DNA of 63,837 bases, filler included, from Malassezia furfur (GCA_052055015.1; 3 parts of 3 records of this genome joined end to end with filler, not necessarily neighbours in it); one strand, 5' to 3'; counted from the first letter of the whole stretch, positions 1 through 63,837 are shown. Made by a program: numbers and translations. Notes: a model not told the origin generated them from the letters alone.

Positions 1-11
1 CACATTGGGAC

Positions 12-1985
12 ATGGGCGAGGCGCCCCGCCCCACACATCGCGTCTGGGTCGAACCCGAGGTGTGCGCACATCCCACGGCGTATGCCAAGGACAACATCGA
101 GGGGCACCTCGAGCTTGTCTCGACCGCCGACCCTGCAACTGCCGCGTCAACCGCGCTCCGCTTCCACGTAGATGCGCCGCACGACACGCGCACGCCGACA
201 TTCCATGCGGCGCTCACGCACTTGCGCTCCCTGCGCCTCGGTGCACCATCGCCGCTGCGCACGTACGGCTCCGTGACACTCCGCAAAAATGATGAGTCCT
301 CACCGGTGACGCTCTTTTTTCACCACGATACCCACACAGAGACCACACGCACCTGGGGCGGGCAGCGCTTGCTCGATGCGCTCCGCCTGTACGTCGAAAT
401 CGTCGCGAGCCGGCAGGACCCGGGCCTCTATCTCGTGGACCCCGACCGTGAGCTGCGTGCTGTGCATACTGCGTCCGTGTTTTCCGACGACGCGCTCGAC
501 AAGCGCCCGACACAAACAACCCCCGAAAACTTCTCGCAGTGGGCGCACCTCACGCGCATTTCGGTCCTCGCGCAATTCTCACATGTTACGCGCGGCGCAC
601 GCCAGTCGCGCGACGCTATCTGGAAGAACCCATTGGTGCGCCGTGCGTTGCCGCAGAAACCGAGCGCCACGCAGTCAAATGCACAGGCTGGTCCCTACAT
701 GGTGAGCGCGCAAGCGGCGCCGCCGGAACGCGAAGAATTTGACGCTGCACGCGTCTACCTCGCCAAATGGGCCCAGTCGGTCGCAAGTGAGGGCGAGCGC
801 AACCAGATCGCCGAGGATGTCGATGTAGAGTCGTTGCTGGGCACGACGCCGATTCCTTCCGGCAACGATGCAGGCAGCCTCCGCTCCGCACCAGCCATCA
901 CATCCGATGCATGGACGTCTTTGCTAGACGACGGCGCGGACGCCACGACTCTAGCACAGCACATTTTTCACCGCGGCGTCGCCCCCGATGCGCGCAAAGA
1001 GGTGTGGCCGTACCTGCTCGGCGTGCTGCAGCCAACGTCGGATCATGCGAACCGCACGGCGCAGTGGGATGCACGCTACCGTACCTATGACGAGCTCGCC
1101 AACGAGTGGAAGCAGAGTGGTGTTCAGCTGCCCGAGGACGTCGAGGCATCCAAGCACCGCATCTGGATCGACTGCCTGCGCACCGACACCAAGCATCCGC
1201 TCTTCGCAGACGAACAGGGTGCGGACGAAGCCTTCCGTGCGATGCAGGCGAGCGGATGGGATCGACAGCCGCATCAGGGTAGCGGTGCGGAGCGCGTGAA
1301 TCACCACATGTACGCGCTCAGCGACGTGCTCCTGACGTTTTGCTTGTACGCAGAGCGCGACGAACAACTTGCCAAACTACACGGCTATGTCCAGGGCATG
1401 AGTGATCTCTGTGCGGTGTGCTACGTGGCGTGCGAGGGCGACCTTGCGCGCACGTTTTGGTGCCTTGTCGGCGTGCTGCGCCAGATGGGTGCCAACTTTG
1501 TGCACGACCAGACAGGCATGCGGAATGAGCTGCTGATCTTGCAGCGGCTGCTCGCCGAGCTGTGCCCGAAACTGTATGCCTACCTGCACGCTGTCGATGG
1601 GCTGAATCTCTTCTTCTGTTTCCGCTGGATCCTCGTGTGCTTCAAGCGCGAGTTTGCATTGCCCGATGTGCTGCGGCTATGGGATGCAATCTATGCAGCA
1701 AGTTGGAGTACACCCGATGACAAACTCGACTCGCCGCAATGGCCGCTGTGCCACCACTTTGAGCTGTTTGTCGCGCTCGCCATCCTCAACAGCCATGCCG
1801 ACGTCATTGTGCGGCACCTGCGCACCTTTGACGAGGTGCTACAGTACGTCCATTCGCTCGCGTATCAAATGGATGTGCACGCCATCCTCCGACGCGCCGA
1901 GGCGCTCGTATTCCGCCTGCGCGGACGCACAGAGCACCCGCACACCCAGCTGGAAACCAGCTTGAAAGAGCTCGTGCTTCGCTAA
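12..1985 (+). CDS. GYP7: TBC-domain Rab GTPase-activating protein, Gyp7/TBC1D15-like
   Basis: TBC motifs IWIDCLRTD (arginine finger), GYVQGMSDL (glutamine finger) and LFFCFRWILVCFKREF; intronless 657-aa ORF. Confidence 0.9.
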   Translation: MGEAPRPTHRVWVEPEVCAHPTAYAKDNIEGHLELVSTADPATAASTALRFHVDAPHDTRTPTFHAALTHLRSLRLGAPSPLRTYGSVTLRKNDESSPVTLFFHHDTHTETTRTWGGQRLLDALRLYVEIVASRQDPGLYLVDPDRELRAVHTASVFSDDALDKRPTQTTPENFSQWAHLTRISVLAQFSHVTRGARQSRDAIWKNPLVRRALPQKPSATQSNAQAGPYMVSAQAAPPEREEFDAARVYLAKWAQSVASEGERNQIAEDVDVESLLGTTPIPSGNDAGSLRSAPAITSDAWTSLLDDGADATTLAQHIFHRGVAPDARKEVWPYLLGVLQPTSDHANRTAQWDARYRTYDELANEWKQSGVQLPEDVEASKHRIWIDCLRTDTKHPLFADEQGADEAFRAMQASGWDRQPHQGSGAERVNHHMYALSDVLLTFCLYAERDEQLAKLHGYVQGMSDLCAVCYVACEGDLARTFWCLVGVLRQMGANFVHDQTGMRNELLILQRLLAELCPKLYAYLHAVDGLNLFFCFRWILVCFKREFALPDVLRLWDAIYAASWSTPDDKLDSPQWPLCHHFELFVALAILNSHADVIVRHLRTFDEVLQYVHSLAYQMDVHAILRRAEALVFRLRGRTEHPHTQLETSLKELVLR

Positions 1986-1994
1986 TATACAATG

Positions 1995-2786
1995 CTATGC
2001 CAATTCGGCGTCGACCACATACCGGTCGCCTACATTCTCCACAGGGTATTTTTGGGGGGTATACCGGCGCCGGTGCCAAGAACGCACGAGGCGCTGCGCC
2101 TCGGCGGTCGATTCGAGCCGCACCAAAAACCAGGCATCTGTGCCGGCCGCGTGCCTGTGTGAGCAATGCCGAAGTGACGTACAAGGGGGGAAGTTTGAGC
2201 ACGCTGTTGGGGGCCGGCAGGGCGCCGAGTCCCAACAACTCCGACGGCAAGCGAGCGCCGTCGTCGTTGCGCGCAAAAGGCACGAGACTGTCGAACACCA
2301 GTGGTGTTGGCGTGCCCATCTCGCCTACGAGCGCATAGTTCCGCCGCAGCTTTTTTTCGAGTTTTTCGGCGGTGGTCTGCAGAGGGAGATTACGCAACAG
2401 CACACAGCGCATCGGCTCGGCGGTCAGGACGTCGAGCGCAGTGTAGAGCGTATGTGGCCTGCCCTCGTATTGCGTGCGCATCGTTTCACGCGCCCTGTCG
2501 AGTGAAAGCTGTGTGAGTGATCGGAACATACCTCGCTAGCAGCGATCTCGCGCCCGCCGGCGAGCTTGGCATTCACGCGGTGAGCGGCCCATGCTGGGGG
2601 TCGCTCACTGGGCAGTGTCACGATCGCCGAGCCGGACGGCTGGAGAAACGGGGTGCGGAGCACATCAATACGGACCTCGGCAGAACCCCCTCCGAGCCGC
2701 CAAATATCTTGGGGTAGGGCAGTCCGGGGTAGATTGCGCAACAGTACGCACGGTTTCATGCTTCGTCCGTGCCGCACCGGCCCCAT
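1995..2786 (-). CDS. Protein with two RRM-like segments, possibly mitochondrial RNA-binding; 3 exons
   Basis: Duplicated CVLLRNLP motif and WFLVRLESTAEAQRLVR; three ORF pieces join in frame after removing GT-AG introns 2509-2531 (23 nt) and 2155-2182 (28 nt); start is either ATG 2786 or 2759. Confidence 0.65.
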
Positions 2787-2980
2787 CTGGCGGACTAGGG
2801 CTTAAGTTTGATGTCGGCGTTGTTCGGCGCTAGTACGAGGGCCAATCAAATTTATGCCAATGCGCGAAGCCAACACTCGTAGGCCATAGTGGCGCGACTT
2901 TTTTTTATTTGCTGATTCTGGCCCGACTAGACATCTTTTGGGGAGGTACGTGGAGCTCGTCTTGCTCCCTTACCACGACG

Positions 2981-4537
2981 ATGATCGCTCCTGTCCTGCG
3001 CGCTGCCGTGCGCAGCGAAGTGCGCCCCCTTGTGCGCAACTTCACGAGCTGCCGCCCTGTTTTTAAAACGACGAGCCACTCCAAGGTGGTTTCTTCGGTG
3101 GAGGAGGCCATCAAGGACATCAAGTCGGGCGATACCATCATGGTGGGTGGTTTCGGGCTGTGTGGCACGCCCGAGACGCTCATCACTGCGCTGTCGAAGC
3201 GCCCTGATGTCAAGGATCTCCACGTTGTGTCGAACAACATGGGTGTTCCTGGCGGTGGTCTGGGCCTCCTCGCTGAGGCCGAGAAGGTCAAGATCGCCAT
3301 CGGCTCGTACGTCGGCGGGAACAAGTCGTTTAGCGACCAGTTCATCCGCGGCGATGTCATGGTGCACCTGGTTCCTCAGGGCTCGCTTGCCGAGAAGATC
3401 CGTGCGGGCGGCGCGGGTATCCCCGCGTTCTACACTGCCACGGGTGTCAACACTGCTGTCGAGAACGGCGAGCTGATCATGCAGTACAAGAAGCAGACGC
3501 CCGAGGAGAAGGAGAAGGGTGTGCCGCTCGAGGTGGTGCGCTACTCGAAGCCGCTCGAGACGCGCGAGTTTGACGGCCGCAAGTACGTGCTTGAGAAGGC
3601 GATCAATGCCGACTTTGCGCTGGTCCACGCGTGGAAGGTCGACGAGGCCGGCAACGCCATCTTCCGCCGCACTGCGCGCAACTACAACGACGTCATGGCG
3701 CGCAACGCCAAGGTGACCATTATCGAGGCCGAGGAGATTGTGCCCGTCGGTGAGATTGACCCTGACCACATCCACCTCCCCTCGGTGTTCACCAACCGCA
3801 TTGTCAAGGCGGAGCTGCCGCTCCACACCGAGTTTGTGCGTCTGTCGAAGCCCGACGCGGACAGTGGCAAGCCGAAGACCCCGACGAGCTCGCGCGACGT
3901 GATTGCCTCGCGCGCCGCCAAGGAGCTGAGCGACGGCATGTACGTCAACCTCGGTATTGGTATGCCCGGCCTGGTGCCGAGCTGGCTGCCGGAGGGCGTC
4001 AATGTGATGCTCCACGCCGAGAACGGTCTGCTAGGTATCGGTCCGTACCCCTCGAAGGAGTCGGACGTCGACCCCGACCTGATCAACGCCGGCAAGGAGT
4101 CGATCACGTTTGTGCCTGGTGCCACGTCGTTCGACTCGAGCGACAGCTTCGGCATTGTGCGTGGTGGCCACCTCGACGTGACGATGCTCGGTGCGCTGCA
4201 GGTGACCTGCGACGGTGACCTGGCCAACTTCATGATCCCGGGCAAGTTTGTCAAGGGCATGGGTGGTGCCATGGACTTTGTGTCGAACCCCGACCAGACG
4301 CGCGTGATTGTCCTCACGGAGCACGTGGACAAGTACGGCCGCCCCAAGGTGGTCGAGAAGACCTCGCTGCCGCTCACCGGCAAGCGCTGCGTCGACATGA
4401 TCATTACCGACCTTGCCGTGTTTGAGGTGAACCGCAAGGACGGCGGCATGACCCTCATTGAGCTTGCGCCTGGTGTGACCGAGGAGGAGGTCCGCGAGAA
4501 GACCGGTGCCCCCTACAAGGTCGCGCTCAAGAAGTAG
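2981..4537 (+). CDS. OXCT1: Succinyl-CoA:3-oxoacid CoA-transferase (SCOT), fused A/B domains, with mitochondrial presequence
   Basis: [41 protein letters not shown], catalytic HAENG, GMGGAMD; Arg-rich N-terminus from ATG 2981. Confidence 0.93.
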
Positions 4538-4632
4538 ATAGCGAGCGACACGCAATCCAAACAACAAATCCAATCAATCTATTGACCATTTCTCTATATA
4601 CATGAATGTATGCGATGTGGTACTTGCTTGGG

Positions 4633-6618
4633 TTAGGGCTCCTGCGTGGCTGGCGGTGCGGCCGGCGGCGCATCGTTCACCACGCGCTCGTGCTCGCTGG
4701 TCCAGCTCTCCACGCTGTCCCACGGCTTGGTGCGGCCCGCAACGCCCAGCAGGCCGCGCGCGCCGTGCGAGGAGATACTCGACGAGTCGCCTGCCGAGTC
4801 GTACTCGTCCAGGATCTCCTCGCCAATCAGCTCCTCGAGCACGTCCTCGAGCGTGATGATGCCGAGCGGCGCGTTCGGCACCTGGTTGTGCTTCTGCACG
4901 GTCGCCGGCGGCAGCGTACCGCTTGCGCTCATCGGATGCTCGGGGTCCTCGAAGTCGCTCTCGCGCCCACCCCGCAGGCGGTGCACGAGGCGGTGCAGAC
5001 TCGCTACCGGCAAGAACTTGTGTCGTGGCGGCGTCGTCGGCCCGGTGGCCGCCTCGTTCGTCTCGGTGCCAGTCGTGAGCGAGACGTGCGCCTGTGCGGG
5101 CACAGTGGGCTTCACGTCCAGCGACGAGTGAGGGCTCACGATCGCCATGTGCGAGCGGCCCTCCTGGAAGACGTTGAGGACGTTGAGCAGCGGCTCGTCC
5201 CACGGCACGGTCGGCAGCGCATTGATCAGCAGGTCGCTCACCGGCACCGCGTCGTCGGGGTCCAGCAGCACACACTGCTTTACCAGCAGGGCGCCGAGAA
5301 TCTTGCGGCGGACGTGCGGCGCCGGGGCGTTGGACGGCGCGGCGCGCTGCAGCGGATCGCCGCCGGGCCCGCCGTCGTCCGCATTGGGCGCGCGCGCCCC
5401 AACGCCGGCCTCGGCGCGCAAACCCAGCGTGCGGCTCAGCTTGCTGACCGCGTTCGCCGGGCTCGTTAGTGGCGTCCACGTTCCGGACGAGGCGAGCGAG
5501 GTCTCGACATCCTGGTACACGGGGATACGCGAGTGCCCCGAGCGCACAATCTCTTCTAGCGTAGCATAGTCCAGGCGCGCCGTGACCGGGATCATGTGCA
5601 CGCGGTCGATCGGCGTCATCGCCTCTTTGGCCACTTTTTCTTGCATATCCAGGGCGCCGCCGACAATGGCGACCGTGTCGCCCTTGAGGTCGCCGCCGTG
5701 GCTGCCCGTAGCCGCGTGCATCGTGACCAGCTCTTTGAGTTCCGAGCGGCGGTACACGACGCCTTGGTGCGGGCCGAGCGTATAGTGCATGATGCGCGAC
5801 ACAGGGTAGGCGATCGGCCACAGTACAATCATCACGCACCGCGTAAACATGGCCATGGACGCGCCCACACGCAGGCCATATCGCGAACACACGCTCTGAG
5901 GGATGAGCTCCGCAAACAGCACCACCAGCACAATCGACACAATCACCGCCTGGATACCACCGCCCAGCAGCGGGTCGGCAATGATTGGCAGCGTCTCGTT
6001 GGTGATCATGTTGGCAATGAGCAGCGTGGTCAGCAGGAGGTGGCCGTCCTTGCGGATCGGAATGATCTTGGCCGCATCCTCTTGCTCGCGCCGCGTACCT
6101 TGCGCCGTCAGGACCTGGAGCTGCGTCTCGTCGAGCGACATATACCCCAGCGTCAGGCCGGCAAAGATACCAGACAAAATAACGAGCACAGGGATCAGAA
6201 TGCCATAGATAATCTTCTGACCGGATGATAGGTGGTCGTCCTTCGTCTCGCACGTTTCGCGTCGGAAAAGCGGGGCGGCGTACGACACCGACGACGACTG
6301 CGCAGTCGCATCGATCCCTGGCACGCGCTCCCACGAGGCATACCTACGTGCGAGTACGAGCGACGCGATGCAGCCTACGGCGATGCCCATGACAACTGCA
6401 ATGCTGAGGAGCAGAGCGAGAGTGGCGCCGGCGTACCGGCGTTGATACCAGGGTGGCACTCGCTCCTTCTCGGCGCCGCAGGCCGCTACACGCGGAAGAT
6501 GCTCGTATCTGCATTGTGCAATGCGTGTATATATCAGGTCTCCAGCCTGATGGAGACAATCAGGCGGCTCATCATCCGCCACCAGGTCGGACCCTGCGCC
6601 CCAGCAACCGTGAACCAT
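4633..6618 (-). CDS. MAM3: CNNM/DUF21-CBS domain metal-homeostasis membrane protein; start uncertain
   Basis: LSGIFAGLTLGYMSLD, HLLLTTLLIANMITNETLP, ELIPQSVCSRYGL, SGHSRIPVY, FQEGRSHMA, GIITLEDVLEELIGEEILDE. Confidence 0.88.
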   Translation of the reverse strand: MVHGCWGAGSDLVADDEPPDCLHQAGDLIYTRIAQCRYEHLPRVAACGAEKERVPPWYQRRYAGATLALLLSIAVVMGIAVGCIASLVLARRYASWERVPGIDATAQSSSVSYAAPLFRRETCETKDDHLSSGQKIIYGILIPVLVILSGIFAGLTLGYMSLDETQLQVLTAQGTRREQEDAAKIIPIRKDGHLLLTTLLIANMITNETLPIIADPLLGGGIQAVIVSIVLVVLFAELIPQSVCSRYGLRVGASMAMFTRCVMIVLWPIAYPVSRIMHYTLGPHQGVVYRRSELKELVTMHAATGSHGGDLKGDTVAIVGGALDMQEKVAKEAMTPIDRVHMIPVTARLDYATLEEIVRSGHSRIPVYQDVETSLASSGTWTPLTSPANAVSKLSRTLGLRAEAGVGARAPNADDGGPGGDPLQRAAPSNAPAPHVRRKILGALLVKQCVLLDPDDAVPVSDLLINALPTVPWDEPLLNVLNVFQEGRSHMAIVSPHSSLDVKPTVPAQAHVSLTTGTETNEAATGPTTPPRHKFLPVASLHRLVHRLRGGRESDFEDPEHPMSASGTLPPATVQKHNQVPNAPLGIITLEDVLEELIGEEILDEYDSAGDSSSISSHGARGLLGVAGRTKPWDSVESWTSEHERVVNDAPPAAPPATQEP

Positions 6619-6876
6619 GCACGCTAACGATAAGGCGCGGTGTGGCCCATGCGCTACGTGGGGTGCGCGTTAATTATGTCAGCATATGTCAGCAGCGCGT
6701 GGAACGAGGCCGAAGGCGGTATAGCCGCGCTGGAAAACGATGGAAGGCGAAAGACGCAATGAAGGCCGCCAAGCGGTGCGCGTGCATTGTTCGGCGCAGA
6801 AAAGTGCTGCAGCTCCACGCGGCGTGTATTTTAGCGGCGAAGAGCGCAGTCTGCCACACGACGCTGTTCCACAACC

Positions 6877-8193
6877 ATGGTGAAGTACGTATGCGCGTTT
6901 TGAGTATACTGACCGCAGAGAGACAAAGGTATGCTGGCATTTGCGCGTTTGTCCCGCTAACACGGCAGCTATATGATTTGCTCGGCGTAAACCCCTCGGT
7001 TTCCGACTCGGAGCTGAAGAAGTAGGTGGCACACGACTGACTCCAGGGCATACCGTAAGAAGGCATTGGCCTTGCACCCCGACAAGGGTGGTGACCCCGA
7101 GCTCTTCAAGGAGGTCACCGCTGCATACGAGGCGCTGTCTGACCCGGAAAAGCGCGAGATGTACGACCGTTTCGGTATGGACGGCCTGAGCGAGAGCGGC
7201 GGTATGGGTGGCGGCATGGACCCCCAGGACCTGTTCTCGCAGCTGTTCGGCGGCGGCGGTGGCTTCTTCGGCGGTGGCGGCCGCCCCAAGGGCCCGCGGA
7301 AGGGCAAGGACCTGATCCACCGTGTCAAGGTCACGCTCGAGGACCTGTACAAGGGCAAGATCACCAAGCTTGCGCTCCAGAAGCACGTGCTCTGCTCGTC
7401 GTGTGAGGGCCGCGGCGGCAAGGAGGGCTCGGTGAAGACCTGCGACACCTGCAAGGGTCAGGGTGTCAAGGTTGTTCTCCGCCAGCTCGGTCCGATGGTG
7501 CAGCAGATGCAGCAGCCGTGCCCTGACTGTGACGGCACGGGTGAGCGCATCGCGCCCCAGGACCGCTGCAAGGCCTGCAACGGCAAGAAGGTTACCCAGG
7601 AGCGCAAGGTGCTCGAGGTCCGCATCGACAAGGGTATGCAGGACGGCCAGCAGATTACCTTCAAGGAGGAGGCCGACCAGGCGCCCAACACGATTCCGGG
7701 CGATGTTATCATTATTGTGGACGAGCAGCCGCACCCGCGCTTCAAGCGCAAGGTTAACGACCTGTTCGTGGACGTCAAGGTGGATCTCCTTACCGCGCTG
7801 GCCGGTGGTAAGGTGAGCATTGAGCACCTCGACGACCATGCGCTCTCGGTTGAGATCCCCGCGGGCGATATCATCAAGCCTGGTGACATGAAGGTGCTCC
7901 GTGGCCAGGGTATGCCCTCGTACCGTCACCATGAGCCGGGTGACCTGTATGTGAACCTCTCGGTGGAGTTCCCCGAGTCGCTCTCCGAAGAGCAGATGGG
8001 TCTTCTCGAAAAGGCGCTCCCGCCGCGCAAGCGCCCGGCCAACCTGCCCAACAATGTCGACGTCGAGGACGTCATTATGGACAACATCGACGACAGGGAG
8101 GCCCACCGCGCGCGGACTGGCCCCTCCAACACCATGGATATGGAGGACGACGAGGCTGGCGGCGGTCCGCAGGTGCAGTGTGCCCAGGGTTAA
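6877..8193 (+). CDS. YDJ1: Type I Hsp40/DnaJ co-chaperone; 4 exons including a 10-nt micro-exon (6919-6928)
   Basis: Splicing out 6885-6918, 6929-6968 and 7022-7046 gives MVKETKLYDLLGV...[17 protein letters not shown] region, four CxxCxGxG-type repeats, C-terminal CAQG. Confidence 0.95.
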
Positions 8194-8274
8194 ACCGCTT
8201 GTACATGATCGATTCCTGCGTGGATGATTGTAGTCATATATTCCTAGGCAGCTATCCTTGTCTGCGCCATCCTA

Positions 8275-9256
8275 CTAAACGTTACTCTCGAGCTCGGCCT
8301 TCTTCGCCTCGGCCTCGGCCAGACGGCGATCGAGGTCCTCCAGCTCACTTGCTTGCGATTCGACCGATGCTTGGCTGCATGTCAGTGGGTCCACGTACAT
8401 CTGCTTCACGCGCTCCTCGATCGAGGACAGACCACTCTCCGCTTCCGTCCCGACCGACAGCGAGGTGCCCGAATTGGAGAGCTCAGGGAGCGTCGGCGCC
8501 GAGTTGGCAGGGTACGCATCCTCGCCTTCGGCTGCCATATCCAGGTCCGCGTCCGTGCGGCCGCCTGCGGCAATGTCTGCAACGTGGAACAAGACAGGGT
8601 CGTCACTGTCGACTTGGTCGGGTGCGAACTGGAAGAGACGGACCTCGGCATTCGTCCAAGGGTACTCCTCCTGAATCACACGACGCAAAATATCGCCGTG
8701 TGCAACCAGCACAATGTGTTCTTCCGGACGTTCGAGCAGGTGTTGCCGAATCCACTTGGCACGTGCGTTGAGTGAGTCATGGTCGGCGGCTGTGTGAGGG
8801 GGTTGACATACCGTAGAAGCCTTCCTTGCTCGTCCACTCGGGCGTCAGGTTGGACAGGTCGAAGCGTGCAAACTCGGGGTGAGCTTCCAGCACCTCGCGT
8901 GCCGAGCCGGTATCGCATGGCAGTGCGTTGCATTCTGCGGTGAGCGCAAGCACATACCCTGAAGCTGAGGTAGACAGACCACCTCGGCGTGTCCGCCTAG
9001 ACGGTCCACGGCATCCGAGAAGCCGAGCGAGACCGTCTGCAGCGTCCGGCGCAGGGGCGAACTGAGGATCACCTGCGCCGTCTGCTGCAGCTCCGGGGTG
9101 AGCCCAGGGAGTCGCGAGGCTTGACGCTTGCCGAGATCGGTCAGAGGAGCGTCAGGAATCGAATAATCGTCTTCAACGTTCTGAATTAGTTGCGATCGTA
9201 CGTACGTGCTCGGCCTGAGCATGCCGGGTCAAATAAATGCGACTTGTGGGGGCCAT
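8275..9256 (-). CDS. Histidine phosphatase / phosphoglycerate mutase family protein; 4 exons
   Basis: Spliced [18 protein letters not shown]...[10 protein letters not shown]...PCDTGS...VLVAHGDIL; introns 9181-9205 (25 nt), 8935-8957 (23 nt), 8790-8811 (22 nt). Confidence 0.9.
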
Positions 9257-9331
9257 GGTTGGTTGGTGTGGGCAACGCGCACGGTTTCGCGAAGCTTGTC
9301 ACGTGCATCGTTTACGCCTTCGTCTACGATC

Positions 9332-9805
9332 ATGCTGGGACTCAAGTCAACGATGTCGGTACGTATGCCTATGTCTCATCTAGATTATCGACAACTCGGG
9401 CGGTCTGGTTGCAGAATGCATCAACGTGCTGCGCTACAAGTCCTCGAAGGGGCTGGGCCGGGTCGGTACGTTGGCCTCTTAAGGTTCTTCTTTCTGACAC
9501 TCGCAGGTGACGAAGTTGTCGTTGTCGTCCAAAAGGCGCGCCCCATTCCTACCAACCAGATACCTGGTAGCTCGGCTAACGCGCTGAAGGTGCGCCGCGG
9601 CGATGTGCGCCACGCAGTGATCGTGCGCACCAAGAAGGAGGCGCAGCGTCCGGACGGGCGTGTCGTCAAGTTCGACGACAATGCTTGTGTCCTGCTGAAC
9701 AACCGGAAAGAGCCGCTGGGCACCCGTGTGAACGGTGTCGTGTCCAGCGAGCTCCGTGAGCGTGGTTGGGGCAAGATTCTCAGCCTTGCGCCAAAAGTCG
9801 TTTAG
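9332..9805 (+). CDS. MRPL38: Mitochondrial ribosomal protein uL14m; 3 exons
   Basis: Spliced IIDNSG...ECINV...[35 protein letters not shown]; introns 9359-9383 (25 nt) and 9466-9506 (41 nt). Confidence 0.93.
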
Positions 9806-9821
9806 CCATTATACCGTAACT

Positions 9822-11746
9822 CTATGGCTTTGCTTTTTCTTGTTCCTTCATCTCCTGTGCACGCCGCGCGATCTCCTCCGGGGCAAGGCTGCGGTGCTGC
9901 TTCTTGCGGTGTCCCTTGGCCGCAGTTCCGGGGCCCCAGTTCGCTTGCGGGTTCATCTGGTACCGAACGGCGTGCTTCTCCGACGGTGTACCGTGGAGGA
10001 TAGCGTCGGTGCGTTCGTTCGGTGTCTCGTAGTCAAATGCGCGCCTTGTTGCGGGCGTGCCATCCTCGTTACGCCGCGAAAGGAGGCCCTGAGCCGCCGA
10101 TCCTTCCTTGAGACGCTCGGGGTTGACAGGGTGCTCCTTAATCCAGGAGCGGAAGAGGTCATACACTTCGCCGCGCGATGCATTCGTCTTGATGGAGCCT
10201 GCCACGCAGTGCGACCGCGAGACGTCAAATCCAGCGTTCAAAAGGGCGTGTCTGCGTTAGGATGGTATACGTACACCACGGGTGCCAGCGGCGGCGAGGT
10301 GCAATGGAAGAGACCGGCCACTTTGGCGGGGTGGAAATAGAACGGCGCATCCAATTCCTGGGTCAGTGATTGTGTACGTACGTCGCGTGCGGTGGAAACC
10401 ATACCCCGAATACGCGCCTCGGTGCCGAACGTGTGCTTGCCCGAATCCAGTGTCTCGAGAATTTCGTCACAGAATTCCGAGTCTTGAATTGGGCCAAACC
10501 ACATCGGACCGCCCACATGGAAGGAGCCCCCACACTCGCCGCAGCGCATGTCGGTGGGCGGACCCGGTGCAGAGCCAAATTTGACGTTGGGCACACCCGT
10601 TTTGACGCTGGGTGTGGACGTTGCGCGGCCCATCGGCTGGATGTGGAAATCGCTGCACTTCCCACACGAATACACCAAACCGGTCTTGGATGCATTCAGC
10701 TTGACCGTTTCGGGCCGCGTCCACACGCGCACAAACACGCGGAGATAGAAGTCAATCGAAAGTGACAGCATCGGCTGGATGTAGCGCCCATACCGACCCG
10801 CTGCTGTGGCGATCGCGTGCAAAACGAGCCGAAGCGCAACCTCGTGCGAGTATTCGGCTTTGACACTGACACCACCGTACAGCGACCAGCACTTTTCGGG
10901 GTAGTTGTGGCCCGCCAGCACCGCCAGATCCGTGCACGTAACGCACAACAGACCACCGTCCGCGACCGACTGCACGGCGGCGTCCAAGAACGGTGCAGCT
11001 GTACCATATGGGTCAAGATCGACCACGTCAAAGCGCTTCGATGGGTCGCGGTGCTCGTACATCAGCGCAATAGCATCGCCCTGGTTGACATGCACTTTGC
11101 AATCCGGGTGAATCTGAAGATCGTCGGCGCTGGGTAGCTCCTTGGACTCCTGTGGCTCTTTGGTAACCGCCTCGCCAGCATCCTCCGTCTGCAGCTCGGC
11201 GACTTCTTCCAATGGCCGACCCGGGGGAAAGTTGAGTGCGAGATTTCGGCGCATGGCCTGCACTGCGCTGTGCGAGAGATCATTGGCGAGGATCGAGCCA
11301 AGCAGCGGGATCTCCTTGGCATAGCGAATGCTGCGCAGGCCTGTTGCGCTCAGCGCCTCGAGAATGTTGAATTTGTACGAGCGGTACTCTTCGTCGATTT
11401 TGGCGCGCTTGTTTTCCGGCTCACCACGCTTGGCGCGCTTGGCATTGCGCGTCTCCATGTGTGCGATGTACCGCTGCTTCTTCTCACGATCGAGAATCTG
11501 GCTCCATGAGATAATGGCCAGCGTGCTCAGGTCGCGATTGAACTCTTGCACCGGGTTCAGGAACGCGGCTTCCTTCGAAGGCATGACAATGGTCGCGCTG
11601 TTTTCGCGAAATGCGGACTCGTTGCTCTTGATGTGAATGCCGCGTTTCGCGACCGCATCGGCGCTCAGTAAAATGGGCTCGGGTGCCATGATGCGCAGTG
11701 TCCTCGTCCAAGCAGCGAGTCGTATGCCGCTCGACGCACCAGGCAT
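9822..11746 (-). CDS. TRM1: tRNA (guanine26-N2,N2)-dimethyltransferase; two in-frame ATGs (11746, 11689)
   Basis: FLNPVQEFNRDLS, ILEALSATGLRSIRY, DVVDLDPYG, GGPMWFGPI, HALLNAGFDVSRSH; introns 10358-10381 (24 nt) and 10252-10274 (23 nt). Confidence 0.95.
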
Positions 11747-11801
11747 CAACTTTTGGTGCGAAGACCACCACGTGACCTCCACTCCTTAACTTTTCCAGAC
11801 G

Positions 11802-13808
11802 ATGGCGGGTGTCGCTGACAGCTTCCGGCCCAACGTGCTGAAGGATGCGTTCATCGAGCAGAAGCATGAGGAGTATGAGAAGAGCGAGCCATACCACCAT
11901 GCGGTTGTCGATGGGCTGATCAACGACGACCTGCTTCGTGCGGCGCGGAATGAGATCCTGGAGGAGCTGCACTTTACCGAGAAGGAGACGGACATCTACA
12001 AGGTAAACCAGACCGGCGACTTGGCGAACCTGGACGGCCTTCCCGAGGCGGAGGCGCAGCGCCTGAAGGCGGTACTGCAGGTGCGCAACGCGATCTACTC
12101 GGAGGAGTTCCGCTCGTGGATCCAGCGCGTGACCGGCTGCGGACCGCTGAGTGCGAAGAAGAAGGACATGAGCATCAACGACTACCGCCAGGGCTGCCAC
12201 CTGCTGAACCACGACGATGTGATCTCGACGCGCCGTGTGTCGTACATTCTGTACCTGCCTGACCCTGATCAGGAGTGGAAGCCCGAGTGGGGCGGTGCGT
12301 TGGAGCTGTACCCCGTCAAAAAGGCACACATCCCCGAAGACACGCCATCGCTGATGATCCCGCCGCGGTGGAACCAGTATACCCTGTTTGCCGTGCAGCC
12401 GGGACACTCGTTCCACAGCGTCGAGGAGGTGGTGCACCCCACCAACAACCGTTTGAGTATCTCGGGCTGGTTCCACCGCCCCCAGCCGGGCGAGCCGGGC
12501 TACTCCCAGGAGGAGGAGGACCGCGAGGTGCAGGCTGAGAAGGAGTTTAGCAGCCTGGCGAACATCACCTCGGAGAAGTGGACGTCGCCGTTCGAGGAGT
12601 ACGTCGACAGCGAGCCGCCGCTGCCCGGCTCGCCGATCCCCTCGGAGCACTTGCGCTTCCTGGCGCATTTCTTGAACCCTGCGTATCTCATGGCCAAGAC
12701 GCAGGCGACGCTCTTTGAAAAGTTTGGCGACGACTCGCACCTGCTGCTCTCCGAGTTCCTGCGGCCAGACATTGCCGAGGTGCTGGAGAAGAGCCTGCGC
12801 AAGAAGGACGAGGACGACCACCTCGTTTGGTGGACGCGCGCCGACGACGAAAAGATTAGCTTTGACGCGGTGCAAATTCAGCCACACGCCGTGGGCACCG
12901 CCCAGGCCAAGCAGCCGAGCGACGAGGACAGGCGCTGGACGCTTGCTGGCCCGCCGCACCGCGAGCGCTTTGCGACGCTCGAGGATACGTGCACGCCCGG
13001 CAGTGCGGCGCCGGTCGACTACACGTCGTCCGCATCGCCCATGCCGCCGCTTACGTCGAGCGCGTCCGACCTGCTGCACTGCCTGACGCACGTGCTGTTC
13101 CCCTCGGTGGCCTTCCGTCACTTTATCGCCAACGTCACGCAGCTCATCCCGCTCGCGGGCCGTCCGATCCGTGCGCGCCGCTTCCGTCCGGGCCTCGACT
13201 ACACGCTTGCGCGCTCCGACGACGAGACGGTGCTGGATCTCACGCTGACGCTCACGCCCGATGTCGTGGCGAGCGCCAAGAAGGCGATGCGCCAGACGGG
13301 CAAGCCCAAGGGCCTGGCCGGCAAACGTGCCAAGACGACGCCCGCGTCGCTCAGCAAGGGAGCGCTGAGCAAGACGGACGTTGGCAAGCTCGAGGCGATG
13401 TGGGAGGCGGGCGATATCGGCGGCTGGGAGTGCTACCTTGCGCCGCACGAGGGCGAAGAGGACCCGGCGGTGTACCAGAGTGCGAGCTCGCGCCGCCAGC
13501 GCGAGCAGGCCGAGGCGCAGGCGCAGGATGCAGAGATGGACGCCGGTGATGCGAACGGCGACGAGGACGACGAGGAGATGGACGAGGACGACGAAGATGA
13601 GGAGGAGGATGACGACTTTGACGGCGTGCTGCTCAACGTCACGCCGAGCTACAACACGCTGCTGATCGTGCTCCGGGACGAGGGCGTGATGCGCTTCGTC
13701 AAGTACCTCTCGGCGAGCGCCGGCGGCAGCCGCTGGGACATCTCGGCAGAGTACACCGTGGGCGCCGCCGAGGTCGAGGAGGAGGCCGAGGAGGCCGGCC
13801 CAGCGTAG
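11802..13808 (+). CDS. TPA1: Ribosomal prolyl 3,4-dihydroxylase Tpa1/Ofd1/OGFOD1 (2OG-Fe(II) oxygenase)
   Basis: KETDIYKVNQTGDLANL, HLLNHDDVI (HxD), FHSVEEV, RLSISGWFH, LRDEGVMRFVKYLS. Confidence 0.92.
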   Translation: MAGVADSFRPNVLKDAFIEQKHEEYEKSEPYHHAVVDGLINDDLLRAARNEILEELHFTEKETDIYKVNQTGDLANLDGLPEAEAQRLKAVLQVRNAIYSEEFRSWIQRVTGCGPLSAKKKDMSINDYRQGCHLLNHDDVISTRRVSYILYLPDPDQEWKPEWGGALELYPVKKAHIPEDTPSLMIPPRWNQYTLFAVQPGHSFHSVEEVVHPTNNRLSISGWFHRPQPGEPGYSQEEEDREVQAEKEFSSLANITSEKWTSPFEEYVDSEPPLPGSPIPSEHLRFLAHFLNPAYLMAKTQATLFEKFGDDSHLLLSEFLRPDIAEVLEKSLRKKDEDDHLVWWTRADDEKISFDAVQIQPHAVGTAQAKQPSDEDRRWTLAGPPHRERFATLEDTCTPGSAAPVDYTSSASPMPPLTSSASDLLHCLTHVLFPSVAFRHFIANVTQLIPLAGRPIRARRFRPGLDYTLARSDDETVLDLTLTLTPDVVASAKKAMRQTGKPKGLAGKRAKTTPASLSKGALSKTDVGKLEAMWEAGDIGGWECYLAPHEGEEDPAVYQSASSRRQREQAEAQAQDAEMDAGDANGDEDDEEMDEDDEDEEEDDDFDGVLLNVTPSYNTLLIVLRDEGVMRFVKYLSASAGGSRWDISAEYTVGAAEVEEEAEEAGPA

Positions 13809-13837
13809 CCGTAGCTCATTTCTGTATTGCACCACCA

Positions 13838-16800
13838 CTACATCAGACTCGTACGTGCGCCAATCGCGTCACTGGGCGCCCCGTCCGGGAACGCCGCGTC
13901 GCGGTCGCCCGCAAAGTTGCGGTAGATCCGGCGGAGCCGGTCGACTTCGTGCTGCGGCACACTCGGCCGCGTCGTTTTCAAGGCCGTCTCGAGCTGCGCG
14001 TTGGTCACCAAGCGCGCCTCGGGCTCGGCCGCAGGGGCATCGGCGCCGTCGCTCGCGGCGGGCGCGCTCGGCGTGCTGCCGAGCATGCGCGCGAGTCGGT
14101 CGGCAAACGCGGCGCGCTCGGCACCGCTGTGCAGTTTGGCCGGCGGCGCGTCGCCGGGCGTGATGGCGGTATAGGCGACGGCGGCCGGCGCCGCGTCGTT
14201 GGCCGAGGCGGGTGCCTCGGCCGGCTGCAGAGACGCATTGATGGTCTCGAGGTGCGCATTGTACAGCAGCGCCTGCAGGTCCGCACCCGAGAAGCCCGCG
14301 GTGCGCTCCGCCCAGTGCGCCAGGTCCACGGACGGATGCACATGCACCCTGCGTGCGATGGCGCGCAAGATGTCGAGGCGGTCGTCGCGGCTCGGCATGT
14401 CGCACAGGAGCGACTTGTCGAGACGCCCCGGACGCAGCAGCGCCGAGTCGATCAGGTCGGGGCGCGACGTCGCCGCGAGCACATAGACACCGTCGAGGCC
14501 CTCGGCACCGTCCATCTGCGTGAGCATCTGGTTCACGACGCGGTCGGTGACGCCCGTCGAGTCGTGCCCACGCTTGGGCGCAATCGAGTCGAACTCGTCA
14601 AAGAAGAGCACACACGGCTTGGCCGCCTGCGCGCGGTCGAACAGGTCGCGCACCGACTTTTCGCTGGCACCGATGTACTTGTTGAGGATCTCGGGGCCCT
14701 TGACACTGATAAAGTGCAGGCCGCACTCTTTTGCGACGGCGCTTGCCAGCAGCGTCTTGCCGCATCCCGGGTAGCCGTACAGCAGCAGGCCAGAGCGCAG
14801 GCGCAGGGGGCAGTTGGCAAAGATGGCCGCATACTTCGTCGGCCACTCGAGTGTCTCGCGCAGCGTCTGCCGTGTCGCGTGCAGGCCGCCGATGTCGGAC
14901 CAGTTGGTGGACGATTCCTGGAGCTTGACGTCGCGCAGCGACAGCGGCGTAAAGTCTTGCTGGGCAGCTGCAAAGTCGCACATGTCGAGCGACAGGCGCC
15001 GGTCCGACTCGAGTAGGCACCGCATCGTCGCCTGGTGCACGGCCCGCTGCGTGAGCATCTGCAGGTCCGCGGCATGGTAGCCGTCGGTGTTGTTGACGAG
15101 CGTCACCCAGTCGAGGTCGCCGGTCTCCAGGACGGCGCCAGCGGGCGGCGCCGAGGGCGGCTCGGAGGCGGCTGTGTCCGCGGGCGTGTCCTCGGACGGC
15201 CCTGGCGCCGCGTCCGGCGCCGGTGCGGCCGACTCCACCGGCGCACTGCCCGCGTCGGGCGCCTGCTTCTCCCCCAGCGCCTGCACGAGCGATTGGAGGA
15301 TGGCACGACGAGCGTCCTTGGCCGGCGGCTTGACCGTCACCGTCTCGGTCCAGAGCCGCGCGGTCTGCAGCGAGGCGTGCAGGTTGGTGGTCGACTGGCA
15401 CGTCGCGAGCACAAACACGTCATAGTCCTGTACCACCTCGCGGATCTTGGCCGCTAGCGCATTGCCGAGCTGCGTCGCACGTGTGCCATCGACGTGCTCG
15501 GCCTCGGCGGGGATCAGCGTGTCGAGGTTGTCGAGCACGAGCAGCGTCGGGGCATGCCACGCCGCCTCGTCGAGCCACTCTTTAAAGTGCGACCGCACGA
15601 GCGGCATGCGCTCTTCCACAAACGTCGCACAGTCGACATACTGCGTGCGGTACAGCATCGCAGGGTCCGCGGCCAGCTGCGCACCGACGGCCTGCGCGAT
15701 GCGCGTCTTGCCGGAGCCCGGGCCGCCACACAGCAGCACGCCGCTCGTGCTCGTGTACGGTGCCGCATGCACCGATGCACCGTCGTACGCGTCCAGACGC
15801 CCCTGGTCGATCGCCTGCAGCGTCCGCTGGAGCCGCACACCACGCACCGCCGCCGTGCACCGCGCCACGACGTCGTCCATGCCGGGCAGCTGGGGCACGT
15901 CGTACGTCTCGAGCGCACGCCACGTGTGCCCACCCGGCTGTGCGCCACGCGCCGCGCCAGGCGGCGGCGCCGAGATCTGGACGAGGTCGTAGTCGGCGAC
16001 GTTGAGCTTGGCGCGCAGCGCCTTGCCGAGCCACACGTGCCGCGCGGGCCACGGACGCGGCGCGGTGGCCGACGCGTCGCCCGCGCCGAACGACGCGCTG
16101 GCCGTCGCACTCGTCGGCTGCTCGCTCGACTCGTTGCGGCGCGTGGGGCAGCTGACCTGCGTGAAACACGCCTTGGCATGCGGGAACGCCAGCGCCACGA
16201 GCTCGTACGACGGGTGCGCCAGGTCCGGTAGGGCGTGCGTGGCAGGCAGCAGCGCGGTCCACTCGAGGGCGTCGTCGCGGCAGTACGCCTCGGGCAGCAC
16301 GCGCCACAGGACGTGGGTCAGTGCGCCGGCGGCCGATGCGGCGGTGAGCGGTCCTTGCGGCGTGGCGACCGGCACCTCGGTCTCGTTGGTGTCGTGCGGC
16401 TCGGCGCGCTGCTTGGGCGCGACAATGACTTCCGTGTCCGTCGAGAGGCGCACGGCGACACTGCCGTCGGCGTCGTCGCCCGTCGCTGGAACGGTGCGGT
16501 CCACGACGAAGCGCACGACCGTGGACGCGCTGCGCCCGACCTGCACGGCGAGTACCTGCCCCGCGCGTGCGGCACGCACCTGCGCGAGCATGTTGGCCTC
16601 GACGTCCTCGGCGTGGATGCTCAGAATCTCCCAGTCGTCGGCGTGGAGCGGCACGACGTGCACCTGCTCCGCGACGGGCACCGGCGGCGAGCGGAAGAGG
16701 CGCACGCGGATCTCCGTGCCATCGCGCAGCACCGGGCTGAACAGCGACGAGAGCGACGGCCCCACAATCACGCGCTCCGCCGGCTGGCCGTGCGGGTCGT

Positions 16801-17005
16801 CGAGCACGGCGTGCGCGGCGCTGAGGCCGGTCCATCCGCAGTAGTAGGTCTGGGTATCTGTGCCAAGCTCGACGATGAGCGATTGTGCGACGACATTGCG
16901 CGACAGCAGCGTGTTGCACAGCGACGCGGGCAGGTGCACGAGGCTCGTGCGCAGTGCGGGGTCGACACCCACCCGGCACTGGGTCGCGCGCACTTTAGGC
17001 GCCAT
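13838..17005 (-). CDS. PEX1: Peroxisomal AAA+ ATPase Pex1
   Basis: N-terminal LRTSLVHLP and PLHADDWEILSIHA; D2 domain CPLRLRSGLLLYGYPGCGKT, FFDEFDSIAPKRGHDSTGVTDRVVNQ. Confidence 0.95.
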   Translation of the reverse strand: MAPKVRATQCRVGVDPALRTSLVHLPASLCNTLLSRNVVAQSLIVELGTDTQTYYCGWTGLSAAHAVLDDPHGQPAERVIVGPSLSSLFSPVLRDGTEIRVRLFRSPPVPVAEQVHVVPLHADDWEILSIHAEDVEANMLAQVRAARAGQVLAVQVGRSASTVVRFVVDRTVPATGDDADGSVAVRLSTDTEVIVAPKQRAEPHDTNETEVPVATPQGPLTAASAAGALTHVLWRVLPEAYCRDDALEWTALLPATHALPDLAHPSYELVALAFPHAKACFTQVSCPTRRNESSEQPTSATASASFGAGDASATAPRPWPARHVWLGKALRAKLNVADYDLVQISAPPPGAARGAQPGGHTWRALETYDVPQLPGMDDVVARCTAAVRGVRLQRTLQAIDQGRLDAYDGASVHAAPYTSTSGVLLCGGPGSGKTRIAQAVGAQLAADPAMLYRTQYVDCATFVEERMPLVRSHFKEWLDEAAWHAPTLLVLDNLDTLIPAEAEHVDGTRATQLGNALAAKIREVVQDYDVFVLATCQSTTNLHASLQTARLWTETVTVKPPAKDARRAILQSLVQALGEKQAPDAGSAPVESAAPAPDAAPGPSEDTPADTAASEPPSAPPAGAVLETGDLDWVTLVNNTDGYHAADLQMLTQRAVHQATMRCLLESDRRLSLDMCDFAAAQQDFTPLSLRDVKLQESSTNWSDIGGLHATRQTLRETLEWPTKYAAIFANCPLRLRSGLLLYGYPGCGKTLLASAVAKECGLHFISVKGPEILNKYIGASEKSVRDLFDRAQAAKPCVLFFDEFDSIAPKRGHDSTGVTDRVVNQMLTQMDGAEGLDGVYVLAATSRPDLIDSALLRPGRLDKSLLCDMPSRDDRLDILRAIARRVHVHPSVDLAHWAERTAGFSGADLQALLYNAHLETINASLQPAEAPASANDAAPAAVAYTAITPGDAPPAKLHSGAERAAFADRLARMLGSTPSAPAASDGADAPAAEPEARLVTNAQLETALKTTRPSVPQHEVDRLRRIYRNFAGDRDAAFPDGAPSDAIGARTSLM

Positions 17006-17057
17006 GGTGGTTCAGCACGTGACACGCTCTCGTCCGCGTTTGTTGGAGACAACGGCG

Positions 17058-18983
17058 ATGGTCCTGGTAAGCCGCCGGACCTCGTCCGTGCTGCTCGGCT
17101 GTCTAGGCCTATTTCTGCTCGGCACGGTGGGCGTGCTGTCCATTGTACGCGCCTACTTCAAGGTCGATGACATCGCCTACATCCAGAACACCGAGCTCGG
17201 CACGCTCGCAGAAATCGCGCGCGGGGTTCGGCCGGCTGCGCTGACGATTGCGCCCGACGCGCAGCTCAACGCGACCGACGTGCCCATCGAGCGCATCCCG
17301 CGCATCATACACCAAACGTGGAAGACAGAGACGCTGCCACCACGGTGGGCCAAGACCCGCGCCGGGTGCGCGGCGATGATGCCCGACTACGAGTACATGC
17401 TCTGGACGGACAAGAGCTCGCGCGAGCTCATCGCCACCGACTACCCCTGGTTTCTGCCCGTGTTTGACGCGTACCCGCACAACATCCAGCGCGCGGATGC
17501 GATCCGATACTTCGTCCTGCACAAGTACGGTGGTATCTACATGGACCTTGATATTGGGTGCAAGCGCCGTCTCGACTCGCTGCTCCGCTTCGAGGCGATC
17601 CTGCCCAAGACGATCCCGGTCGGCGTGAGCAATGACCTGATGTTCGCTGCCAAGGGCCACCCGTTCGTCAAGCAGCTCACCGAAAACCTGGGGCGCTTCA
17701 ACCACAACTTCCTCACACCGTACGCAACGGTGATGTTCTCGACGGGCCCCATGTTCGTCTCGGCAGTGTACCGCATGTTTTCCGATGCGCACACGACCGT
17801 GACGCCCTCGACGCCCGCACAGCCCACACAGGGCTTCCGCGGCGTGCGTGTCCTGCCCAAGAGCCTGTACGGCAAAAACGCCAAGCCGAGCGAGGCGCCC
17901 GACTCCTTCTTCGAGCACATGTACGGCTCCAGCTGGCACGAGGGCGATGCGGGCTTCCTCATCTTCCTCCGCAAGTATGGCCGCCTGCTCATGCTCGCGG
18001 GCGTCGGCGTGATCGTGCTGGGTCTGCGCCGCTTCTACGCCACATCGCTTTTGGCGCTCGGCCGCATGTTCTGGGACGCACTCCGTTCGGTGCTCGCCTT
18101 GCTGCCATTCCTGCCGCCCGACTGGTTCGCGCCGCGGTCCTCGAGCGGCCCCGAGTGGGTGCATCTTACCGACCGTGAGGACGAGCGGCTGCTGGGCGGC
18201 AGCACGCCAAAACCCGTGCCGATGTTTCTCGCGGATGAAGCACTGAACACGCACGCACACGACGCGCCGACCGTGGTCCTGCCCAAGGGGCGCCCCGCAT
18301 CACGTACGGAGTACAGCGAGCAGGACCCCGCGGCGCTCGCCGAGCACTCGTGCCGTGCCGCGCAGGAAGACACGGCGCTGGGCTCCTATTCCAAGCGGCA
18401 GGAGTCGTGGGGCGCCGAGCTGACGCGGCTCCCCGCGTACTACGTCGGCGGCGCGAGCGAGTACGCCATGGCCGACACCAGCTTCGGGTCCAACGACGGC
18501 AGCGAGGAAAAAGCCATCGAGCCGTCCACGCGTCGGTCCTTCCAACTCGCGCGCTTCCGGCCGAGCTGGCGCTCGCTGTCGGTCGGGCCACTCAAGGCAC
18601 TGGTCCCGCGGCCACTGCGCCGCAACTCGGCGCCACAGAGCGACGGTGGCGACCTCGACAACGTCAGTGTCGAAGGCGGCGAGCCACTCAGTCGCACCAT
18701 CAGTTCGCAGAGCGATGAGTACCACCGCGAGTTTGCGAGCCTCGTGCAGGGCGCGAACAGCGACTCATATCTGGTCGCGTCGCCGCCCTTTCGACCCGCG
18801 GGCTCCCCGCCTCCGACCGTGCTCATCTCGCAGGACCAGGCCCAGTCGCACCGTCGGAGCGCCGTCGTGCGTCGCCAGCCGGTCAACGACCTGTCGCGCG
18901 TCATGACGCCCGCCGTGCCGCCGATCCCGCCCTCGGACTACGTCCCGGGACAGGACCGCCTGCGTGCGCCCTCAGGATTGTGA
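17058..18983 (+). CDS. SUR1: Mannosyl-inositolphosphorylceramide synthase (GT32) with long disordered C-terminal tail
   Basis: N-terminal TM helix, IPRIIHQTWK, IQRADAIRYF, YGGIYMDLD (DxD), PVGVSND, TVMFSTGP, GSSWH, second TM helix. Confidence 0.88.
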   Translation: MVLVSRRTSSVLLGCLGLFLLGTVGVLSIVRAYFKVDDIAYIQNTELGTLAEIARGVRPAALTIAPDAQLNATDVPIERIPRIIHQTWKTETLPPRWAKTRAGCAAMMPDYEYMLWTDKSSRELIATDYPWFLPVFDAYPHNIQRADAIRYFVLHKYGGIYMDLDIGCKRRLDSLLRFEAILPKTIPVGVSNDLMFAAKGHPFVKQLTENLGRFNHNFLTPYATVMFSTGPMFVSAVYRMFSDAHTTVTPSTPAQPTQGFRGVRVLPKSLYGKNAKPSEAPDSFFEHMYGSSWHEGDAGFLIFLRKYGRLLMLAGVGVIVLGLRRFYATSLLALGRMFWDALRSVLALLPFLPPDWFAPRSSSGPEWVHLTDREDERLLGGSTPKPVPMFLADEALNTHAHDAPTVVLPKGRPASRTEYSEQDPAALAEHSCRAAQEDTALGSYSKRQESWGAELTRLPAYYVGGASEYAMADTSFGSNDGSEEKAIEPSTRRSFQLARFRPSWRSLSVGPLKALVPRPLRRNSAPQSDGGDLDNVSVEGGEPLSRTISSQSDEYHREFASLVQGANSDSYLVASPPFRPAGSPPPTVLISQDQAQSHRRSAVVRRQPVNDLSRVMTPAVPPIPPSDYVPGQDRLRAPSGL

Positions 18984-19173
18984 GCGACGGCTCCGCCATA
19001 ACCGTCGCATGCGCTCCGTGAGAGCAGCGACGGGCCCCTGTATGATTGTTCCATTGCACAGTGCTTCGCTGTTTATTCCTGCCCATTCACTCTCCTTCGT
19101 AGATGGGACTGGTGTCCATTCTGGTAAAGCGATATGCGGCCCCCATGCGGCAGGACACACGCGCGGCTACACA

Positions 19174-20565
19174 CTATGGCTTCATCCGCGCCGGCACCCA
19201 GCGGCGGATGCCCACCTCTTTCACACGGAAGAGGCCACGTTGCAGTGCCGCGACCAGATCGCTCGGGCACGCAAGGTCGAGCGCGGCGCATTCGGCGCGC
19301 GACGGCACAAGCACATGCGCAAGAATCAGGGTCTGGCGTTAGTCATGCCACCTACTTTTTGCACCTGGCTGTTGACGCGGTTCACCATGCTGAACCACAC
19401 CCAGCTCTTGTCGCCCTCGTTGTGGTGCGCACCAAACGGAGAATGCATCGCATCGGCCTGGTCCGTGTACTCGGGAACGACCAGCACCGCAAACTCAGCA
19501 TGGCTAAACACCGGCCCCCGCTTGTACAGTAAGTAATCCACACAGAATTTCGAGCCGTTCTTCACCACCCAGCCGAGGCTGCGGAAATGGTGGTACACAA
19601 TGTACGACAGCACAAATGGGTTATCCGCCCTCGACCACACCTCCTTGGGCGGCGACTGCGCCGACACACTCGGTGGCAGCCGAGAAGTCAGGCAGCATTG
19701 GTACAAGGCTTCCACAGACATGTACTGGTCCATTAGCATCGATGCCACCTACCCGGTCGTCTCCATCGTATACGTCAAGGCACCCCAGCATCCCTGCAAG
19801 GAAGAACGCCTCGACCAACGTCAGCTGAAAGTGCTCCACCCCTTCAATCTCCAAGGGGTCGTCCATCAGGTCCGAGGGAGCGGCACGCGACACCGACCCA
19901 GTGTCCTTCTGCGCCAGGTCCGCCGAGAAGTGCTTCAGGCCCTTTACACGGGCCACGCCGGCTTGGATCTCGGGCAGGTCTTCGTCGCCTCGCCAAAGCT
20001 GGGTATGGGCCGCGCCATGCTCGTCCGAGTCACGCGCAGCGTCGTCGTCCGGCGTTCCGCCCAGGGCGGTAATGCCATCAGGGAGTTGGATGCCTGCCTT
20101 GACGGCAGCACGCGCACGCTCAATCTTGAGCAGTTTGCGCTCTTCGCGGCGCTTCTGCGTCATTTGCTCCGCTGTCATCTCACCACGCTCGCGCGCGGTA
20201 AACTCGGCCTCCTTGCGTGCTTTCCAGGTGGGCTCGGACCGGCTCAGATTGCCCTTGCCGAAGAATCCATGCGTCCAGAGCTCAAGAGCATCTCCAGTAT
20301 CATACATCCACACGGATTTCGTCACATCGTCGTACCATGCCTTGTAGACAGGGGCATCCTTGGTCCGGTCGTAGAACCATTTGGTGCATGCATTGAACCA
20401 GTCCCACCAAGACTGGGACCCCGAAGCAGGCCTGGAGGTAGCCGAGTGACCGATAGGCAGCGGGTTTGCATACAGCTGCCGCTTGGCCTGCGTCGCTTTC
20501 TTCCCTGCACCCTTGACGTTGGGCAGCTGCGTCGCCTCAGGCATGGCAGGCGCGCTCCCACTCAT
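19174..20565 (-). CDS. SEN2: tRNA splicing endonuclease catalytic subunit; 3 exons
   Basis: GFFGKGNLSRSEPTW, EHFQLTLVEAFFL, YHHFRSLGWVVKNGSKFCVDYLLYKRGPVFSHAEF, spliced C-terminus KTLILAHV...RRWVPARMKP; introns 19725-19752 (28 nt) and 19333-19355 (23 nt). Confidence 0.93.
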
Positions 20566-20811
20566 CTGGATGTGGAGGCGAACAGATGGACGCTGCAGCG
20601 CAGGACGCTGCGACGCGCGATGCTCCACACGCGTCACTAGGGACAGAAGAAGGCACTCGATGTATAGATCAAAAATTGCACAGGTTGTACTCATTTATGG
20701 GACAGAGAACTAGAAACAGGTGGACAACAAGGGGATTAGGGAAGAAACATAGGTCAGGGTATGTGGGTCATGAATCATCGCAAGTCGGGCTCAAGAACAT
20801 GGGATGGGCAT

Positions 20812-22620
20812 TTACTCCTCGTCACAGTCATCATCGTCGTTCCCCGTCGCCTTGGCATGCTTGCTCGAAGAGTGGTGCTTCGTAGCGTGGTGCTTCGAAG
20901 AGTGGTGCTTCGACGAGTGATGCTTCGACGCGTGGTGCGACGAGTGGTGGTGGTGCGTCGAGGAGTGGTGCTTGTCCTTGTCCTTGTCACACGGCGTGCT
21001 GCTGTGCTTATCCGACGAGCTCAGCGTAGACACCACATGAACCAGCTTCTTCGACGAAGTACGGGCCTCATCATTGTTAGTCCTGATGTTAGCATTGCGC
21101 GCAGAGGAAGTCGGAGACGAAGAAGCAGACGACGACGATCCCGAGGTAGAGCTCGTGTTAGAAGATGAAGTGGGAATGCAGTGCTTTTTCACCGCCTCAC
21201 TAACCTTGCTAGCGCTCGGGAAGTTCTGAAGCAGGGGCGGCAGCAGACTGTCGTCCGTGTCGTCGCAGGTCTCGACATCGTCACCGGAACCGGAGCCCGA
21301 GCTGGAGTTCGAACCAGAGCTGGAGCTGGAGCCCGAGCTAGAGCCCGAGTCCGAGCCCGAGCTGGAGTCGGAGCCCGAGTTCGAGCCCGAGTTCGAGCTA
21401 GAGTTCGAGCCCGAGTTCGAGCTCGAGTTCGAGCCGGAGCCAGAGTCAGAGTCAGAGCTGGAGTTAGAACCAGAGCCAGAGTTGGAGCTAGAGCTCGAAC
21501 CCGAGTTGGAACCCGAACCCGAGCTGGAGCCAGAGTTAGAGTTAGAGTTCGAGTCCGAGTCAGACTTGGAGTGCGAACCCGAACCCGACTTAGACCCCGA
21601 GCCCGAGTGCGAGTTGGAACCCGAGTGCGAGTTAGAGCCCGAGTGCGAGTGCGAGCCAGACTTAGAACCCGAGCTTGAGCCCGAGTTCGAGTTCGAGTTC
21701 GAGTTCGAACCAGACTTCGAACCGGAGTTCGAATCAGAGTCCGAACCAGAGTTCGAGTTCGAGTTCGAGTTCGAGTTCGAGTTCGAGTTCGAGCCCGAGT
21801 TCGAGCTAGAGCCAGAGTCCAGACCAGGGAACGAGTCAGAGGTCGAAGAGCTGCCCGAACCGCTGTCCGAGTCGCTGCCCGAGTTGCTGCCCGAGTTGCT
21901 GCCCGAGTTGCTGCCCGAGTTGCTGTTCGAGTTGCTGTCAGAACCGCTGTTCGAGCCGCTGTTCGAGTTGCTGTTCGAGCCGCTCTTCGAGCCGCTCTTC
22001 GAGCCACTGTTCGAGCCGCTGTTCGAGCCACTGTTCGAGCCACTGTTCGAGCCACTGTTCGAGTCGCTACCCGAGTTGCTCGTCGAGTCGCTGCCAGAGT
22101 TGCTGCCCGAGTCGCTGCCCGAGTTGCTCGTCGAGTCACCAGTCGAGCTGGGCACCGAAAGAATGCTAGACACGCCCGAGTCCGAGCCCGAACCGCTGCC
22201 CGTATCCGTACCACTCAGGCCACTGCCAGTTCCATCGGCCACCGCCGTGGGCATCGCCGCAGCAACGCTGCCACCTTCGCCCTCCAGGGTGATGGTCTGT
22301 GCCAGCGTCGCCGTGCGAGTCCAGGCCGAGTTCGAGGTCGTGGTGGGCGTGTAGGTCGTGATATAGGTGCGAGTGCGAGTGCGGGTGCGGTACTTGGTCG
22401 TCGTCTCGCTCTTCGTGCTGCCCTGCTCGTCGGTCTTGGGGATGAGCACGGTGTATGGCTCCCAGGTCGGCTCCTCATGCACCTTGCGGCGCTGAGCACG
22501 GAGCTTGCCGGCCGTCACGCCCATGTCGCGACGGGCAAAGTCAGGAAGGGCATCGCGTGCCGCGGCATCGCCAGCGTTGCCGCGGGCAACGAGACCTGCC
22601 TGACCATTCTCCATGACGAC
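20812..22620 (-). CDS. Ser/Gly/Asn-rich low-complexity protein with Thr-rich segment and His-rich C-terminus; probably secreted or cell-surface, likely 5'-truncated by the gap
   Basis: 600-aa ORF, open up to the N gap; about 280 aa of [10 protein letters not shown] repeats; KHHSS repeats. Confidence 0.7.
21290..22140. repeat. Coding minisatellite of 6- and 12-bp units (GAGTTC, GAGCCACTGTTC, GAGTTGCTGCCC)
   Basis: (GAGTTC)n run at about 21749-21790 and 12-bp arrays at 21870-22130 are directly visible. Confidence 0.9.
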
Positions 22621-22720
22621 NNNNNNNNNNNNNNNNNNNNNNNNNNNNNNNNNNNNNNNNNNNNTTAATTAATTAANNNNNNNNNNNNNNNNNNNNNNNN
22701 NNNNNNNNNNNNNNNNNNNN
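22621..22720. other. Assembly gap with artificial linker N44-TTAATTAATTAA-N44
   Basis: Exactly 100 bp; the palindromic core places stop codons in all six frames. Confidence 0.97.
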
Positions 22721-23604
22721 CGCGGTGCCGGCGCCGGCGCCGGTCGCCGTCCCGGTGCGCTCGGTGCGGTGCGCGCAACCAACAGCCCGTCGCTCGGGGC
22801 CAAGCCGGGGAAGCTCGGTCTGGGTGTCCGCAAGACGGGCGCAGCGGCCAATTTTGACTTCGATGCGGCCGAGCGCCGTGTTAAGGAGGAGCAGGCGCAG
22901 GCGGCCGAGGCTGCGCGCGCTGCGCGCGAGGCGCAGCAGGCTGCGGACACTGCTGCCGAGGAGGCGGCGCAGCGCATGGCGGCCACGCGTGCGCAGGAGC
23001 CTGTGGCTGCACCTGCTCCGGTGCCGCGCGTTGAAAAGCCGTCGCCCAAAGCAAATCCCAACGTGGACCGGCTGGGGATGGGCTTCACGCGCCTGGGCCT
23101 GGCGCAGGCACGCAACCAAGCGGCGCTGAAGAAGGCTGCCGATGCCAAGAAGGAGAGCTTGGCGGGTACGTTGTGTGCTACTCACGTTACAGAGGCCGAA
23201 GAGACCAACTATGCTCGAAGCAAATTTGCGTCGCAGAAATGTGGGTGTCTGACACGCTGACCGCAGCCATTTCGTCGGACCAGTATTTCCAGCGCGGCGG
23301 GTACGACCCGAACCTGTCCTCCGAGGCCCAGACGCGCCTTGCAAACTTCCAGGGCCAGACGTCCATCTCTTCGAACCAGTACTTGTGCGTAACAATGCAC
23401 TGACGCAGCGGTCGCGACGAGGACGACGAGGCGGCCGACGAGATGCCGGAGCGGGACGACTTTGCCGACCTCGAGGCAAGTGCCAAGGCATACTACCGCA
23501 AGTTCATGTCGAACCCCGACGTGCAGCAGGGCATCGAGTCGTTCCGCTCGGGCGCGCTGAAGCTGTCGCAGTATCTCGAGGACCTTAGCCGCAACGGTGC
23601 TTAG
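22721..23604 (+). CDS. GLO3: ArfGAP Glo3/ArfGAP2-3, C-terminal part (5' end lost in gap)
   Basis: KLGLG and RLGMG motifs; paired Glo3 motifs KFASQKSISSDQYF and FQGQTSISSNQYFG restored by introns 23166-23192 (27 nt), 23241-23266 (26 nt), 23385-23408 (24 nt). Confidence 0.88.
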
Positions 23605-23661
23605 GTACACACCTCCATATTACGAAGAGTCATCGTAGCCACGACACTCCACACCCGAAGC

Positions 23662-24916
23662 ATGTCGACCTTCGGAACGTTCTTCCGCGTGTCTACGTTT
23701 GGCGAGTCGCACTGCAAGGCAGTGGGATGTATCGTCGATGGCATTCCGCCCGGGATGGCTGTCGAGGAGCAGGATATCCAGCGACAACTCACCCGCCGCC
23801 GCCCGGGGCAGAGCAATTTGACCACACCGGTACGTTCTTTCCCCACTTACACAGCGTGATGAAAAGGACAAGGTTGAGATTCTCTCTGGCACCGAGCGCA
23901 ACGTTACCCTCGGTACGCCTGTGGCAATGATGGTGCGCAACCAGGACCAGCGCCCCCATGACTACACGGACGAGACGCTCGACAACTTCCCACGCCCGAG
24001 CCATGCGGATTATACCTACCTCGAGAAATACGGCGTGAAAGCGAGCAGTGGTGGCGGGCGCAGCAGTGCCCGTGAGACGATTGGCCGTGTGGCAGCTGGC
24101 GCTCTCGCAGAAAAGTTCCTCAAAGAGGCCTACGGTCTGGAGATTGTCGCCTTCGTGTCGTCGGTGGGCCAGGTGGCCGTTCCGCAGTATCCCACCACGT
24201 CGGCGATCAATGATGTCGACGCCTCCGAGCTTCCTATGAGCCAGGAGTTTCTCGAACTGCTCAACAATGTCACGCGCGAGCAGGTCGACAAGGAAGACGT
24301 GCGTTGCCCGGTCGCCGAGGTTGCCGAGAAGATGCGCCAGCGGATCATGGCCGCCAAGGCGAAGAATGACTCGATCGGCGGCACAGTGACCTGTGTACTG
24401 CGTCATGTCCCCGTCGGGTTGGGTGAGCCGACGTTTGACAAGCTCGAGGCACTCCTGGCACACGCCATGATGAGCATTCCGGCCACCAAGGGCTTCGAGA
24501 TCGGCTCGGGCTTCCGTGGCACGCAGGTGCCGGGCAGTCTGCACAACGACCCCTTCGTGGCCAAGGCCGATGGTACGCTTGGCACCAAGACCAACTGGAG
24601 TGGTGGAATCCAGGGCGGAATCTCCAACGGGGAGCATATCTATTTCCGTGTCGCCTTCAAGCCTCCGGCGACGATCTCACAAGAGCAGCAAACGACTCAG
24701 TATGATGGCAAGGAGGGCGTGCTTAGCACGCGTGGACGCCACGACCCATGCGTCGTTCCCCGGGCCATTCCCATCGTGGAGTCCATGGCGGCCATCGCTA
24801 TCATGGACGCCGTGCTCGCCCAGGATGCGCGCGCAAAATCGGCGAGCCAGCTGAGTCCTTCAGCGGTCGCTGCGCTCCCTCGCAGTATGAAAAAGCACAA
24901 TCACCCTTCGATGTGA
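23662..24916 (+). CDS. ARO2: Chorismate synthase; 2 exons
   Basis: STFGESH, RRRPGQS, TTPRDEKD after intron 23830-23854 (25 nt), [24 protein letters not shown]. Confidence 0.97.
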
Positions 24917-24980
24917 AATCTAGACGGGTGCAGCAATGAATAGAGGGACTACCGTTGGTATATGTGGGGGGTATAGCTCC

Positions 24981-25334
24981 TCACTTTTTCTTGCCCTTCA
25001 TAGTCGCGCGTCGTCCCTCACCTAAAATGTGTCAGTCTTCCTAGCATAACATACCCTTCTTAGGCGGTCCCTTTCCAAGCATCTTCTTGCGCTCCACATC
25101 CGCAAAGCGCTGCTTCTCTTCCGGGAACATGAGACGACCAATGCCAGGCACTGCATCACGAACTGTCCGGAGGTTCAATTGAGGGGGGTAGTAGCGCAGC
25201 ATCGCCGCACCAACCAACGATTTGCGCAGATATTTCGCACCAGTGCGCACATTGTTCGGGTTGTATGTTGTGCCGAACACTTTGCTCCGCAGCGCTTGGA
25301 GCGCAGCGAGCGACTTGGGAGGCGGCCCTGCCAT
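24981..25334 (-). CDS. RSM27: Mitochondrial ribosomal protein mS33; 2 exons
   Basis: VFGTTYNPNNVRTGAKYLR, YYPP, GKGPPKKG-EGRRA across intron 25022-25054 (33 nt). Confidence 0.92.
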
Positions 25335-25688
25335 CACGACTGCAACGGTGAACGAGACAACGGAATTCGCGATGAGTCACGTGATATATTCTTGATCATC
25401 GGCGTCGTTGGGACGTGCGAGCCAAGGTAGCGGGGTAGTAGAAAAGGAGCTCGTTTCCCGGAGGAATTGCTATGAGGCGAAAAGCTCAACAATATACAAA
25501 GTTATGGGGCCTGGAAAGATCCTCTTAAGACCAAAGACAATTGTGTTACAGAAACAAGCATTGAGTCGGATTCGATTCGTTGGTGCTTGATTTCTCCACA
25601 ATGAGCCCTTCCGTTTCATTACATTCATAGCGACGCAGGATGATGCGTGATGGACAGAACCTTGATTGTACTTGCGTCGTTTTAAACC

Positions 25689-26624
25689 TTAGTCCGATTC
25701 TTCATTCGACTGCTCCGCGATGGGAGGGTCCGACTGATTCACCTGGGAAACTTGTTGTTCGGTGGGAACCTCAGCTGCGAAAATCGCGCTGCCCTCGATA
25801 GGGGGCGGAAGATCATAGCGATCCGAGGGGTTGAACGTACTGGTCGGTTTCGTCTCTTCGCGAGAGACGGCACGCTCGTATGAAGGCGCCTCTTCAGTTG
25901 GCATGTTGTATTGATAGGGGCCATAATTTGGCTCTTCCTCTGACTCTTCCTCCGACTCTTCTTCGTACTCTTCCGAATCCGTCTCGTCCAGCACGCCGGG
26001 CTCTTCGTTGCGAAGAACCGGAACAATAGGCCCAGCAATTTCGTTGGCATCCTTGACCTTCTTGCCGCCAGGCGCAGTAAAGCTCTGGAAAGATTTGGGG
26101 TCGCGAGTGATCGCCTCGTTTTTGTCGATATTTTCTTCGTCGGAATCGGATAGAGAGGGACGAAGCTGGATGCCGGTTGCTGTCTTTTGACCCATAGAGC
26201 CCATGCTCTCCGAGGCAAGAGGCACGATGTTTTCCTCGTCTTGCGGCTGGGGACGCGCACTCTTCTCTTCGCAAATACCAAGCACGCGTAGATTGGAAAT
26301 GGCTTGTCTGCGGTCGTTCATCGTATTAAAGAACGACAATCCCCAGAGCAACCTAATCGACAACGACAACAGGAGGAACCCCACGCTGATACCAGCGGCA
26401 ACAATGATCAAGAAGAGAGAACTCGTCGGGACCCTGCTGTTCGGAAACGTTTCGAACCAATAGCCCTTATCGGCTTTCCTAAAGTGGTTAGGATGGTTCT
26501 TCTCAGTAAATCCATGGATTCCCTGCTCCTCGTAACTCTGAGCATTAAAGGGAGCTGCAGTGACCGCAAACGCTCCCAACGTCACGAGAATGACGATGCT
26601 CCGTACGCCTGTGATACCATGCAT
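25689..26624 (-). CDS. Orphan single-pass membrane protein: signal-like N-terminus, TM helix, acidic tail
   Basis: Hydrophobic IVILVTLGAFAVTAA and LFLIIVAAGISVGFLLLSLSI, then an E/S/P-rich tail; no family recognised. Confidence 0.65.
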   Translation of the reverse strand: MHGITGVRSIVILVTLGAFAVTAAPFNAQSYEEQGIHGFTEKNHPNHFRKADKGYWFETFPNSRVPTSSLFLIIVAAGISVGFLLLSLSIRLLWGLSFFNTMNDRRQAISNLRVLGICEEKSARPQPQDEENIVPLASESMGSMGQKTATGIQLRPSLSDSDEENIDKNEAITRDPKSFQSFTAPGGKKVKDANEIAGPIVPVLRNEEPGVLDETDSEEYEEESEEESEEEPNYGPYQYNMPTEEAPSYERAVSREETKPTSTFNPSDRYDLPPPIEGSAIFAAEVPTEQQVSQVNQSDPPIAEQSNEESD

Positions 26625-27714
26625 GGGGTGAAATAGACCTCGACCAGCGTTCACAGGCGGAACACCGCAACAGATGAGGAAGTGAGGTTAGAGAGCCCGG
26701 CCTGGCGGTACCGCTGGATTAGCTGCGACACCGCGCATCCCCTTTCTGTCCCATGAACCCTCTGCTACTTTTTTCGGAACGCTCCACGCAGGTACATGGC
26801 CAACAATGGGCTCTTCACGCGGTTCGATAGCACCATCTTGGCGATCTGATCGTCTCTAATTTGCTGGTCCACATTAGACACCGATATCAGTGCAGCAATG
26901 TTTAAAGGGATATCCAATTGCCTTCAGCAGTAGAGCTGGAAAGATATCTGGTTGCACCAATCATAAATTGGCTTTAACAATTATTCATGAGCTTGCTAAG
27001 CGACGAAGGATCAGGGTGAAATGAGACTGAGCCACAATGCTTGGCTGACTCGTGGTAAACACATCCGAGTTGGCTCAGCCGTTATCTCCTTCTCTCGGCC
27101 GACTCGGCGTTATCGCGCAGAAATGACCTCGAGGCTGTGTCGCCGAGACGCACAACAAAGTTAACCCGATTACCTCGTTTGCGATAAAGTTCGGACATTA
27201 TTTCTCGCATGTCAGCTCTATGATTGGGTTGGGATATTGCTCCGATCCGGTTCTTGCAAAAACAGACAAACCCCGCGGAGCGGGGCAAATGGAAAAAGCG
27301 CAGAATACCGCAGTGCACAGGTGATGCGCGCCAAGGCTGACAAGGCGGGTTTGCGGACAAAATAAGATTATTCAAACACTCGGACATAATGTGGTGGCGA
27401 TGCGAACCAGACAAGCGAGGAAAAACAAAATTTGACCCAACCTGCGCAGAAGGGCTGTAATCCTTTGTTTCTATTGGCTGAATATACTATACACTGTTTT
27501 ATGGTACCTGGGTCTGATTTAGATTGAGCACTATTGATGTAATTTGACGTCGAAAAACCGAGACCCAACGGGTTGCGTCACATTTAGTTTGTTGTGCGCC
27601 TCTTTTGTCCTTCTGCTAAAACAACGTTATTGTCCCATCTGCGTTGGCCCCCAACCTTTATTTGACTTTGACCGATCGACCTGTCCACACTTGTCCCACT
27701 GTGGCGTTTAATCA

Positions 27715-29199
27715 ATGAATTTCAACGAAACACCTCCAACTTCGCGCCACAGAACAGACGGGGCGAAGGAAGTGACCAACGACCCGGGTTTATACAACAG
27801 ACAAGAGTCGCAGAAGCGCTCCCCCGGAAGTGGTATTGATTACTACAACAACTACGAACATCACCCGCCAGCGACGATGCTGTCTAGACCAAATCGACGC
27901 CTCCCTCCCAGCCCTGAGTGGAGCCCGGTCCCGTCGACAGACTCTGTTGGATCAGACATGGTTCACAGCAACGTGCAGCAGCAGCCGTCCTTTATCGGAT
28001 ACATTAAGTCACCCGTGGATGCTGTGTTACTCCTCGCTGCGTGTGATATGCCATGCTCTCCCTCTAGCGAGCGGAAGAACAAGATTCCCCGCCGGATAAC
28101 GCGACGATTGTTGGACGATGAACGTGCGTCTCTGATTCGCTCCGGCTCGATTTTTGTGTGGGATGAGCACGAAGCGAGCATGCGTCGTTGGACGGATGGC
28201 AGGTGCTGGAGCGCAAGTCGAGTGAGCGGTTGCTTCTTGACTTACCGCGAACTCGAGATGCGCAAAAAGGCCTCGACCGACTCTGCCAAAGAAGGTCCGA
28301 TGCAAAACCTCTACAAAGCGGACGGCTTGATCAAACAGTCGTTCAGCATTACGACGGCATCTAACCGTAAGCTGCATGTGATCTCTTACTACCGTAAGCA
28401 AGATGTGCGTATGGGTCTGTTGCAGCGCGTGAGCGAGGACCCTCGCATCACAGGCAATGGCCCAGGCTCTTGGGGAATTCATGTGGATGAGAAAGAGTTT
28501 GGCGAGCTGCTGAATCGCGAAGAAGAGACGCTGCCGGAATCGGTTTCCGTTACGCGCTCGGGCGAATTGCCACTGACCCCAGCGGGCTCTGAGGGCCGCG
28601 GAGTGAAGCGCTCCAACGCTGAACTGGACAATGAGGAACGACCTGTCAAGGTCCATTCTCTTCCGTCTGTCCTTCCGCGTGGACGCCCGCTCCTGCCGTC
28701 ACACTACGAGCGTGAACATGAAAATTATCTGGCATACCCTACGCCCTATATACCTGGTGAAGATTATGCGATGAGGAGCCACCGTTACGAGCGAAATGGA
28801 CCGCATATGTATCATTCGGCACCGAATTATGGCCAGCCAATTGCCTCTCGCGACCCTTACGCGCGTTCGAGCCATGCGCCCAGCATGACGATGCCCCTGC
28901 ACAGTGCACCCTCCAGCTATAAGACGCTCCTCCCTCAAACACACATCACTCGTCTTCCCTATTCTCCGCGTACCAACCAACTTCCTCCTTATTCCCCTCG
29001 ACATTCGGACATGGAGCAAGATTCCATCGAAGCCTTGATCAGCCTTCGTTCCCACCCTACTCCCGGACATGTATACCCTCAACCCGCTGTACCACTTCTT
29101 TCCCGCGATGTTATGAGCGCAAATCCTACGCGTACACGTCCTGCTCCTGTCTCCGCACCCGACCGAGACGCTTTGCAGAAACTAGGTGTGCGTGTATAA
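27715..29199 (+). CDS. PAC2: Gti1/Pac2 (WOPR) family transcription factor, Pac2-type
   Basis: FIGYIKSPVDAVLLLAAC, IRSGSIFVWDE, RRWTDGRCWSASRVSGCFLTYRE, GLIKQSFSI, HVISYY. Confidence 0.88.
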   Translation: MNFNETPPTSRHRTDGAKEVTNDPGLYNRQESQKRSPGSGIDYYNNYEHHPPATMLSRPNRRLPPSPEWSPVPSTDSVGSDMVHSNVQQQPSFIGYIKSPVDAVLLLAACDMPCSPSSERKNKIPRRITRRLLDDERASLIRSGSIFVWDEHEASMRRWTDGRCWSASRVSGCFLTYRELEMRKKASTDSAKEGPMQNLYKADGLIKQSFSITTASNRKLHVISYYRKQDVRMGLLQRVSEDPRITGNGPGSWGIHVDEKEFGELLNREEETLPESVSVTRSGELPLTPAGSEGRGVKRSNAELDNEERPVKVHSLPSVLPRGRPLLPSHYEREHENYLAYPTPYIPGEDYAMRSHRYERNGPHMYHSAPNYGQPIASRDPYARSSHAPSMTMPLHSAPSSYKTLLPQTHITRLPYSPRTNQLPPYSPRHSDMEQDSIEALISLRSHPTPGHVYPQPAVPLLSRDVMSANPTRTRPAPVSAPDRDALQKLGVRV

Positions 29200-29321
29200 A
29201 AATCCTGTAGTTGCCAAATGCGCCATCTGCCTAGCGTTCCTGTCTGTTTCTGGTGGTCATAGTTCCCTACCTCGTGCATATCTCCACATCAACACGTGCA
29301 GCGCCCACAACACCAGCGGCC

Positions 29322-29778
29322 ATGCAACAGCAGGCGCACAGGGAGCGGCAGGGGCTATACCCAACACCCTATCCAGTTTCAGCACGAACAGGTTCGTGGT
29401 TGTTGCTAATGTACAGTCTATGAGCCCAGAGCGCCTGAACGGAAGCGGAGGTATAAGCCAGGTACGGTCGCGCTGCGGGAAATCCGCCGATACCAACGCT
29501 CGACCGACTTGTTGATCTCCAAGTTGCCCTTTGCACGCGTGGTGCGCGAAGTTGCTGACGAGTTTATCGAGGCAAACTACGCGTCAAGTGCGAGTGCCGT
29601 TGGGTTGCGGTGGCAGAGCTCGGCAATCCTTGCGTTGCAGGAGGCCACCGAAGCCTTCCTCGTGCACCTCTTCGAGGATGCGAACCTGTGTGCCATCCAC
29701 GCCAAGCGCGTCACCATCATGCAACGGGACATACAGCTCGCGCGTCGCATCCGTGGGCATTGGGGCGACATTCGGTAA
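29322..29778 (+). CDS. CSE4: Centromeric histone H3 variant CENP-A; 2 exons, start tentative
   Basis: [35 protein letters not shown], extended loop 1, LRWQSSA (W rather than the F of canonical H3), non-H3 N-tail; intron 29392-29416 (25 nt). Confidence 0.9.
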
Positions 29779-29795
29779 TGGTACAGAGCATGTTT

Positions 29796-31252
29796 CTATG
29801 AAAGCTGCAGATGCGGTTTCTTGCGCTGTACCCAGCTGTCGAGCGCGCGCCAAAAGAAGGCCACAAGCTGTTTGTCCGTATGGCGCTTGGTGCGATCCAC
29901 CTGGCATGAGTACATGCTACCCTCATCCACTTACCTGGAGTTCGGTCACGTTCCAGTCGCGCACCTGTGGATTCGGCGCGTCGTTGTTCCACCGCACGTA
30001 TACGCCCATCGCTGTGTTAGGTGCGCGCTTCGTAAGACATACCATTTTTGAATAGATCACGCGGATCGTTCCAGCGATACGTCTTGAACTGCCACGTTTG
30101 GCCGGTCGTAAATACCGCAATGACGCGATTCCATGCATCTTGACTCGACCCAATCGGCCCGGTACTAAGTCGGTTGATCGCCTCGGCACTGTCCACAACC
30201 AGGATGCGGCGCGAAAGCTGCGGTCCACGCGTCGCCCCCGGCCCCTCGTCGTCCGAACGAGTCTGGATCGTGACGACCATCTCAGGCACACCGCGTGCTT
30301 GTTGCCTCGCCTCCTCGGGCGGGACAAACACGCCGTCCTGGAGGAGTGATTTGACGTTAAACATGTTCACCAGAGCCGTGGGTGAGTTCGATAGCAGGAT
30401 AATGGGATCTTGTGCACGAGACCGGCGCGCCGCATTGGCAGCAGGCGCCGGCGTACGAGCAGACGTCGACGATTTGAAAGGCGCCTGATGTTGACGCTTT
30501 GCGCTTTCGAGGCGCGGCTTTAGTAGCGCGAGCAGCCCGTAGGTATCTGAGGGCTTGTTTGGGTGTGTCGAAAGCGCACCAGCATCGCCCTCATTGGCGA
30601 GGGCATGCATGCCAGCCAAAGCATCGTTGCGGTCCAGGAGTACCACTTCGTACTTTGCACGCAACGTCCGAACGAACTCAGCATCGGCAGCATCCGGTAC
30701 ATATGGTCGCTTAGCAGAAGGTGCCGTTGAGGGTGTGGCCTTTTCCGCCTTCTCATCCGTGGGCCCAAGGGCTGTCTCGGTCTTGGCCTGGACGCCCGGT
30801 ACCACGACGCCCTCCCACTCGCTACGCTTCCCGAGCAGATACTCGAGTACACCTGGGCGATCTAGTGCAGGAATTGCAATGACCTTGGCGGTGGCAGCGT
30901 TGCGAAGGTATGCACCTGCACGCTCCGAGCGCTGTTGTACAGCAAAGACCAAAGCACTTAGTGAGACGAATTGGTCAGGTGCCGACTCTGGCGTGAGCGT
31001 GTCCGCTTCTGCCGCCTTCTCACGAGACCGGAGCATCCTAACGGGTGCGTCCGCGGCAAAGACAAGCTCTGGTGCGCCCTCGTCGTGTGCCAAGGAAGAC
31101 GCATCGATCTGCTTGACGACGACCTGCGTCGCATCCACAACATCCTCTACTGACTTTCCATCATCCGAGCGCAGCTCCACGAGAGTGAGCGGCTCGTCAG
31201 GGAATGTGCTCAGCGCTGCACGCAGGCACAGCAGGGGATCCGGTACGCCCAT
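29796..31252 (-). CDS. CDC73: Paf1 complex subunit Cdc73/parafibromin; 3 exons
   Basis: DPIILLS, NMFNVKSLLQDG, WNRVIAVFTTGQTWQFKTYRW, WNVTELQ-VDRTKRHTD; introns 30012-30042 (31 nt) and 29901-29934 (34 nt). Confidence 0.92.
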
Positions 31253-31472
31253 CGCTCCGGGGATCGACGTCTGGACGTTGACGTCGGTAAGGCTTACATA
31301 AGGCTATGTCCTGGGGAAAGCCTACGGCGTGCAGCAGAGCGCGTGCGGACAAGTTGGACAACCGCGCTCACGACAAGCCCGTGTGCTGCCCTGGCGAGGA
31401 GACGGAGGATATTGCATACCAGCTCCGCGCCACGCTCAGCATGCAACGGGACTCGGCTGAGCCGTAGGCGAA

Positions 31473-33188
31473 TCAAAAATGGGCCACGACAGCCCAAATG
31501 CCTGCCCCCCAGCAGGCGAAGATGGCAAACGCCGAGAGCGCAGCCGCGATGCGATTGTACATGACGTAGACCTCGACATGCTTCCATCGATCTGGCTTGA
31601 TTAGGGAGCGAGAGGGCGCGTCCCGTTGGGTTCGTAGGTAAGTTAGGCCCCTGTGGATCTCCTTGTCCGCGGCCGGCCGCCCTTTCCCCTCCTTCGCACA
31701 GGCTGCAAGAGAAAAGGGGGGGCCGTACGGATGGAGTCCAGAGCGATAGGTGCTAAAAGAGGGTGTGGACCAAGGCGACAAGAGTGCACCCGCGTCATCG
31801 AGTCCCCAGCCTCCCAATAGCCAGAGCCAAGGCATCCCCAGAAACCCATACCAGAATAGGCGCTCGGCATTGGACTTGCTCTCTTTGGAAACGGGTGGGT
31901 GCAGCGCAACAAATGGCACGCGCTTCCAGGAGCTTGGCTTGCTCGAAGTCGACGAAAGCGTGTCGTCCCAGCGGTGAGCATAGGGAGAGGGGGAGGGTAT
32001 AGAAACAAGCTCGGGCGTCAAGTTGAGGCGGGGTATACGGTGCTGGACCTCTCCTTCCTGCCTCGCAGGGAGGCAAAGTGGACGAAGATGGTTGGCCAGC
32101 TCATCCTGCTGAAGAATAGCGTCATTCAGCCCATGCAGCGCACCAGGAGAGGGCGGCTGGTCGATGGGCTGGGACGTTTCATGGCTTCGCACGTAGGGTT
32201 TTGCTTGGGAATCTTTAGTGTCCAGAGGTTGGAACCGCGCAGCTTCGTGCGCGTACAGTGAAACGAGCCGCAGTGGGCGCAGAGATGAGCCTGCTAGAGA
32301 AGGACGCGAGCTCGTGTGGGGCACAGTGCCTTTCCCGGGAATGACTTGGGACCCCCGTCGATCGCGTTGCAGCGGTGCATGGAACCAAGGCGGGCGAAGT
32401 CCATATTCGCCGTGCATCTCGGAATGGCGCGGACGGTAGACCTCTTCGTAGTGACTTGCGTCGTGCATGCCCAGTACTTGGCTATCCGCAGAGCCGACGG
32501 CTGTCGATGTGGAAGACACAGGCGACCCCATGATGGGTGTCGAAGTCGAGCAGGGCTCCACTGATCGCGCCCGTGATCGAAGCGCACGCTGCAGCGAGAT
32601 ACGACTTTCCTCCAAACATCGACGTTGGTAGGCCTGCATCGCCTCCTCCGATCGTATTTCGGCCTCATTTCCCTCGAACACCAGGCCGAGGCCGTGCAAA
32701 ACCCGCTCTTCACTTCGAGGAAACACCGAGCGACCCAGCGACTCGGGAGACCGAGTTGCCACCGTCCCCAGGTCGGAGAACATGGGCGATGAGCCAGAAG
32801 TGGTTGAGCTTGTGTTTGTCCGTGGCCCAGGCTGAGTGAAGGCTAATGGCAACACCGGGTACCTCGATGGCATTTGCGATGGCAGGAGGGAGTACCGGTT
32901 TGCCGACTCGGCGTATGGTATTCCATGGCGGGTATTTGATTCGTAGAATGAGCTGAACAGCTCGCTCTCATCTGACAGTGTCGTCCAATGTGCACTGCGA
33001 TCAGCCTCGTAGGACCATTCGCGCACCCGAGGCGACTTAGGCCGCGGCAAAGTAGGCAGAAGTGGCAGGGATCGCCGCGGCCCCCCCATACCCTCCGCAC
33101 GAGAATCGCGAGAGGATGGCCCATTCCGTGAGTCTGAGTCATTGCGCCTGGCCACTGCGTGCTTCCTCCGAGCAGTGTCCGCGTGCAT
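31473..33188 (-). CDS. Hypothetical protein: disordered S/P/R-rich N-terminus, two C-terminal hydrophobic segments
   Basis: Long ORF with RLFWYGFLGMPWLWLLGGW and IAAALSAFAIFACWGAGIWAVV; start uncertain. Confidence 0.7.
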   Translation of the reverse strand: MHADTARRKHAVARRNDSDSRNGPSSRDSRAEGMGGPRRSLPLLPTLPRPKSPRVREWSYEADRSAHWTTLSDESELFSSFYESNTRHGIPYAESANRYSLLPSQMPSRYPVLPLAFTQPGPRTNTSSTTSGSSPMFSDLGTVATRSPESLGRSVFPRSEERVLHGLGLVFEGNEAEIRSEEAMQAYQRRCLEESRISLQRALRSRARSVEPCSTSTPIMGSPVSSTSTAVGSADSQVLGMHDASHYEEVYRPRHSEMHGEYGLRPPWFHAPLQRDRRGSQVIPGKGTVPHTSSRPSLAGSSLRPLRLVSLYAHEAARFQPLDTKDSQAKPYVRSHETSQPIDQPPSPGALHGLNDAILQQDELANHLRPLCLPARQEGEVQHRIPRLNLTPELVSIPSPSPYAHRWDDTLSSTSSKPSSWKRVPFVALHPPVSKESKSNAERLFWYGFLGMPWLWLLGGWGLDDAGALLSPWSTPSFSTYRSGLHPYGPPFSLAACAKEGKGRPAADKEIHRGLTYLRTQRDAPSRSLIKPDRWKHVEVYVMYNRIAAALSAFAIFACWGAGIWAVVAHF

Positions 33189-33460
33189 GGTTCTTTTCGC
33201 GCGGCACCCCAGCGCGCGGTCGAGCGCCCAAAAGACTGGCACGAATTGTGGAGAAGTGTTTACTCCACACTGGCATTTCACGTGCACTCTCCCGGTGGCC
33301 TCGGCGACCCATGTGGCCGGGGTGTGGAGGTGGAGGTTGGCCGACCACGGAGCAGGGAGGGACACAGACCGTGCAGGTATCGGCTGAACTAAGCGAGACT
33401 CATCCGATGGAGATTTCGGGGAAAAGCCCTCGATTCTGCCGAGGGAAAGGGCCGTGCGAA

Positions 33461-33496
33461 CGGAGTTTAACTTTCGAGCGGAGTTTAACTTTCGAG
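33461..33496. promoter_or_regulatory. Perfect 18-bp tandem repeat CGGAGTTTAACTTTCGAG x2 in a divergent promoter
   Basis: Directly visible, about 80 bp upstream of the OYE start; TATA-like ATATAA at about 33541. Confidence 0.5.
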
Positions 33497-33575
33497 GCGG
33501 CTATCCATCGAAGGTCCGGGAAAGTAACGCCCATAAACATATATAACGAGGTCTCGCCACTTGGCCAATACCAAG

Positions 33576-34904
33576 ATGACGCAGTCTACGCCAGATATGC
33601 TTCAAATCTCCCCTGAGTATTACGCTGCCAAATCGCCCGTGGGCCAGCCCCCCGTGGGCACGATGCCCAACGAGCGTCTCCCGGAGGGGGCAAAACTCCC
33701 TCTTATGCTTCAGGAGCTGGAAATCCCCCGGGGAACAGGGAGATTCACGCTGAAGAACCGTGCCAGTGTGCCACCGATGTGCATGTACTCTGCTCGTGAC
33801 GGCTTCCCGACGCCTTTCCATATTGCACATCATGGCCAGTTTGCGCTGCATGGCGTGGGCTCCATTGTTGTTGAAGCTACTGCAGTTTCGCCTGAGGGAC
33901 GCATTTCCCCTGAGGACCTTGGTATCTGGAAGGATGAGCACATTGCTGCGCATGCAAGCCTGGTCCAGACGATTAAAACGATTGGGCCAGGTATCTATTT
34001 CGGCCTCCAGATCGCCCACGCTGGGCGCAAAGCGTCTACACCGACGCCGTGGTTGCCGGGTACGGACAACGCCAAGCCGTACGTGGAGGAGAAAGACGGC
34101 GGGTGGCCAAAGAGTGTGATTAGTCCGTCGGCGATACCTGCCGCCGAAGGCCACATTGTCCCCCATGAACTGTCCATCGACGAAATTCACATCATCGAGA
34201 AGGCCTTTGTGGATGGCGCCGCCCGTGCGTACCGCGCTGGTTATGATTTCGTCGAAATCCACTCCGCTCATGGCTACCTGATCTCTTCATTCAACTCGCC
34301 GCTGTCTAACAAGCGCACAGACGAATACGGTGGCTCGTTTGAGAATCGCACGCGTTTGCTGCGTAACATCGTGAAGGGTATTCGTGAGCGATTCTCGGAC
34401 AAGGGTCTTTGGGTCCGCATCAACGGTACCGATGCCGTTGAATACACACACGAAGACAGCTGGACGATCGAGTCCACAAAACAGATTGCCCCGCTACTGG
34501 AGGAGGCCGGTGTGGATGTCTTGGACATTAGCAGCGGTGGTACGGTGGCATACAACCGTTTTAACCGTGTTCCGGGCTACCAACTCCCGCTCTCGGGTGC
34601 GATCAAGGACCTCGGCCTCAAACGGATGAAGATCAGCGCGGTCGGCGTGCTTCAGGATGGAACAGAGCATGAGCCCACTAAGATTGGTCTATTGGCTGAA
34701 CAGTCGCTGCAAGACGGGAAGGCTGACATTGTCTCGGTTGGGCGTGGCTCGCTTAAAAGCCCTAATTGGGTCGAGTTGGCTGCTTGCAATATGGTCGGTG
34801 TACCTACGGTTGGTGCGGTCCAGTATGAATATGCCGTTGCATCGCTGAAGCGCTTCCAATTTGGCGTCTCGGAGAAGACAGACAACTTCCTGTCTGGCAA
34901 ATAG
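33576..34904 (+). CDS. NADH:flavin oxidoreductase / old yellow enzyme, YqjM-like
   Basis: LKNRASVPPMCMYSA, VEATAVSPEGRISPEDLGIW, QIAHAGRKAS, EIHSAHGYLISSF, RTDEYGGSFENR. Confidence 0.92.
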   Translation: MTQSTPDMLQISPEYYAAKSPVGQPPVGTMPNERLPEGAKLPLMLQELEIPRGTGRFTLKNRASVPPMCMYSARDGFPTPFHIAHHGQFALHGVGSIVVEATAVSPEGRISPEDLGIWKDEHIAAHASLVQTIKTIGPGIYFGLQIAHAGRKASTPTPWLPGTDNAKPYVEEKDGGWPKSVISPSAIPAAEGHIVPHELSIDEIHIIEKAFVDGAARAYRAGYDFVEIHSAHGYLISSFNSPLSNKRTDEYGGSFENRTRLLRNIVKGIRERFSDKGLWVRINGTDAVEYTHEDSWTIESTKQIAPLLEEAGVDVLDISSGGTVAYNRFNRVPGYQLPLSGAIKDLGLKRMKISAVGVLQDGTEHEPTKIGLLAEQSLQDGKADIVSVGRGSLKSPNWVELAACNMVGVPTVGAVQYEYAVASLKRFQFGVSEKTDNFLSGK

Positions 34905-35230
34905 GTCAAGCTAGCAACGGAATTGGCACGTGGGACCACGTGGGATGGAACAGAGCATGAGCCCACTAAGATTGGTCTATTGGCTGAACAGTCGCTGCAA
35001 GACGGGAAGGCTGACATTGTCTCGGTTGGGCGTGGCTCGCTTAAAAGCCCTAATTGGGTCGAGTTGGCTGCTTGCAATATGGTCGGTGTACCTACGGTTG
35101 GTGCGGTCCAGTATGAATATGCCGTTGCATCGCTGAAGCGCTTCCAATTTGGCGTCTCGGAGAAGACAGACAACTTCCTGTCTGGCAAATAGGTCAAGCT
35201 AGCAACGGAATTGGCACGTGGGACCACGTG
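34655..35230. repeat. Perfect 288-bp tandem duplication (34655-34942 = 34943-35230) of the OYE 3' end and downstream spacer
   Basis: Identical sequence at offset 288; yields the duplicate 89-aa ORF at 34923-35192. Confidence 0.95.
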
Positions 35231-35309
35231 GTGTGGTTCCGACTCCCCGAGTTTGACCGTGGAACGGCTTGATTTGCAATCAACTAGGTTCACCACCGTC
35301 ACCATCGAA

Positions 35310-35684
35310 ATGGACCCTTTCCTGTACAAGAAGTACGTTGACCCTGGGTGAGCCGTGCAAGGTGGCAAGTTTGCCCTCATGACGACTGTTAATCGACCGC
35401 CTTGCATCGAGTCCGCTTGCCGCTTTGAATATGAACATATACTGACTATGGCCTCTTTGGTCTTTCTACAGGAACACTGTGCCTGAGCGCCAGCGCATTT
35501 ACCAGGCGGACCCCCGTCCCGTCTACCTGCGTGCCCCTGCCTCGAAGCTGATGTACGGCATCTTCCTTGGCTTCTTCTGGACGGGTATTGCTGGCATTAC
35601 TATCGGTACCTTCAACCAGATTCGCGTACGTGATCTCACTGCTCCAAAAAACGTTTGCTAACCAATCAACAGGGCAAGAAGTAA
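35310..35684 (+). CDS. COX7: Cytochrome c oxidase subunit 7 (Cox7/COX7A-like); 3 exons
   Basis: MDPFLYKK-NTVPERQRIYQADPRPVYLRAPASK, one TM helix, then IR-GKK; introns 35333 (or 35348)-35471 and 35626-35672. Confidence 0.78.
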
Positions 35685-36155
35685 TGGCTTCTGTGGGTAC
35701 TGTCCAGGTGCACTAGTTGTAACTTTGGTCATGTGCACGATTGTGCCTGGCATACAGTCCCAGATACTCCTCATCACTTAGACTTACTGTAACCGTGAGG
35801 TCGCTGTATTGTGCACAGCTGTGTGGCCGTGGCTGTCATGAGACGTGCCACAGCGCATAGTCCCGCGATGGTTGCGAGTGTCGCGTGAAGGTGGCAGGTG
35901 GGGAATGTAAAACCCCTTTCTTTTGCTTGTTTCATGTGCCATAGAATGTCAGTGTGGTATGGGGGGTTGACCTATTGGCGATCAAGTGCGGGAACTGTCG
36001 CGATGATGGGTTGCCCCTAATGGCCTACGGCTAGCCCAGCGGGCCGATTGAGACGCACCGAGGTGGACCGGTTTTTTGGACAATTAAATAAAATTGCCGA
36101 ATTTAGGGTATACTACTACACAAAAGGCATAACGGCGAGCCGAGTCGACCAGCAG

Positions 36156-37373
36156 CTACCAGTCGACATCCGATACCGTGTCACCACGTTCACTTCCCGT
36201 AAACTCCTCCGTAGACGTGTACTCAAAGTCGGTCACCGGCGGAGACTGCACGCCATCAAACGCATGCTGCAAGATACCGGCCGTGAGCGGCGAGGGATCG
36301 GTGTCCACAGCAATGGCCGACGATGTTGTGCTTCCCACGGTACTGGTCGAGTCTGTGCGAGCATGTCTTGGCCTGTGGAGCTGCGTGGCACTAGCACGAG
36401 TACGACGACCACGGACCAGCGGGTTGCAATGCAGAATCCAGGTATGCCGCTCTTGCCCACCCGTCGCACGGTCTCCCGAGAGTACGGGACGTGAGAAGCT
36501 GGGGCAATTGAGCACACGCGCCACGCAATGGACGGCAAGACGATTGTAGGCGTCATCGATGTGCCATACAAGCAAGGCAGGCGTGCGTCGAACTTCCAAG
36601 ATGGCAGTGCTGTTCCGCACGGACGACGCAGGCCTGGCCAGAATCTCGCGAGGAGCCACAGGGGCATTCCCATCCTGACGATGCACCGTCTGCTGCAGCC
36701 AAGTCGAAATCTCGCGTTCCGCGGTCTCAATGAGCTGCTCAATGAACGTAGCCGGTGCCGGAGGAATGCGATGGACTGGGTCCGACAGGGACATAGTGTA
36801 CATTGCTTGCGCCACACCATCAGCCCAGTTTGTCGTCGAACGACGTGCACGCAAAAACTGCTGCGCGTCCTTCAAGCTCATTGAGAATTGGCCCTTAAGC
36901 GCAGAATCCACCTCAAATGTAGCCGACGCATGCTGTGGCGATGCGAAATCTGGCACGCGTGACTCTGCAATCGACTCCAAGCGGCCCACATTCGCATCAC
37001 GCTGCGTCACAAACGTCGAGCGCACTTTGTTGGGCTGTACCTGAAAGTCGGACGGGGTCGGTCGTGATGTGTGGGGGTTCGATAAGAAACGGTTATTTTC
37101 ATTGCGGCGCATCCGCCGCCTGCCGACATATGCATCACCCCTGCTTGGGATGCCCTGTCCGACACCCGGCCGTGTACGTACGGGGGGCGGCTGCAGATGC
37201 CGCAAGCGGGGATTCCGCAAAATGGCGGGGAGGCTCATCGGGATAGGACCGTCAGTTTGCTGCTCTGTACCGTGTGATGTCGAATTCTGCACACCACCAG
37301 ACAAAACTGCAGCGCGGTCCTCCCCCGAGGCATGCAAAGCCACAGGGGAGCGGTGCTCGAGCGGCGATGTCAT
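36156..37373 (-). CDS. Protein with R3H-associated N-terminal motif and R3H-like domain
   Basis: GRRRMRRNENNRFLSNPH and DDAYNRLAVHCVARVLNCPSFS (RxxxH). Confidence 0.65.
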   Translation of the reverse strand: MTSPLEHRSPVALHASGEDRAAVLSGGVQNSTSHGTEQQTDGPIPMSLPAILRNPRLRHLQPPPVRTRPGVGQGIPSRGDAYVGRRRMRRNENNRFLSNPHTSRPTPSDFQVQPNKVRSTFVTQRDANVGRLESIAESRVPDFASPQHASATFEVDSALKGQFSMSLKDAQQFLRARRSTTNWADGVAQAMYTMSLSDPVHRIPPAPATFIEQLIETAEREISTWLQQTVHRQDGNAPVAPREILARPASSVRNSTAILEVRRTPALLVWHIDDAYNRLAVHCVARVLNCPSFSRPVLSGDRATGGQERHTWILHCNPLVRGRRTRASATQLHRPRHARTDSTSTVGSTTSSAIAVDTDPSPLTAGILQHAFDGVQSPPVTDFEYTSTEEFTGSERGDTVSDVDW

Positions 37374-37601
37374 CAGCCCGAGTCAAAAAAAAAAAGAAAC
37401 ACGGCAATGCTTGGGAACAGCCACCCTCCTGGTTCGAGGGTTCGCCACGTGCATAGTTAAAAATCTTGCCGGCTATGAACACATGGTATATAGTCGAACG
37501 GCGTTTCACATATGAAGACATAGGTACATATCACCCTACTAGCGCATCTTGATCACATAGGAGGGGAGAGAAAGGGAGGCAATGAAAGTCGTGGGAACGA
37601 A

Positions 37602-38730
37602 CTAGCGGTGCTGGGGAAGACCTGCACCCAATTCCGTTGCCGAGTTGGGCGCGGCCCGGTTCAGGGGGAAGGGGTTGGCGCTACCCTCGCGACGCGGCGG
37701 AGATGGAGGGCGAGAGCTGTATGCGCGCGTCGAGACCGAGCTGCGACCGAAATCATGCGAGAGCATCGAGCCGTCAAAGTCAGATGACACGAGCGGCTCC
37801 TTGGTGTCCCATGCAGAATGCTTGGATCCGACACTGAACTCGAGGTCCTCCTTGGTGATGTCATCCCAGAACTTGTACACCATCATCACAGCGAAGAGCA
37901 TACAGAGCGAGATGAAGAACGTCCCGTCGATGTAGTGCTTCACGCTTCTGCAGATCTGGTTGTTGAAACCGAACATGAGGATAATGCCGGCAACGTAGGC
38001 CAGCGTACCGAGCGCAATGTCGTTGATGGCCCAGAAGTCGTCGAGCGTGCGCACCACGAGTACCACCTGCGATACAATGTAGATGGCCACCATGATGATA
38101 GGGAAAATGAACTCGAAGAACCACAAACCGCCCGGGCTGTTGTCGACGTTGCCAAACGTCCATGCCGACACAGCGAAACCAATCACCCAGAACACCAGCG
38201 TGGAGAGACGCAGCGTCCACAATGAAAGGGGGGTTCCATCCTCGGCGAACTGGAACCCGACAAAGCCATTGAGCATCAGGCACCAGAAAATACACGTTTT
38301 GAGGCCGATGTAAATGGCCGTGAACCACTGTGGTTAGTTCCGTGGCTCTTTGGCAAGACGTACCCGATACGCGCCCGCGTGCGTTGGGATCACGGCCGAG
38401 TCAAGGAACAACACGAGCAGTTCCGAAACTCCATAGAGGTAGAAAAAGAAGACGATTTCTTTCCGGCCCACCGCTGTGTATTTGCAGTGCACATGGTAGA
38501 CCATGATGGCGGTCATAAAGATGGCTGCCATATGGATGATGCATGTAGCTGTATTGTCAGTATTTGAGCTCCTAGCGTCACGTACCCGGCTGGAAAATAA
38601 TGGTATTGTTAATGTCGATGTTACGCGAATAACACTCAGGAACCAGGCCTAAATTCGTGCCCAGCAGCGGGCACGAGACCATCGCCATGGAATTGCAGAT
38701 GCCATCGTAATTTCCCCACGAGAAACCCAT
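37602..38730 (-). CDS. CHS7: Chitin synthase export chaperone; 3 exons
   Basis: [64 protein letters not shown]; introns 38549-38585 (37 nt) and 38328-38363 (36 nt). Confidence 0.94.
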
Positions 38731-38978
38731 GCTGGCCGACGTGCGCTGCGACGACCACTACGTCGTGGGACAGGGTGACGCCGACGGACGGCGCGCGCGG
38801 CGAGCAATGCCACAGGGGGAATTTTTGCGACCTACTAGGTCCCTTTTCGTGCATGGCAAAGACTAGGGCGACGGCCCCGACCGCGGGTTTTGTCATGCAT
38901 GACAAATCGCGGGCGACGGCGCGTGCTTTGCGCGCGGCGCGAGCGGGGCTCCTGGAATCGGGTTGCTATGGACAAGGC

Positions 38979-40077
38979 CTAAGTCTGCAGGCGGTTCTCC
39001 ATCGCCCGCAGGTTCTCCTCCTTCGCGAGAAGCTGCTGGCGCTTCTCCATGATTTCGCGCTGGATGCGCAGTTCGATTTCCCGAAGCTTCTCCTCCTCGC
39101 GGCGGAGCTGCTCCTCCCGGAGGCGCACGCTTTGGTTCATCATGTCCTCGCTCGGCAGCGACGCATCCGGACCGAAGTCGCCCGGAGCACCGCGCGAGAG
39201 ACGCTCGGTACGGTAGTTCTCGTACAAGAAGTCGTGAGTGATTTCCTTCAGGTCGTTGAGGTGGGTGCCAAACAGCGCGCTCTTCAGCCGGCTAAAGTCG
39301 CAGTGCTCCGGGTTGTCCACCTCGACCGTGCCCCACGGGTATGCGCGGCCGAGGGTGACCTCGCCAGTCTCGGTGCGCACCTCTTCCTCAGAGCCGATCA
39401 CCGCGAACGGAAGCAGCGAGCGGAGCTCACTGTTCTCGGCGATCGTGTCGGGGTGGTCCTCTTCCACGTCGTATGGGAAGTTGTAGATGGGGATCTGGTA
39501 GTGCTCAATGTCCTCCATCACACGCCTCTTGAAGTCAATCAGCTCCTGGCGCCTGAACGAGTCCGACTTGGCGATGACCGGGATGACGTTCACGCGCGGG
39601 CTGAGCTTCTTCATCAGCTCGATGTCCATCTCGCGCAGGCCATGGCCGGTGGGCGCGATGAAGTAGATCAGCGCGTGTACACGGTTGTCGCGGAAGCGTG
39701 GATTGCGGCGGATACGCGACTCTTCGGCAAGAATGTCGTCGTACTGGCGCTCGAGGAACCCAAGGATCTCGTCAAACATGTACTCGTTGTCCATGCTGTC
39801 ACCAAAGCCCGGGGTGTCGACAATGGTCAGGCCAATGCGGGAGCCCTCGGCCTCGATCTCGAGGTTCACCGGCTGGATCCGCAGACCGGGCTCCACGCCG
39901 GCGTTTTGTGCGTTGTCGTCGTCCCGGTGTTCGATGACGTTGGATTCGCAAAGCGTGTTGACAAAGGTGGTTTTCCCTGCGAGGATGAGACGATGTTCAC
40001 GTACCTGTGCCACTCGCACCAACGACCATCATACAGAAGGACACACCCTTCTTCACTGCGCGACGTCGAGAAGCCAT
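38979..40077 (-). CDS. CDC11: Septin, Cdc11 group; 2 exons
   Basis: GASGTGKTTFVNTL restored by intron 39977-40004 (28 nt); DTPGFGD, RNPRFRDNRVH, AKSD, LYENYRTERL, C-terminal coiled coil. Confidence 0.9.
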
Positions 40078-40244
40078 CTTTGGTGTACTGGATGGGGTGC
40101 TACGCTCTCGGCTCCAACCAGCGCAATCCTCGTGGACGGCACAACGACCGCCGTGCCGCGGGCAACGCGTGCGCACCACGTGCCGGCGCGTCGTCACGTG
40201 AGAAGAAGGTTTCGTGACTCGGAAGCCTGTGCGCCACGTCCGTC

Positions 40245-41714
40245 ATGACCGCCGCCTCGTACCAGTCGTTTACGCGGATCGAGCCTTCGTCGCCACCGAA
40301 CAAGGGCTTCGCGCCCATTGCGTCTATCCAAAATACCATGAACGATCCATATGCAGCGCCTGCGCGTGTGCCTTTGGATGGCACCACGCTGCCGACCCAG
40401 ACGCACGGCCGTGCGCGGTCAGTGTCCATCCCCGGCGCGCAGGCGCCGCGTGTGCTCCAGCCGTTCGATCGCGAGGAGATCAAGATTTTGCTGCTGGAGA
40501 ACGTGAGCCAGGGTGCCGTGGCCATGCTGCGTGAGCAGGGGTATCAGGTCGACTTCCACACCGGCAGCTGGTCCGAGGACGAGCTGCTCGAAAAAATTGG
40601 CGACTACCACGCCATCGGCATCCGCTCCAAGACACGCCTCACCAAGAATGTATTTTCGGCTGCGAAGAAGCTGCTCGTCGTGGGCTGCTTCTGCATCGGC
40701 ACGAACCAGGTGGACCTCAAGGCAGCGGGCGACCGCGGCATTCCCGTCTTCAACTCGCCCTTCGCCAACTCGCGCTCGGTGGCGGAGCTCGTGATTGGTG
40801 AGATGGTGTGCCTGTCGCGCCAGCTGACCGACCGTGCGCAGGAGATGCGCAACGGGACCTGGAACAAGGTGTCAAAGAACTGCTACGAGCTGCGTGGCAA
40901 ACTGCTCGGCATCATTGGCTACGGCCACATTGGCTCGCAGCTCTCGGTGCTGGCCGAGTCTATGGGCATGCGTGTGATCTACTACGATGTCCTGCCGCTC
41001 ATGCCGCTCGGCAGTGCGCGCCAGGCCGACACGCTCGAGGAGTTGCTTGGCGAGGCCGACTTTGTTACGCTCCACGTTCCTGAGCTGCCGGAAACGCGCG
41101 GGATGATTGGCGCCAAGCAGCTGGCGCAGATGAAGAAGGGCTCCTTCCTGATCAACAACTCGCGTGGCACCGTGGTGGACCTGGCCGCGCTTGCGGACGC
41201 GATGGAGTCGAAGCACCTCGGCGGGTGCGCCGTCGATGTGTACCCCCGTGAGCCGCCTAAGAACGGCGAGAATATGTTCACCAATGAGCTGAACCCCTGG
41301 GCGTCGCATCTGCAGAAGCAGCCGAACGTGATCATGACGCCGCACATTGGTGGCAGCACCGAAGAGGCGCAGAGCATGATCGGTATCGAGGTCGGCAATG
41401 CGCTGTGCCGCTACCTCAACTTTGGCAGCAGCATCGGTGCGGTCAACTTCCCCGAGGTGTCGCTGCGTCCCATTACCGAGTCTGAGGTGCGTGTGATCCG
41501 TATCTGCTACGTGCACCACAACCAGCCCGGTGCCCTGCTCGCGGTCAACGAGATCATCGGCTCGCACAACGTCGACAAGCAGTCGACCGACTCGCTGAAG
41601 GACATTGCGTACCTCCTGGCCGATATCAGCGACGTGTCGGAGAGCGACATTCGCGATATCTACACGCGCCTCAGCAAGACACCGGCGTGCATCCTGACCC
41701 GCCTGCTCTCGTAG
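40245..41714 (+). CDS. SER3: D-3-phosphoglycerate dehydrogenase
   Basis: GIRSKT, GCFCIGTNQVD, FNSPFANSRSVAEL, GIIGYGHIGSQ, TPHIGGSTEEAQ, ACT domain. Confidence 0.96.
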   Translation: MTAASYQSFTRIEPSSPPNKGFAPIASIQNTMNDPYAAPARVPLDGTTLPTQTHGRARSVSIPGAQAPRVLQPFDREEIKILLLENVSQGAVAMLREQGYQVDFHTGSWSEDELLEKIGDYHAIGIRSKTRLTKNVFSAAKKLLVVGCFCIGTNQVDLKAAGDRGIPVFNSPFANSRSVAELVIGEMVCLSRQLTDRAQEMRNGTWNKVSKNCYELRGKLLGIIGYGHIGSQLSVLAESMGMRVIYYDVLPLMPLGSARQADTLEELLGEADFVTLHVPELPETRGMIGAKQLAQMKKGSFLINNSRGTVVDLAALADAMESKHLGGCAVDVYPREPPKNGENMFTNELNPWASHLQKQPNVIMTPHIGGSTEEAQSMIGIEVGNALCRYLNFGSSIGAVNFPEVSLRPITESEVRVIRICYVHHNQPGALLAVNEIIGSHNVDKQSTDSLKDIAYLLADISDVSESDIRDIYTRLSKTPACILTRLLS

Positions 41715-41856
41715 TGGCCATGCTTGGCCGCACGCAGCCTTCCTCAACGAGGGCGCCGTGCAGGTGGAGGAAGGGCCGGACTTTGCATAGATCCTAGTAG
41801 GTGCTTACATATATGTTAAGGGCACCCATTCTTCCCTCTCCTACCTTCTGTTTGTG

Positions 41857-42785
41857 ATGCCGCGAAGGATCCCCGTTCAGGTCACGCAGACCGTGAGTCG
41901 CCTGCTGGAGGGCGGGTACGTGAAGAAGCCGCCGGCGTGGTACGAGCCGACGCTCCGCCATCCCCCGGCGCTTGTCCCGCCGCGGCAGTCGCGCGAGCGG
42001 CCGGACAGCGACCTGCCCCGCGCGCTGCAGCGCGAGGCGCGCGAGTCGCTCACACACCGCGAGCGCCCGCACATGAACTCGCGCAAGAAGCTGCGCTCGC
42101 AGATGCCGCCGCTGCGTCCTCAACCGATCGTGTACGACGCGGACCGCATCCGCCGCCAGTTCTTCCGTGACCACCCCTGGGAGGCCAAGCGTGCTACGAC
42201 GCTCGTCGAGATGGACTATGAGCTCGAGGCGAACCCGGAGCCGCAGATCCCCAAGGGAGAGATGCCAGAGCTGATGCACTGGAGCCGGCTGAATCCGTCC
42301 GTCGAAGAGTACGTTTTGTTGACTCATGCAGCGTCATCCAATGCACCCTGCGCACCTGCCAGGACAGCGATCTGTCGCTCTCCCAGGCGTACCGCCGCAC
42401 GATCGCAGCTTACCATGCAACCCAGGCCGAGCGTGAGCACCGCATCCGCTATGCGAATTATGAGGCGCGCAGCCTTGGTGGTGACCTCGGCCGGTCAGAG
42501 ACCACGCGCGGTTTCGTGAAGGAGCAGCGCGAGCTGGACAAGTGGGCCGGTGTCGCACGCAAGGATGCTGGGCCAGTGCAGGACGACCAGGCCACGGCGG
42601 CCGGTACGCTGGCGCGCAAGAAACGCGTCGATTCCACGTTTACGGGCGGCGATGCCTATCTGAAGGCGGCAACGCAGCTGCGGGCCGGACAATCGGTCGC
42701 GCCATCGACGCCCTCGGTGCCGCGTGCAGCGCAGGATGCGACTGCCTCGGACGACTTCCTGGGCGTTGCCCAATCTCTGCGCTAA
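41857..42785 (+). CDS. RSM25: Mitochondrial ribosomal protein mS23; 2 exons
   Basis: PPAWYE...HPP, RPQPIVYDADRIRRQFFRDHPWEAKR; intron 42309-42331 (23 nt) joins the two ORFs in frame. Confidence 0.88.
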
Positions 42786-42829
42786 TGTTCATACCCAGAA
42801 AACGACATAGCTCGCACGGTGCACCGCCC

Positions 42830-43609
42830 TTAGTCGGTCCCTTCGAGGTCCAGCTCGCCGTTCTCCACGAGCTCGTGCAGGAGCGCAAAGAAGCTAAACA
42901 CGGGGAAGCCCACGACGTTGCTGTAGTCGCCCTCTACGCCGCGCACGAGCAGGGCGCCCTTGCCCTGGATCGCAAAGCCGCCTGCGCGGTCGAGCCCCTC
43001 TTCGCTGTCGACGTACGCCTGCAGTACCGACGCGGGGGTGTCGGAGAAGTGCAAGCGCGTCTGCTCCACGAGTGTACGCACTTTGAAGCCCGGGCTCTGC
43101 AGGATGGGGTGCACGATTGCGACGCCAGTCATTGCCGTGCACTGCGTGAGCCTGGAAGCAACGTACCGAGTGTCCGCTGAGGTCTGCAAGCATGCGCAGG
43201 TTGTCCATCTTGTTCGTTGGCTTTTCCATGATCTCTTCGCCATACACGATGATCGTGTCTGCGGCAATCACCAGGTCTGGCGGAGTGTCGGGCTGCTCAC
43301 GCACAAGACGCTCGTACACCTCCATGGCCTTGTGCGACGCCGTCTGCACGGGGTACTCGTGCACCCCCTCGCCTGCAAATTCGTTCTTGGGCAGATCTTC
43401 TTCGAAGCGCGATGGAACAACTTCTGGGCGCAGGCCCTACCGTCAGCTGCAACTCGGTACCTACCACGGACGCGAGCAGCTCGACGCGTCGAGGGCTTCC
43501 GCTCGCCAGCACTATGCGCTTGTCTGGGTCAGATTCTCCACGCACTTTTGAGCCGCGTGAACACGGGCGTATCAAGCGCGTCAGCCTCTACACAGTTGAC
43601 GTTCGCCAT
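42830..43609 (-). CDS. Maf-family nucleoside triphosphate pyrophosphatase (YhdE/ASMTL-like); 4 exons
   Basis: IVLASGSPRR, FEEDL, VIAADT, EKP, DRAGGFAIQG, GDYSNVVGFP; introns 43524-43545 (22 nt), 43437-43464 (28 nt), 43142-43166 (25 nt). Confidence 0.92.
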
Positions 43610-43701
43610 TCCCCGAGGCGCTGACGTCGACGAGCCCATTCGCAACAACGCACGGATCGTCTTGGGACGTGGCCCTCGGCCGAGCACATCTTCTCACGTC
43701 G

Positions 43702-45221
43702 ATGGAGGTCGAAGTAGCTGGACGTGCGGTGCACAGCGACCTCACGAGCCTCGCCTTCCCGGTGTTGCGGCTCGTGAGCGAGGCACGCAACGAGCACGGT
43801 ATGCGTCAGCAGGACTGGAAGCGATACAGGGAGTATTGTGCGCGCAAGACGCATCGCATCCGCTCGACGCTGCACCTCACTCACACGGAGGCCGCCCAGA
43901 CGAACAAGGGCATACGTGGCAGCGCGCGGCAACGCAAGCGCCGTGCGCGTGTCACGCCCGAAATGCAGAGCAAGGCGAACAAGGGCAAGGGCAACGAGTT
44001 TGTGCGCAAGACTATCACGCTCGACAGCGTGCAGGATGCGCGTCCGCTCGAGCTGCTCCTGTTCATGGCCGAACACGCCTGGGCGTCTGCCGAGGAGATC
44101 TGGGCACAGCAGGACAGCGGCGAGGCTGCACTCTCCGTGCTGCGCCGCCGCAGCCTGACTCGCGGGCGCCGCGCGGTGCATATCGTCGAGCAGCTCAAGA
44201 CGCTCACCGACGCGCTGGGCGACGTGCTTGACGTCTCGGCGCGTGCGCAGTGCGCTGCATACGTCGGCCTGGTGCGCAGCGCCATGATGTTTATCAAGGG
44301 CGATTGGGAGAGCACGCAGACGACGTGCGCCGTCACCCGGCAGCTGCTTACCACCATCGCCGAGTGTGCACCGACGAGCCGCGACGAGGCGCTGGCGAGC
44401 AGCTTCCTGGATGCCCTGGATGCGCAGATCCGCTTCGCCGCTTACTCGCTAGGTGACACGGAACAGGACACGGCGGTGGTCGCGGAGCGCGTCGCGACGC
44501 CTGAGACGTGCGAAACGGTGATTCCGGGGTATGCTGCGCTCACCGAGGCACTCCGCGCTGAGCACGGCGACCGCGGCGCTGCCAAGGAGCCACTGGAACT
44601 GCACTGGCGCTCGTACACCATCCCTGTGCACAGTTTCGAGCTGTACGACCCCGTGATGCGCGTCAACGAGGAGGAGAAGCAGCTGCAGAGCTATCTGAAC
44701 ACTACGCAAGAGACGCCGGTTCGCAACACGTCGGCTCCGCGTGCCGCTCGTGCGCGCCTCTCGCACGCGCAGCGCAATGCCAAGCGCCGCGGCCGTGCGG
44801 CCGGAGACGTGTCGCGACAGGAGAGCGCGCAACGTGCGATCCACGGCGAGCTGGACTCGTTCGACCGTGTGCTGGGTGCGCTCGGCGATGCCGAGGAGGC
44901 CGCGCGCCTGCTCGTCGAAGAGAATGCACAGGCCCTGCAAAAGAGCCACTCGGCCCGCTACGAGGCGGCCGGTCTTGACCTGCGCCGCGCGCACGAATGG
45001 CTCATGTACCGCCTGCTGTCAGTGCGCGTCGAGCGGAGCATGCGCCTCGTGGAGGAGGTGCAAGCCAAGGCGGCGAAGCGCGAGGACAAGGCACATGCGC
45101 TGCTCCACGCGCGGCAGTACCCCAAGGCGGCGGCGACCACGCCTGTCGCGCCGCGCGCTAGCACGAAGCGGCCGGGCCCGGGCAGCCGCGCCAAGCGCCC
45201 CCACACGACGCCCAAGCGCGT
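43702..45221 (+). CDS. SRP68: Signal recognition particle subunit SRP68 (3' end lost in gap)
   Basis: RNEHGMRQQDWKRYREYCARKTHRIR, LELLLFMAEHAWA, IRFAAYSL. Confidence 0.85.
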
Positions 45222-45321
45222 NNNNNNNNNNNNNNNNNNNNNNNNNNNNNNNNNNNNNNNNNNNNTTAATTAATTAANNNNNNNNNNNNNNNNNNNNNNN
45301 NNNNNNNNNNNNNNNNNNNNN
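45222..45321. other. Assembly gap with artificial linker N44-TTAATTAATTAA-N44
   Basis: Same 100-bp construct as 22621-22720. Confidence 0.97.
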
Positions 45322-45409
45322 TTGCCGACGAGACCGCGCTGGACGCCGTCGGGCTTAATCATGATGTAGGCTGGGTCAGTGCGAGTTGCATACTCTGCTC
45401 AGTCGCCAT
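45322..45409 (-). CDS. YNK1: Nucleoside diphosphate kinase, 5' fragment only (rest lost in gap; absent from the ORF track)
   Basis: Removing intron 45371-45393 (23 nt) gives [21 protein letters not shown], the canonical NDK N-terminus. Confidence 0.9.
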
Positions 45410-45523
45410 GTTGGAATGAATTGGTGGACAAGAAGAAGTTGGCTGCGCGGCTTTCTCCTCTTGTCACGTGCAGCGGACGCGTCCGAAGCCACACGAGAAG
45501 TCCCGTGCGCAGGCAGCTCCACC

Positions 45524-47758
45524 ATGCTGGTGCGTCCGATGGCCTATCGGCTCCCGACGGTGTGCGGTTTAGCACGTACATCGTCTTCCAGGTGGGCTGT
45601 TCGTCCGGCGCAGTGTCCCGCACTGCGCTTGGGCTTTTCGCGCGGCGCCCACTCGGCGTCCTCGGCGTATTCGTCCCCACGTCCATCGTCTCATGCTGCG
45701 TGGACTGCGGGGGGCATCGGCGCGGGCATAGTAGCCTACATCGCGCTCCAGGCAAAAGCGTTTGGCGAGGAGGAGAAGAATACGCAAGACAATCTCATCC
45801 CGCCAAATCCGCCTTCGGAAGAGGACATCGCGAAGCTGATGGAGGAGGACGGCGAGCCTTCTGTGCCAAAAACCACACTTGGCCGCGTTGGTGTCTTTCT
45901 GTACGACCACCTAATCATGCCGATCCTGGTGGTTAAGCGGTTCCTTGTGCTGGCGCTGCTCTTTGGCCCCGTGATCCTTGCAATTCCCCTGCTGTTTCTT
46001 GGGCGCGCCAAGACGACGCGCACTATGAGCGGACAGGTGGTACGTGGCGAGCGATGGGGCGCACTGTTGTGGTATGACTTTCTTGTTGCACAAATGGGCC
46101 GCGCAGGGCCGACGTTTGTCAAACTCGGGCAGTGGGCGGGTTCGCGACACGACCTGTTCCCCGATGAGTTATGTGAACGTTTTGCGAAGTTGCACTCGAA
46201 CAATTCGCCGCACGCATTCAAGCACACCAAGCGCGTACTCGAACATGCCTTCCAGAAACCGTTTGACGAAATCTTTGAGTCGTTTGACCGCACACCCGTT
46301 GGCGTAGGTGCGGTCGGCCAAGTCTACAAGGCGCGGGTCCGTTACAATCTACTCCCAGCGAGCTATCTTGAGGCTAAGCACCATCGTGAGAGCCAGCTTC
46401 CCGATGCCGCACAGCGCATTGGTGAAGAGCTCGCCCTGATGTACGAGCATGACGAAGAGCGCCGACCCACCGCCGCCGTCGCGATCAAAGTGCTGCACCC
46501 CAACGTGCGGCGGACGATCGGCCTCGACATCCGTATCATGCGTTTCTTCGCAAACACCCTAAACGCGCTTCCAGGCATGAAGTGGGTGTCGCTCCCCGAA
46601 GAGGTGCATCAGTTTGCGACGCTGATGTTCTCGCAGTTGGATCTGCGCCACGAGGCCTACAACCTCGCGCGCTTTGAGCGCAACTTTGCGCGGCGTAACA
46701 GTGCTATTTCCTTCCCCCGCCCGCTGCTCGACTTCTGCTCCAAGGACGTGCTCGTCGAGGAGCTGATCGAGGCCGTCCCGCTCAAGTACTTTTTGCGGCT
46801 CGGCGGCTTGGACTACGACGCGCGGATCGCCGATCTCGGTCTGGACGCCTTCTTGGTACGTGGCCCAACTGACCCAGAATATGCTTCTCATCGACAACTT
46901 TACGCATGCCGACCTGCACCCCGGCAACATCATGGTCAGCTTTTACCGGCCGACGACGCGCACCATCCTGCAGAACCTCTTGTCCCGCATCCTCGCCCAC
47001 TTTGACCCCGACTACCGCCTGAGCGCTCAGTACAAGACGGGCATTATTCCCGACAAGATGGTGGTTCAGGAGCTGCTGTCCAAGAAAGACGACGAGCAAG
47101 CCTGGCACAACGAGCTGCAGCTGATGGAGGAGGAGGGCTACCAGCCTGAGCTCGTGTTCCTCGACGCAGGGCTCATCTCGGAGCTCTCGCCCAAGAACCT
47201 GCGCAACTTTTTGGACCTGTTTGCGGCGATCGCGAACTTTGACGGGAAGCTTGCTGGCCGATTGATGGTGGAGCGGTGCCGCTCGCCGGAGCTCGTTACG
47301 GACAAGGCGGGCTTCGAGCGGACGATGGAGCACATTGTGAGCAGCGTCAAAAACAATACCTTCAACCTCGCCAACCTGCAGATCGGTGACGTGCTTTCCG
47401 AGGTGCTCAAGTCGGTGCGTGTATACCACGTCAAGATGGAGCCCGACTTTGTCGACACTGTGCTCAGTATTTTGATCCTCGAAGGCATCGGCCGCCGCCT
47501 GGACCCCGACTTGGATGTACGTCGCACCCACTGACCCAGCTTTTCCGTTCGGCAATCCCCATCCTGCGCAATCTGGGCCATCGTATGTCCGGCGACGAGT
47601 CGCAGCTCGCCATGCTCCGCGAGAACGCCAGCTGGAAGAACGTCTTCCCGATGATCAAGCTGTGGTTCTACGTGGAGACGCGCTCAATGCTCATGGGCCT
47701 CACTAACTCGCCCGAGCGCGTGGATGCGTTCATTCGTTACGGTTGGCTATCGGAGTAA
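45524..47758 (+). CDS. Mitochondrial ABC1/UbiB atypical kinase (ADCK2/Ypl109c-like); 3 exons
   Basis: GPTFVKLGQW, VAIKVLHP, NFTHADLHPGNI, FLDAGL, LEGIGRRLDPDLD-LF; introns 46856-46877 (22 nt) and 47517-47539 (23 nt). Confidence 0.9.
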
Positions 47759-47768
47759 CATAGAAACT

Positions 47769-48740
47769 CTATACATCGTCATGATTGTCATTCTCATCCG
47801 AGTCCTCCAGCTCGGCATCAATGTCGACCTCGCCAATGTCGTCATCGTTGTCGCTGTCGTCATCGACCTCGTCCAGATCGAATTCGACTTCCTCCAAGGT
47901 ATCTTCGTTGCCCGCTCCGTTCTCGGCATCTGACGCACCCTCATTCGTCTCCGAGTCGCCCGAGTCGGACGACACGGAGAAACCGGACGGGAAATCGGCA
48001 TCGTCCGACAAATCGAGCTCGTCGGCCTGGTCGCCCGCCGTCCCTGCCTCACTGGACGCTGCACGCGCCGAAGGCGCCAAGCGCTGCGACGCATTGTCTT
48101 TGCTCTCGCTCTCGTGTGCAGCCAATGCACCCGCCGACGGCTTCTCACCATTCGCCGCCTTGCTGCCACTCTCCGCTTTGGCCTGTTCCTTGGCTGTGGC
48201 CGACGGTGTCGACGTCCGGTCCACTTTCTTTTGTTTCTCGGAGCCATTCGCGCGTAGGGACGTCGGCGACGCGGCACGTTTGCGCGGAAGAGCCGCTGAT
48301 TTCATACTGGGAGACTCCGGGGCTGGTGTGCTGCTCAACAGACGTGTGTTTGCTGCATTCGAGGATGTTTTGGCGCTGCGCGTCGAACCTTTGCGCGCCA
48401 TTTTGGCACCCATACCCATACACTTTTCGAGGTGCGTCGCGTATCGATTCGATGACACCTGGCGCGAGCACACGAGACACTCGAACAACGGGTTGTTCGA
48501 GTAATAATCAGTTTTGGTGCCGTTGGCTGCAGCGGTGGGGTCGGAATTGACTGGGTTAGTGCGATGCCTACCATGTTTGGTACAGCTGCGTCAGAGCCTC
48601 GATACGTACAACTCCCCGCACTGCGGGCACTTCCGCTTGGAACGCTTCACCGCAGAATGCACATCGAGCGCTGTATCCACCACAAGCTCGTTCAGGAGCG
48701 AGCCAAGGAGCCGCGACGTGAAGAGCGCCTTGGGGTCCAT
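47769..48740 (-). CDS. SGF11: SAGA deubiquitination module subunit Sgf11 with long acidic tail
   Basis: N-terminal helix LLNELVVDTALDVH; zinc finger FECLVCSRQVSSNRYATHLEKCMG; intron 48586-48609 (24 nt) and probable intron 48551-48571 (21 nt). Confidence 0.85.
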
Positions 48741-48910
48741 GCTCCCTGGTGGCAGGCCAGATGGTGCGTGCGCGTGCTTATCTCATCCGGCCGAAGGTGG
48801 CGGCCTACCGGGTAGGGTGACGCGCCCCTTGTAGGTCCGCTTGTTACGACATCGTGTCAGACACGCCGCGATCTGGACGCGTCGCGTAGCCTCGTGGTAA
48901 CTTTGGCGAG

Positions 48911-50005
48911 ATGTCTTTTTCTCTCCCTACGCCGCTCAAGCAGCAATTGACACTGTATCGAGACTCACTGAATGCGCAAATCGATGCATGGGCAACAGAA
49001 TACAACGTAAACCCCGCTGCGATCCGGCGCTATCTCGGCTTCTCGCGTGAGTTTGGACGCCAACCCAACTCGTGGAACCAGTACCAGCGGTACCTAGCGG
49101 AGCAGAAGCGTAAGAACGCGAGCGGGCAGGGAGGTGCGATTGGAAACAGCATGGACGCGTTGGGAGGCAACGGAAACACGACTCAAGCCCAGCGCATCCG
49201 TGACGAACTCGCCCCGCTTTACCAGAAAATGAAGGAGGACCCCGAGTTCCTCAACCGGACGCAGCAGGAAATATCAGCGTGGGAGCAAGGGCATCGCCTG
49301 GAAAAGTCGAGCAGCGTGACGCGCGCCGAGTATAAACGCGCAGTGCGTCGATTTGAGCAATTCGCACAGCAGTGTTCCCAAAATCTTGGCGCTGAGTCGT
49401 TTACGATTATTGCGCATCCCAACATCGGCTCCAATCATGTCCAAATTGCCGCGTCGCCCGCGGGATTGCATGCCTTTCAGACGGCGCTGGGCGCAGGGAA
49501 GCCTCTCGAAACCTTCCAGAACCGTTTCGCAGCTTGCATCTGCCTGACCATTGCCCCAAGTGACGACCCTAATGCCTTGGACCGTGATACCCACCTCGAT
49601 GTACAAGTTCCTTTGCAACCACAAGAGCCAATCATCTTGCCCGAAGACCCCACATTGCTGACGTCCATTCAGAAACGCAAGCTGGCCACTCCGCTTTTCC
49701 AACGCCTCGTTGAGTCCGGACTGGATCCCGTTGGGCTTGCCAACTTCCGTAAAAAGTCTCAATCGCGCTTCCCATGGAAAGGTCTCATGACATGGCTTCA
49801 CGAAAATGGATACCGATTCAATTACTGGCCCAACGATTCTACACTATATGGCATCCGACAGGCAACCGGCGAAGCCGCCCTCTTACCTGCCCATTTGCGA
49901 TGTGAAGGACTCAACACACCCAATTGCTGGAAGTCGGACGCCATGAATGCGATTTTGCGTGCCTGCGTCGATCCGACCGATCCACTCCGTGTAGTCCGTT
50001 TGTAA
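48911..50005 (+). CDS. Hypothetical protein, intronless, lower GC than flanks
   Basis: 364-aa ATG-to-stop ORF with protein-like composition (RQPNSWNQYQRY; FPWKGLMTWLHENGYRFNYWP). Confidence 0.7.
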   Translation: MSFSLPTPLKQQLTLYRDSLNAQIDAWATEYNVNPAAIRRYLGFSREFGRQPNSWNQYQRYLAEQKRKNASGQGGAIGNSMDALGGNGNTTQAQRIRDELAPLYQKMKEDPEFLNRTQQEISAWEQGHRLEKSSSVTRAEYKRAVRRFEQFAQQCSQNLGAESFTIIAHPNIGSNHVQIAASPAGLHAFQTALGAGKPLETFQNRFAACICLTIAPSDDPNALDRDTHLDVQVPLQPQEPIILPEDPTLLTSIQKRKLATPLFQRLVESGLDPVGLANFRKKSQSRFPWKGLMTWLHENGYRFNYWPNDSTLYGIRQATGEAALLPAHLRCEGLNTPNCWKSDAMNAILRACVDPTDPLRVVRL

Positions 50006-50805
50006 AGTATGCCTCTAATTTTTGGACGTGGAGCACATCGGCCGCATCGGGTCTGACCAATCATTCGTTTGCGCATGACGTTTTGGCATGCAACCTCGCT
50101 TCTTTGCGATGGGATCTCGTAGCCTGTTGAAAAACGTCTGTAGGGCTACTATAATCGTATCCGATCCGTTTCGATAGAACTGTTTCTATACTGACATTTA
50201 GACGTCGCACGCCTTTGGATCGACGTCTTGCTGCGCATCCCAGTGCTCTAGAATCCTGTTGTCCAAGATTCGGAACATGTCGACGCTCAGTCGGCAGGAG
50301 CCTGTAAGGGTGTCTTTGGCGCCAGACACGTAGCTTAGAGTCCAGACCCTGTCATCCTCCGAAAATAAATCCTTACCAGGGCTTTGTTGCCCTCGATAGA
50401 ACTCATTATCATGGAGGCAATGTCTTCTTGGTTCGATCTGAAAGAACTATCGGACTTAACTGAATGTCGGAGCACCAGCCCAACGGAGCCTGGACCATGC
50501 CCCTACCCAATTTTCGAAATTTAACACCGAGTTGGATTTGAAGCGCACGGGGCTGCAGGAGCTAGCTCCGGACCCGTTGTCGCCTTTTCCGCGGGGCCGC
50601 GGTAAGACATCTCCGACCGGAAAAAATCACGCACGTGGTATCCGGCCAATCAAAGGGCCAGGTTGAGAACGATAAGGTGCACCAGGCATAGCCGTTGCAG
50701 GCAGGCGATAATTATTCGCGTCGTATAATTTGACGCGTGTTGTGCGTTTGCCATCGACAACCAGGTCCCTTGCCCGCTTTGGTATTGAACCGTCTCACAG
50801 GGTCT

Positions 50806-53800
50806 ATGAGTATGGGTTCTGCTGGTGCACAGGGAGAGAAGCACCCCGACTTGGGGACGCACTCCTCCGTGCCCGAGTCGATGCCGAACCTGGCCGAAGT
50901 CTCGGACGCTATGGGTGTGGACGTGGAAGGTTCTGCCGTCTCGGATGACGACTTTGAAAAGAAACAGAACTATAATGAAACCGAGGGGCAAGGAAAGCGG
51001 GAGCGCGGGGGCAACCGCAAGTTTGAGTCGCGCACGCGCGAGCACTGGTATCAGTTTTGGCGCTTCAAGAATCCGCCGCCCCCGCCGCCGGAGTCGCTCC
51101 ACGATGCAGAGCCGAGCCCGCTGGGCAGGGCAAGCATTTTCAGCGACTGGACCTACTCCTGGATTGAGCCCATGTTGTTGTTGGGCTACCGCCGGCCGCT
51201 GGAGGCGAGCGACCTTTGGGCCATGGAGGGCCCACGGACCGCCGAGTCGCTGAGTGACCGGTTAATTGAGCGCTGGGAGATCCGTGTCAAGAAGGCGGAG
51301 GAATGCAACGCACGGCTGGATTCCGGCGAAATCCAGCCCAGTCGATACCAACAATACAAGTGGCGCAAGGCGGCGCAAAAGGAGGCCGAGGAGGGCGTGG
51401 GTGGCGACGCGTCTGTCGAGGAGCGTATCGAGGCGAAGCAGTACTGCTGGCGCGCGCCCAAGCTCGAGGACATTAAGCCTGAGCACGTCACCGACGAGAT
51501 GCGGCGTCGCTATGCGATTGCGGGCACAGTCAAAACCAAATACCAGCGCGCGAATCTGTTTTGGGCCATGTTTGATCTCTTCTGGCAACGCATTGCCGTG
51601 GCCTACTTTTCCAAGATCATTGCGGACACGGCCTACCTGTGTTCGGCGCTGGTGATGCGCCACGTCATCAATGCGATTGTCGAGGACGACCACGGGCGCG
51701 CGTCTGGGTATGCGGTGGTCATCTTTGTGCTTATGGTGATCAGCAATCTGCTGGCGAACCGTTTCTTCTACGAGTCGATGTATGTTGGTGTGTTTACGCG
51801 CGCGGCGCTCGTCTCAAGCATCTTCCGGCGCGCGCTACGCATGCAGGGTCGCGACCGGTCGACGGGCAAGCTGGTGAACCATGTGTCGACGGATGTGTCG
51901 CGCATTGACTTTGGCGCGCAGTGGTGGCTGCTGGCCTTTACGGCGCCGGTCGAGATTGTTGTGTGCTTGATCATCCTGCTCACGCAAGGCATGGGCGCGT
52001 CGAGTTTGGCGGGCTTTGCCCTGGTGGTGGTGGTAGTGCCGGCGCAGATGTACTGCCTCAAGTTCCTGTTCAGGATCCGCGCCAAGTCGATGGAGTGGAC
52101 CGACCGCCGTGCGCGGCGGACCCAGGAGGTGCTCTCGGGCATGCGCATCGTCAAGCTGTTCTCGTACGAGAGCAACTTTTTGGCGCTGATTCGCAAGCTG
52201 CGGCGCAACGAGCTGGTGTATGTGTTCAAGCTCGCTGTGGTGCGTGCCGGTGTGATGGCCGTGGCCGTCAGTCTGCCGCTGATGGCCGGTGTGCTGTCGA
52301 TCATCACCTACTACTTCTACCACACCCCGCACCGCCTGGACCCCGGCGTGGTGTTCCCGGCGATTACGCTGTTCCAGATCTTGCGTCTGCCACTCATGTT
52401 CCTGCCGTTTGGTATCAGTGTGATTGCCGACGGCTGGAACTCGTTCCTGCGTCTGCGCGACGTCTTCTACGCCGAGCAGCACGACGTCGAGGTCAAGGCG
52501 GACGAGCACTCCGAGTACGGCCTGAAGATGACCGACGCGCTGTTCGAGTGGGAGGACGTCAGCGAGGACCCGACGCTGAAGCCGACCAAGGAGCAGGAGA
52601 AGAAGCAGCTCAAGAAGCAGCGCCGCAAGAACCAGAAGCTCTGGGCGTTCCTGCGCAAGAACCGCAAGGAAGACCCGCAGAACGCGGAGAAGAAGCGGCG
52701 GTGGCGCCTCTTCCGCAAAAAGGCCAAGGCGGCGGATGCGACGGAGCTCGCGACGCCGGCGCCGAAGCCCAAGGAGGCCGAGGCCGAGGAGGCGCCGAGC
52801 AACTTTGCCATGGCGCCGCTCACGTTTGGCGTGAAGCGCGGCGAGCTGTGTGCGATCGTCGGCTCGGTCGGCTCGGGCAAGTCGTCGCTGCTGCTCGGTG
52901 CGATCGGCGAGATGCACAAGGTGTCGGGCGACGTGACGTGGGGCGCCAAGCGCATTGCGTACTGTGCACAGTCGGCGTGGATCCAGAACGCGACGCTGCG
53001 CGACAACATCCTGTTCGGCCAGCCGTGGGACGAGGCGCGCTACTGGGAGTGCATTGAGCGCGCCGAGCTGCCGGCCGATCTGGCGCTGCTGCAGAACGGC
53101 GACATGACCGAGATCGGCGAGCGCGGCGTGACGCTGTCCGGTGGGCAGAAGCAGCGTGTGAACATTGCGCGTGCGCTGTACTACAACGCCGAGATCATCT
53201 GTCTCGACGACCCGCTGTCGGCCGTCGATGCACACGTCGGCAAGGCACTCTTCAACAATGCCATCCTCCCGCTGCGTGCCGCGGGCAAGACGGTGCTGCT
53301 GGTGACGCACGCGATCCAGTACTTGCCCGAGTGCGACAAGATCATCTCGATGGACGACGGGCACATCGAGGAGATTGGCACCTACGACGAGCTGATGCGT
53401 GCGCGCGGCAACTTCTACAATGCGATGCACAACTTTGGCATGCTCAAAAACGCGGGCGAGGAGGAGGAGGACGCCGACGAGCTCGCGGCCGAGACGGAGG
53501 ACGCGAAGAAGCCCAAGCCGAAGCTCGACAAGGCCGAGATGAGCAAGCCGGATGGCGAGGGCACCATGGAGCTGGAGGAGCGCAACACGGGCTCGGTCGA
53601 CGGCTTTGTGTACCGCGCGTACATCAACGCGGGCCAGGGCTGGTGGACGGTGCCGCTGGCCGCCGCCGCCGCGGTGTGCATGCAGGGCGCGACGACGCTC
53701 TCGACCTACTACATCAACTGGTGGACCGAGTGGTACGTGAACGGCACGTACACGGTGGGCTTTTGTATCGGCTTGTATGTGATGCTGGGCCTGCTGCAGC

Positions 53801-55458
53801 TCGTGTTCAACTTTGTCACGGACGTGACGCTCGGCCTGTTCACCTATATGGCGTCGCGCCGCCTGCACGACGACGCGCTCAAGCGTGTCATGTACGCGCC
53901 CATGTCCTGGTTCGACACCACGCCGATCGGGCGCATCATCAACCGCTTCGGCAAGGACATTGACGTGCTCGACAACCAGCTGAGCAACCTGCTGCGCCAG
54001 TGTGTGTCGACGGTCATGTCGATGCTCGGCGCGATTGCCATGACGATCGCGCTCACGTACTACTTTGCGGTCGCGATCGTGGTCGTGCTCGCCATTGCGT
54101 GGGTGGTTGCCACTTTCTACCGCTCGTCCGCGCGCGAGTTCAAGCGGCTGGACGCGATGCTGCGCAGTACGCTGTACTCGCACTTTGCCGAGTCGCTCAG
54201 CGGTCTCACGACGATCCGCGCGTACCGCGAGTCGGACCGCTTCCTACACGACAACTACGACCGCGTCGATTTGGAGAACCGCGCGTACTTCTGCACGGTG
54301 GTCAACCAGCGCTGGCTCGGGCTGCGCCTCGACTTCCTCGGCTCGGTGTGTGTGCTGGTCGTCGGCCTGCTCGTGGCCAACGGCATCGGCAACGACGGCC
54401 CCGGCCACGCGGGTACGGCGCTCTCGATGATCATCACCATCGCGCAGATGCTCGGCTTTGTGACGCGCCAGTTCACCGAGCTCGAGAACGAGATGAACTC
54501 GGCCGAGCGTCTCGTGTACTACGCCGAGACGCTCAAGCAGGAGGCGCCGCAGCGCATCCCGGAGACGAAGCCGGAGGCGTCGTGGCCGAGCGAGGGCAGC
54601 GTCCAGTTCGACAACGTCTGGCTGCAGTACCGTCCCGGCCTGCCCAACGTGCTCAAGGGTGTCACGCTCGACGTGCACGGCGGCGAAAAGGTCGGCATTG
54701 TCGGGCGCACGGGCGCCGGCAAGAGCTCGATCCTCACCGTGCTGCTGCGCCTCAGCGAGGCGACGCGCGGCATTGTGCGCATCGATGGCGTGGACGTGTC
54801 CAAGATTGGTCTCGAGGACCTGCGCCGCGCCATCGCCATCCTTCCGCAGGACCCGCTGTTGTTCAGCGGTACGCTGCGTTCCAACCTCGACCCATTCAAC
54901 CTGTACGACGACGCACGTCTGTGGGACGCCATGCAGCGCGCCTATCTTGCTGGGCCCAGCACGGCGCTCTCGTCGGAGGTGGTGCTGAACGACCCCGACG
55001 TGCCGACCACGGAGCGCACCGAGCTCCAGAACCAGGCCGCCGCACAGGCGAGTGCCGGCGAGAGCAAGGCGCTCACGCGCCTCACGCTCGACTCGATCAT
55101 CGACGAGGAGGGCGCCAACCTGTCGGTGGGCCAGCGCAGCCTGGTGTCGTTGGCCCGTGCGCTCGTGCGCAACTCCAAGATCATCCTGCTCGACGAGGCC
55201 ACCGCCTCGGTGGATCTCGAGACGGACGCCAAGATCCAAAAGACGATCCGCACCGAATTCACGGGTCGCACACTGTTGTGCATTGCGCACCGTCTCAGCA
55301 CGATCATCGGATACGACCGGATCGTCGTCATGGACGACGGCCGCGTCGCCGAGTACGACACGCCGCTCGCACTCTTCGACCGGCCCGACAGCATTTTCCG
55401 CGGGATGTGCGATCGCAGCGGAATCAAGCGCGACGAGGTGGTGCAGGCGCGCATGTAG
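50806..55458 (+). CDS. YOR1: ABCC/MRP-family multidrug transporter, Yor1-like, (TMD-NBD)x2
   Basis: GSVGSGKSS, LSGGQKQR, LDDPLSAVDAHVG, FDTTPIGRI, GRTGAGKSS, NLSVGQR, LDEATASVD. Confidence 0.9.
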   Translation: MSMGSAGAQGEKHPDLGTHSSVPESMPNLAEVSDAMGVDVEGSAVSDDDFEKKQNYNETEGQGKRERGGNRKFESRTREHWYQFWRFKNPPPPPPESLHDAEPSPLGRASIFSDWTYSWIEPMLLLGYRRPLEASDLWAMEGPRTAESLSDRLIERWEIRVKKAEECNARLDSGEIQPSRYQQYKWRKAAQKEAEEGVGGDASVEERIEAKQYCWRAPKLEDIKPEHVTDEMRRRYAIAGTVKTKYQRANLFWAMFDLFWQRIAVAYFSKIIADTAYLCSALVMRHVINAIVEDDHGRASGYAVVIFVLMVISNLLANRFFYESMYVGVFTRAALVSSIFRRALRMQGRDRSTGKLVNHVSTDVSRIDFGAQWWLLAFTAPVEIVVCLIILLTQGMGASSLAGFALVVVVVPAQMYCLKFLFRIRAKSMEWTDRRARRTQEVLSGMRIVKLFSYESNFLALIRKLRRNELVYVFKLAVVRAGVMAVAVSLPLMAGVLSIITYYFYHTPHRLDPGVVFPAITLFQILRLPLMFLPFGISVIADGWNSFLRLRDVFYAEQHDVEVKADEHSEYGLKMTDALFEWEDVSEDPTLKPTKEQEKKQLKKQRRKNQKLWAFLRKNRKEDPQNAEKKRRWRLFRKKAKAADATELATPAPKPKEAEAEEAPSNFAMAPLTFGVKRGELCAIVGSVGSGKSSLLLGAIGEMHKVSGDVTWGAKRIAYCAQSAWIQNATLRDNILFGQPWDEARYWECIERAELPADLALLQNGDMTEIGERGVTLSGGQKQRVNIARALYYNAEIICLDDPLSAVDAHVGKALFNNAILPLRAAGKTVLLVTHAIQYLPECDKIISMDDGHIEEIGTYDELMRARGNFYNAMHNFGMLKNAGEEEEDADELAAETEDAKKPKPKLDKAEMSKPDGEGTMELEERNTGSVDGFVYRAYINAGQGWWTVPLAAAAAVCMQGATTLSTYYINWWTEWYVNGTYTVGFCIGLYVMLGLLQLVFNFVTDVTLGLFTYMASRRLHDDALKRVMYAPMSWFDTTPIGRIINRFGKDIDVLDNQLSNLLRQCVSTVMSMLGAIAMTIALTYYFAVAIVVVLAIAWVVATFYRSSAREFKRLDAMLRSTLYSHFAESLSGLTTIRAYRESDRFLHDNYDRVDLENRAYFCTVVNQRWLGLRLDFLGSVCVLVVGLLVANGIGNDGPGHAGTALSMIITIAQMLGFVTRQFTELENEMNSAERLVYYAETLKQEAPQRIPETKPEASWPSEGSVQFDNVWLQYRPGLPNVLKGVTLDVHGGEKVGIVGRTGAGKSSILTVLLRLSEATRGIVRIDGVDVSKIGLEDLRRAIAILPQDPLLFSGTLRSNLDPFNLYDDARLWDAMQRAYLAGPSTALSSEVVLNDPDVPTTERTELQNQAAAQASAGESKALTRLTLDSIIDEEGANLSVGQRSLVSLARALVRNSKIILLDEATASVDLETDAKIQKTIRTEFTGRTLLCIAHRLSTIIGYDRIVVMDDGRVAEYDTPLALFDRPDSIFRGMCDRSGIKRDEVVQARM

Positions 55459-55561
55459 CATGTTGTGACTATGTAGAGCAACGAAGGAGCTTTTTCGCGA
55501 CCAAGGCCGAGGCCACGTGGTTGAACACGCCCCGGCGGCGCGCGGCGCACGGCAGGCGCGC

Positions 55562-56619
55562 TTACACGACCGTCTCCTTGGCTGCGGGTCAGTGGGCCAG
55601 TCATACGTACGGAACTTGAGCACGGGGCCGACCTGGCCGATGCACATGCCGCCGAGGCGGTGGCCGATGTCGACCGCCTGCTCGATCGGCTTACCGAGGA
55701 TCAGACCCGCGAGCACGCCGCCGGCGAATGCATCGCCCGCGCCGTTGCTGTCGACAATGTCGTCGACCTTGGGCGTGGGGTGCGTGAAGGTCTGCGTGCC
55801 GTTCTGCACAGCACGGATCGTCGACTCGCTGCCGTGCGTGATGAGCACGGTGCGCGGCTTGTCGATCACCGACGGCTGGTTGGCGATCGCCTGCGCGATC
55901 TCGCCGAGGTCGCGCGTCTCGAGGTTGGACGCCTGCGCCCACGCCTCGGCCTCGGACTCGTTGCCGATCACGAGCTCGGCATAGGGCATCACGGCGTCCA
56001 CCTGCGCCTTGAAGAACTGCGGGATGAAGGGCGCCGACAGGTTGAAGGAGAACATCTTGCCGGCCTCCTTGGCGTGCTTGGCGAGCACCAGCGCGCTCTC
56101 GACGCCGTGCGTCAGGAAGAAGCCGCCGAGGTAGAAGTAGGGAGCGGCCTCGATCGCGGCCTTGACGTCGGGCGTCTCGAGGTGCGCCTTGTCAAACTTC
56201 TCCGCAGCGCCCAGGTTGGTGCACAGCGAGCGGTCGTGGCCGGTGATCACCACGGCGCACGAGCCGGTGGGCACCACATCGTTCACCTGGTAGAGCGACT
56301 CGAGGCCCTCGCGTTCGTTGGCGGCGCGCAGCTGCTGCGCGAGGTCGTCCTTGCCGACGCACCCGATGTACGCGGTGGAGTTCTCCGGGAGGACGTACTG
56401 CACGGCACGCGCCGTGTTCTGCGCCGCGCCGCCGGCGACGTAGGTCACCTGGTAGTTCTCCACGATGTACTGGTAAATGGAGAGCTGCTGCTCGTTCGCG
56501 AGCACCGCGTCGTTCGACTTCAGGCCATACTTCTCGAGCACCTCCTCGCCGTCGCGGATCTGCATGTCGAGCAGCGGGTTGCCCATGGCAACGAGCTTGA
56601 GCGTCTTCGGGTCGACCAT
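55562..56619 (-). CDS. ADO1: Adenosine kinase; 2 exons
   Basis: MGNPLLD, AGGAAQNTAR, RSLCTNLGAA, NLSAPFIPQFF, DSNGAGDAFAGG; intron 55582-55610 (29 nt). Confidence 0.95.
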
Positions 56620-56694
56620 CGTGGCAGAGTGGGGGAAGGAACGTGCGCTGGCATCACGTGACACAACGCTTGCGCGGCGCCGCCCCCGACCGCC

Positions 56695-58300
56695 ATGAGC
56701 GAGAAGCAGGAGGCGGACTACACGGCCGAGGTCGACACGCTGCTCCCGCAGCTGGAGCAGGCGGTGCGCACCGGATCGTTGCAGAGTGCACTTGAGCTCG
56801 TCGCGCCGCTCGAGAAGCGCGCGCGCTCGGTACGTGTTTTGTCGACTGACGCAGGGCGCCGACTTGCTGAGCACCACGCGTCTGCTCCTCGTGAGCCTGC
56901 TCATGATCCGCACGACGCCGGACGTGCAGCACACCGACGTCCAGCTCCTGGACGAGACCATCCACGCATACTCCAAAAAGCACGGGCAGCTCAAGCAGGC
57001 CATCACACGCATGGTCCAGCTTGCGATGCTGTTCCTGCAGCCGCCGCAGCCCGCCGATGCGCGCGTTCCGGCGTCCATCTTTACCATTGTGGACAAGGAC
57101 GCGTTTGACGACGAGGACAAGAAGCGCGCCGAGGGCGAGGCGATGGACACGGACGAAAAGCCCGCGGACGCCACGCGCCCCAAGCCGGACGCCGAGGACG
57201 ACGACAAGGCCGGCCGCGAGGACGGGCGCATCACGGCGCTGATGCAGCAGGCGCGCGCGATCGGCGACACGGGCCTGTCCGAGGACATGCGGCTTAAGCT
57301 GATCGAGACGCTGCGCGAGGTCACCGAGGGCAAGGTGTTTGTCGAGGTGGAACGTGCGCGGGTGAGCCGCATGATGTCCGATCTGCTCTACGCGAAGGGC
57401 GACGTGAACCGCGCGGCCGACATCCTGCAGGACCTCGCGGTGGAGACGTTCGGCTCGCTAGAGCGCCGCGAAAAGGTCGACTTTATTCTCGAGCAGATGC
57501 GCCTCAACATGGAGCGTGGCGACTTCCACCGCGTCAACATGTTCAGCCGCAAGATCAATACCAAGTTCTTTGAGGACGAGGCGCAGCAGGATCTCAAGCT
57601 GCGCTACTACGAGCTGATGATCCGCGCAGGGATGCACGACGCCAAGCACCTCGAGGTCAGCAAGTACTACCGCGAGGTGCTCAACACGCCGTCGGTGCGC
57701 GCCGATGCGGAGAAGACGGCCGACACGCTGCGCAACGTGATCCTCTTTTTGATCCTTGCGCCGTACGACAACGAGCAGAGCGACCTGATGAGCCGCGTCG
57801 AGAAAATGGAGCGCCTCGACACCGTGCCAGAGCACCGCAGCCTGCTCAAGTGCTTCACGACGCCCGAGCTGATGCGCTGGCCGGGCATCGAGGCGCTGTA
57901 CGGCGATCTGCTCAAGTCGACGCCCATCTTTGCGGGCAGCGCCGAGGCGGATGCGCGCTGGAAGGCGCTGCATGCGCGCGTCGTCGAGCACAACATCCAG
58001 GTCATTGCGAAATACTACACCAAGATCCGCCTGGAGCGGCTCGCGCAGCTGCTGGACCTGACGCCCGCCGAGGCGGAGGAGGCCCTTGCGGAGCTGGTCG
58101 TGAAGCGTGCGATCCACGCGCGCATCGACCGCCCCGCGAAGCTGATCGACTTCGAGGCGCGTCTGTCGGACGCCGAGGTGCTCAACCAATGGAGCAGCGA
58201 TATGGGCAAGCTGCTGCGCACTGTCGAAAAGGTGTCGCACCTCGTCGAGAAGGAGTGGGCCATCCAGCGCGCGGGTCTGGTCGTGCGCGCCCACGAGTAG
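56695..58300 (+). CDS. RPN5: 26S proteasome lid subunit Rpn5/PSMD12; 2 exons
   Basis: SKKHGQLKQAI, VTEGKVFVEVERAR, VETFGS, RVVEHNIQVIAKYYTKI, ARIDRP; intron 56830-56854 (25 nt). Confidence 0.95.
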
Positions 58301-58353
58301 CTTAACCCCCCCCGTAGTTGGCCACGTGGCCTCACCCGTTCGCCCGTGCGACC

Positions 58354-61003
58354 ATGGCCGCCCGCGTGGAGGAGGCGGAGCTGCTGCAGGCGTACCAACT
58401 GCCGACGCTCAACCCTCAGCAGTGGCATGCGACGGGCGATGCGCCGCACGGCGGCGACGGCAGTGGCGAGGAGTGGCACGACCCGCTCGGCCTGCGCACT
58501 ACGCTGCCCGTCGGCCGCGTCGAGCCTGCGCAGCGCCCGCAGGTGTCGATTGGGAGCAAGGCGTTTGACGCCAAGGCGTTCCTGAACACGGTGCACCCCA
58601 ATGCATCATTCGCGGACCTGTCGCGCGGTGCCGAGCAGCTCAAGGCGAGCATCTCGCAGCGCTCCGAGGCGCTCAAGGTGCTTGTCGACGAAAACTTTGA
58701 CCGGTTCGTGAGCGTCAAGGCGACGACCGACGGCGTCTTCCGCGAGATGGCGCTCGCCGGCGGCCCGCTCGCGCCCGGCGCGGACCTGGGCGTAGCGTCG
58801 CTGCGTGAGCCACTGCAGCAGGCGAACGCGCGCGCAGACCACGTGTTCCGCCCGGTGCTGGAAAACTACGTCAAGGTGATGAAGCTGCGCAACACGCTCG
58901 GCGTGTTCCAGCGCTCGCACTTCTTCTTCAACCTGCCCGGCTCGCTCAACGAAAACATCCGCGCGGGGCACTACGAGGCGGCGCTGCGCGACTACAAGAA
59001 GGGCAAGTACCTGCTCGAGAGCCGCCCGGGCCAGCTGCTGCCCGTGCAGGACACGGGTGCGTCCGGCGCACCGACCGAGGCGCAGCTCGTGCAGCAGCGG
59101 CGTATCTTTGCCAAGGTGTGGGACGCGGTGGAGGACGCCATGTACGACATGCAGAAGCGGCTGCTTGCGCACCTGCGCGAGCCGCAGCACAGCGTCGAGG
59201 AGCAGGAAAAGTGCATCGAGGTGCTCCTCGAGCTCGACCCGGCGACGGACCCCGTCGCGGTGTTCCTTGCGTCGCAGCACGAGCACATTCAGTCGCGCCT
59301 GCGCGCCGCATTTGAGCGCGAGCAGGGCGCGATCGACGCCGCGCGCCTCACCACCGACCACACGGGCCGCAGCGCCGCCGAGCAGGCGCGCGACCTGAGC
59401 CAGTGTCTGACGCTCGTGCGCACCGCGTACGGCACCAAGCCGTCGTTTGCGCGCGCGCTGCACGCGCCCGTCTGGGAGGCGATCGATCACATGGTCGCGA
59501 CGCTGTGCAGCACCGTCGTGCAGTCCGTGCCGACGTTTTGGCGCATCGCGCGCGACTACGCCGAGGGGCGCCTCGCCAAGGTCGCGCCCCACGCGGACAC
59601 CGCCGTGCATGCACAGGCGCAGCAGTGGGCGGCGGACAGCATGGCGCAGTTCACCACGCGGCTGTACGCCTTCTTTGGCCTTGCGCCGTTTGCGGCCCGT
59701 GCACAGGAGCCGCTGTTTGCGACGCTGCCCGCGTGGGTGCCCGACCCGTCGTGCTCGCTGAGCACCACGCACTACCTGAGCAGCATCCTCGGCTCGCTCA
59801 CCGACACGCTCGGCGAGTTCAAGTCGCTTGCGATCCCCGGCGTGACGCAGCGCCTCGAGGCGCTCGTGCTCGACGTGCGTTTCCAGTTCACCGAGGTGCT
59901 GTGCTGCCTGTGGCTGCGCGACGCACGGCTGTGCCACCACCTCGAGAACTGGGCGCCCAACTCGCAGCAGCCGGCGATCACCTCCTACCTCTTTTCGCTG
60001 AGCGTGTTCAACCGCTGGAACGCGCGCGAGGGCTTCTACATCGCCGACGGCCGCGCACGCATGCAGGGCACTCCGACGGCGCACGACACGCAGGTGCTTG
60101 CGGCATTCAGCGCGCGGCTCAAAACGACGTTTGTGCAGGCGCTGTACGCGTTCCTCGAGGGGATCGTCGCCGCGGCGCTCTCGCCGGACGCGGGTGCCGC
60201 ATGGGAGGCGCGCGCCGTCGACGCCAGCGCCCGGCCGACTGCACCCGATCGCGTACGTGCCACAACTGACGCAGGACACGCGCATTCTGCTGAGCGTCTC
60301 CAACCTGTCGCACCTGCGCACGCACATCATCGGGGCGTGGGTGAAGCAGTTCGAGGAGGCCTACCACGTGTCGCTCGCCGACGAGCAAGAGGTACGTGGC
60401 GCGCTTACCCAGCAACTCGTGAACACCTGCGCAAAGCTCGACAAGGAGCTGTTGCACGACTTTGTGCAGCGCAAGGGCGACGCCGTCTCTGCCGTGCTGC
60501 ACCGCGGCATCCTCGAGGGCGGCATCGACTGGGCGCACCACGACAAGCCGACGAGCGTGCATGCATTTGTGTACCAGGCGCTGCTGCTCCTCGTCGAGGT
60601 GCATGCACAGATCCGCGCGACGGTGCCGCCGCTCGTCTCGCGCGTCATTTCCGCACTGGTCGAGATCATGGCGGATGCGGCGCTCAGTGCGTACGGCCGC
60701 GTGCCGGTGTACAACAAGGGCGGCATGCTCCAGGCGACGCTCGAGATCGAGTTTGTGCACCAGACCATGTCGTTCCACGTATCGCCGAGCGCCGAGCAGT
60801 CGCTCAAGCGTGTCTACGAGACCATCAGCCAGCGCTACACGAGTACGAGCGGGGGCGCCGGCGAGCCGGACGCACTGCTCCCGGCCGAGCTCGAGGCCGT
60901 GAAGCACACGCTGATCGCAAGCCGCAAGGCGACCGCGCTCGAGTTCCTGTGCTTCCGCCGGCCCAAGACGGACGAGGGGCGCGGCAGCAAGTCGCGCAAG
61001 TAG
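58354..61003 (+). CDS. SEC5: Exocyst subunit Sec5/EXOC2
   Basis: DPLG, ISQRSEALKVLVDENFDRFV, FFFNLP, DYKKGK, GGMLQATLEIEF; intron 60253-60274 (22 nt) and probable intron 60392-60412 (21 nt). Confidence 0.92.
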
Positions 61004-61005
61004 AC

Positions 61006-62169
61006 TCACGTCGCGCGGCCCTTGCTCACCATGTAGATAAACATCAGCGTGCTGATGCCCGACAGCGTGAACCACGTCACGGCATACTCCATGTGCTGGT
61101 TGCGCAGCTGGATCTTGGGCGGGCGGCCCACGGGGATGCCCTGCCGCATGCGCGCACCGGCTTCGCTAAACGTCCCGTCAAACACCTGTTCGAGGTACAC
61201 AGGCACCACGGGGTTCTGGCCGTGGCGGAATGCGTCGGCGGGCGCCAGAGGCGCCTCCTGCTTCGCAAACGGCCACCAGTTCCGCGGCGAGAAGGCGACG
61301 TTCGCCGTCGTCGTCGAGCTCGTCGCCTGGTCGATCCCCGCTTGCTCGTTCAGCCACGCGGCCATCTGTGCGGGGTTCACTTGCATCCATAGGTTGTTGT
61401 GCGGCTCGTTCGGCAGCGCAAAGCGGCTCGGGGGGTATACGCGCGGCAGCAGCGTCGTGAGTGTCACGTCGCCCTCGTATGGCACACGGTTCTTGAGCCG
61501 CTTGTCCATGCCGGTGCCCTCGACAAACTCGTTCGAGACAAAGCCACAGTTGACCAGGATGTCCGGACCACCGCCGTCGCGCTGGAACGGCATCACAATG
61601 TCATAGCCACGGTCGCCCTCACGCGCGCGGGGGCCGAGGAAGAGCACACGCGACGTGTCGAAGCGGCCATGGATGCGCACCAACCGATACGCAAACTCTT
61701 CGAGCACATCGAGGTTGATGTTGCGCGGCAGGCGCAGCGGCTCACTGCTCAGCTTCGTCTCGAGCTCGTCGATCAGATCGAGCTTCCATTGCAGCCGGCG
61801 CAGCTGCCAGCGCCCAAGCCAGAAGGTGAACAGCGGCACAATCATCAGCACGTACACGACGGGCGACGTGTACCACGGCTTGCGCCGCCGCTGCTGCGGC
61901 CGGTTGTATACGAGCGGTTCTTCGTCCGCCTCCGACTCGGTTACCGTCACAGGCAGCTGGGGCTTGTTCGCAAAGGCGCGCACGGCGCAGGCGCCAAGCC
62001 TGGGCGCAGGCGCCGCCGCCCGTGCGGGGCTGAGCGGGGCCGCGGCACCGAGGCGCGTAGACACCTGCAGTGGCAACCGCACGCTCGCCAGACCCGGGCG
62101 CAGCGCACCGAGCGCTGGCGCACGCACCGCGCCCACGGCCTGTCTTGCAGCGAAGTTCCACGCCGACAT
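61006..62169 (-). CDS. SHY1: SURF1/Shy1 cytochrome c oxidase assembly factor
   Basis: [44 protein letters not shown]; mitochondrial presequence. Confidence 0.92.
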
Positions 62170-62348
62170 CGTGGATATGTGGAGGTGCACCGCGGCCATC
62201 GGGCGCGGGCGGGTGGGAAAGGAGCAATTCCCTGCATTTGCATTTTCGCGTCGCTCATTGGGCACACGGTCGGGCAGCACATGGCCGGCGAGCGGTTTGT
62301 TTGCTAATTCGCAGCAGCGCGCTCTTTCCCGAGCCACTACTTCTCACG

Positions 62349-63837
62349 ATGCAAAGGGTCGTTGCCAGTCGTGCCGCTGGCATTGCTGCCGCCTCGTGCC
62401 GCTTCGGTGCACGTGTGAGTGCCCGCCGTGGCCTTGCTACCGTGGCCGACACGCCGAACCGCGTGTACGGCGGACTGAAGGACGAGGACCGTATTTTCCA
62501 GAACCTGTATGGCCAGCACGACTTTCGTCTGAAGGGCGCGCTTGCGCGCGGCGACTGGCACAGGACGCGCGAGATCATCGAGCGTGGCCACGACTTTATT
62601 ATTAACCAGATGAAGGAGTCGGGCATCCGCGGTCGCGGCGGTGCCGGCTTCCCCTCCGGTCTGAAGTGGAGCTTCATGCTGAAGCCGGGCTGGGAGAAGG
62701 ACCCGCGCCCCCGCTTCCTGGTGATCAACGCCGACGAGGGTGAGCCGGGTACCTGCAAGGACCGTGAGATCATGCGCCACGACCCGCACAAGCTTATCGA
62801 GGGCTGCCTCGTCGCCGGCCGTGCGATGGGTGTGCAGACGGCGTACATCTATATCCGCGGCGAGTTTGTGCAGGAGGCCAAGAACCTCGAGATCGCCATC
62901 CACGAGGCGTACCAGGCGGGCCTGATCGGCAAGAATGCGTGCGGCTCGGGCTACGATCTCGACGTGCACGTCCACCGTGGTGCGGGTGCCTACATTTGTG
63001 GCGAGGAGACCGCGCTGATTGAGTCGCTTGAGGGCAAGCAGGGCAAGCCGCGGTTGAAGCCGCCGTTCCCGGCCGACACGGGTGTGTTTGGTTGCCCCAC
63101 GACCGTCGCCAACGTCGAGACCGTCGCCGTGGCGCCCACCATCATCCGCCGTGGCTCGTCGTGGTTCGCCAACTTTGGCCGGCCCAAGAACCACGGCACC
63201 AAGCTGTACGCGATCAGCGGCCACGTCAACAAGCCGTGTGTTGTTGAGGAGGAGATGAGCATCCCTCTCCGCGAGCTCATCGACCGCCACTGCGGTGGTG
63301 TGCGCGGCGGCTGGGACAACCTCAAGGCCGTCATCCCCGGCGGTTCGTCGACCCCGATGATTCCCAAGCACGTCTGCGACGAGGCGCTGATGGACTTTGA
63401 TTCGCTCAAGGACTGCCAGTCTGCGCTCGGTACCGGCGCGGTGATCGTCATGGACAAGAGCACCGACCTGATCAAGGCCATCTCCCGTCTTACCAAGTTC
63501 TACCAGCACGAGAGCTGTGGGCAGTGCACGCCGTGCCGTGAGGGTACTACGTGGCTCAGCAACATGATGACCCGCTTCCAGGAAGGCCGCGGCGTGCTCC
63601 GCGAGGTCGACATGATCTGGGAGCTCACCAAGCAGATGGAGGGCCACACCATCTGTGGTCTTGCTGACGCTGCTGCATGGCCCATCCAGGGTCTCCTGCG
63701 CCACTTCCGCCCGGAGGTCGAGGAGCGCATCCGGCAATACCAGGCCGAGCACGGCCGCGTGCTCTTCGGCGGTCGCATGGCCGACCAGCGCGTGCCGAAC
63801 CTGGCCATGCCGCAGAACTGGTCCTACCCTGACCAGC
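62349..63837 (+). CDS. NDUFV1: NADH:ubiquinone oxidoreductase 51-kDa FMN subunit; runs off the window end and is absent from the ORF track
   Basis: Hand translation: [76 protein letters not shown]. Confidence 0.97.

Follow-up and report, generated by a model that had tools for sequence, protein, structure and literature searches.

We identified 38 curated GT-AG introns at positions 2155 to 60412 of a window of Malassezia furfur DNA (the whole stretch analyzed, 63,837 nt including filler), with a median length of 25 nt and a range of 21–41 nt in this one window. With a probability of roughly 0.88, judging by their sequence features, these are genuine U2-type spliceosomal introns of an M. furfur-group yeast that carry ordinary fungal splice signals at near-minimal size, as is normal for the genus. 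Proteins encoded in the window are 99% (SEC5), 98% (CBS14141_000896), and 98% (GLO3) identical to those of M. furfur, and the gene density, ~37 genes in the 64-kb window, is compact, as in the Malassezia nuclear genome. By these measures, the window is nuclear DNA of M. furfur or a very close relative, and an earlier suggestion of a Malassezia-like fungus proves correct. The curated introns are spread over 20 of the ~37 genes; a search for snRNA genes in the window returned no Rfam matches.

Intron inventory and enrichment over chance

Introns of 25 nt or less account for 23 of the 38, and 30 are no longer than 29 nt, placing the bulk of this single-window sample below 30 nt, in the ultra-short class. 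These counts and the median are identical to those given in an earlier note on this DNA, and the five introns it quoted as examples are all present (8790–8811, 43524–43545, and 45371–45393 on the minus strand; 46856–46877 and 60253–60274 on the plus strand). Its total of 40 holds for the 38 curated introns and is reached only with two more, 19109–19174 (66 nt) and 32561–32587 (27 nt), which are candidates beyond the curated set. Candidates rejected during curation were 40806–40841, which is coding sequence, 58283–58317, which would fuse two genes, and 63517–63635 and 44364–44452, which are edge artefacts. The curated introns are listed below with the evidence for each junction (L001, a syntenic Malassezia-like contig).

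2155–2182, minus: 28-nt intron, gene 1995–2759 (no family); motif, reading frame, and coding model only
2509–2531, minus: 23-nt intron, gene 1995–2759 (no family); motif, reading frame, and coding model only
6885–6918, plus: 34-nt intron behind an 8-nt first exon, DnaJ/YDJ1-type gene; partial, spliced N-terminus J-domain-like, Pfam DnaJ position 20 is the first residue of exon 4
6929–6968, plus: 40-nt intron behind a 10-nt micro-exon, DnaJ/YDJ1-type gene; partial, same J-domain-like N-terminus and DnaJ profile start as 6885–6918
7022–7046, plus: 25-nt intron, DnaJ/YDJ1-type gene; partial, next exon opens at DnaJ profile position 20 of 63
8375–8398, minus: 24-nt intron, histidine-phosphatase gene; 8 residues missing in 4/5 Malassezia-group orthologue models, 1 keeps its own insert; in frame, no stop
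8790–8811, minus: 22-nt intron, histidine-phosphatase gene; exon between here and 8935–8957 fully conserved in 7/11 homologues, ascomycetes included
8935–8957, minus: 23-nt intron, histidine-phosphatase gene; junction contiguous in the 7 homologues having the exon 8790–8811/8935–8957
9181–9205, minus: 25-nt intron, histidine-phosphatase gene; junction contiguous in 10/11 homologues
9359–9383, plus: 25-nt intron, mitochondrial L14 gene; first exon is 9 codons from ATG, exon 2 opens at Ribosomal_L14 profile position 10
9466–9506, plus: 41-nt intron, mitochondrial L14 gene; profile 10–30 to 37–122, with 31–36 bridged by 6 unaligned residues at the exon end plus a split codon
10252–10274, minus: 23-nt intron, TRM1 gene; TRM profile to 339 upstream, from 344 downstream
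10358–10381, minus: 24-nt intron, TRM1 gene; TRM profile to 311 upstream, following 27-residue exon fits 312–339; in frame, no stop, may be retained
19333–19355, minus: 23-nt intron, tRNA-splicing endonuclease gene; motif and frame only
19725–19752, minus: 28-nt intron, tRNA-splicing endonuclease gene; motif and frame, plus a weak order of Pfam domains (N-terminal domain before the intron, catalytic domain after it)
23166–23192, plus: 27-nt intron, GLO3 (ArfGAP) gene; 9 residues in 0/11 orthologues, clean gap in 6
23241–23266, plus: 26-nt intron, GLO3 (ArfGAP) gene; tblastn frame switch, junction contiguous in 9/11 orthologues
23385–23408, plus: 24-nt intron, GLO3 (ArfGAP) gene; junction contiguous in 10/11 orthologues; in-frame stop if retained
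23830–23854, plus: 25-nt intron, chorismate synthase (ARO2) gene; Chorismate_synt profile 1–47 to 49–327
25022–25054, minus: 33-nt intron, MRP-S33 gene; motif and frame, in-frame stops if retained, positioned after the Pfam domain
29901–29934, minus: 34-nt intron, CDC73 gene; CDC73_C profile 112–137 to 137–158
30012–30042, minus: 31-nt intron, CDC73 gene; CDC73_C profile 2–109 to 112–137
38328–38363, minus: 36-nt intron, Chs7 gene; Chs7 profile 54–115 to 115–286
38549–38585, minus: 37-nt intron, Chs7 gene; Chs7 profile 2–51 to 54–115
39977–40004, minus: 28-nt intron, septin gene; partial, first residue of next exon is Septin profile position 17
42309–42331, plus: 23-nt intron, MRP-S25 gene; profile 7–134 to 146–225, approximately contiguous
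43142–43166, minus: 25-nt intron, Maf gene; Maf profile 20–95 to 99–186
43437–43464, minus: 28-nt intron, Maf gene; Maf profile 1–17 to 20–95
43524–43545, minus: 22-nt N-terminal intron, Maf gene; motif and frame only, connects the ATG frame with the Maf frame
45371–45393, minus: 23-nt intron, nucleoside diphosphate kinase (NDK) gene (mostly N-masked); partial, 5-codon ATG exon joined to an NDK-N-terminus-like exon of 15 residues
46856–46877, plus: 22-nt intron, ABC1 kinase gene; ABC1 profile to 156 with 23 residues left upstream, again from 182
47517–47539, plus: 23-nt intron, ABC1 kinase gene; motif and frame only
48551–48571, minus: 21-nt intron, Sgf11 gene; motif and frame only, homologue length variable here and so not decisive; in frame, no stop
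48586–48609, minus: 24-nt intron ahead of a 14-nt micro-exon, Sgf11 gene; splicing restores the Cys/His motif of 6/12 representatives listed; in-frame stop if retained
55582–55610, minus: 29-nt intron, adenosine kinase gene; spliced C-terminus matches the uninterrupted orthologous ORF in L001
56830–56854, plus: 25-nt intron, RPN5 gene; exon 1 residues 4–44 aligned with PSMD12 15–55, exon 2 residue 2 with PSMD12 58; L001 uninterrupted
60253–60274, plus: 22-nt intron, SEC5 gene; tblastn frame switch in 12/14 homologues, junction contiguous in 11/12 aligned; L001 uninterrupted
60392–60412, plus: 21-nt intron, SEC5 gene; 7 residues missing in 11/12 orthologues, Sec5 profile 619–656 to 659–837; L001 uninterrupted

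The strict motif GT[AG]NG[TC]..CTNA[CT]..YAG, at 18–25 nt, was observed 25 times vs 4.0 ± 2.4 expected (maximum 11 in 50 second-order Markov simulations). A donor followed by the first YAG at 20–30 nt is not enriched alone (162 observed vs 151 simulated); GTAYGT combined with an anchored CTNAY and YAG, 20–30 nt in total, occurs 29 times vs 2.5 ± 1.4 (maximum 7 in 100 simulations). Chance origin of the tiny-intron signal is excluded. All 33 matches of the strict scan with a length of 30 nt or less fall on 30 curated introns or on nested alternative donors within them. A gene finder blind to splice signals, which recovered 5 of the 38, was uninformative. The intron lengths modulo 3 are distributed as 9, 19, and 10; the shortage of 3n introns is not significant (p = 0.23), as expected because intron sequence is untranslated.

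Splice signals and mode of recognition

All 38 introns start with GT and end with AG, a requirement of candidate selection. The donor hexamers (GTACGT in 22 introns, GTATGT in 5, GTAGGT in 4, and others in 7) fit a GTRNGT-type consensus, with A at +3 in 35/38, G at +5 in 38/38, and T at +6 in 35/38, whereas C occupies +4 in 24 introns and A does so just once. Minor (U12-type) introns have an extended donor, /RTATCCTT, along with a branch site resembling TCCTTAAC. No U12-type donor was found among the 38 introns, in which all donors read GTA or GTG followed by N, G, and T or C. A CTRAY-like motif, CTNA[CT], the putative branch site, is present in 38/38, a count that is partly circular because intron candidates were first nominated by a pattern demanding a branch-like motif; the enrichment and homology tests are free of this circularity. 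The motif variants are CTGAC (18), CTCAC (6), CTAAC (6), CTCAT (4), CTAAT (2), and CTTAC (2). The putative branch A is followed by 5 nt in 21/38 introns, 6 in 8, and 7–10 in 9 (5 or 6 nt in 29/38), and preceded by 15–19 nt in 27/38, with CAG at the 3′ end in 35 introns and TAG in 3 (C at −3 in 35/38). The spacer is 49.5% pyrimidine and therefore contains no pyrimidine tract, so that the architecture is that of a branch site anchored to the 3′ splice site; intron GC content is 54%. This anatomy bears out the geometry proposed in the earlier note, namely, a branch A at −6, loops of ~16–20 nt, and no pyrimidine tract. The exons between introns include micro-exons of 8, 10, and 14 nt.

A typical intron would thus be laid out as a 5′ splice site hexamer (mostly GTACGT), an unbiased spacer of 6–10 nt, (A)CTNAC, one to a few nt, and CAG, with the putative branch adenosine usually at −6 and a predicted lariat loop of ~16–20 nt. 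Removal would proceed by normal two-step spliceosomal chemistry, presumably via intron definition, exon definition being ruled out because of the many micro-exons of 8–14 nt. In the absence of a pyrimidine tract, branch site and CAG are probably recognized as one composite 3′ signal, and the 21-nt floor probably corresponds to the shortest RNA able to bridge the 5′ splice site and branch helices of the catalytic core. From the canonical signals and the reports for other tiny-intron lineages, we infer that a canonical spliceosome is involved.

A more tentative and on balance doubtful possibility is that early assembly is changed, such that U1 and U2/SF3 are never bound together and the large U2AF subunit is needed little or not at all. 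Only 5–9 unpaired bases, without a pyrimidine tract, separate the 5′ splice site from the branch site, and the geometry described above (15–19 nt before the branch A, 5 nt after it, spacer composition) as well as the micro-exons of 8, 10, and 14 nt point in the same direction. A like steric problem has been argued for human introns of 43–65 nt (PMC4463651), and a subset of human short introns uses SPF45 instead of U2AF (PMC8363638). These human introns, with their SPF45-dependent, U2AF-independent splicing, resemble those in the window in raising the question of steric hindrance and in their truncated pyrimidine tract (PMC4463651, PMC8363638), but, as described there, differ from them in having roughly double the length, in forming a rare minority, and in being frequently G-rich with weak signals. 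The steric argument for the tiny introns is reasonable, yet it is the same as that published for the human ones (PMC4463651). Against a changed assembly, myxozoans and Stentor, with introns as short or shorter, are reported with U2 snRNA and U2AF1/2, in myxozoans explicitly as retained (PMC13644364); therefore, tiny introns alone do not imply factor loss. Furthermore, Irimia and Roy 2008 (PMC2483917) describe 3′ splice site anchoring of the branch point for Yarrowia lipolytica, Trichomonas vaginalis, and Giardia lamblia, whose introns, like those in the window, lack a pyrimidine tract and combine a strong WCTRAY-type branch motif with a constant distance of 2–4 nt from motif to AG. According to that source, these organisms are intron-poor and their introns longer (median 204 nt in Y. 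lipolytica and 104 nt in T. vaginalis), whereas the window has about one intron per gene with the whole intron at 21–41 nt; since Yarrowia shows anchoring despite long introns, anchoring needs no length-tied special pathway.

Ordinary U2-type introns at near-minimal size, our preferred reading, have counterparts in total length in ciliates (~25 nt in Paramecium and 15–16 nt in Stentor), for which intron definition and the same puzzle of fitting early complexes are described (PMC8997360, PMC13644364). Paramecium introns are described with weak splicing signals, whereas in the window introns the donor and branch motifs are strong and of fungal type, and GC content is 54%. Introns below 30 nt in Microsporidia, Dicyemida, and Myxozoa represent convergent shrinkage to ~20–30 nt in compact genomes (PMC13644364), although these are described as parasites with highly reduced or fast-evolving genomes. 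Malassezia is not named in the list of exceptions in PMC13644364.

Junction support

Independent confirmation was obtained for 25/38 junctions, through alignment to homologues, coordinates in Pfam or PDB, or orthologues that run uninterrupted in another Malassezia-like contig; a further 5/38 have partial support and 8/38 have the motif and reading frame alone. Pfam profile coordinates are contiguous over 14 introns in 9 genes, ARO2, TRM1, Maf, ABC1, MRP-S25, L14, CDC73, Chs7, and SEC5 (21-nt intron). Junctions in SEC5, the histidine phosphatase, GLO3, and Sgf11 are confirmed by alignment with homologues, and that in RPN5 by a PDB alignment. In contig L001, ORFs are uninterrupted at four intron positions, matching the spliced products, and in the four genes aligned full length with orthologues, each discontinuity falls on a motif-bearing intron. 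Protein homology at the 25 junctions suggests that these segments are removed from mature mRNA.

Incomplete splicing of some tiny introns that are in frame and lack a stop (21, 24, or 27 nt), in which retention would add 7–9 residues and yield isoforms, is improbable. Five of the nine 3n introns are readable without a stop (8375, 10358, 23166, 48551, and 60392), homologue length varies at 48551–48571, and in other Malassezia species several public models carry the orthologous introns as translated sequence (P0007, P0123, and P0162). However, those models resemble annotation errors, with inserts that begin with the translated donor and are unrelated among species, and the inserts at 60392, 23166, and 10358 are missing from orthologues or disrupt Pfam profile continuity. 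That the segments are instead chance motif matches, assembly frameshifts, or decaying pseudogenes is hardly credible and already contradicted, for although spurious open frames are common in GC-rich DNA and some longer or weaker candidates proved false, the motifs are enriched 6- to 11-fold over simulation, 25 junctions exactly restore conserved protein sequence, and 20 different housekeeping genes share the identical architecture.

Tiny introns in the genus

Signal enrichment and the confirmed junctions thus establish as real the pervasive ultra-short GT-AG introns claimed in the earlier note. Their tiny size is not new, this size class having been published for the genus (PMC5389616, PMC9241646, PMC6473144, PMC7426719). 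In M. sympodialis, 5350 curated introns have a mean of 30 bp and are 99% RNA-seq supported (PMC5389616 Table 2), with RNA-seq mapping that permitted introns down to 10 bp (PMC5389616). For M. restricta, 2150 introns with a median of 30 bp are given (PMC9241646 Table 1), and the minimum intron length was set to 15–20 nt in annotation (PMC6473144). A review credits Malassezia with "very short introns" (PMC7426719). As far as these sources extend, very short introns are already documented for the genus, and the feature is solid, mostly known, and low in novelty. The introns of both species belong to the same genus and size class as those in the window, although introns sampled in the M. furfur-group window run shorter, with a median of 25 nt and a minimum of 21. 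The accessible text of the papers on these species gives sizes but not branch-site position or splice-signal anatomy (PMC5389616, PMC9241646, PMC6473144).

To conclude, tiny introns are the usual state of genes across the genus and not peculiar to this locus. Two of the three public M. furfur gene models checked omit a conserved exon flanked by two tiny introns. In practical terms, public M. furfur gene models can miss a conserved exon that lies between such introns.

Ultra-short introns in the window

We curated a set of 38 GT-AG introns of 21-41 nt, together 1017 nt and located in 20 genes, and recovered the length distribution reported in the earlier note (median 25 nt, with 23 introns of ≤25 nt and 30 of ≤29 nt). 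Its five quoted examples lie at the positions it had assigned to them; two of these introns are on the plus strand and the other three on the minus strand. Two more candidates were found beside the curated set:

19109-19174, candidate intron of 66 nt near the 3' end of the tRNA-splicing endonuclease gene
32561-32587, candidate intron

The combined splice signals are strongly enriched at this size. The pattern GT[AG]NG[TC]...CTNA[CT]...YAG, with a total length of 18-25 nt, occurs 25 times in the window, compared with 4.0 ± 2.4 (maximum 11) in 50 second-order Markov simulations, and the donor with its first YAG at 20-30 nt and a CTNAY fixed 1-4 nt upstream of that AG occurs 29 times, compared with 2.5 ± 1.4 (maximum 7) in 100 simulations. 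The strict pattern showed no enrichment over simulations in longer size bins, and the donor hexamer with the first YAG at 20-30 nt showed no excess over chance (162 vs 151). Each of the 33 strict-scan matches of ≤30 nt fell on one of 30 curated introns, either in its curated form or starting from another donor inside it. To probe the branch motif without circularity, a gene finder that ignored splice signals was also run; it recovered 5 of the 38 introns and merged genes.

Several other segments were considered as introns and rejected:

40806-40841, 36 nt with a weak donor, coding, as the 2-Hacid_dh_C profile is continuous over positions 2-178
51708-51743, 36 nt with a weak donor, left out and absent from the gene models
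58283-58317, merges RPN5 and SEC5 if removed
44364-44452, edge artefact next to an N run
63517-63635, edge artefact in a gene that runs off the window
9215-9282, contains the true ATG
23166-23266, not a single intron, as two introns flank a 48-nt exon here

Gene content

The window has a GC content of 61.6% and contains four runs of 44 N. Genes were modelled with a home-made gene finder using two codon tables, as a single table overlooked the genes of lower GC3 at 24-38 kb; it gave 36 models, and artefacts were taken out by hand. The gene count of the window is about 37, including the nucleoside diphosphate kinase (NDK) and GLO3 genes cut by N runs, which is the compactness familiar from the genus Malassezia. 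GC3 is lower at 24000-38000 (approximately 0.57-0.63) than in the remaining window (0.8-0.89). The N runs at 22621-22720 and 45222-45321 (two pairs of 44 N) interrupt the GLO3 (ArfGAP) and NDK genes, and further introns may hide in the interrupted parts of both. The gene for a tRNA-splicing endonuclease subunit with tRNA_int_endo domains (19087-20694, minus strand) itself carries two tiny spliceosomal introns. An Rfam search of the window gave no matches, and five models had no Pfam family at E ≤ 0.01:

1995-2759, minus strand, holds two introns placed by motif and reading frame
20815-22614, minus strand
25692-26624, minus strand
31476-32783, minus strand
48911-50002, plus strand

The exon translations of the three genes tested are 98-99% identical to M. 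furfur SEC5, CBS14141_000896 and GLO3, and 85-100% identical to M. brasiliensis proteins, which marks the window as nuclear DNA from M. furfur or a species very close to it.

Evidence for the exon junctions

Exons were searched one by one, and homologues were aligned to the window by script. Setting the phase by maximal open-frame length on either flank proved misleading in GC-rich DNA (e.g. at 60253) and was corrected by homology. Of the 38 junctions, 25 were confirmed and eight were placed by motif and reading frame alone. Support is partial for the other five, namely the septin intron, the three introns of the DnaJ gene and the intron of NDK, a gene that is mostly N.

Pfam profile positions on the two sides of introns

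Chorismate synthase: 47-49
TRM1, two introns: 339-344 and 311-312
Maf, two introns: 17-20 and 95-99
ABC1 and MRP-S25: profile numbering continues from one exon to the next
L14, two introns: 9-10 and 30-37
CDC73, two introns: 109-112 and 137-137
Chs7, two introns: 51-54 and 115-115
SEC5, 21-nt intron: 656-659

Orthologue comparisons provided a second line of evidence. For SEC5, tblastn alignments change frame at 60252/60275 in 12 of 14 homologues, 11 of the 12 aligned orthologues, which range from Malassezia to Agaricomycetes, are contiguous across the junction, and the seven residues that the 21-nt intron would encode are missing from 11 of 12. The histidine-phosphatase gene contains four introns of 22-25 nt; three of its junctions are contiguous in homologues that include distant ascomycetes, and the fourth intron is spliced out in four of five Malassezia-group models. 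GLO3 has three introns of 24-27 nt; two of the junctions are contiguous in 9/11 and 10/11 orthologues, and the 27-nt insert occurs in none of the 11. When a 24-nt Sgf11 intron with an in-frame stop is taken out and the 14-nt micro-exon kept, a Cys/His motif seen in 6 of 12 representatives reappears; for the neighbouring 21-nt intron, the orthologue comparison does not decide splicing. Exon 1 of RPN5 aligns to residues 15-55 of PSMD12, and exon 2 begins at PSMD12 57/58.

Furthermore, a metagenome contig of another Malassezia-like species (L001, 50% GC) is syntenic over positions 2313-10331 with 50.9-63.8 kb of the window (ABC transporter, adenosine kinase, RPN5, SEC5, SURF1 and NUO51) and lacks four of the window's introns. 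At these positions, in adenosine kinase, RPN5 and both in SEC5, it has uninterrupted open reading frames with translations matching the spliced products, and thus acts like a natural cDNA control for the four introns. Their absence from L001 indicates that intron presence varies within the genus. A second such contig, L002, seems to carry at least one intron of its own in the N-terminal part of RPN5; the introns in the two contigs are fewer than a length statistic needs.

Intron anatomy

Composition of the 38 curated introns

Donors: GTACGT 22, GTATGT 5, GTAGGT 4, others 7
Donor position +4: C in 24/38, A in 1/38
3' block: A(-10) C T N A(-6) C N C A G
Nucleotides downstream of the predicted branch A: 5 in 21/38, 6 in 8, 7-10 in 9
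Nucleotides upstream of the predicted branch A: 15-19 in 27/38
Spacer from donor hexamer to CTNAC: minimum 6 nt, 49.5% pyrimidine, 52% GC

The architecture proposed in the earlier note, with the putative branch A close to the 3' end, a short spacer and no pyrimidine tract, agrees with the 38 sequences, which have no such tract on either side of the predicted branch site. At donor position +4, A is the base best matched to the usual 5' end of U1. Intron lengths fall into the three classes modulo 3 as 9, 19 and 10, and five of the nine 3n introns contain no in-frame stop. Some of the tiny introns are separated by micro-exons:

6877-7046, start of a DnaJ/YDJ1-type gene, with exons of 8, 10 and 53 nt between tiny introns
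48572-48585, Sgf11 micro-exon of 14 nt flanked by tiny introns
23193-23240, GLO3 exon of 48 nt flanked by tiny introns

With micro-exons this small, exon definition is impossible.

Public gene models

Two of the three M. furfur NCBI models examined, those of SEC5 and histidine phosphatase, run a pair of tiny introns together with the conserved exon that separates them:

60253-60412, one 'intron' of about 160 nt in the SEC5 model (P0002), skipping a conserved exon of 39 residues
8790-8957, one 'intron' of about 160 nt in the histidine-phosphatase model (P0121), skipping a conserved exon of 41 residues

The third, GLO3 (P0157), has all three tiny introns placed correctly. For M. psittaci and M. 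vespertilionis, public models (P0007, P0123 and P0162) contain inserts of 9-10 residues exactly at the window's intron positions, which look like translated, unrecognised tiny introns and imply that these positions are common to distant Malassezia species. Thus, tiny introns break automatic annotation, with public models skipping exons or translating introns, and proteomes and intron statistics of the genus are biased where the minimum intron length is left at its default.

Relation to known introns and proposed mechanism

The size mode is not new, and on this point the novelty of the observation in the earlier note falls away. Table 2 of PMC5389616 lists 5350 curated introns for M. sympodialis, averaging 30 bp and backed by RNA-seq in 99% of cases, and Table 1 of PMC9241646 gives a median of 30 bp for M. 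restricta. In annotation, the minimum intron length was set to 10-20 nt (PMC5389616, PMC6473144); 'very short introns' in the genus are mentioned in a review (PMC7426719). Ultra-short introns are thus already known in kind and in the clade. M. sympodialis has also been treated simply as intron-poor (PMC8476143), and the passage of PMC13644364 on lineages with introns <30 nt names ciliates, Microsporidia and Dicyemida, and no Malassezia. Across the open-access literature, as distinct from subscription journals and image-only supplements, we noticed no Malassezia branch-site position, splicing mechanism or <30-nt listing. What our sample contributes is a mode of 22-25 nt in the M. furfur group, shorter than those published, together with a description of the splice signals and evidence of model errors.

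Judged by sequence, the intron signals are ordinary fungal ones, set at extreme distances. In PMC2483917, ACTGAC heads the branch hexamers of Ustilago maydis by frequency; the same paper describes a branch point 2-4 nt from the AG and no pyrimidine tract for Yarrowia, Trichomonas and Giardia. Most likely, these introns would undergo canonical two-step splicing under intron definition, with the branch site and CAG recognised jointly at the 3' end. The minimum of 21 nt would then correspond to the shortest RNA able to span the distance from the 5' splice site helix to the branch helix. A bolder reading is that Malassezia, with about one intron per gene, splices at the smallest size that the spliceosome physically allows. 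With 5-9 free bases between the helices and six bases from the branch A to the junction, there would be no room for U1 and U2/SF3 on the intron at once, and (A)CTNAC-N-CAG would be read as one 3' signal without a U2AF65-type pyrimidine-tract step; we assign this reading a probability of roughly 0.3.

The earlier note had gone on from the difficulty of U1 and U2 binding side by side to a possible altered assembly route with reduced U2AF dependence. This proposal is physically sensible, and we consider it less likely than not. PMC13644364 reports U2 snRNA and U2AF1/2 in myxozoans and Stentor, and the clash argument itself already appears, for human ultra-short introns, in PMC4463651.

To conclude, a free-living, culturable and transformable fungus joins the lineages with introns <30 nt, and spliceosome assembly on 21-25 nt could be put to a genetic test in Malassezia, which can be transformed and CRISPR-edited. 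The minimal-intron problem is known from ciliates, nucleomorphs and myxozoans; if the proposed mechanism is true, Malassezia would open it for the first time to dissection in a genetically tractable organism.
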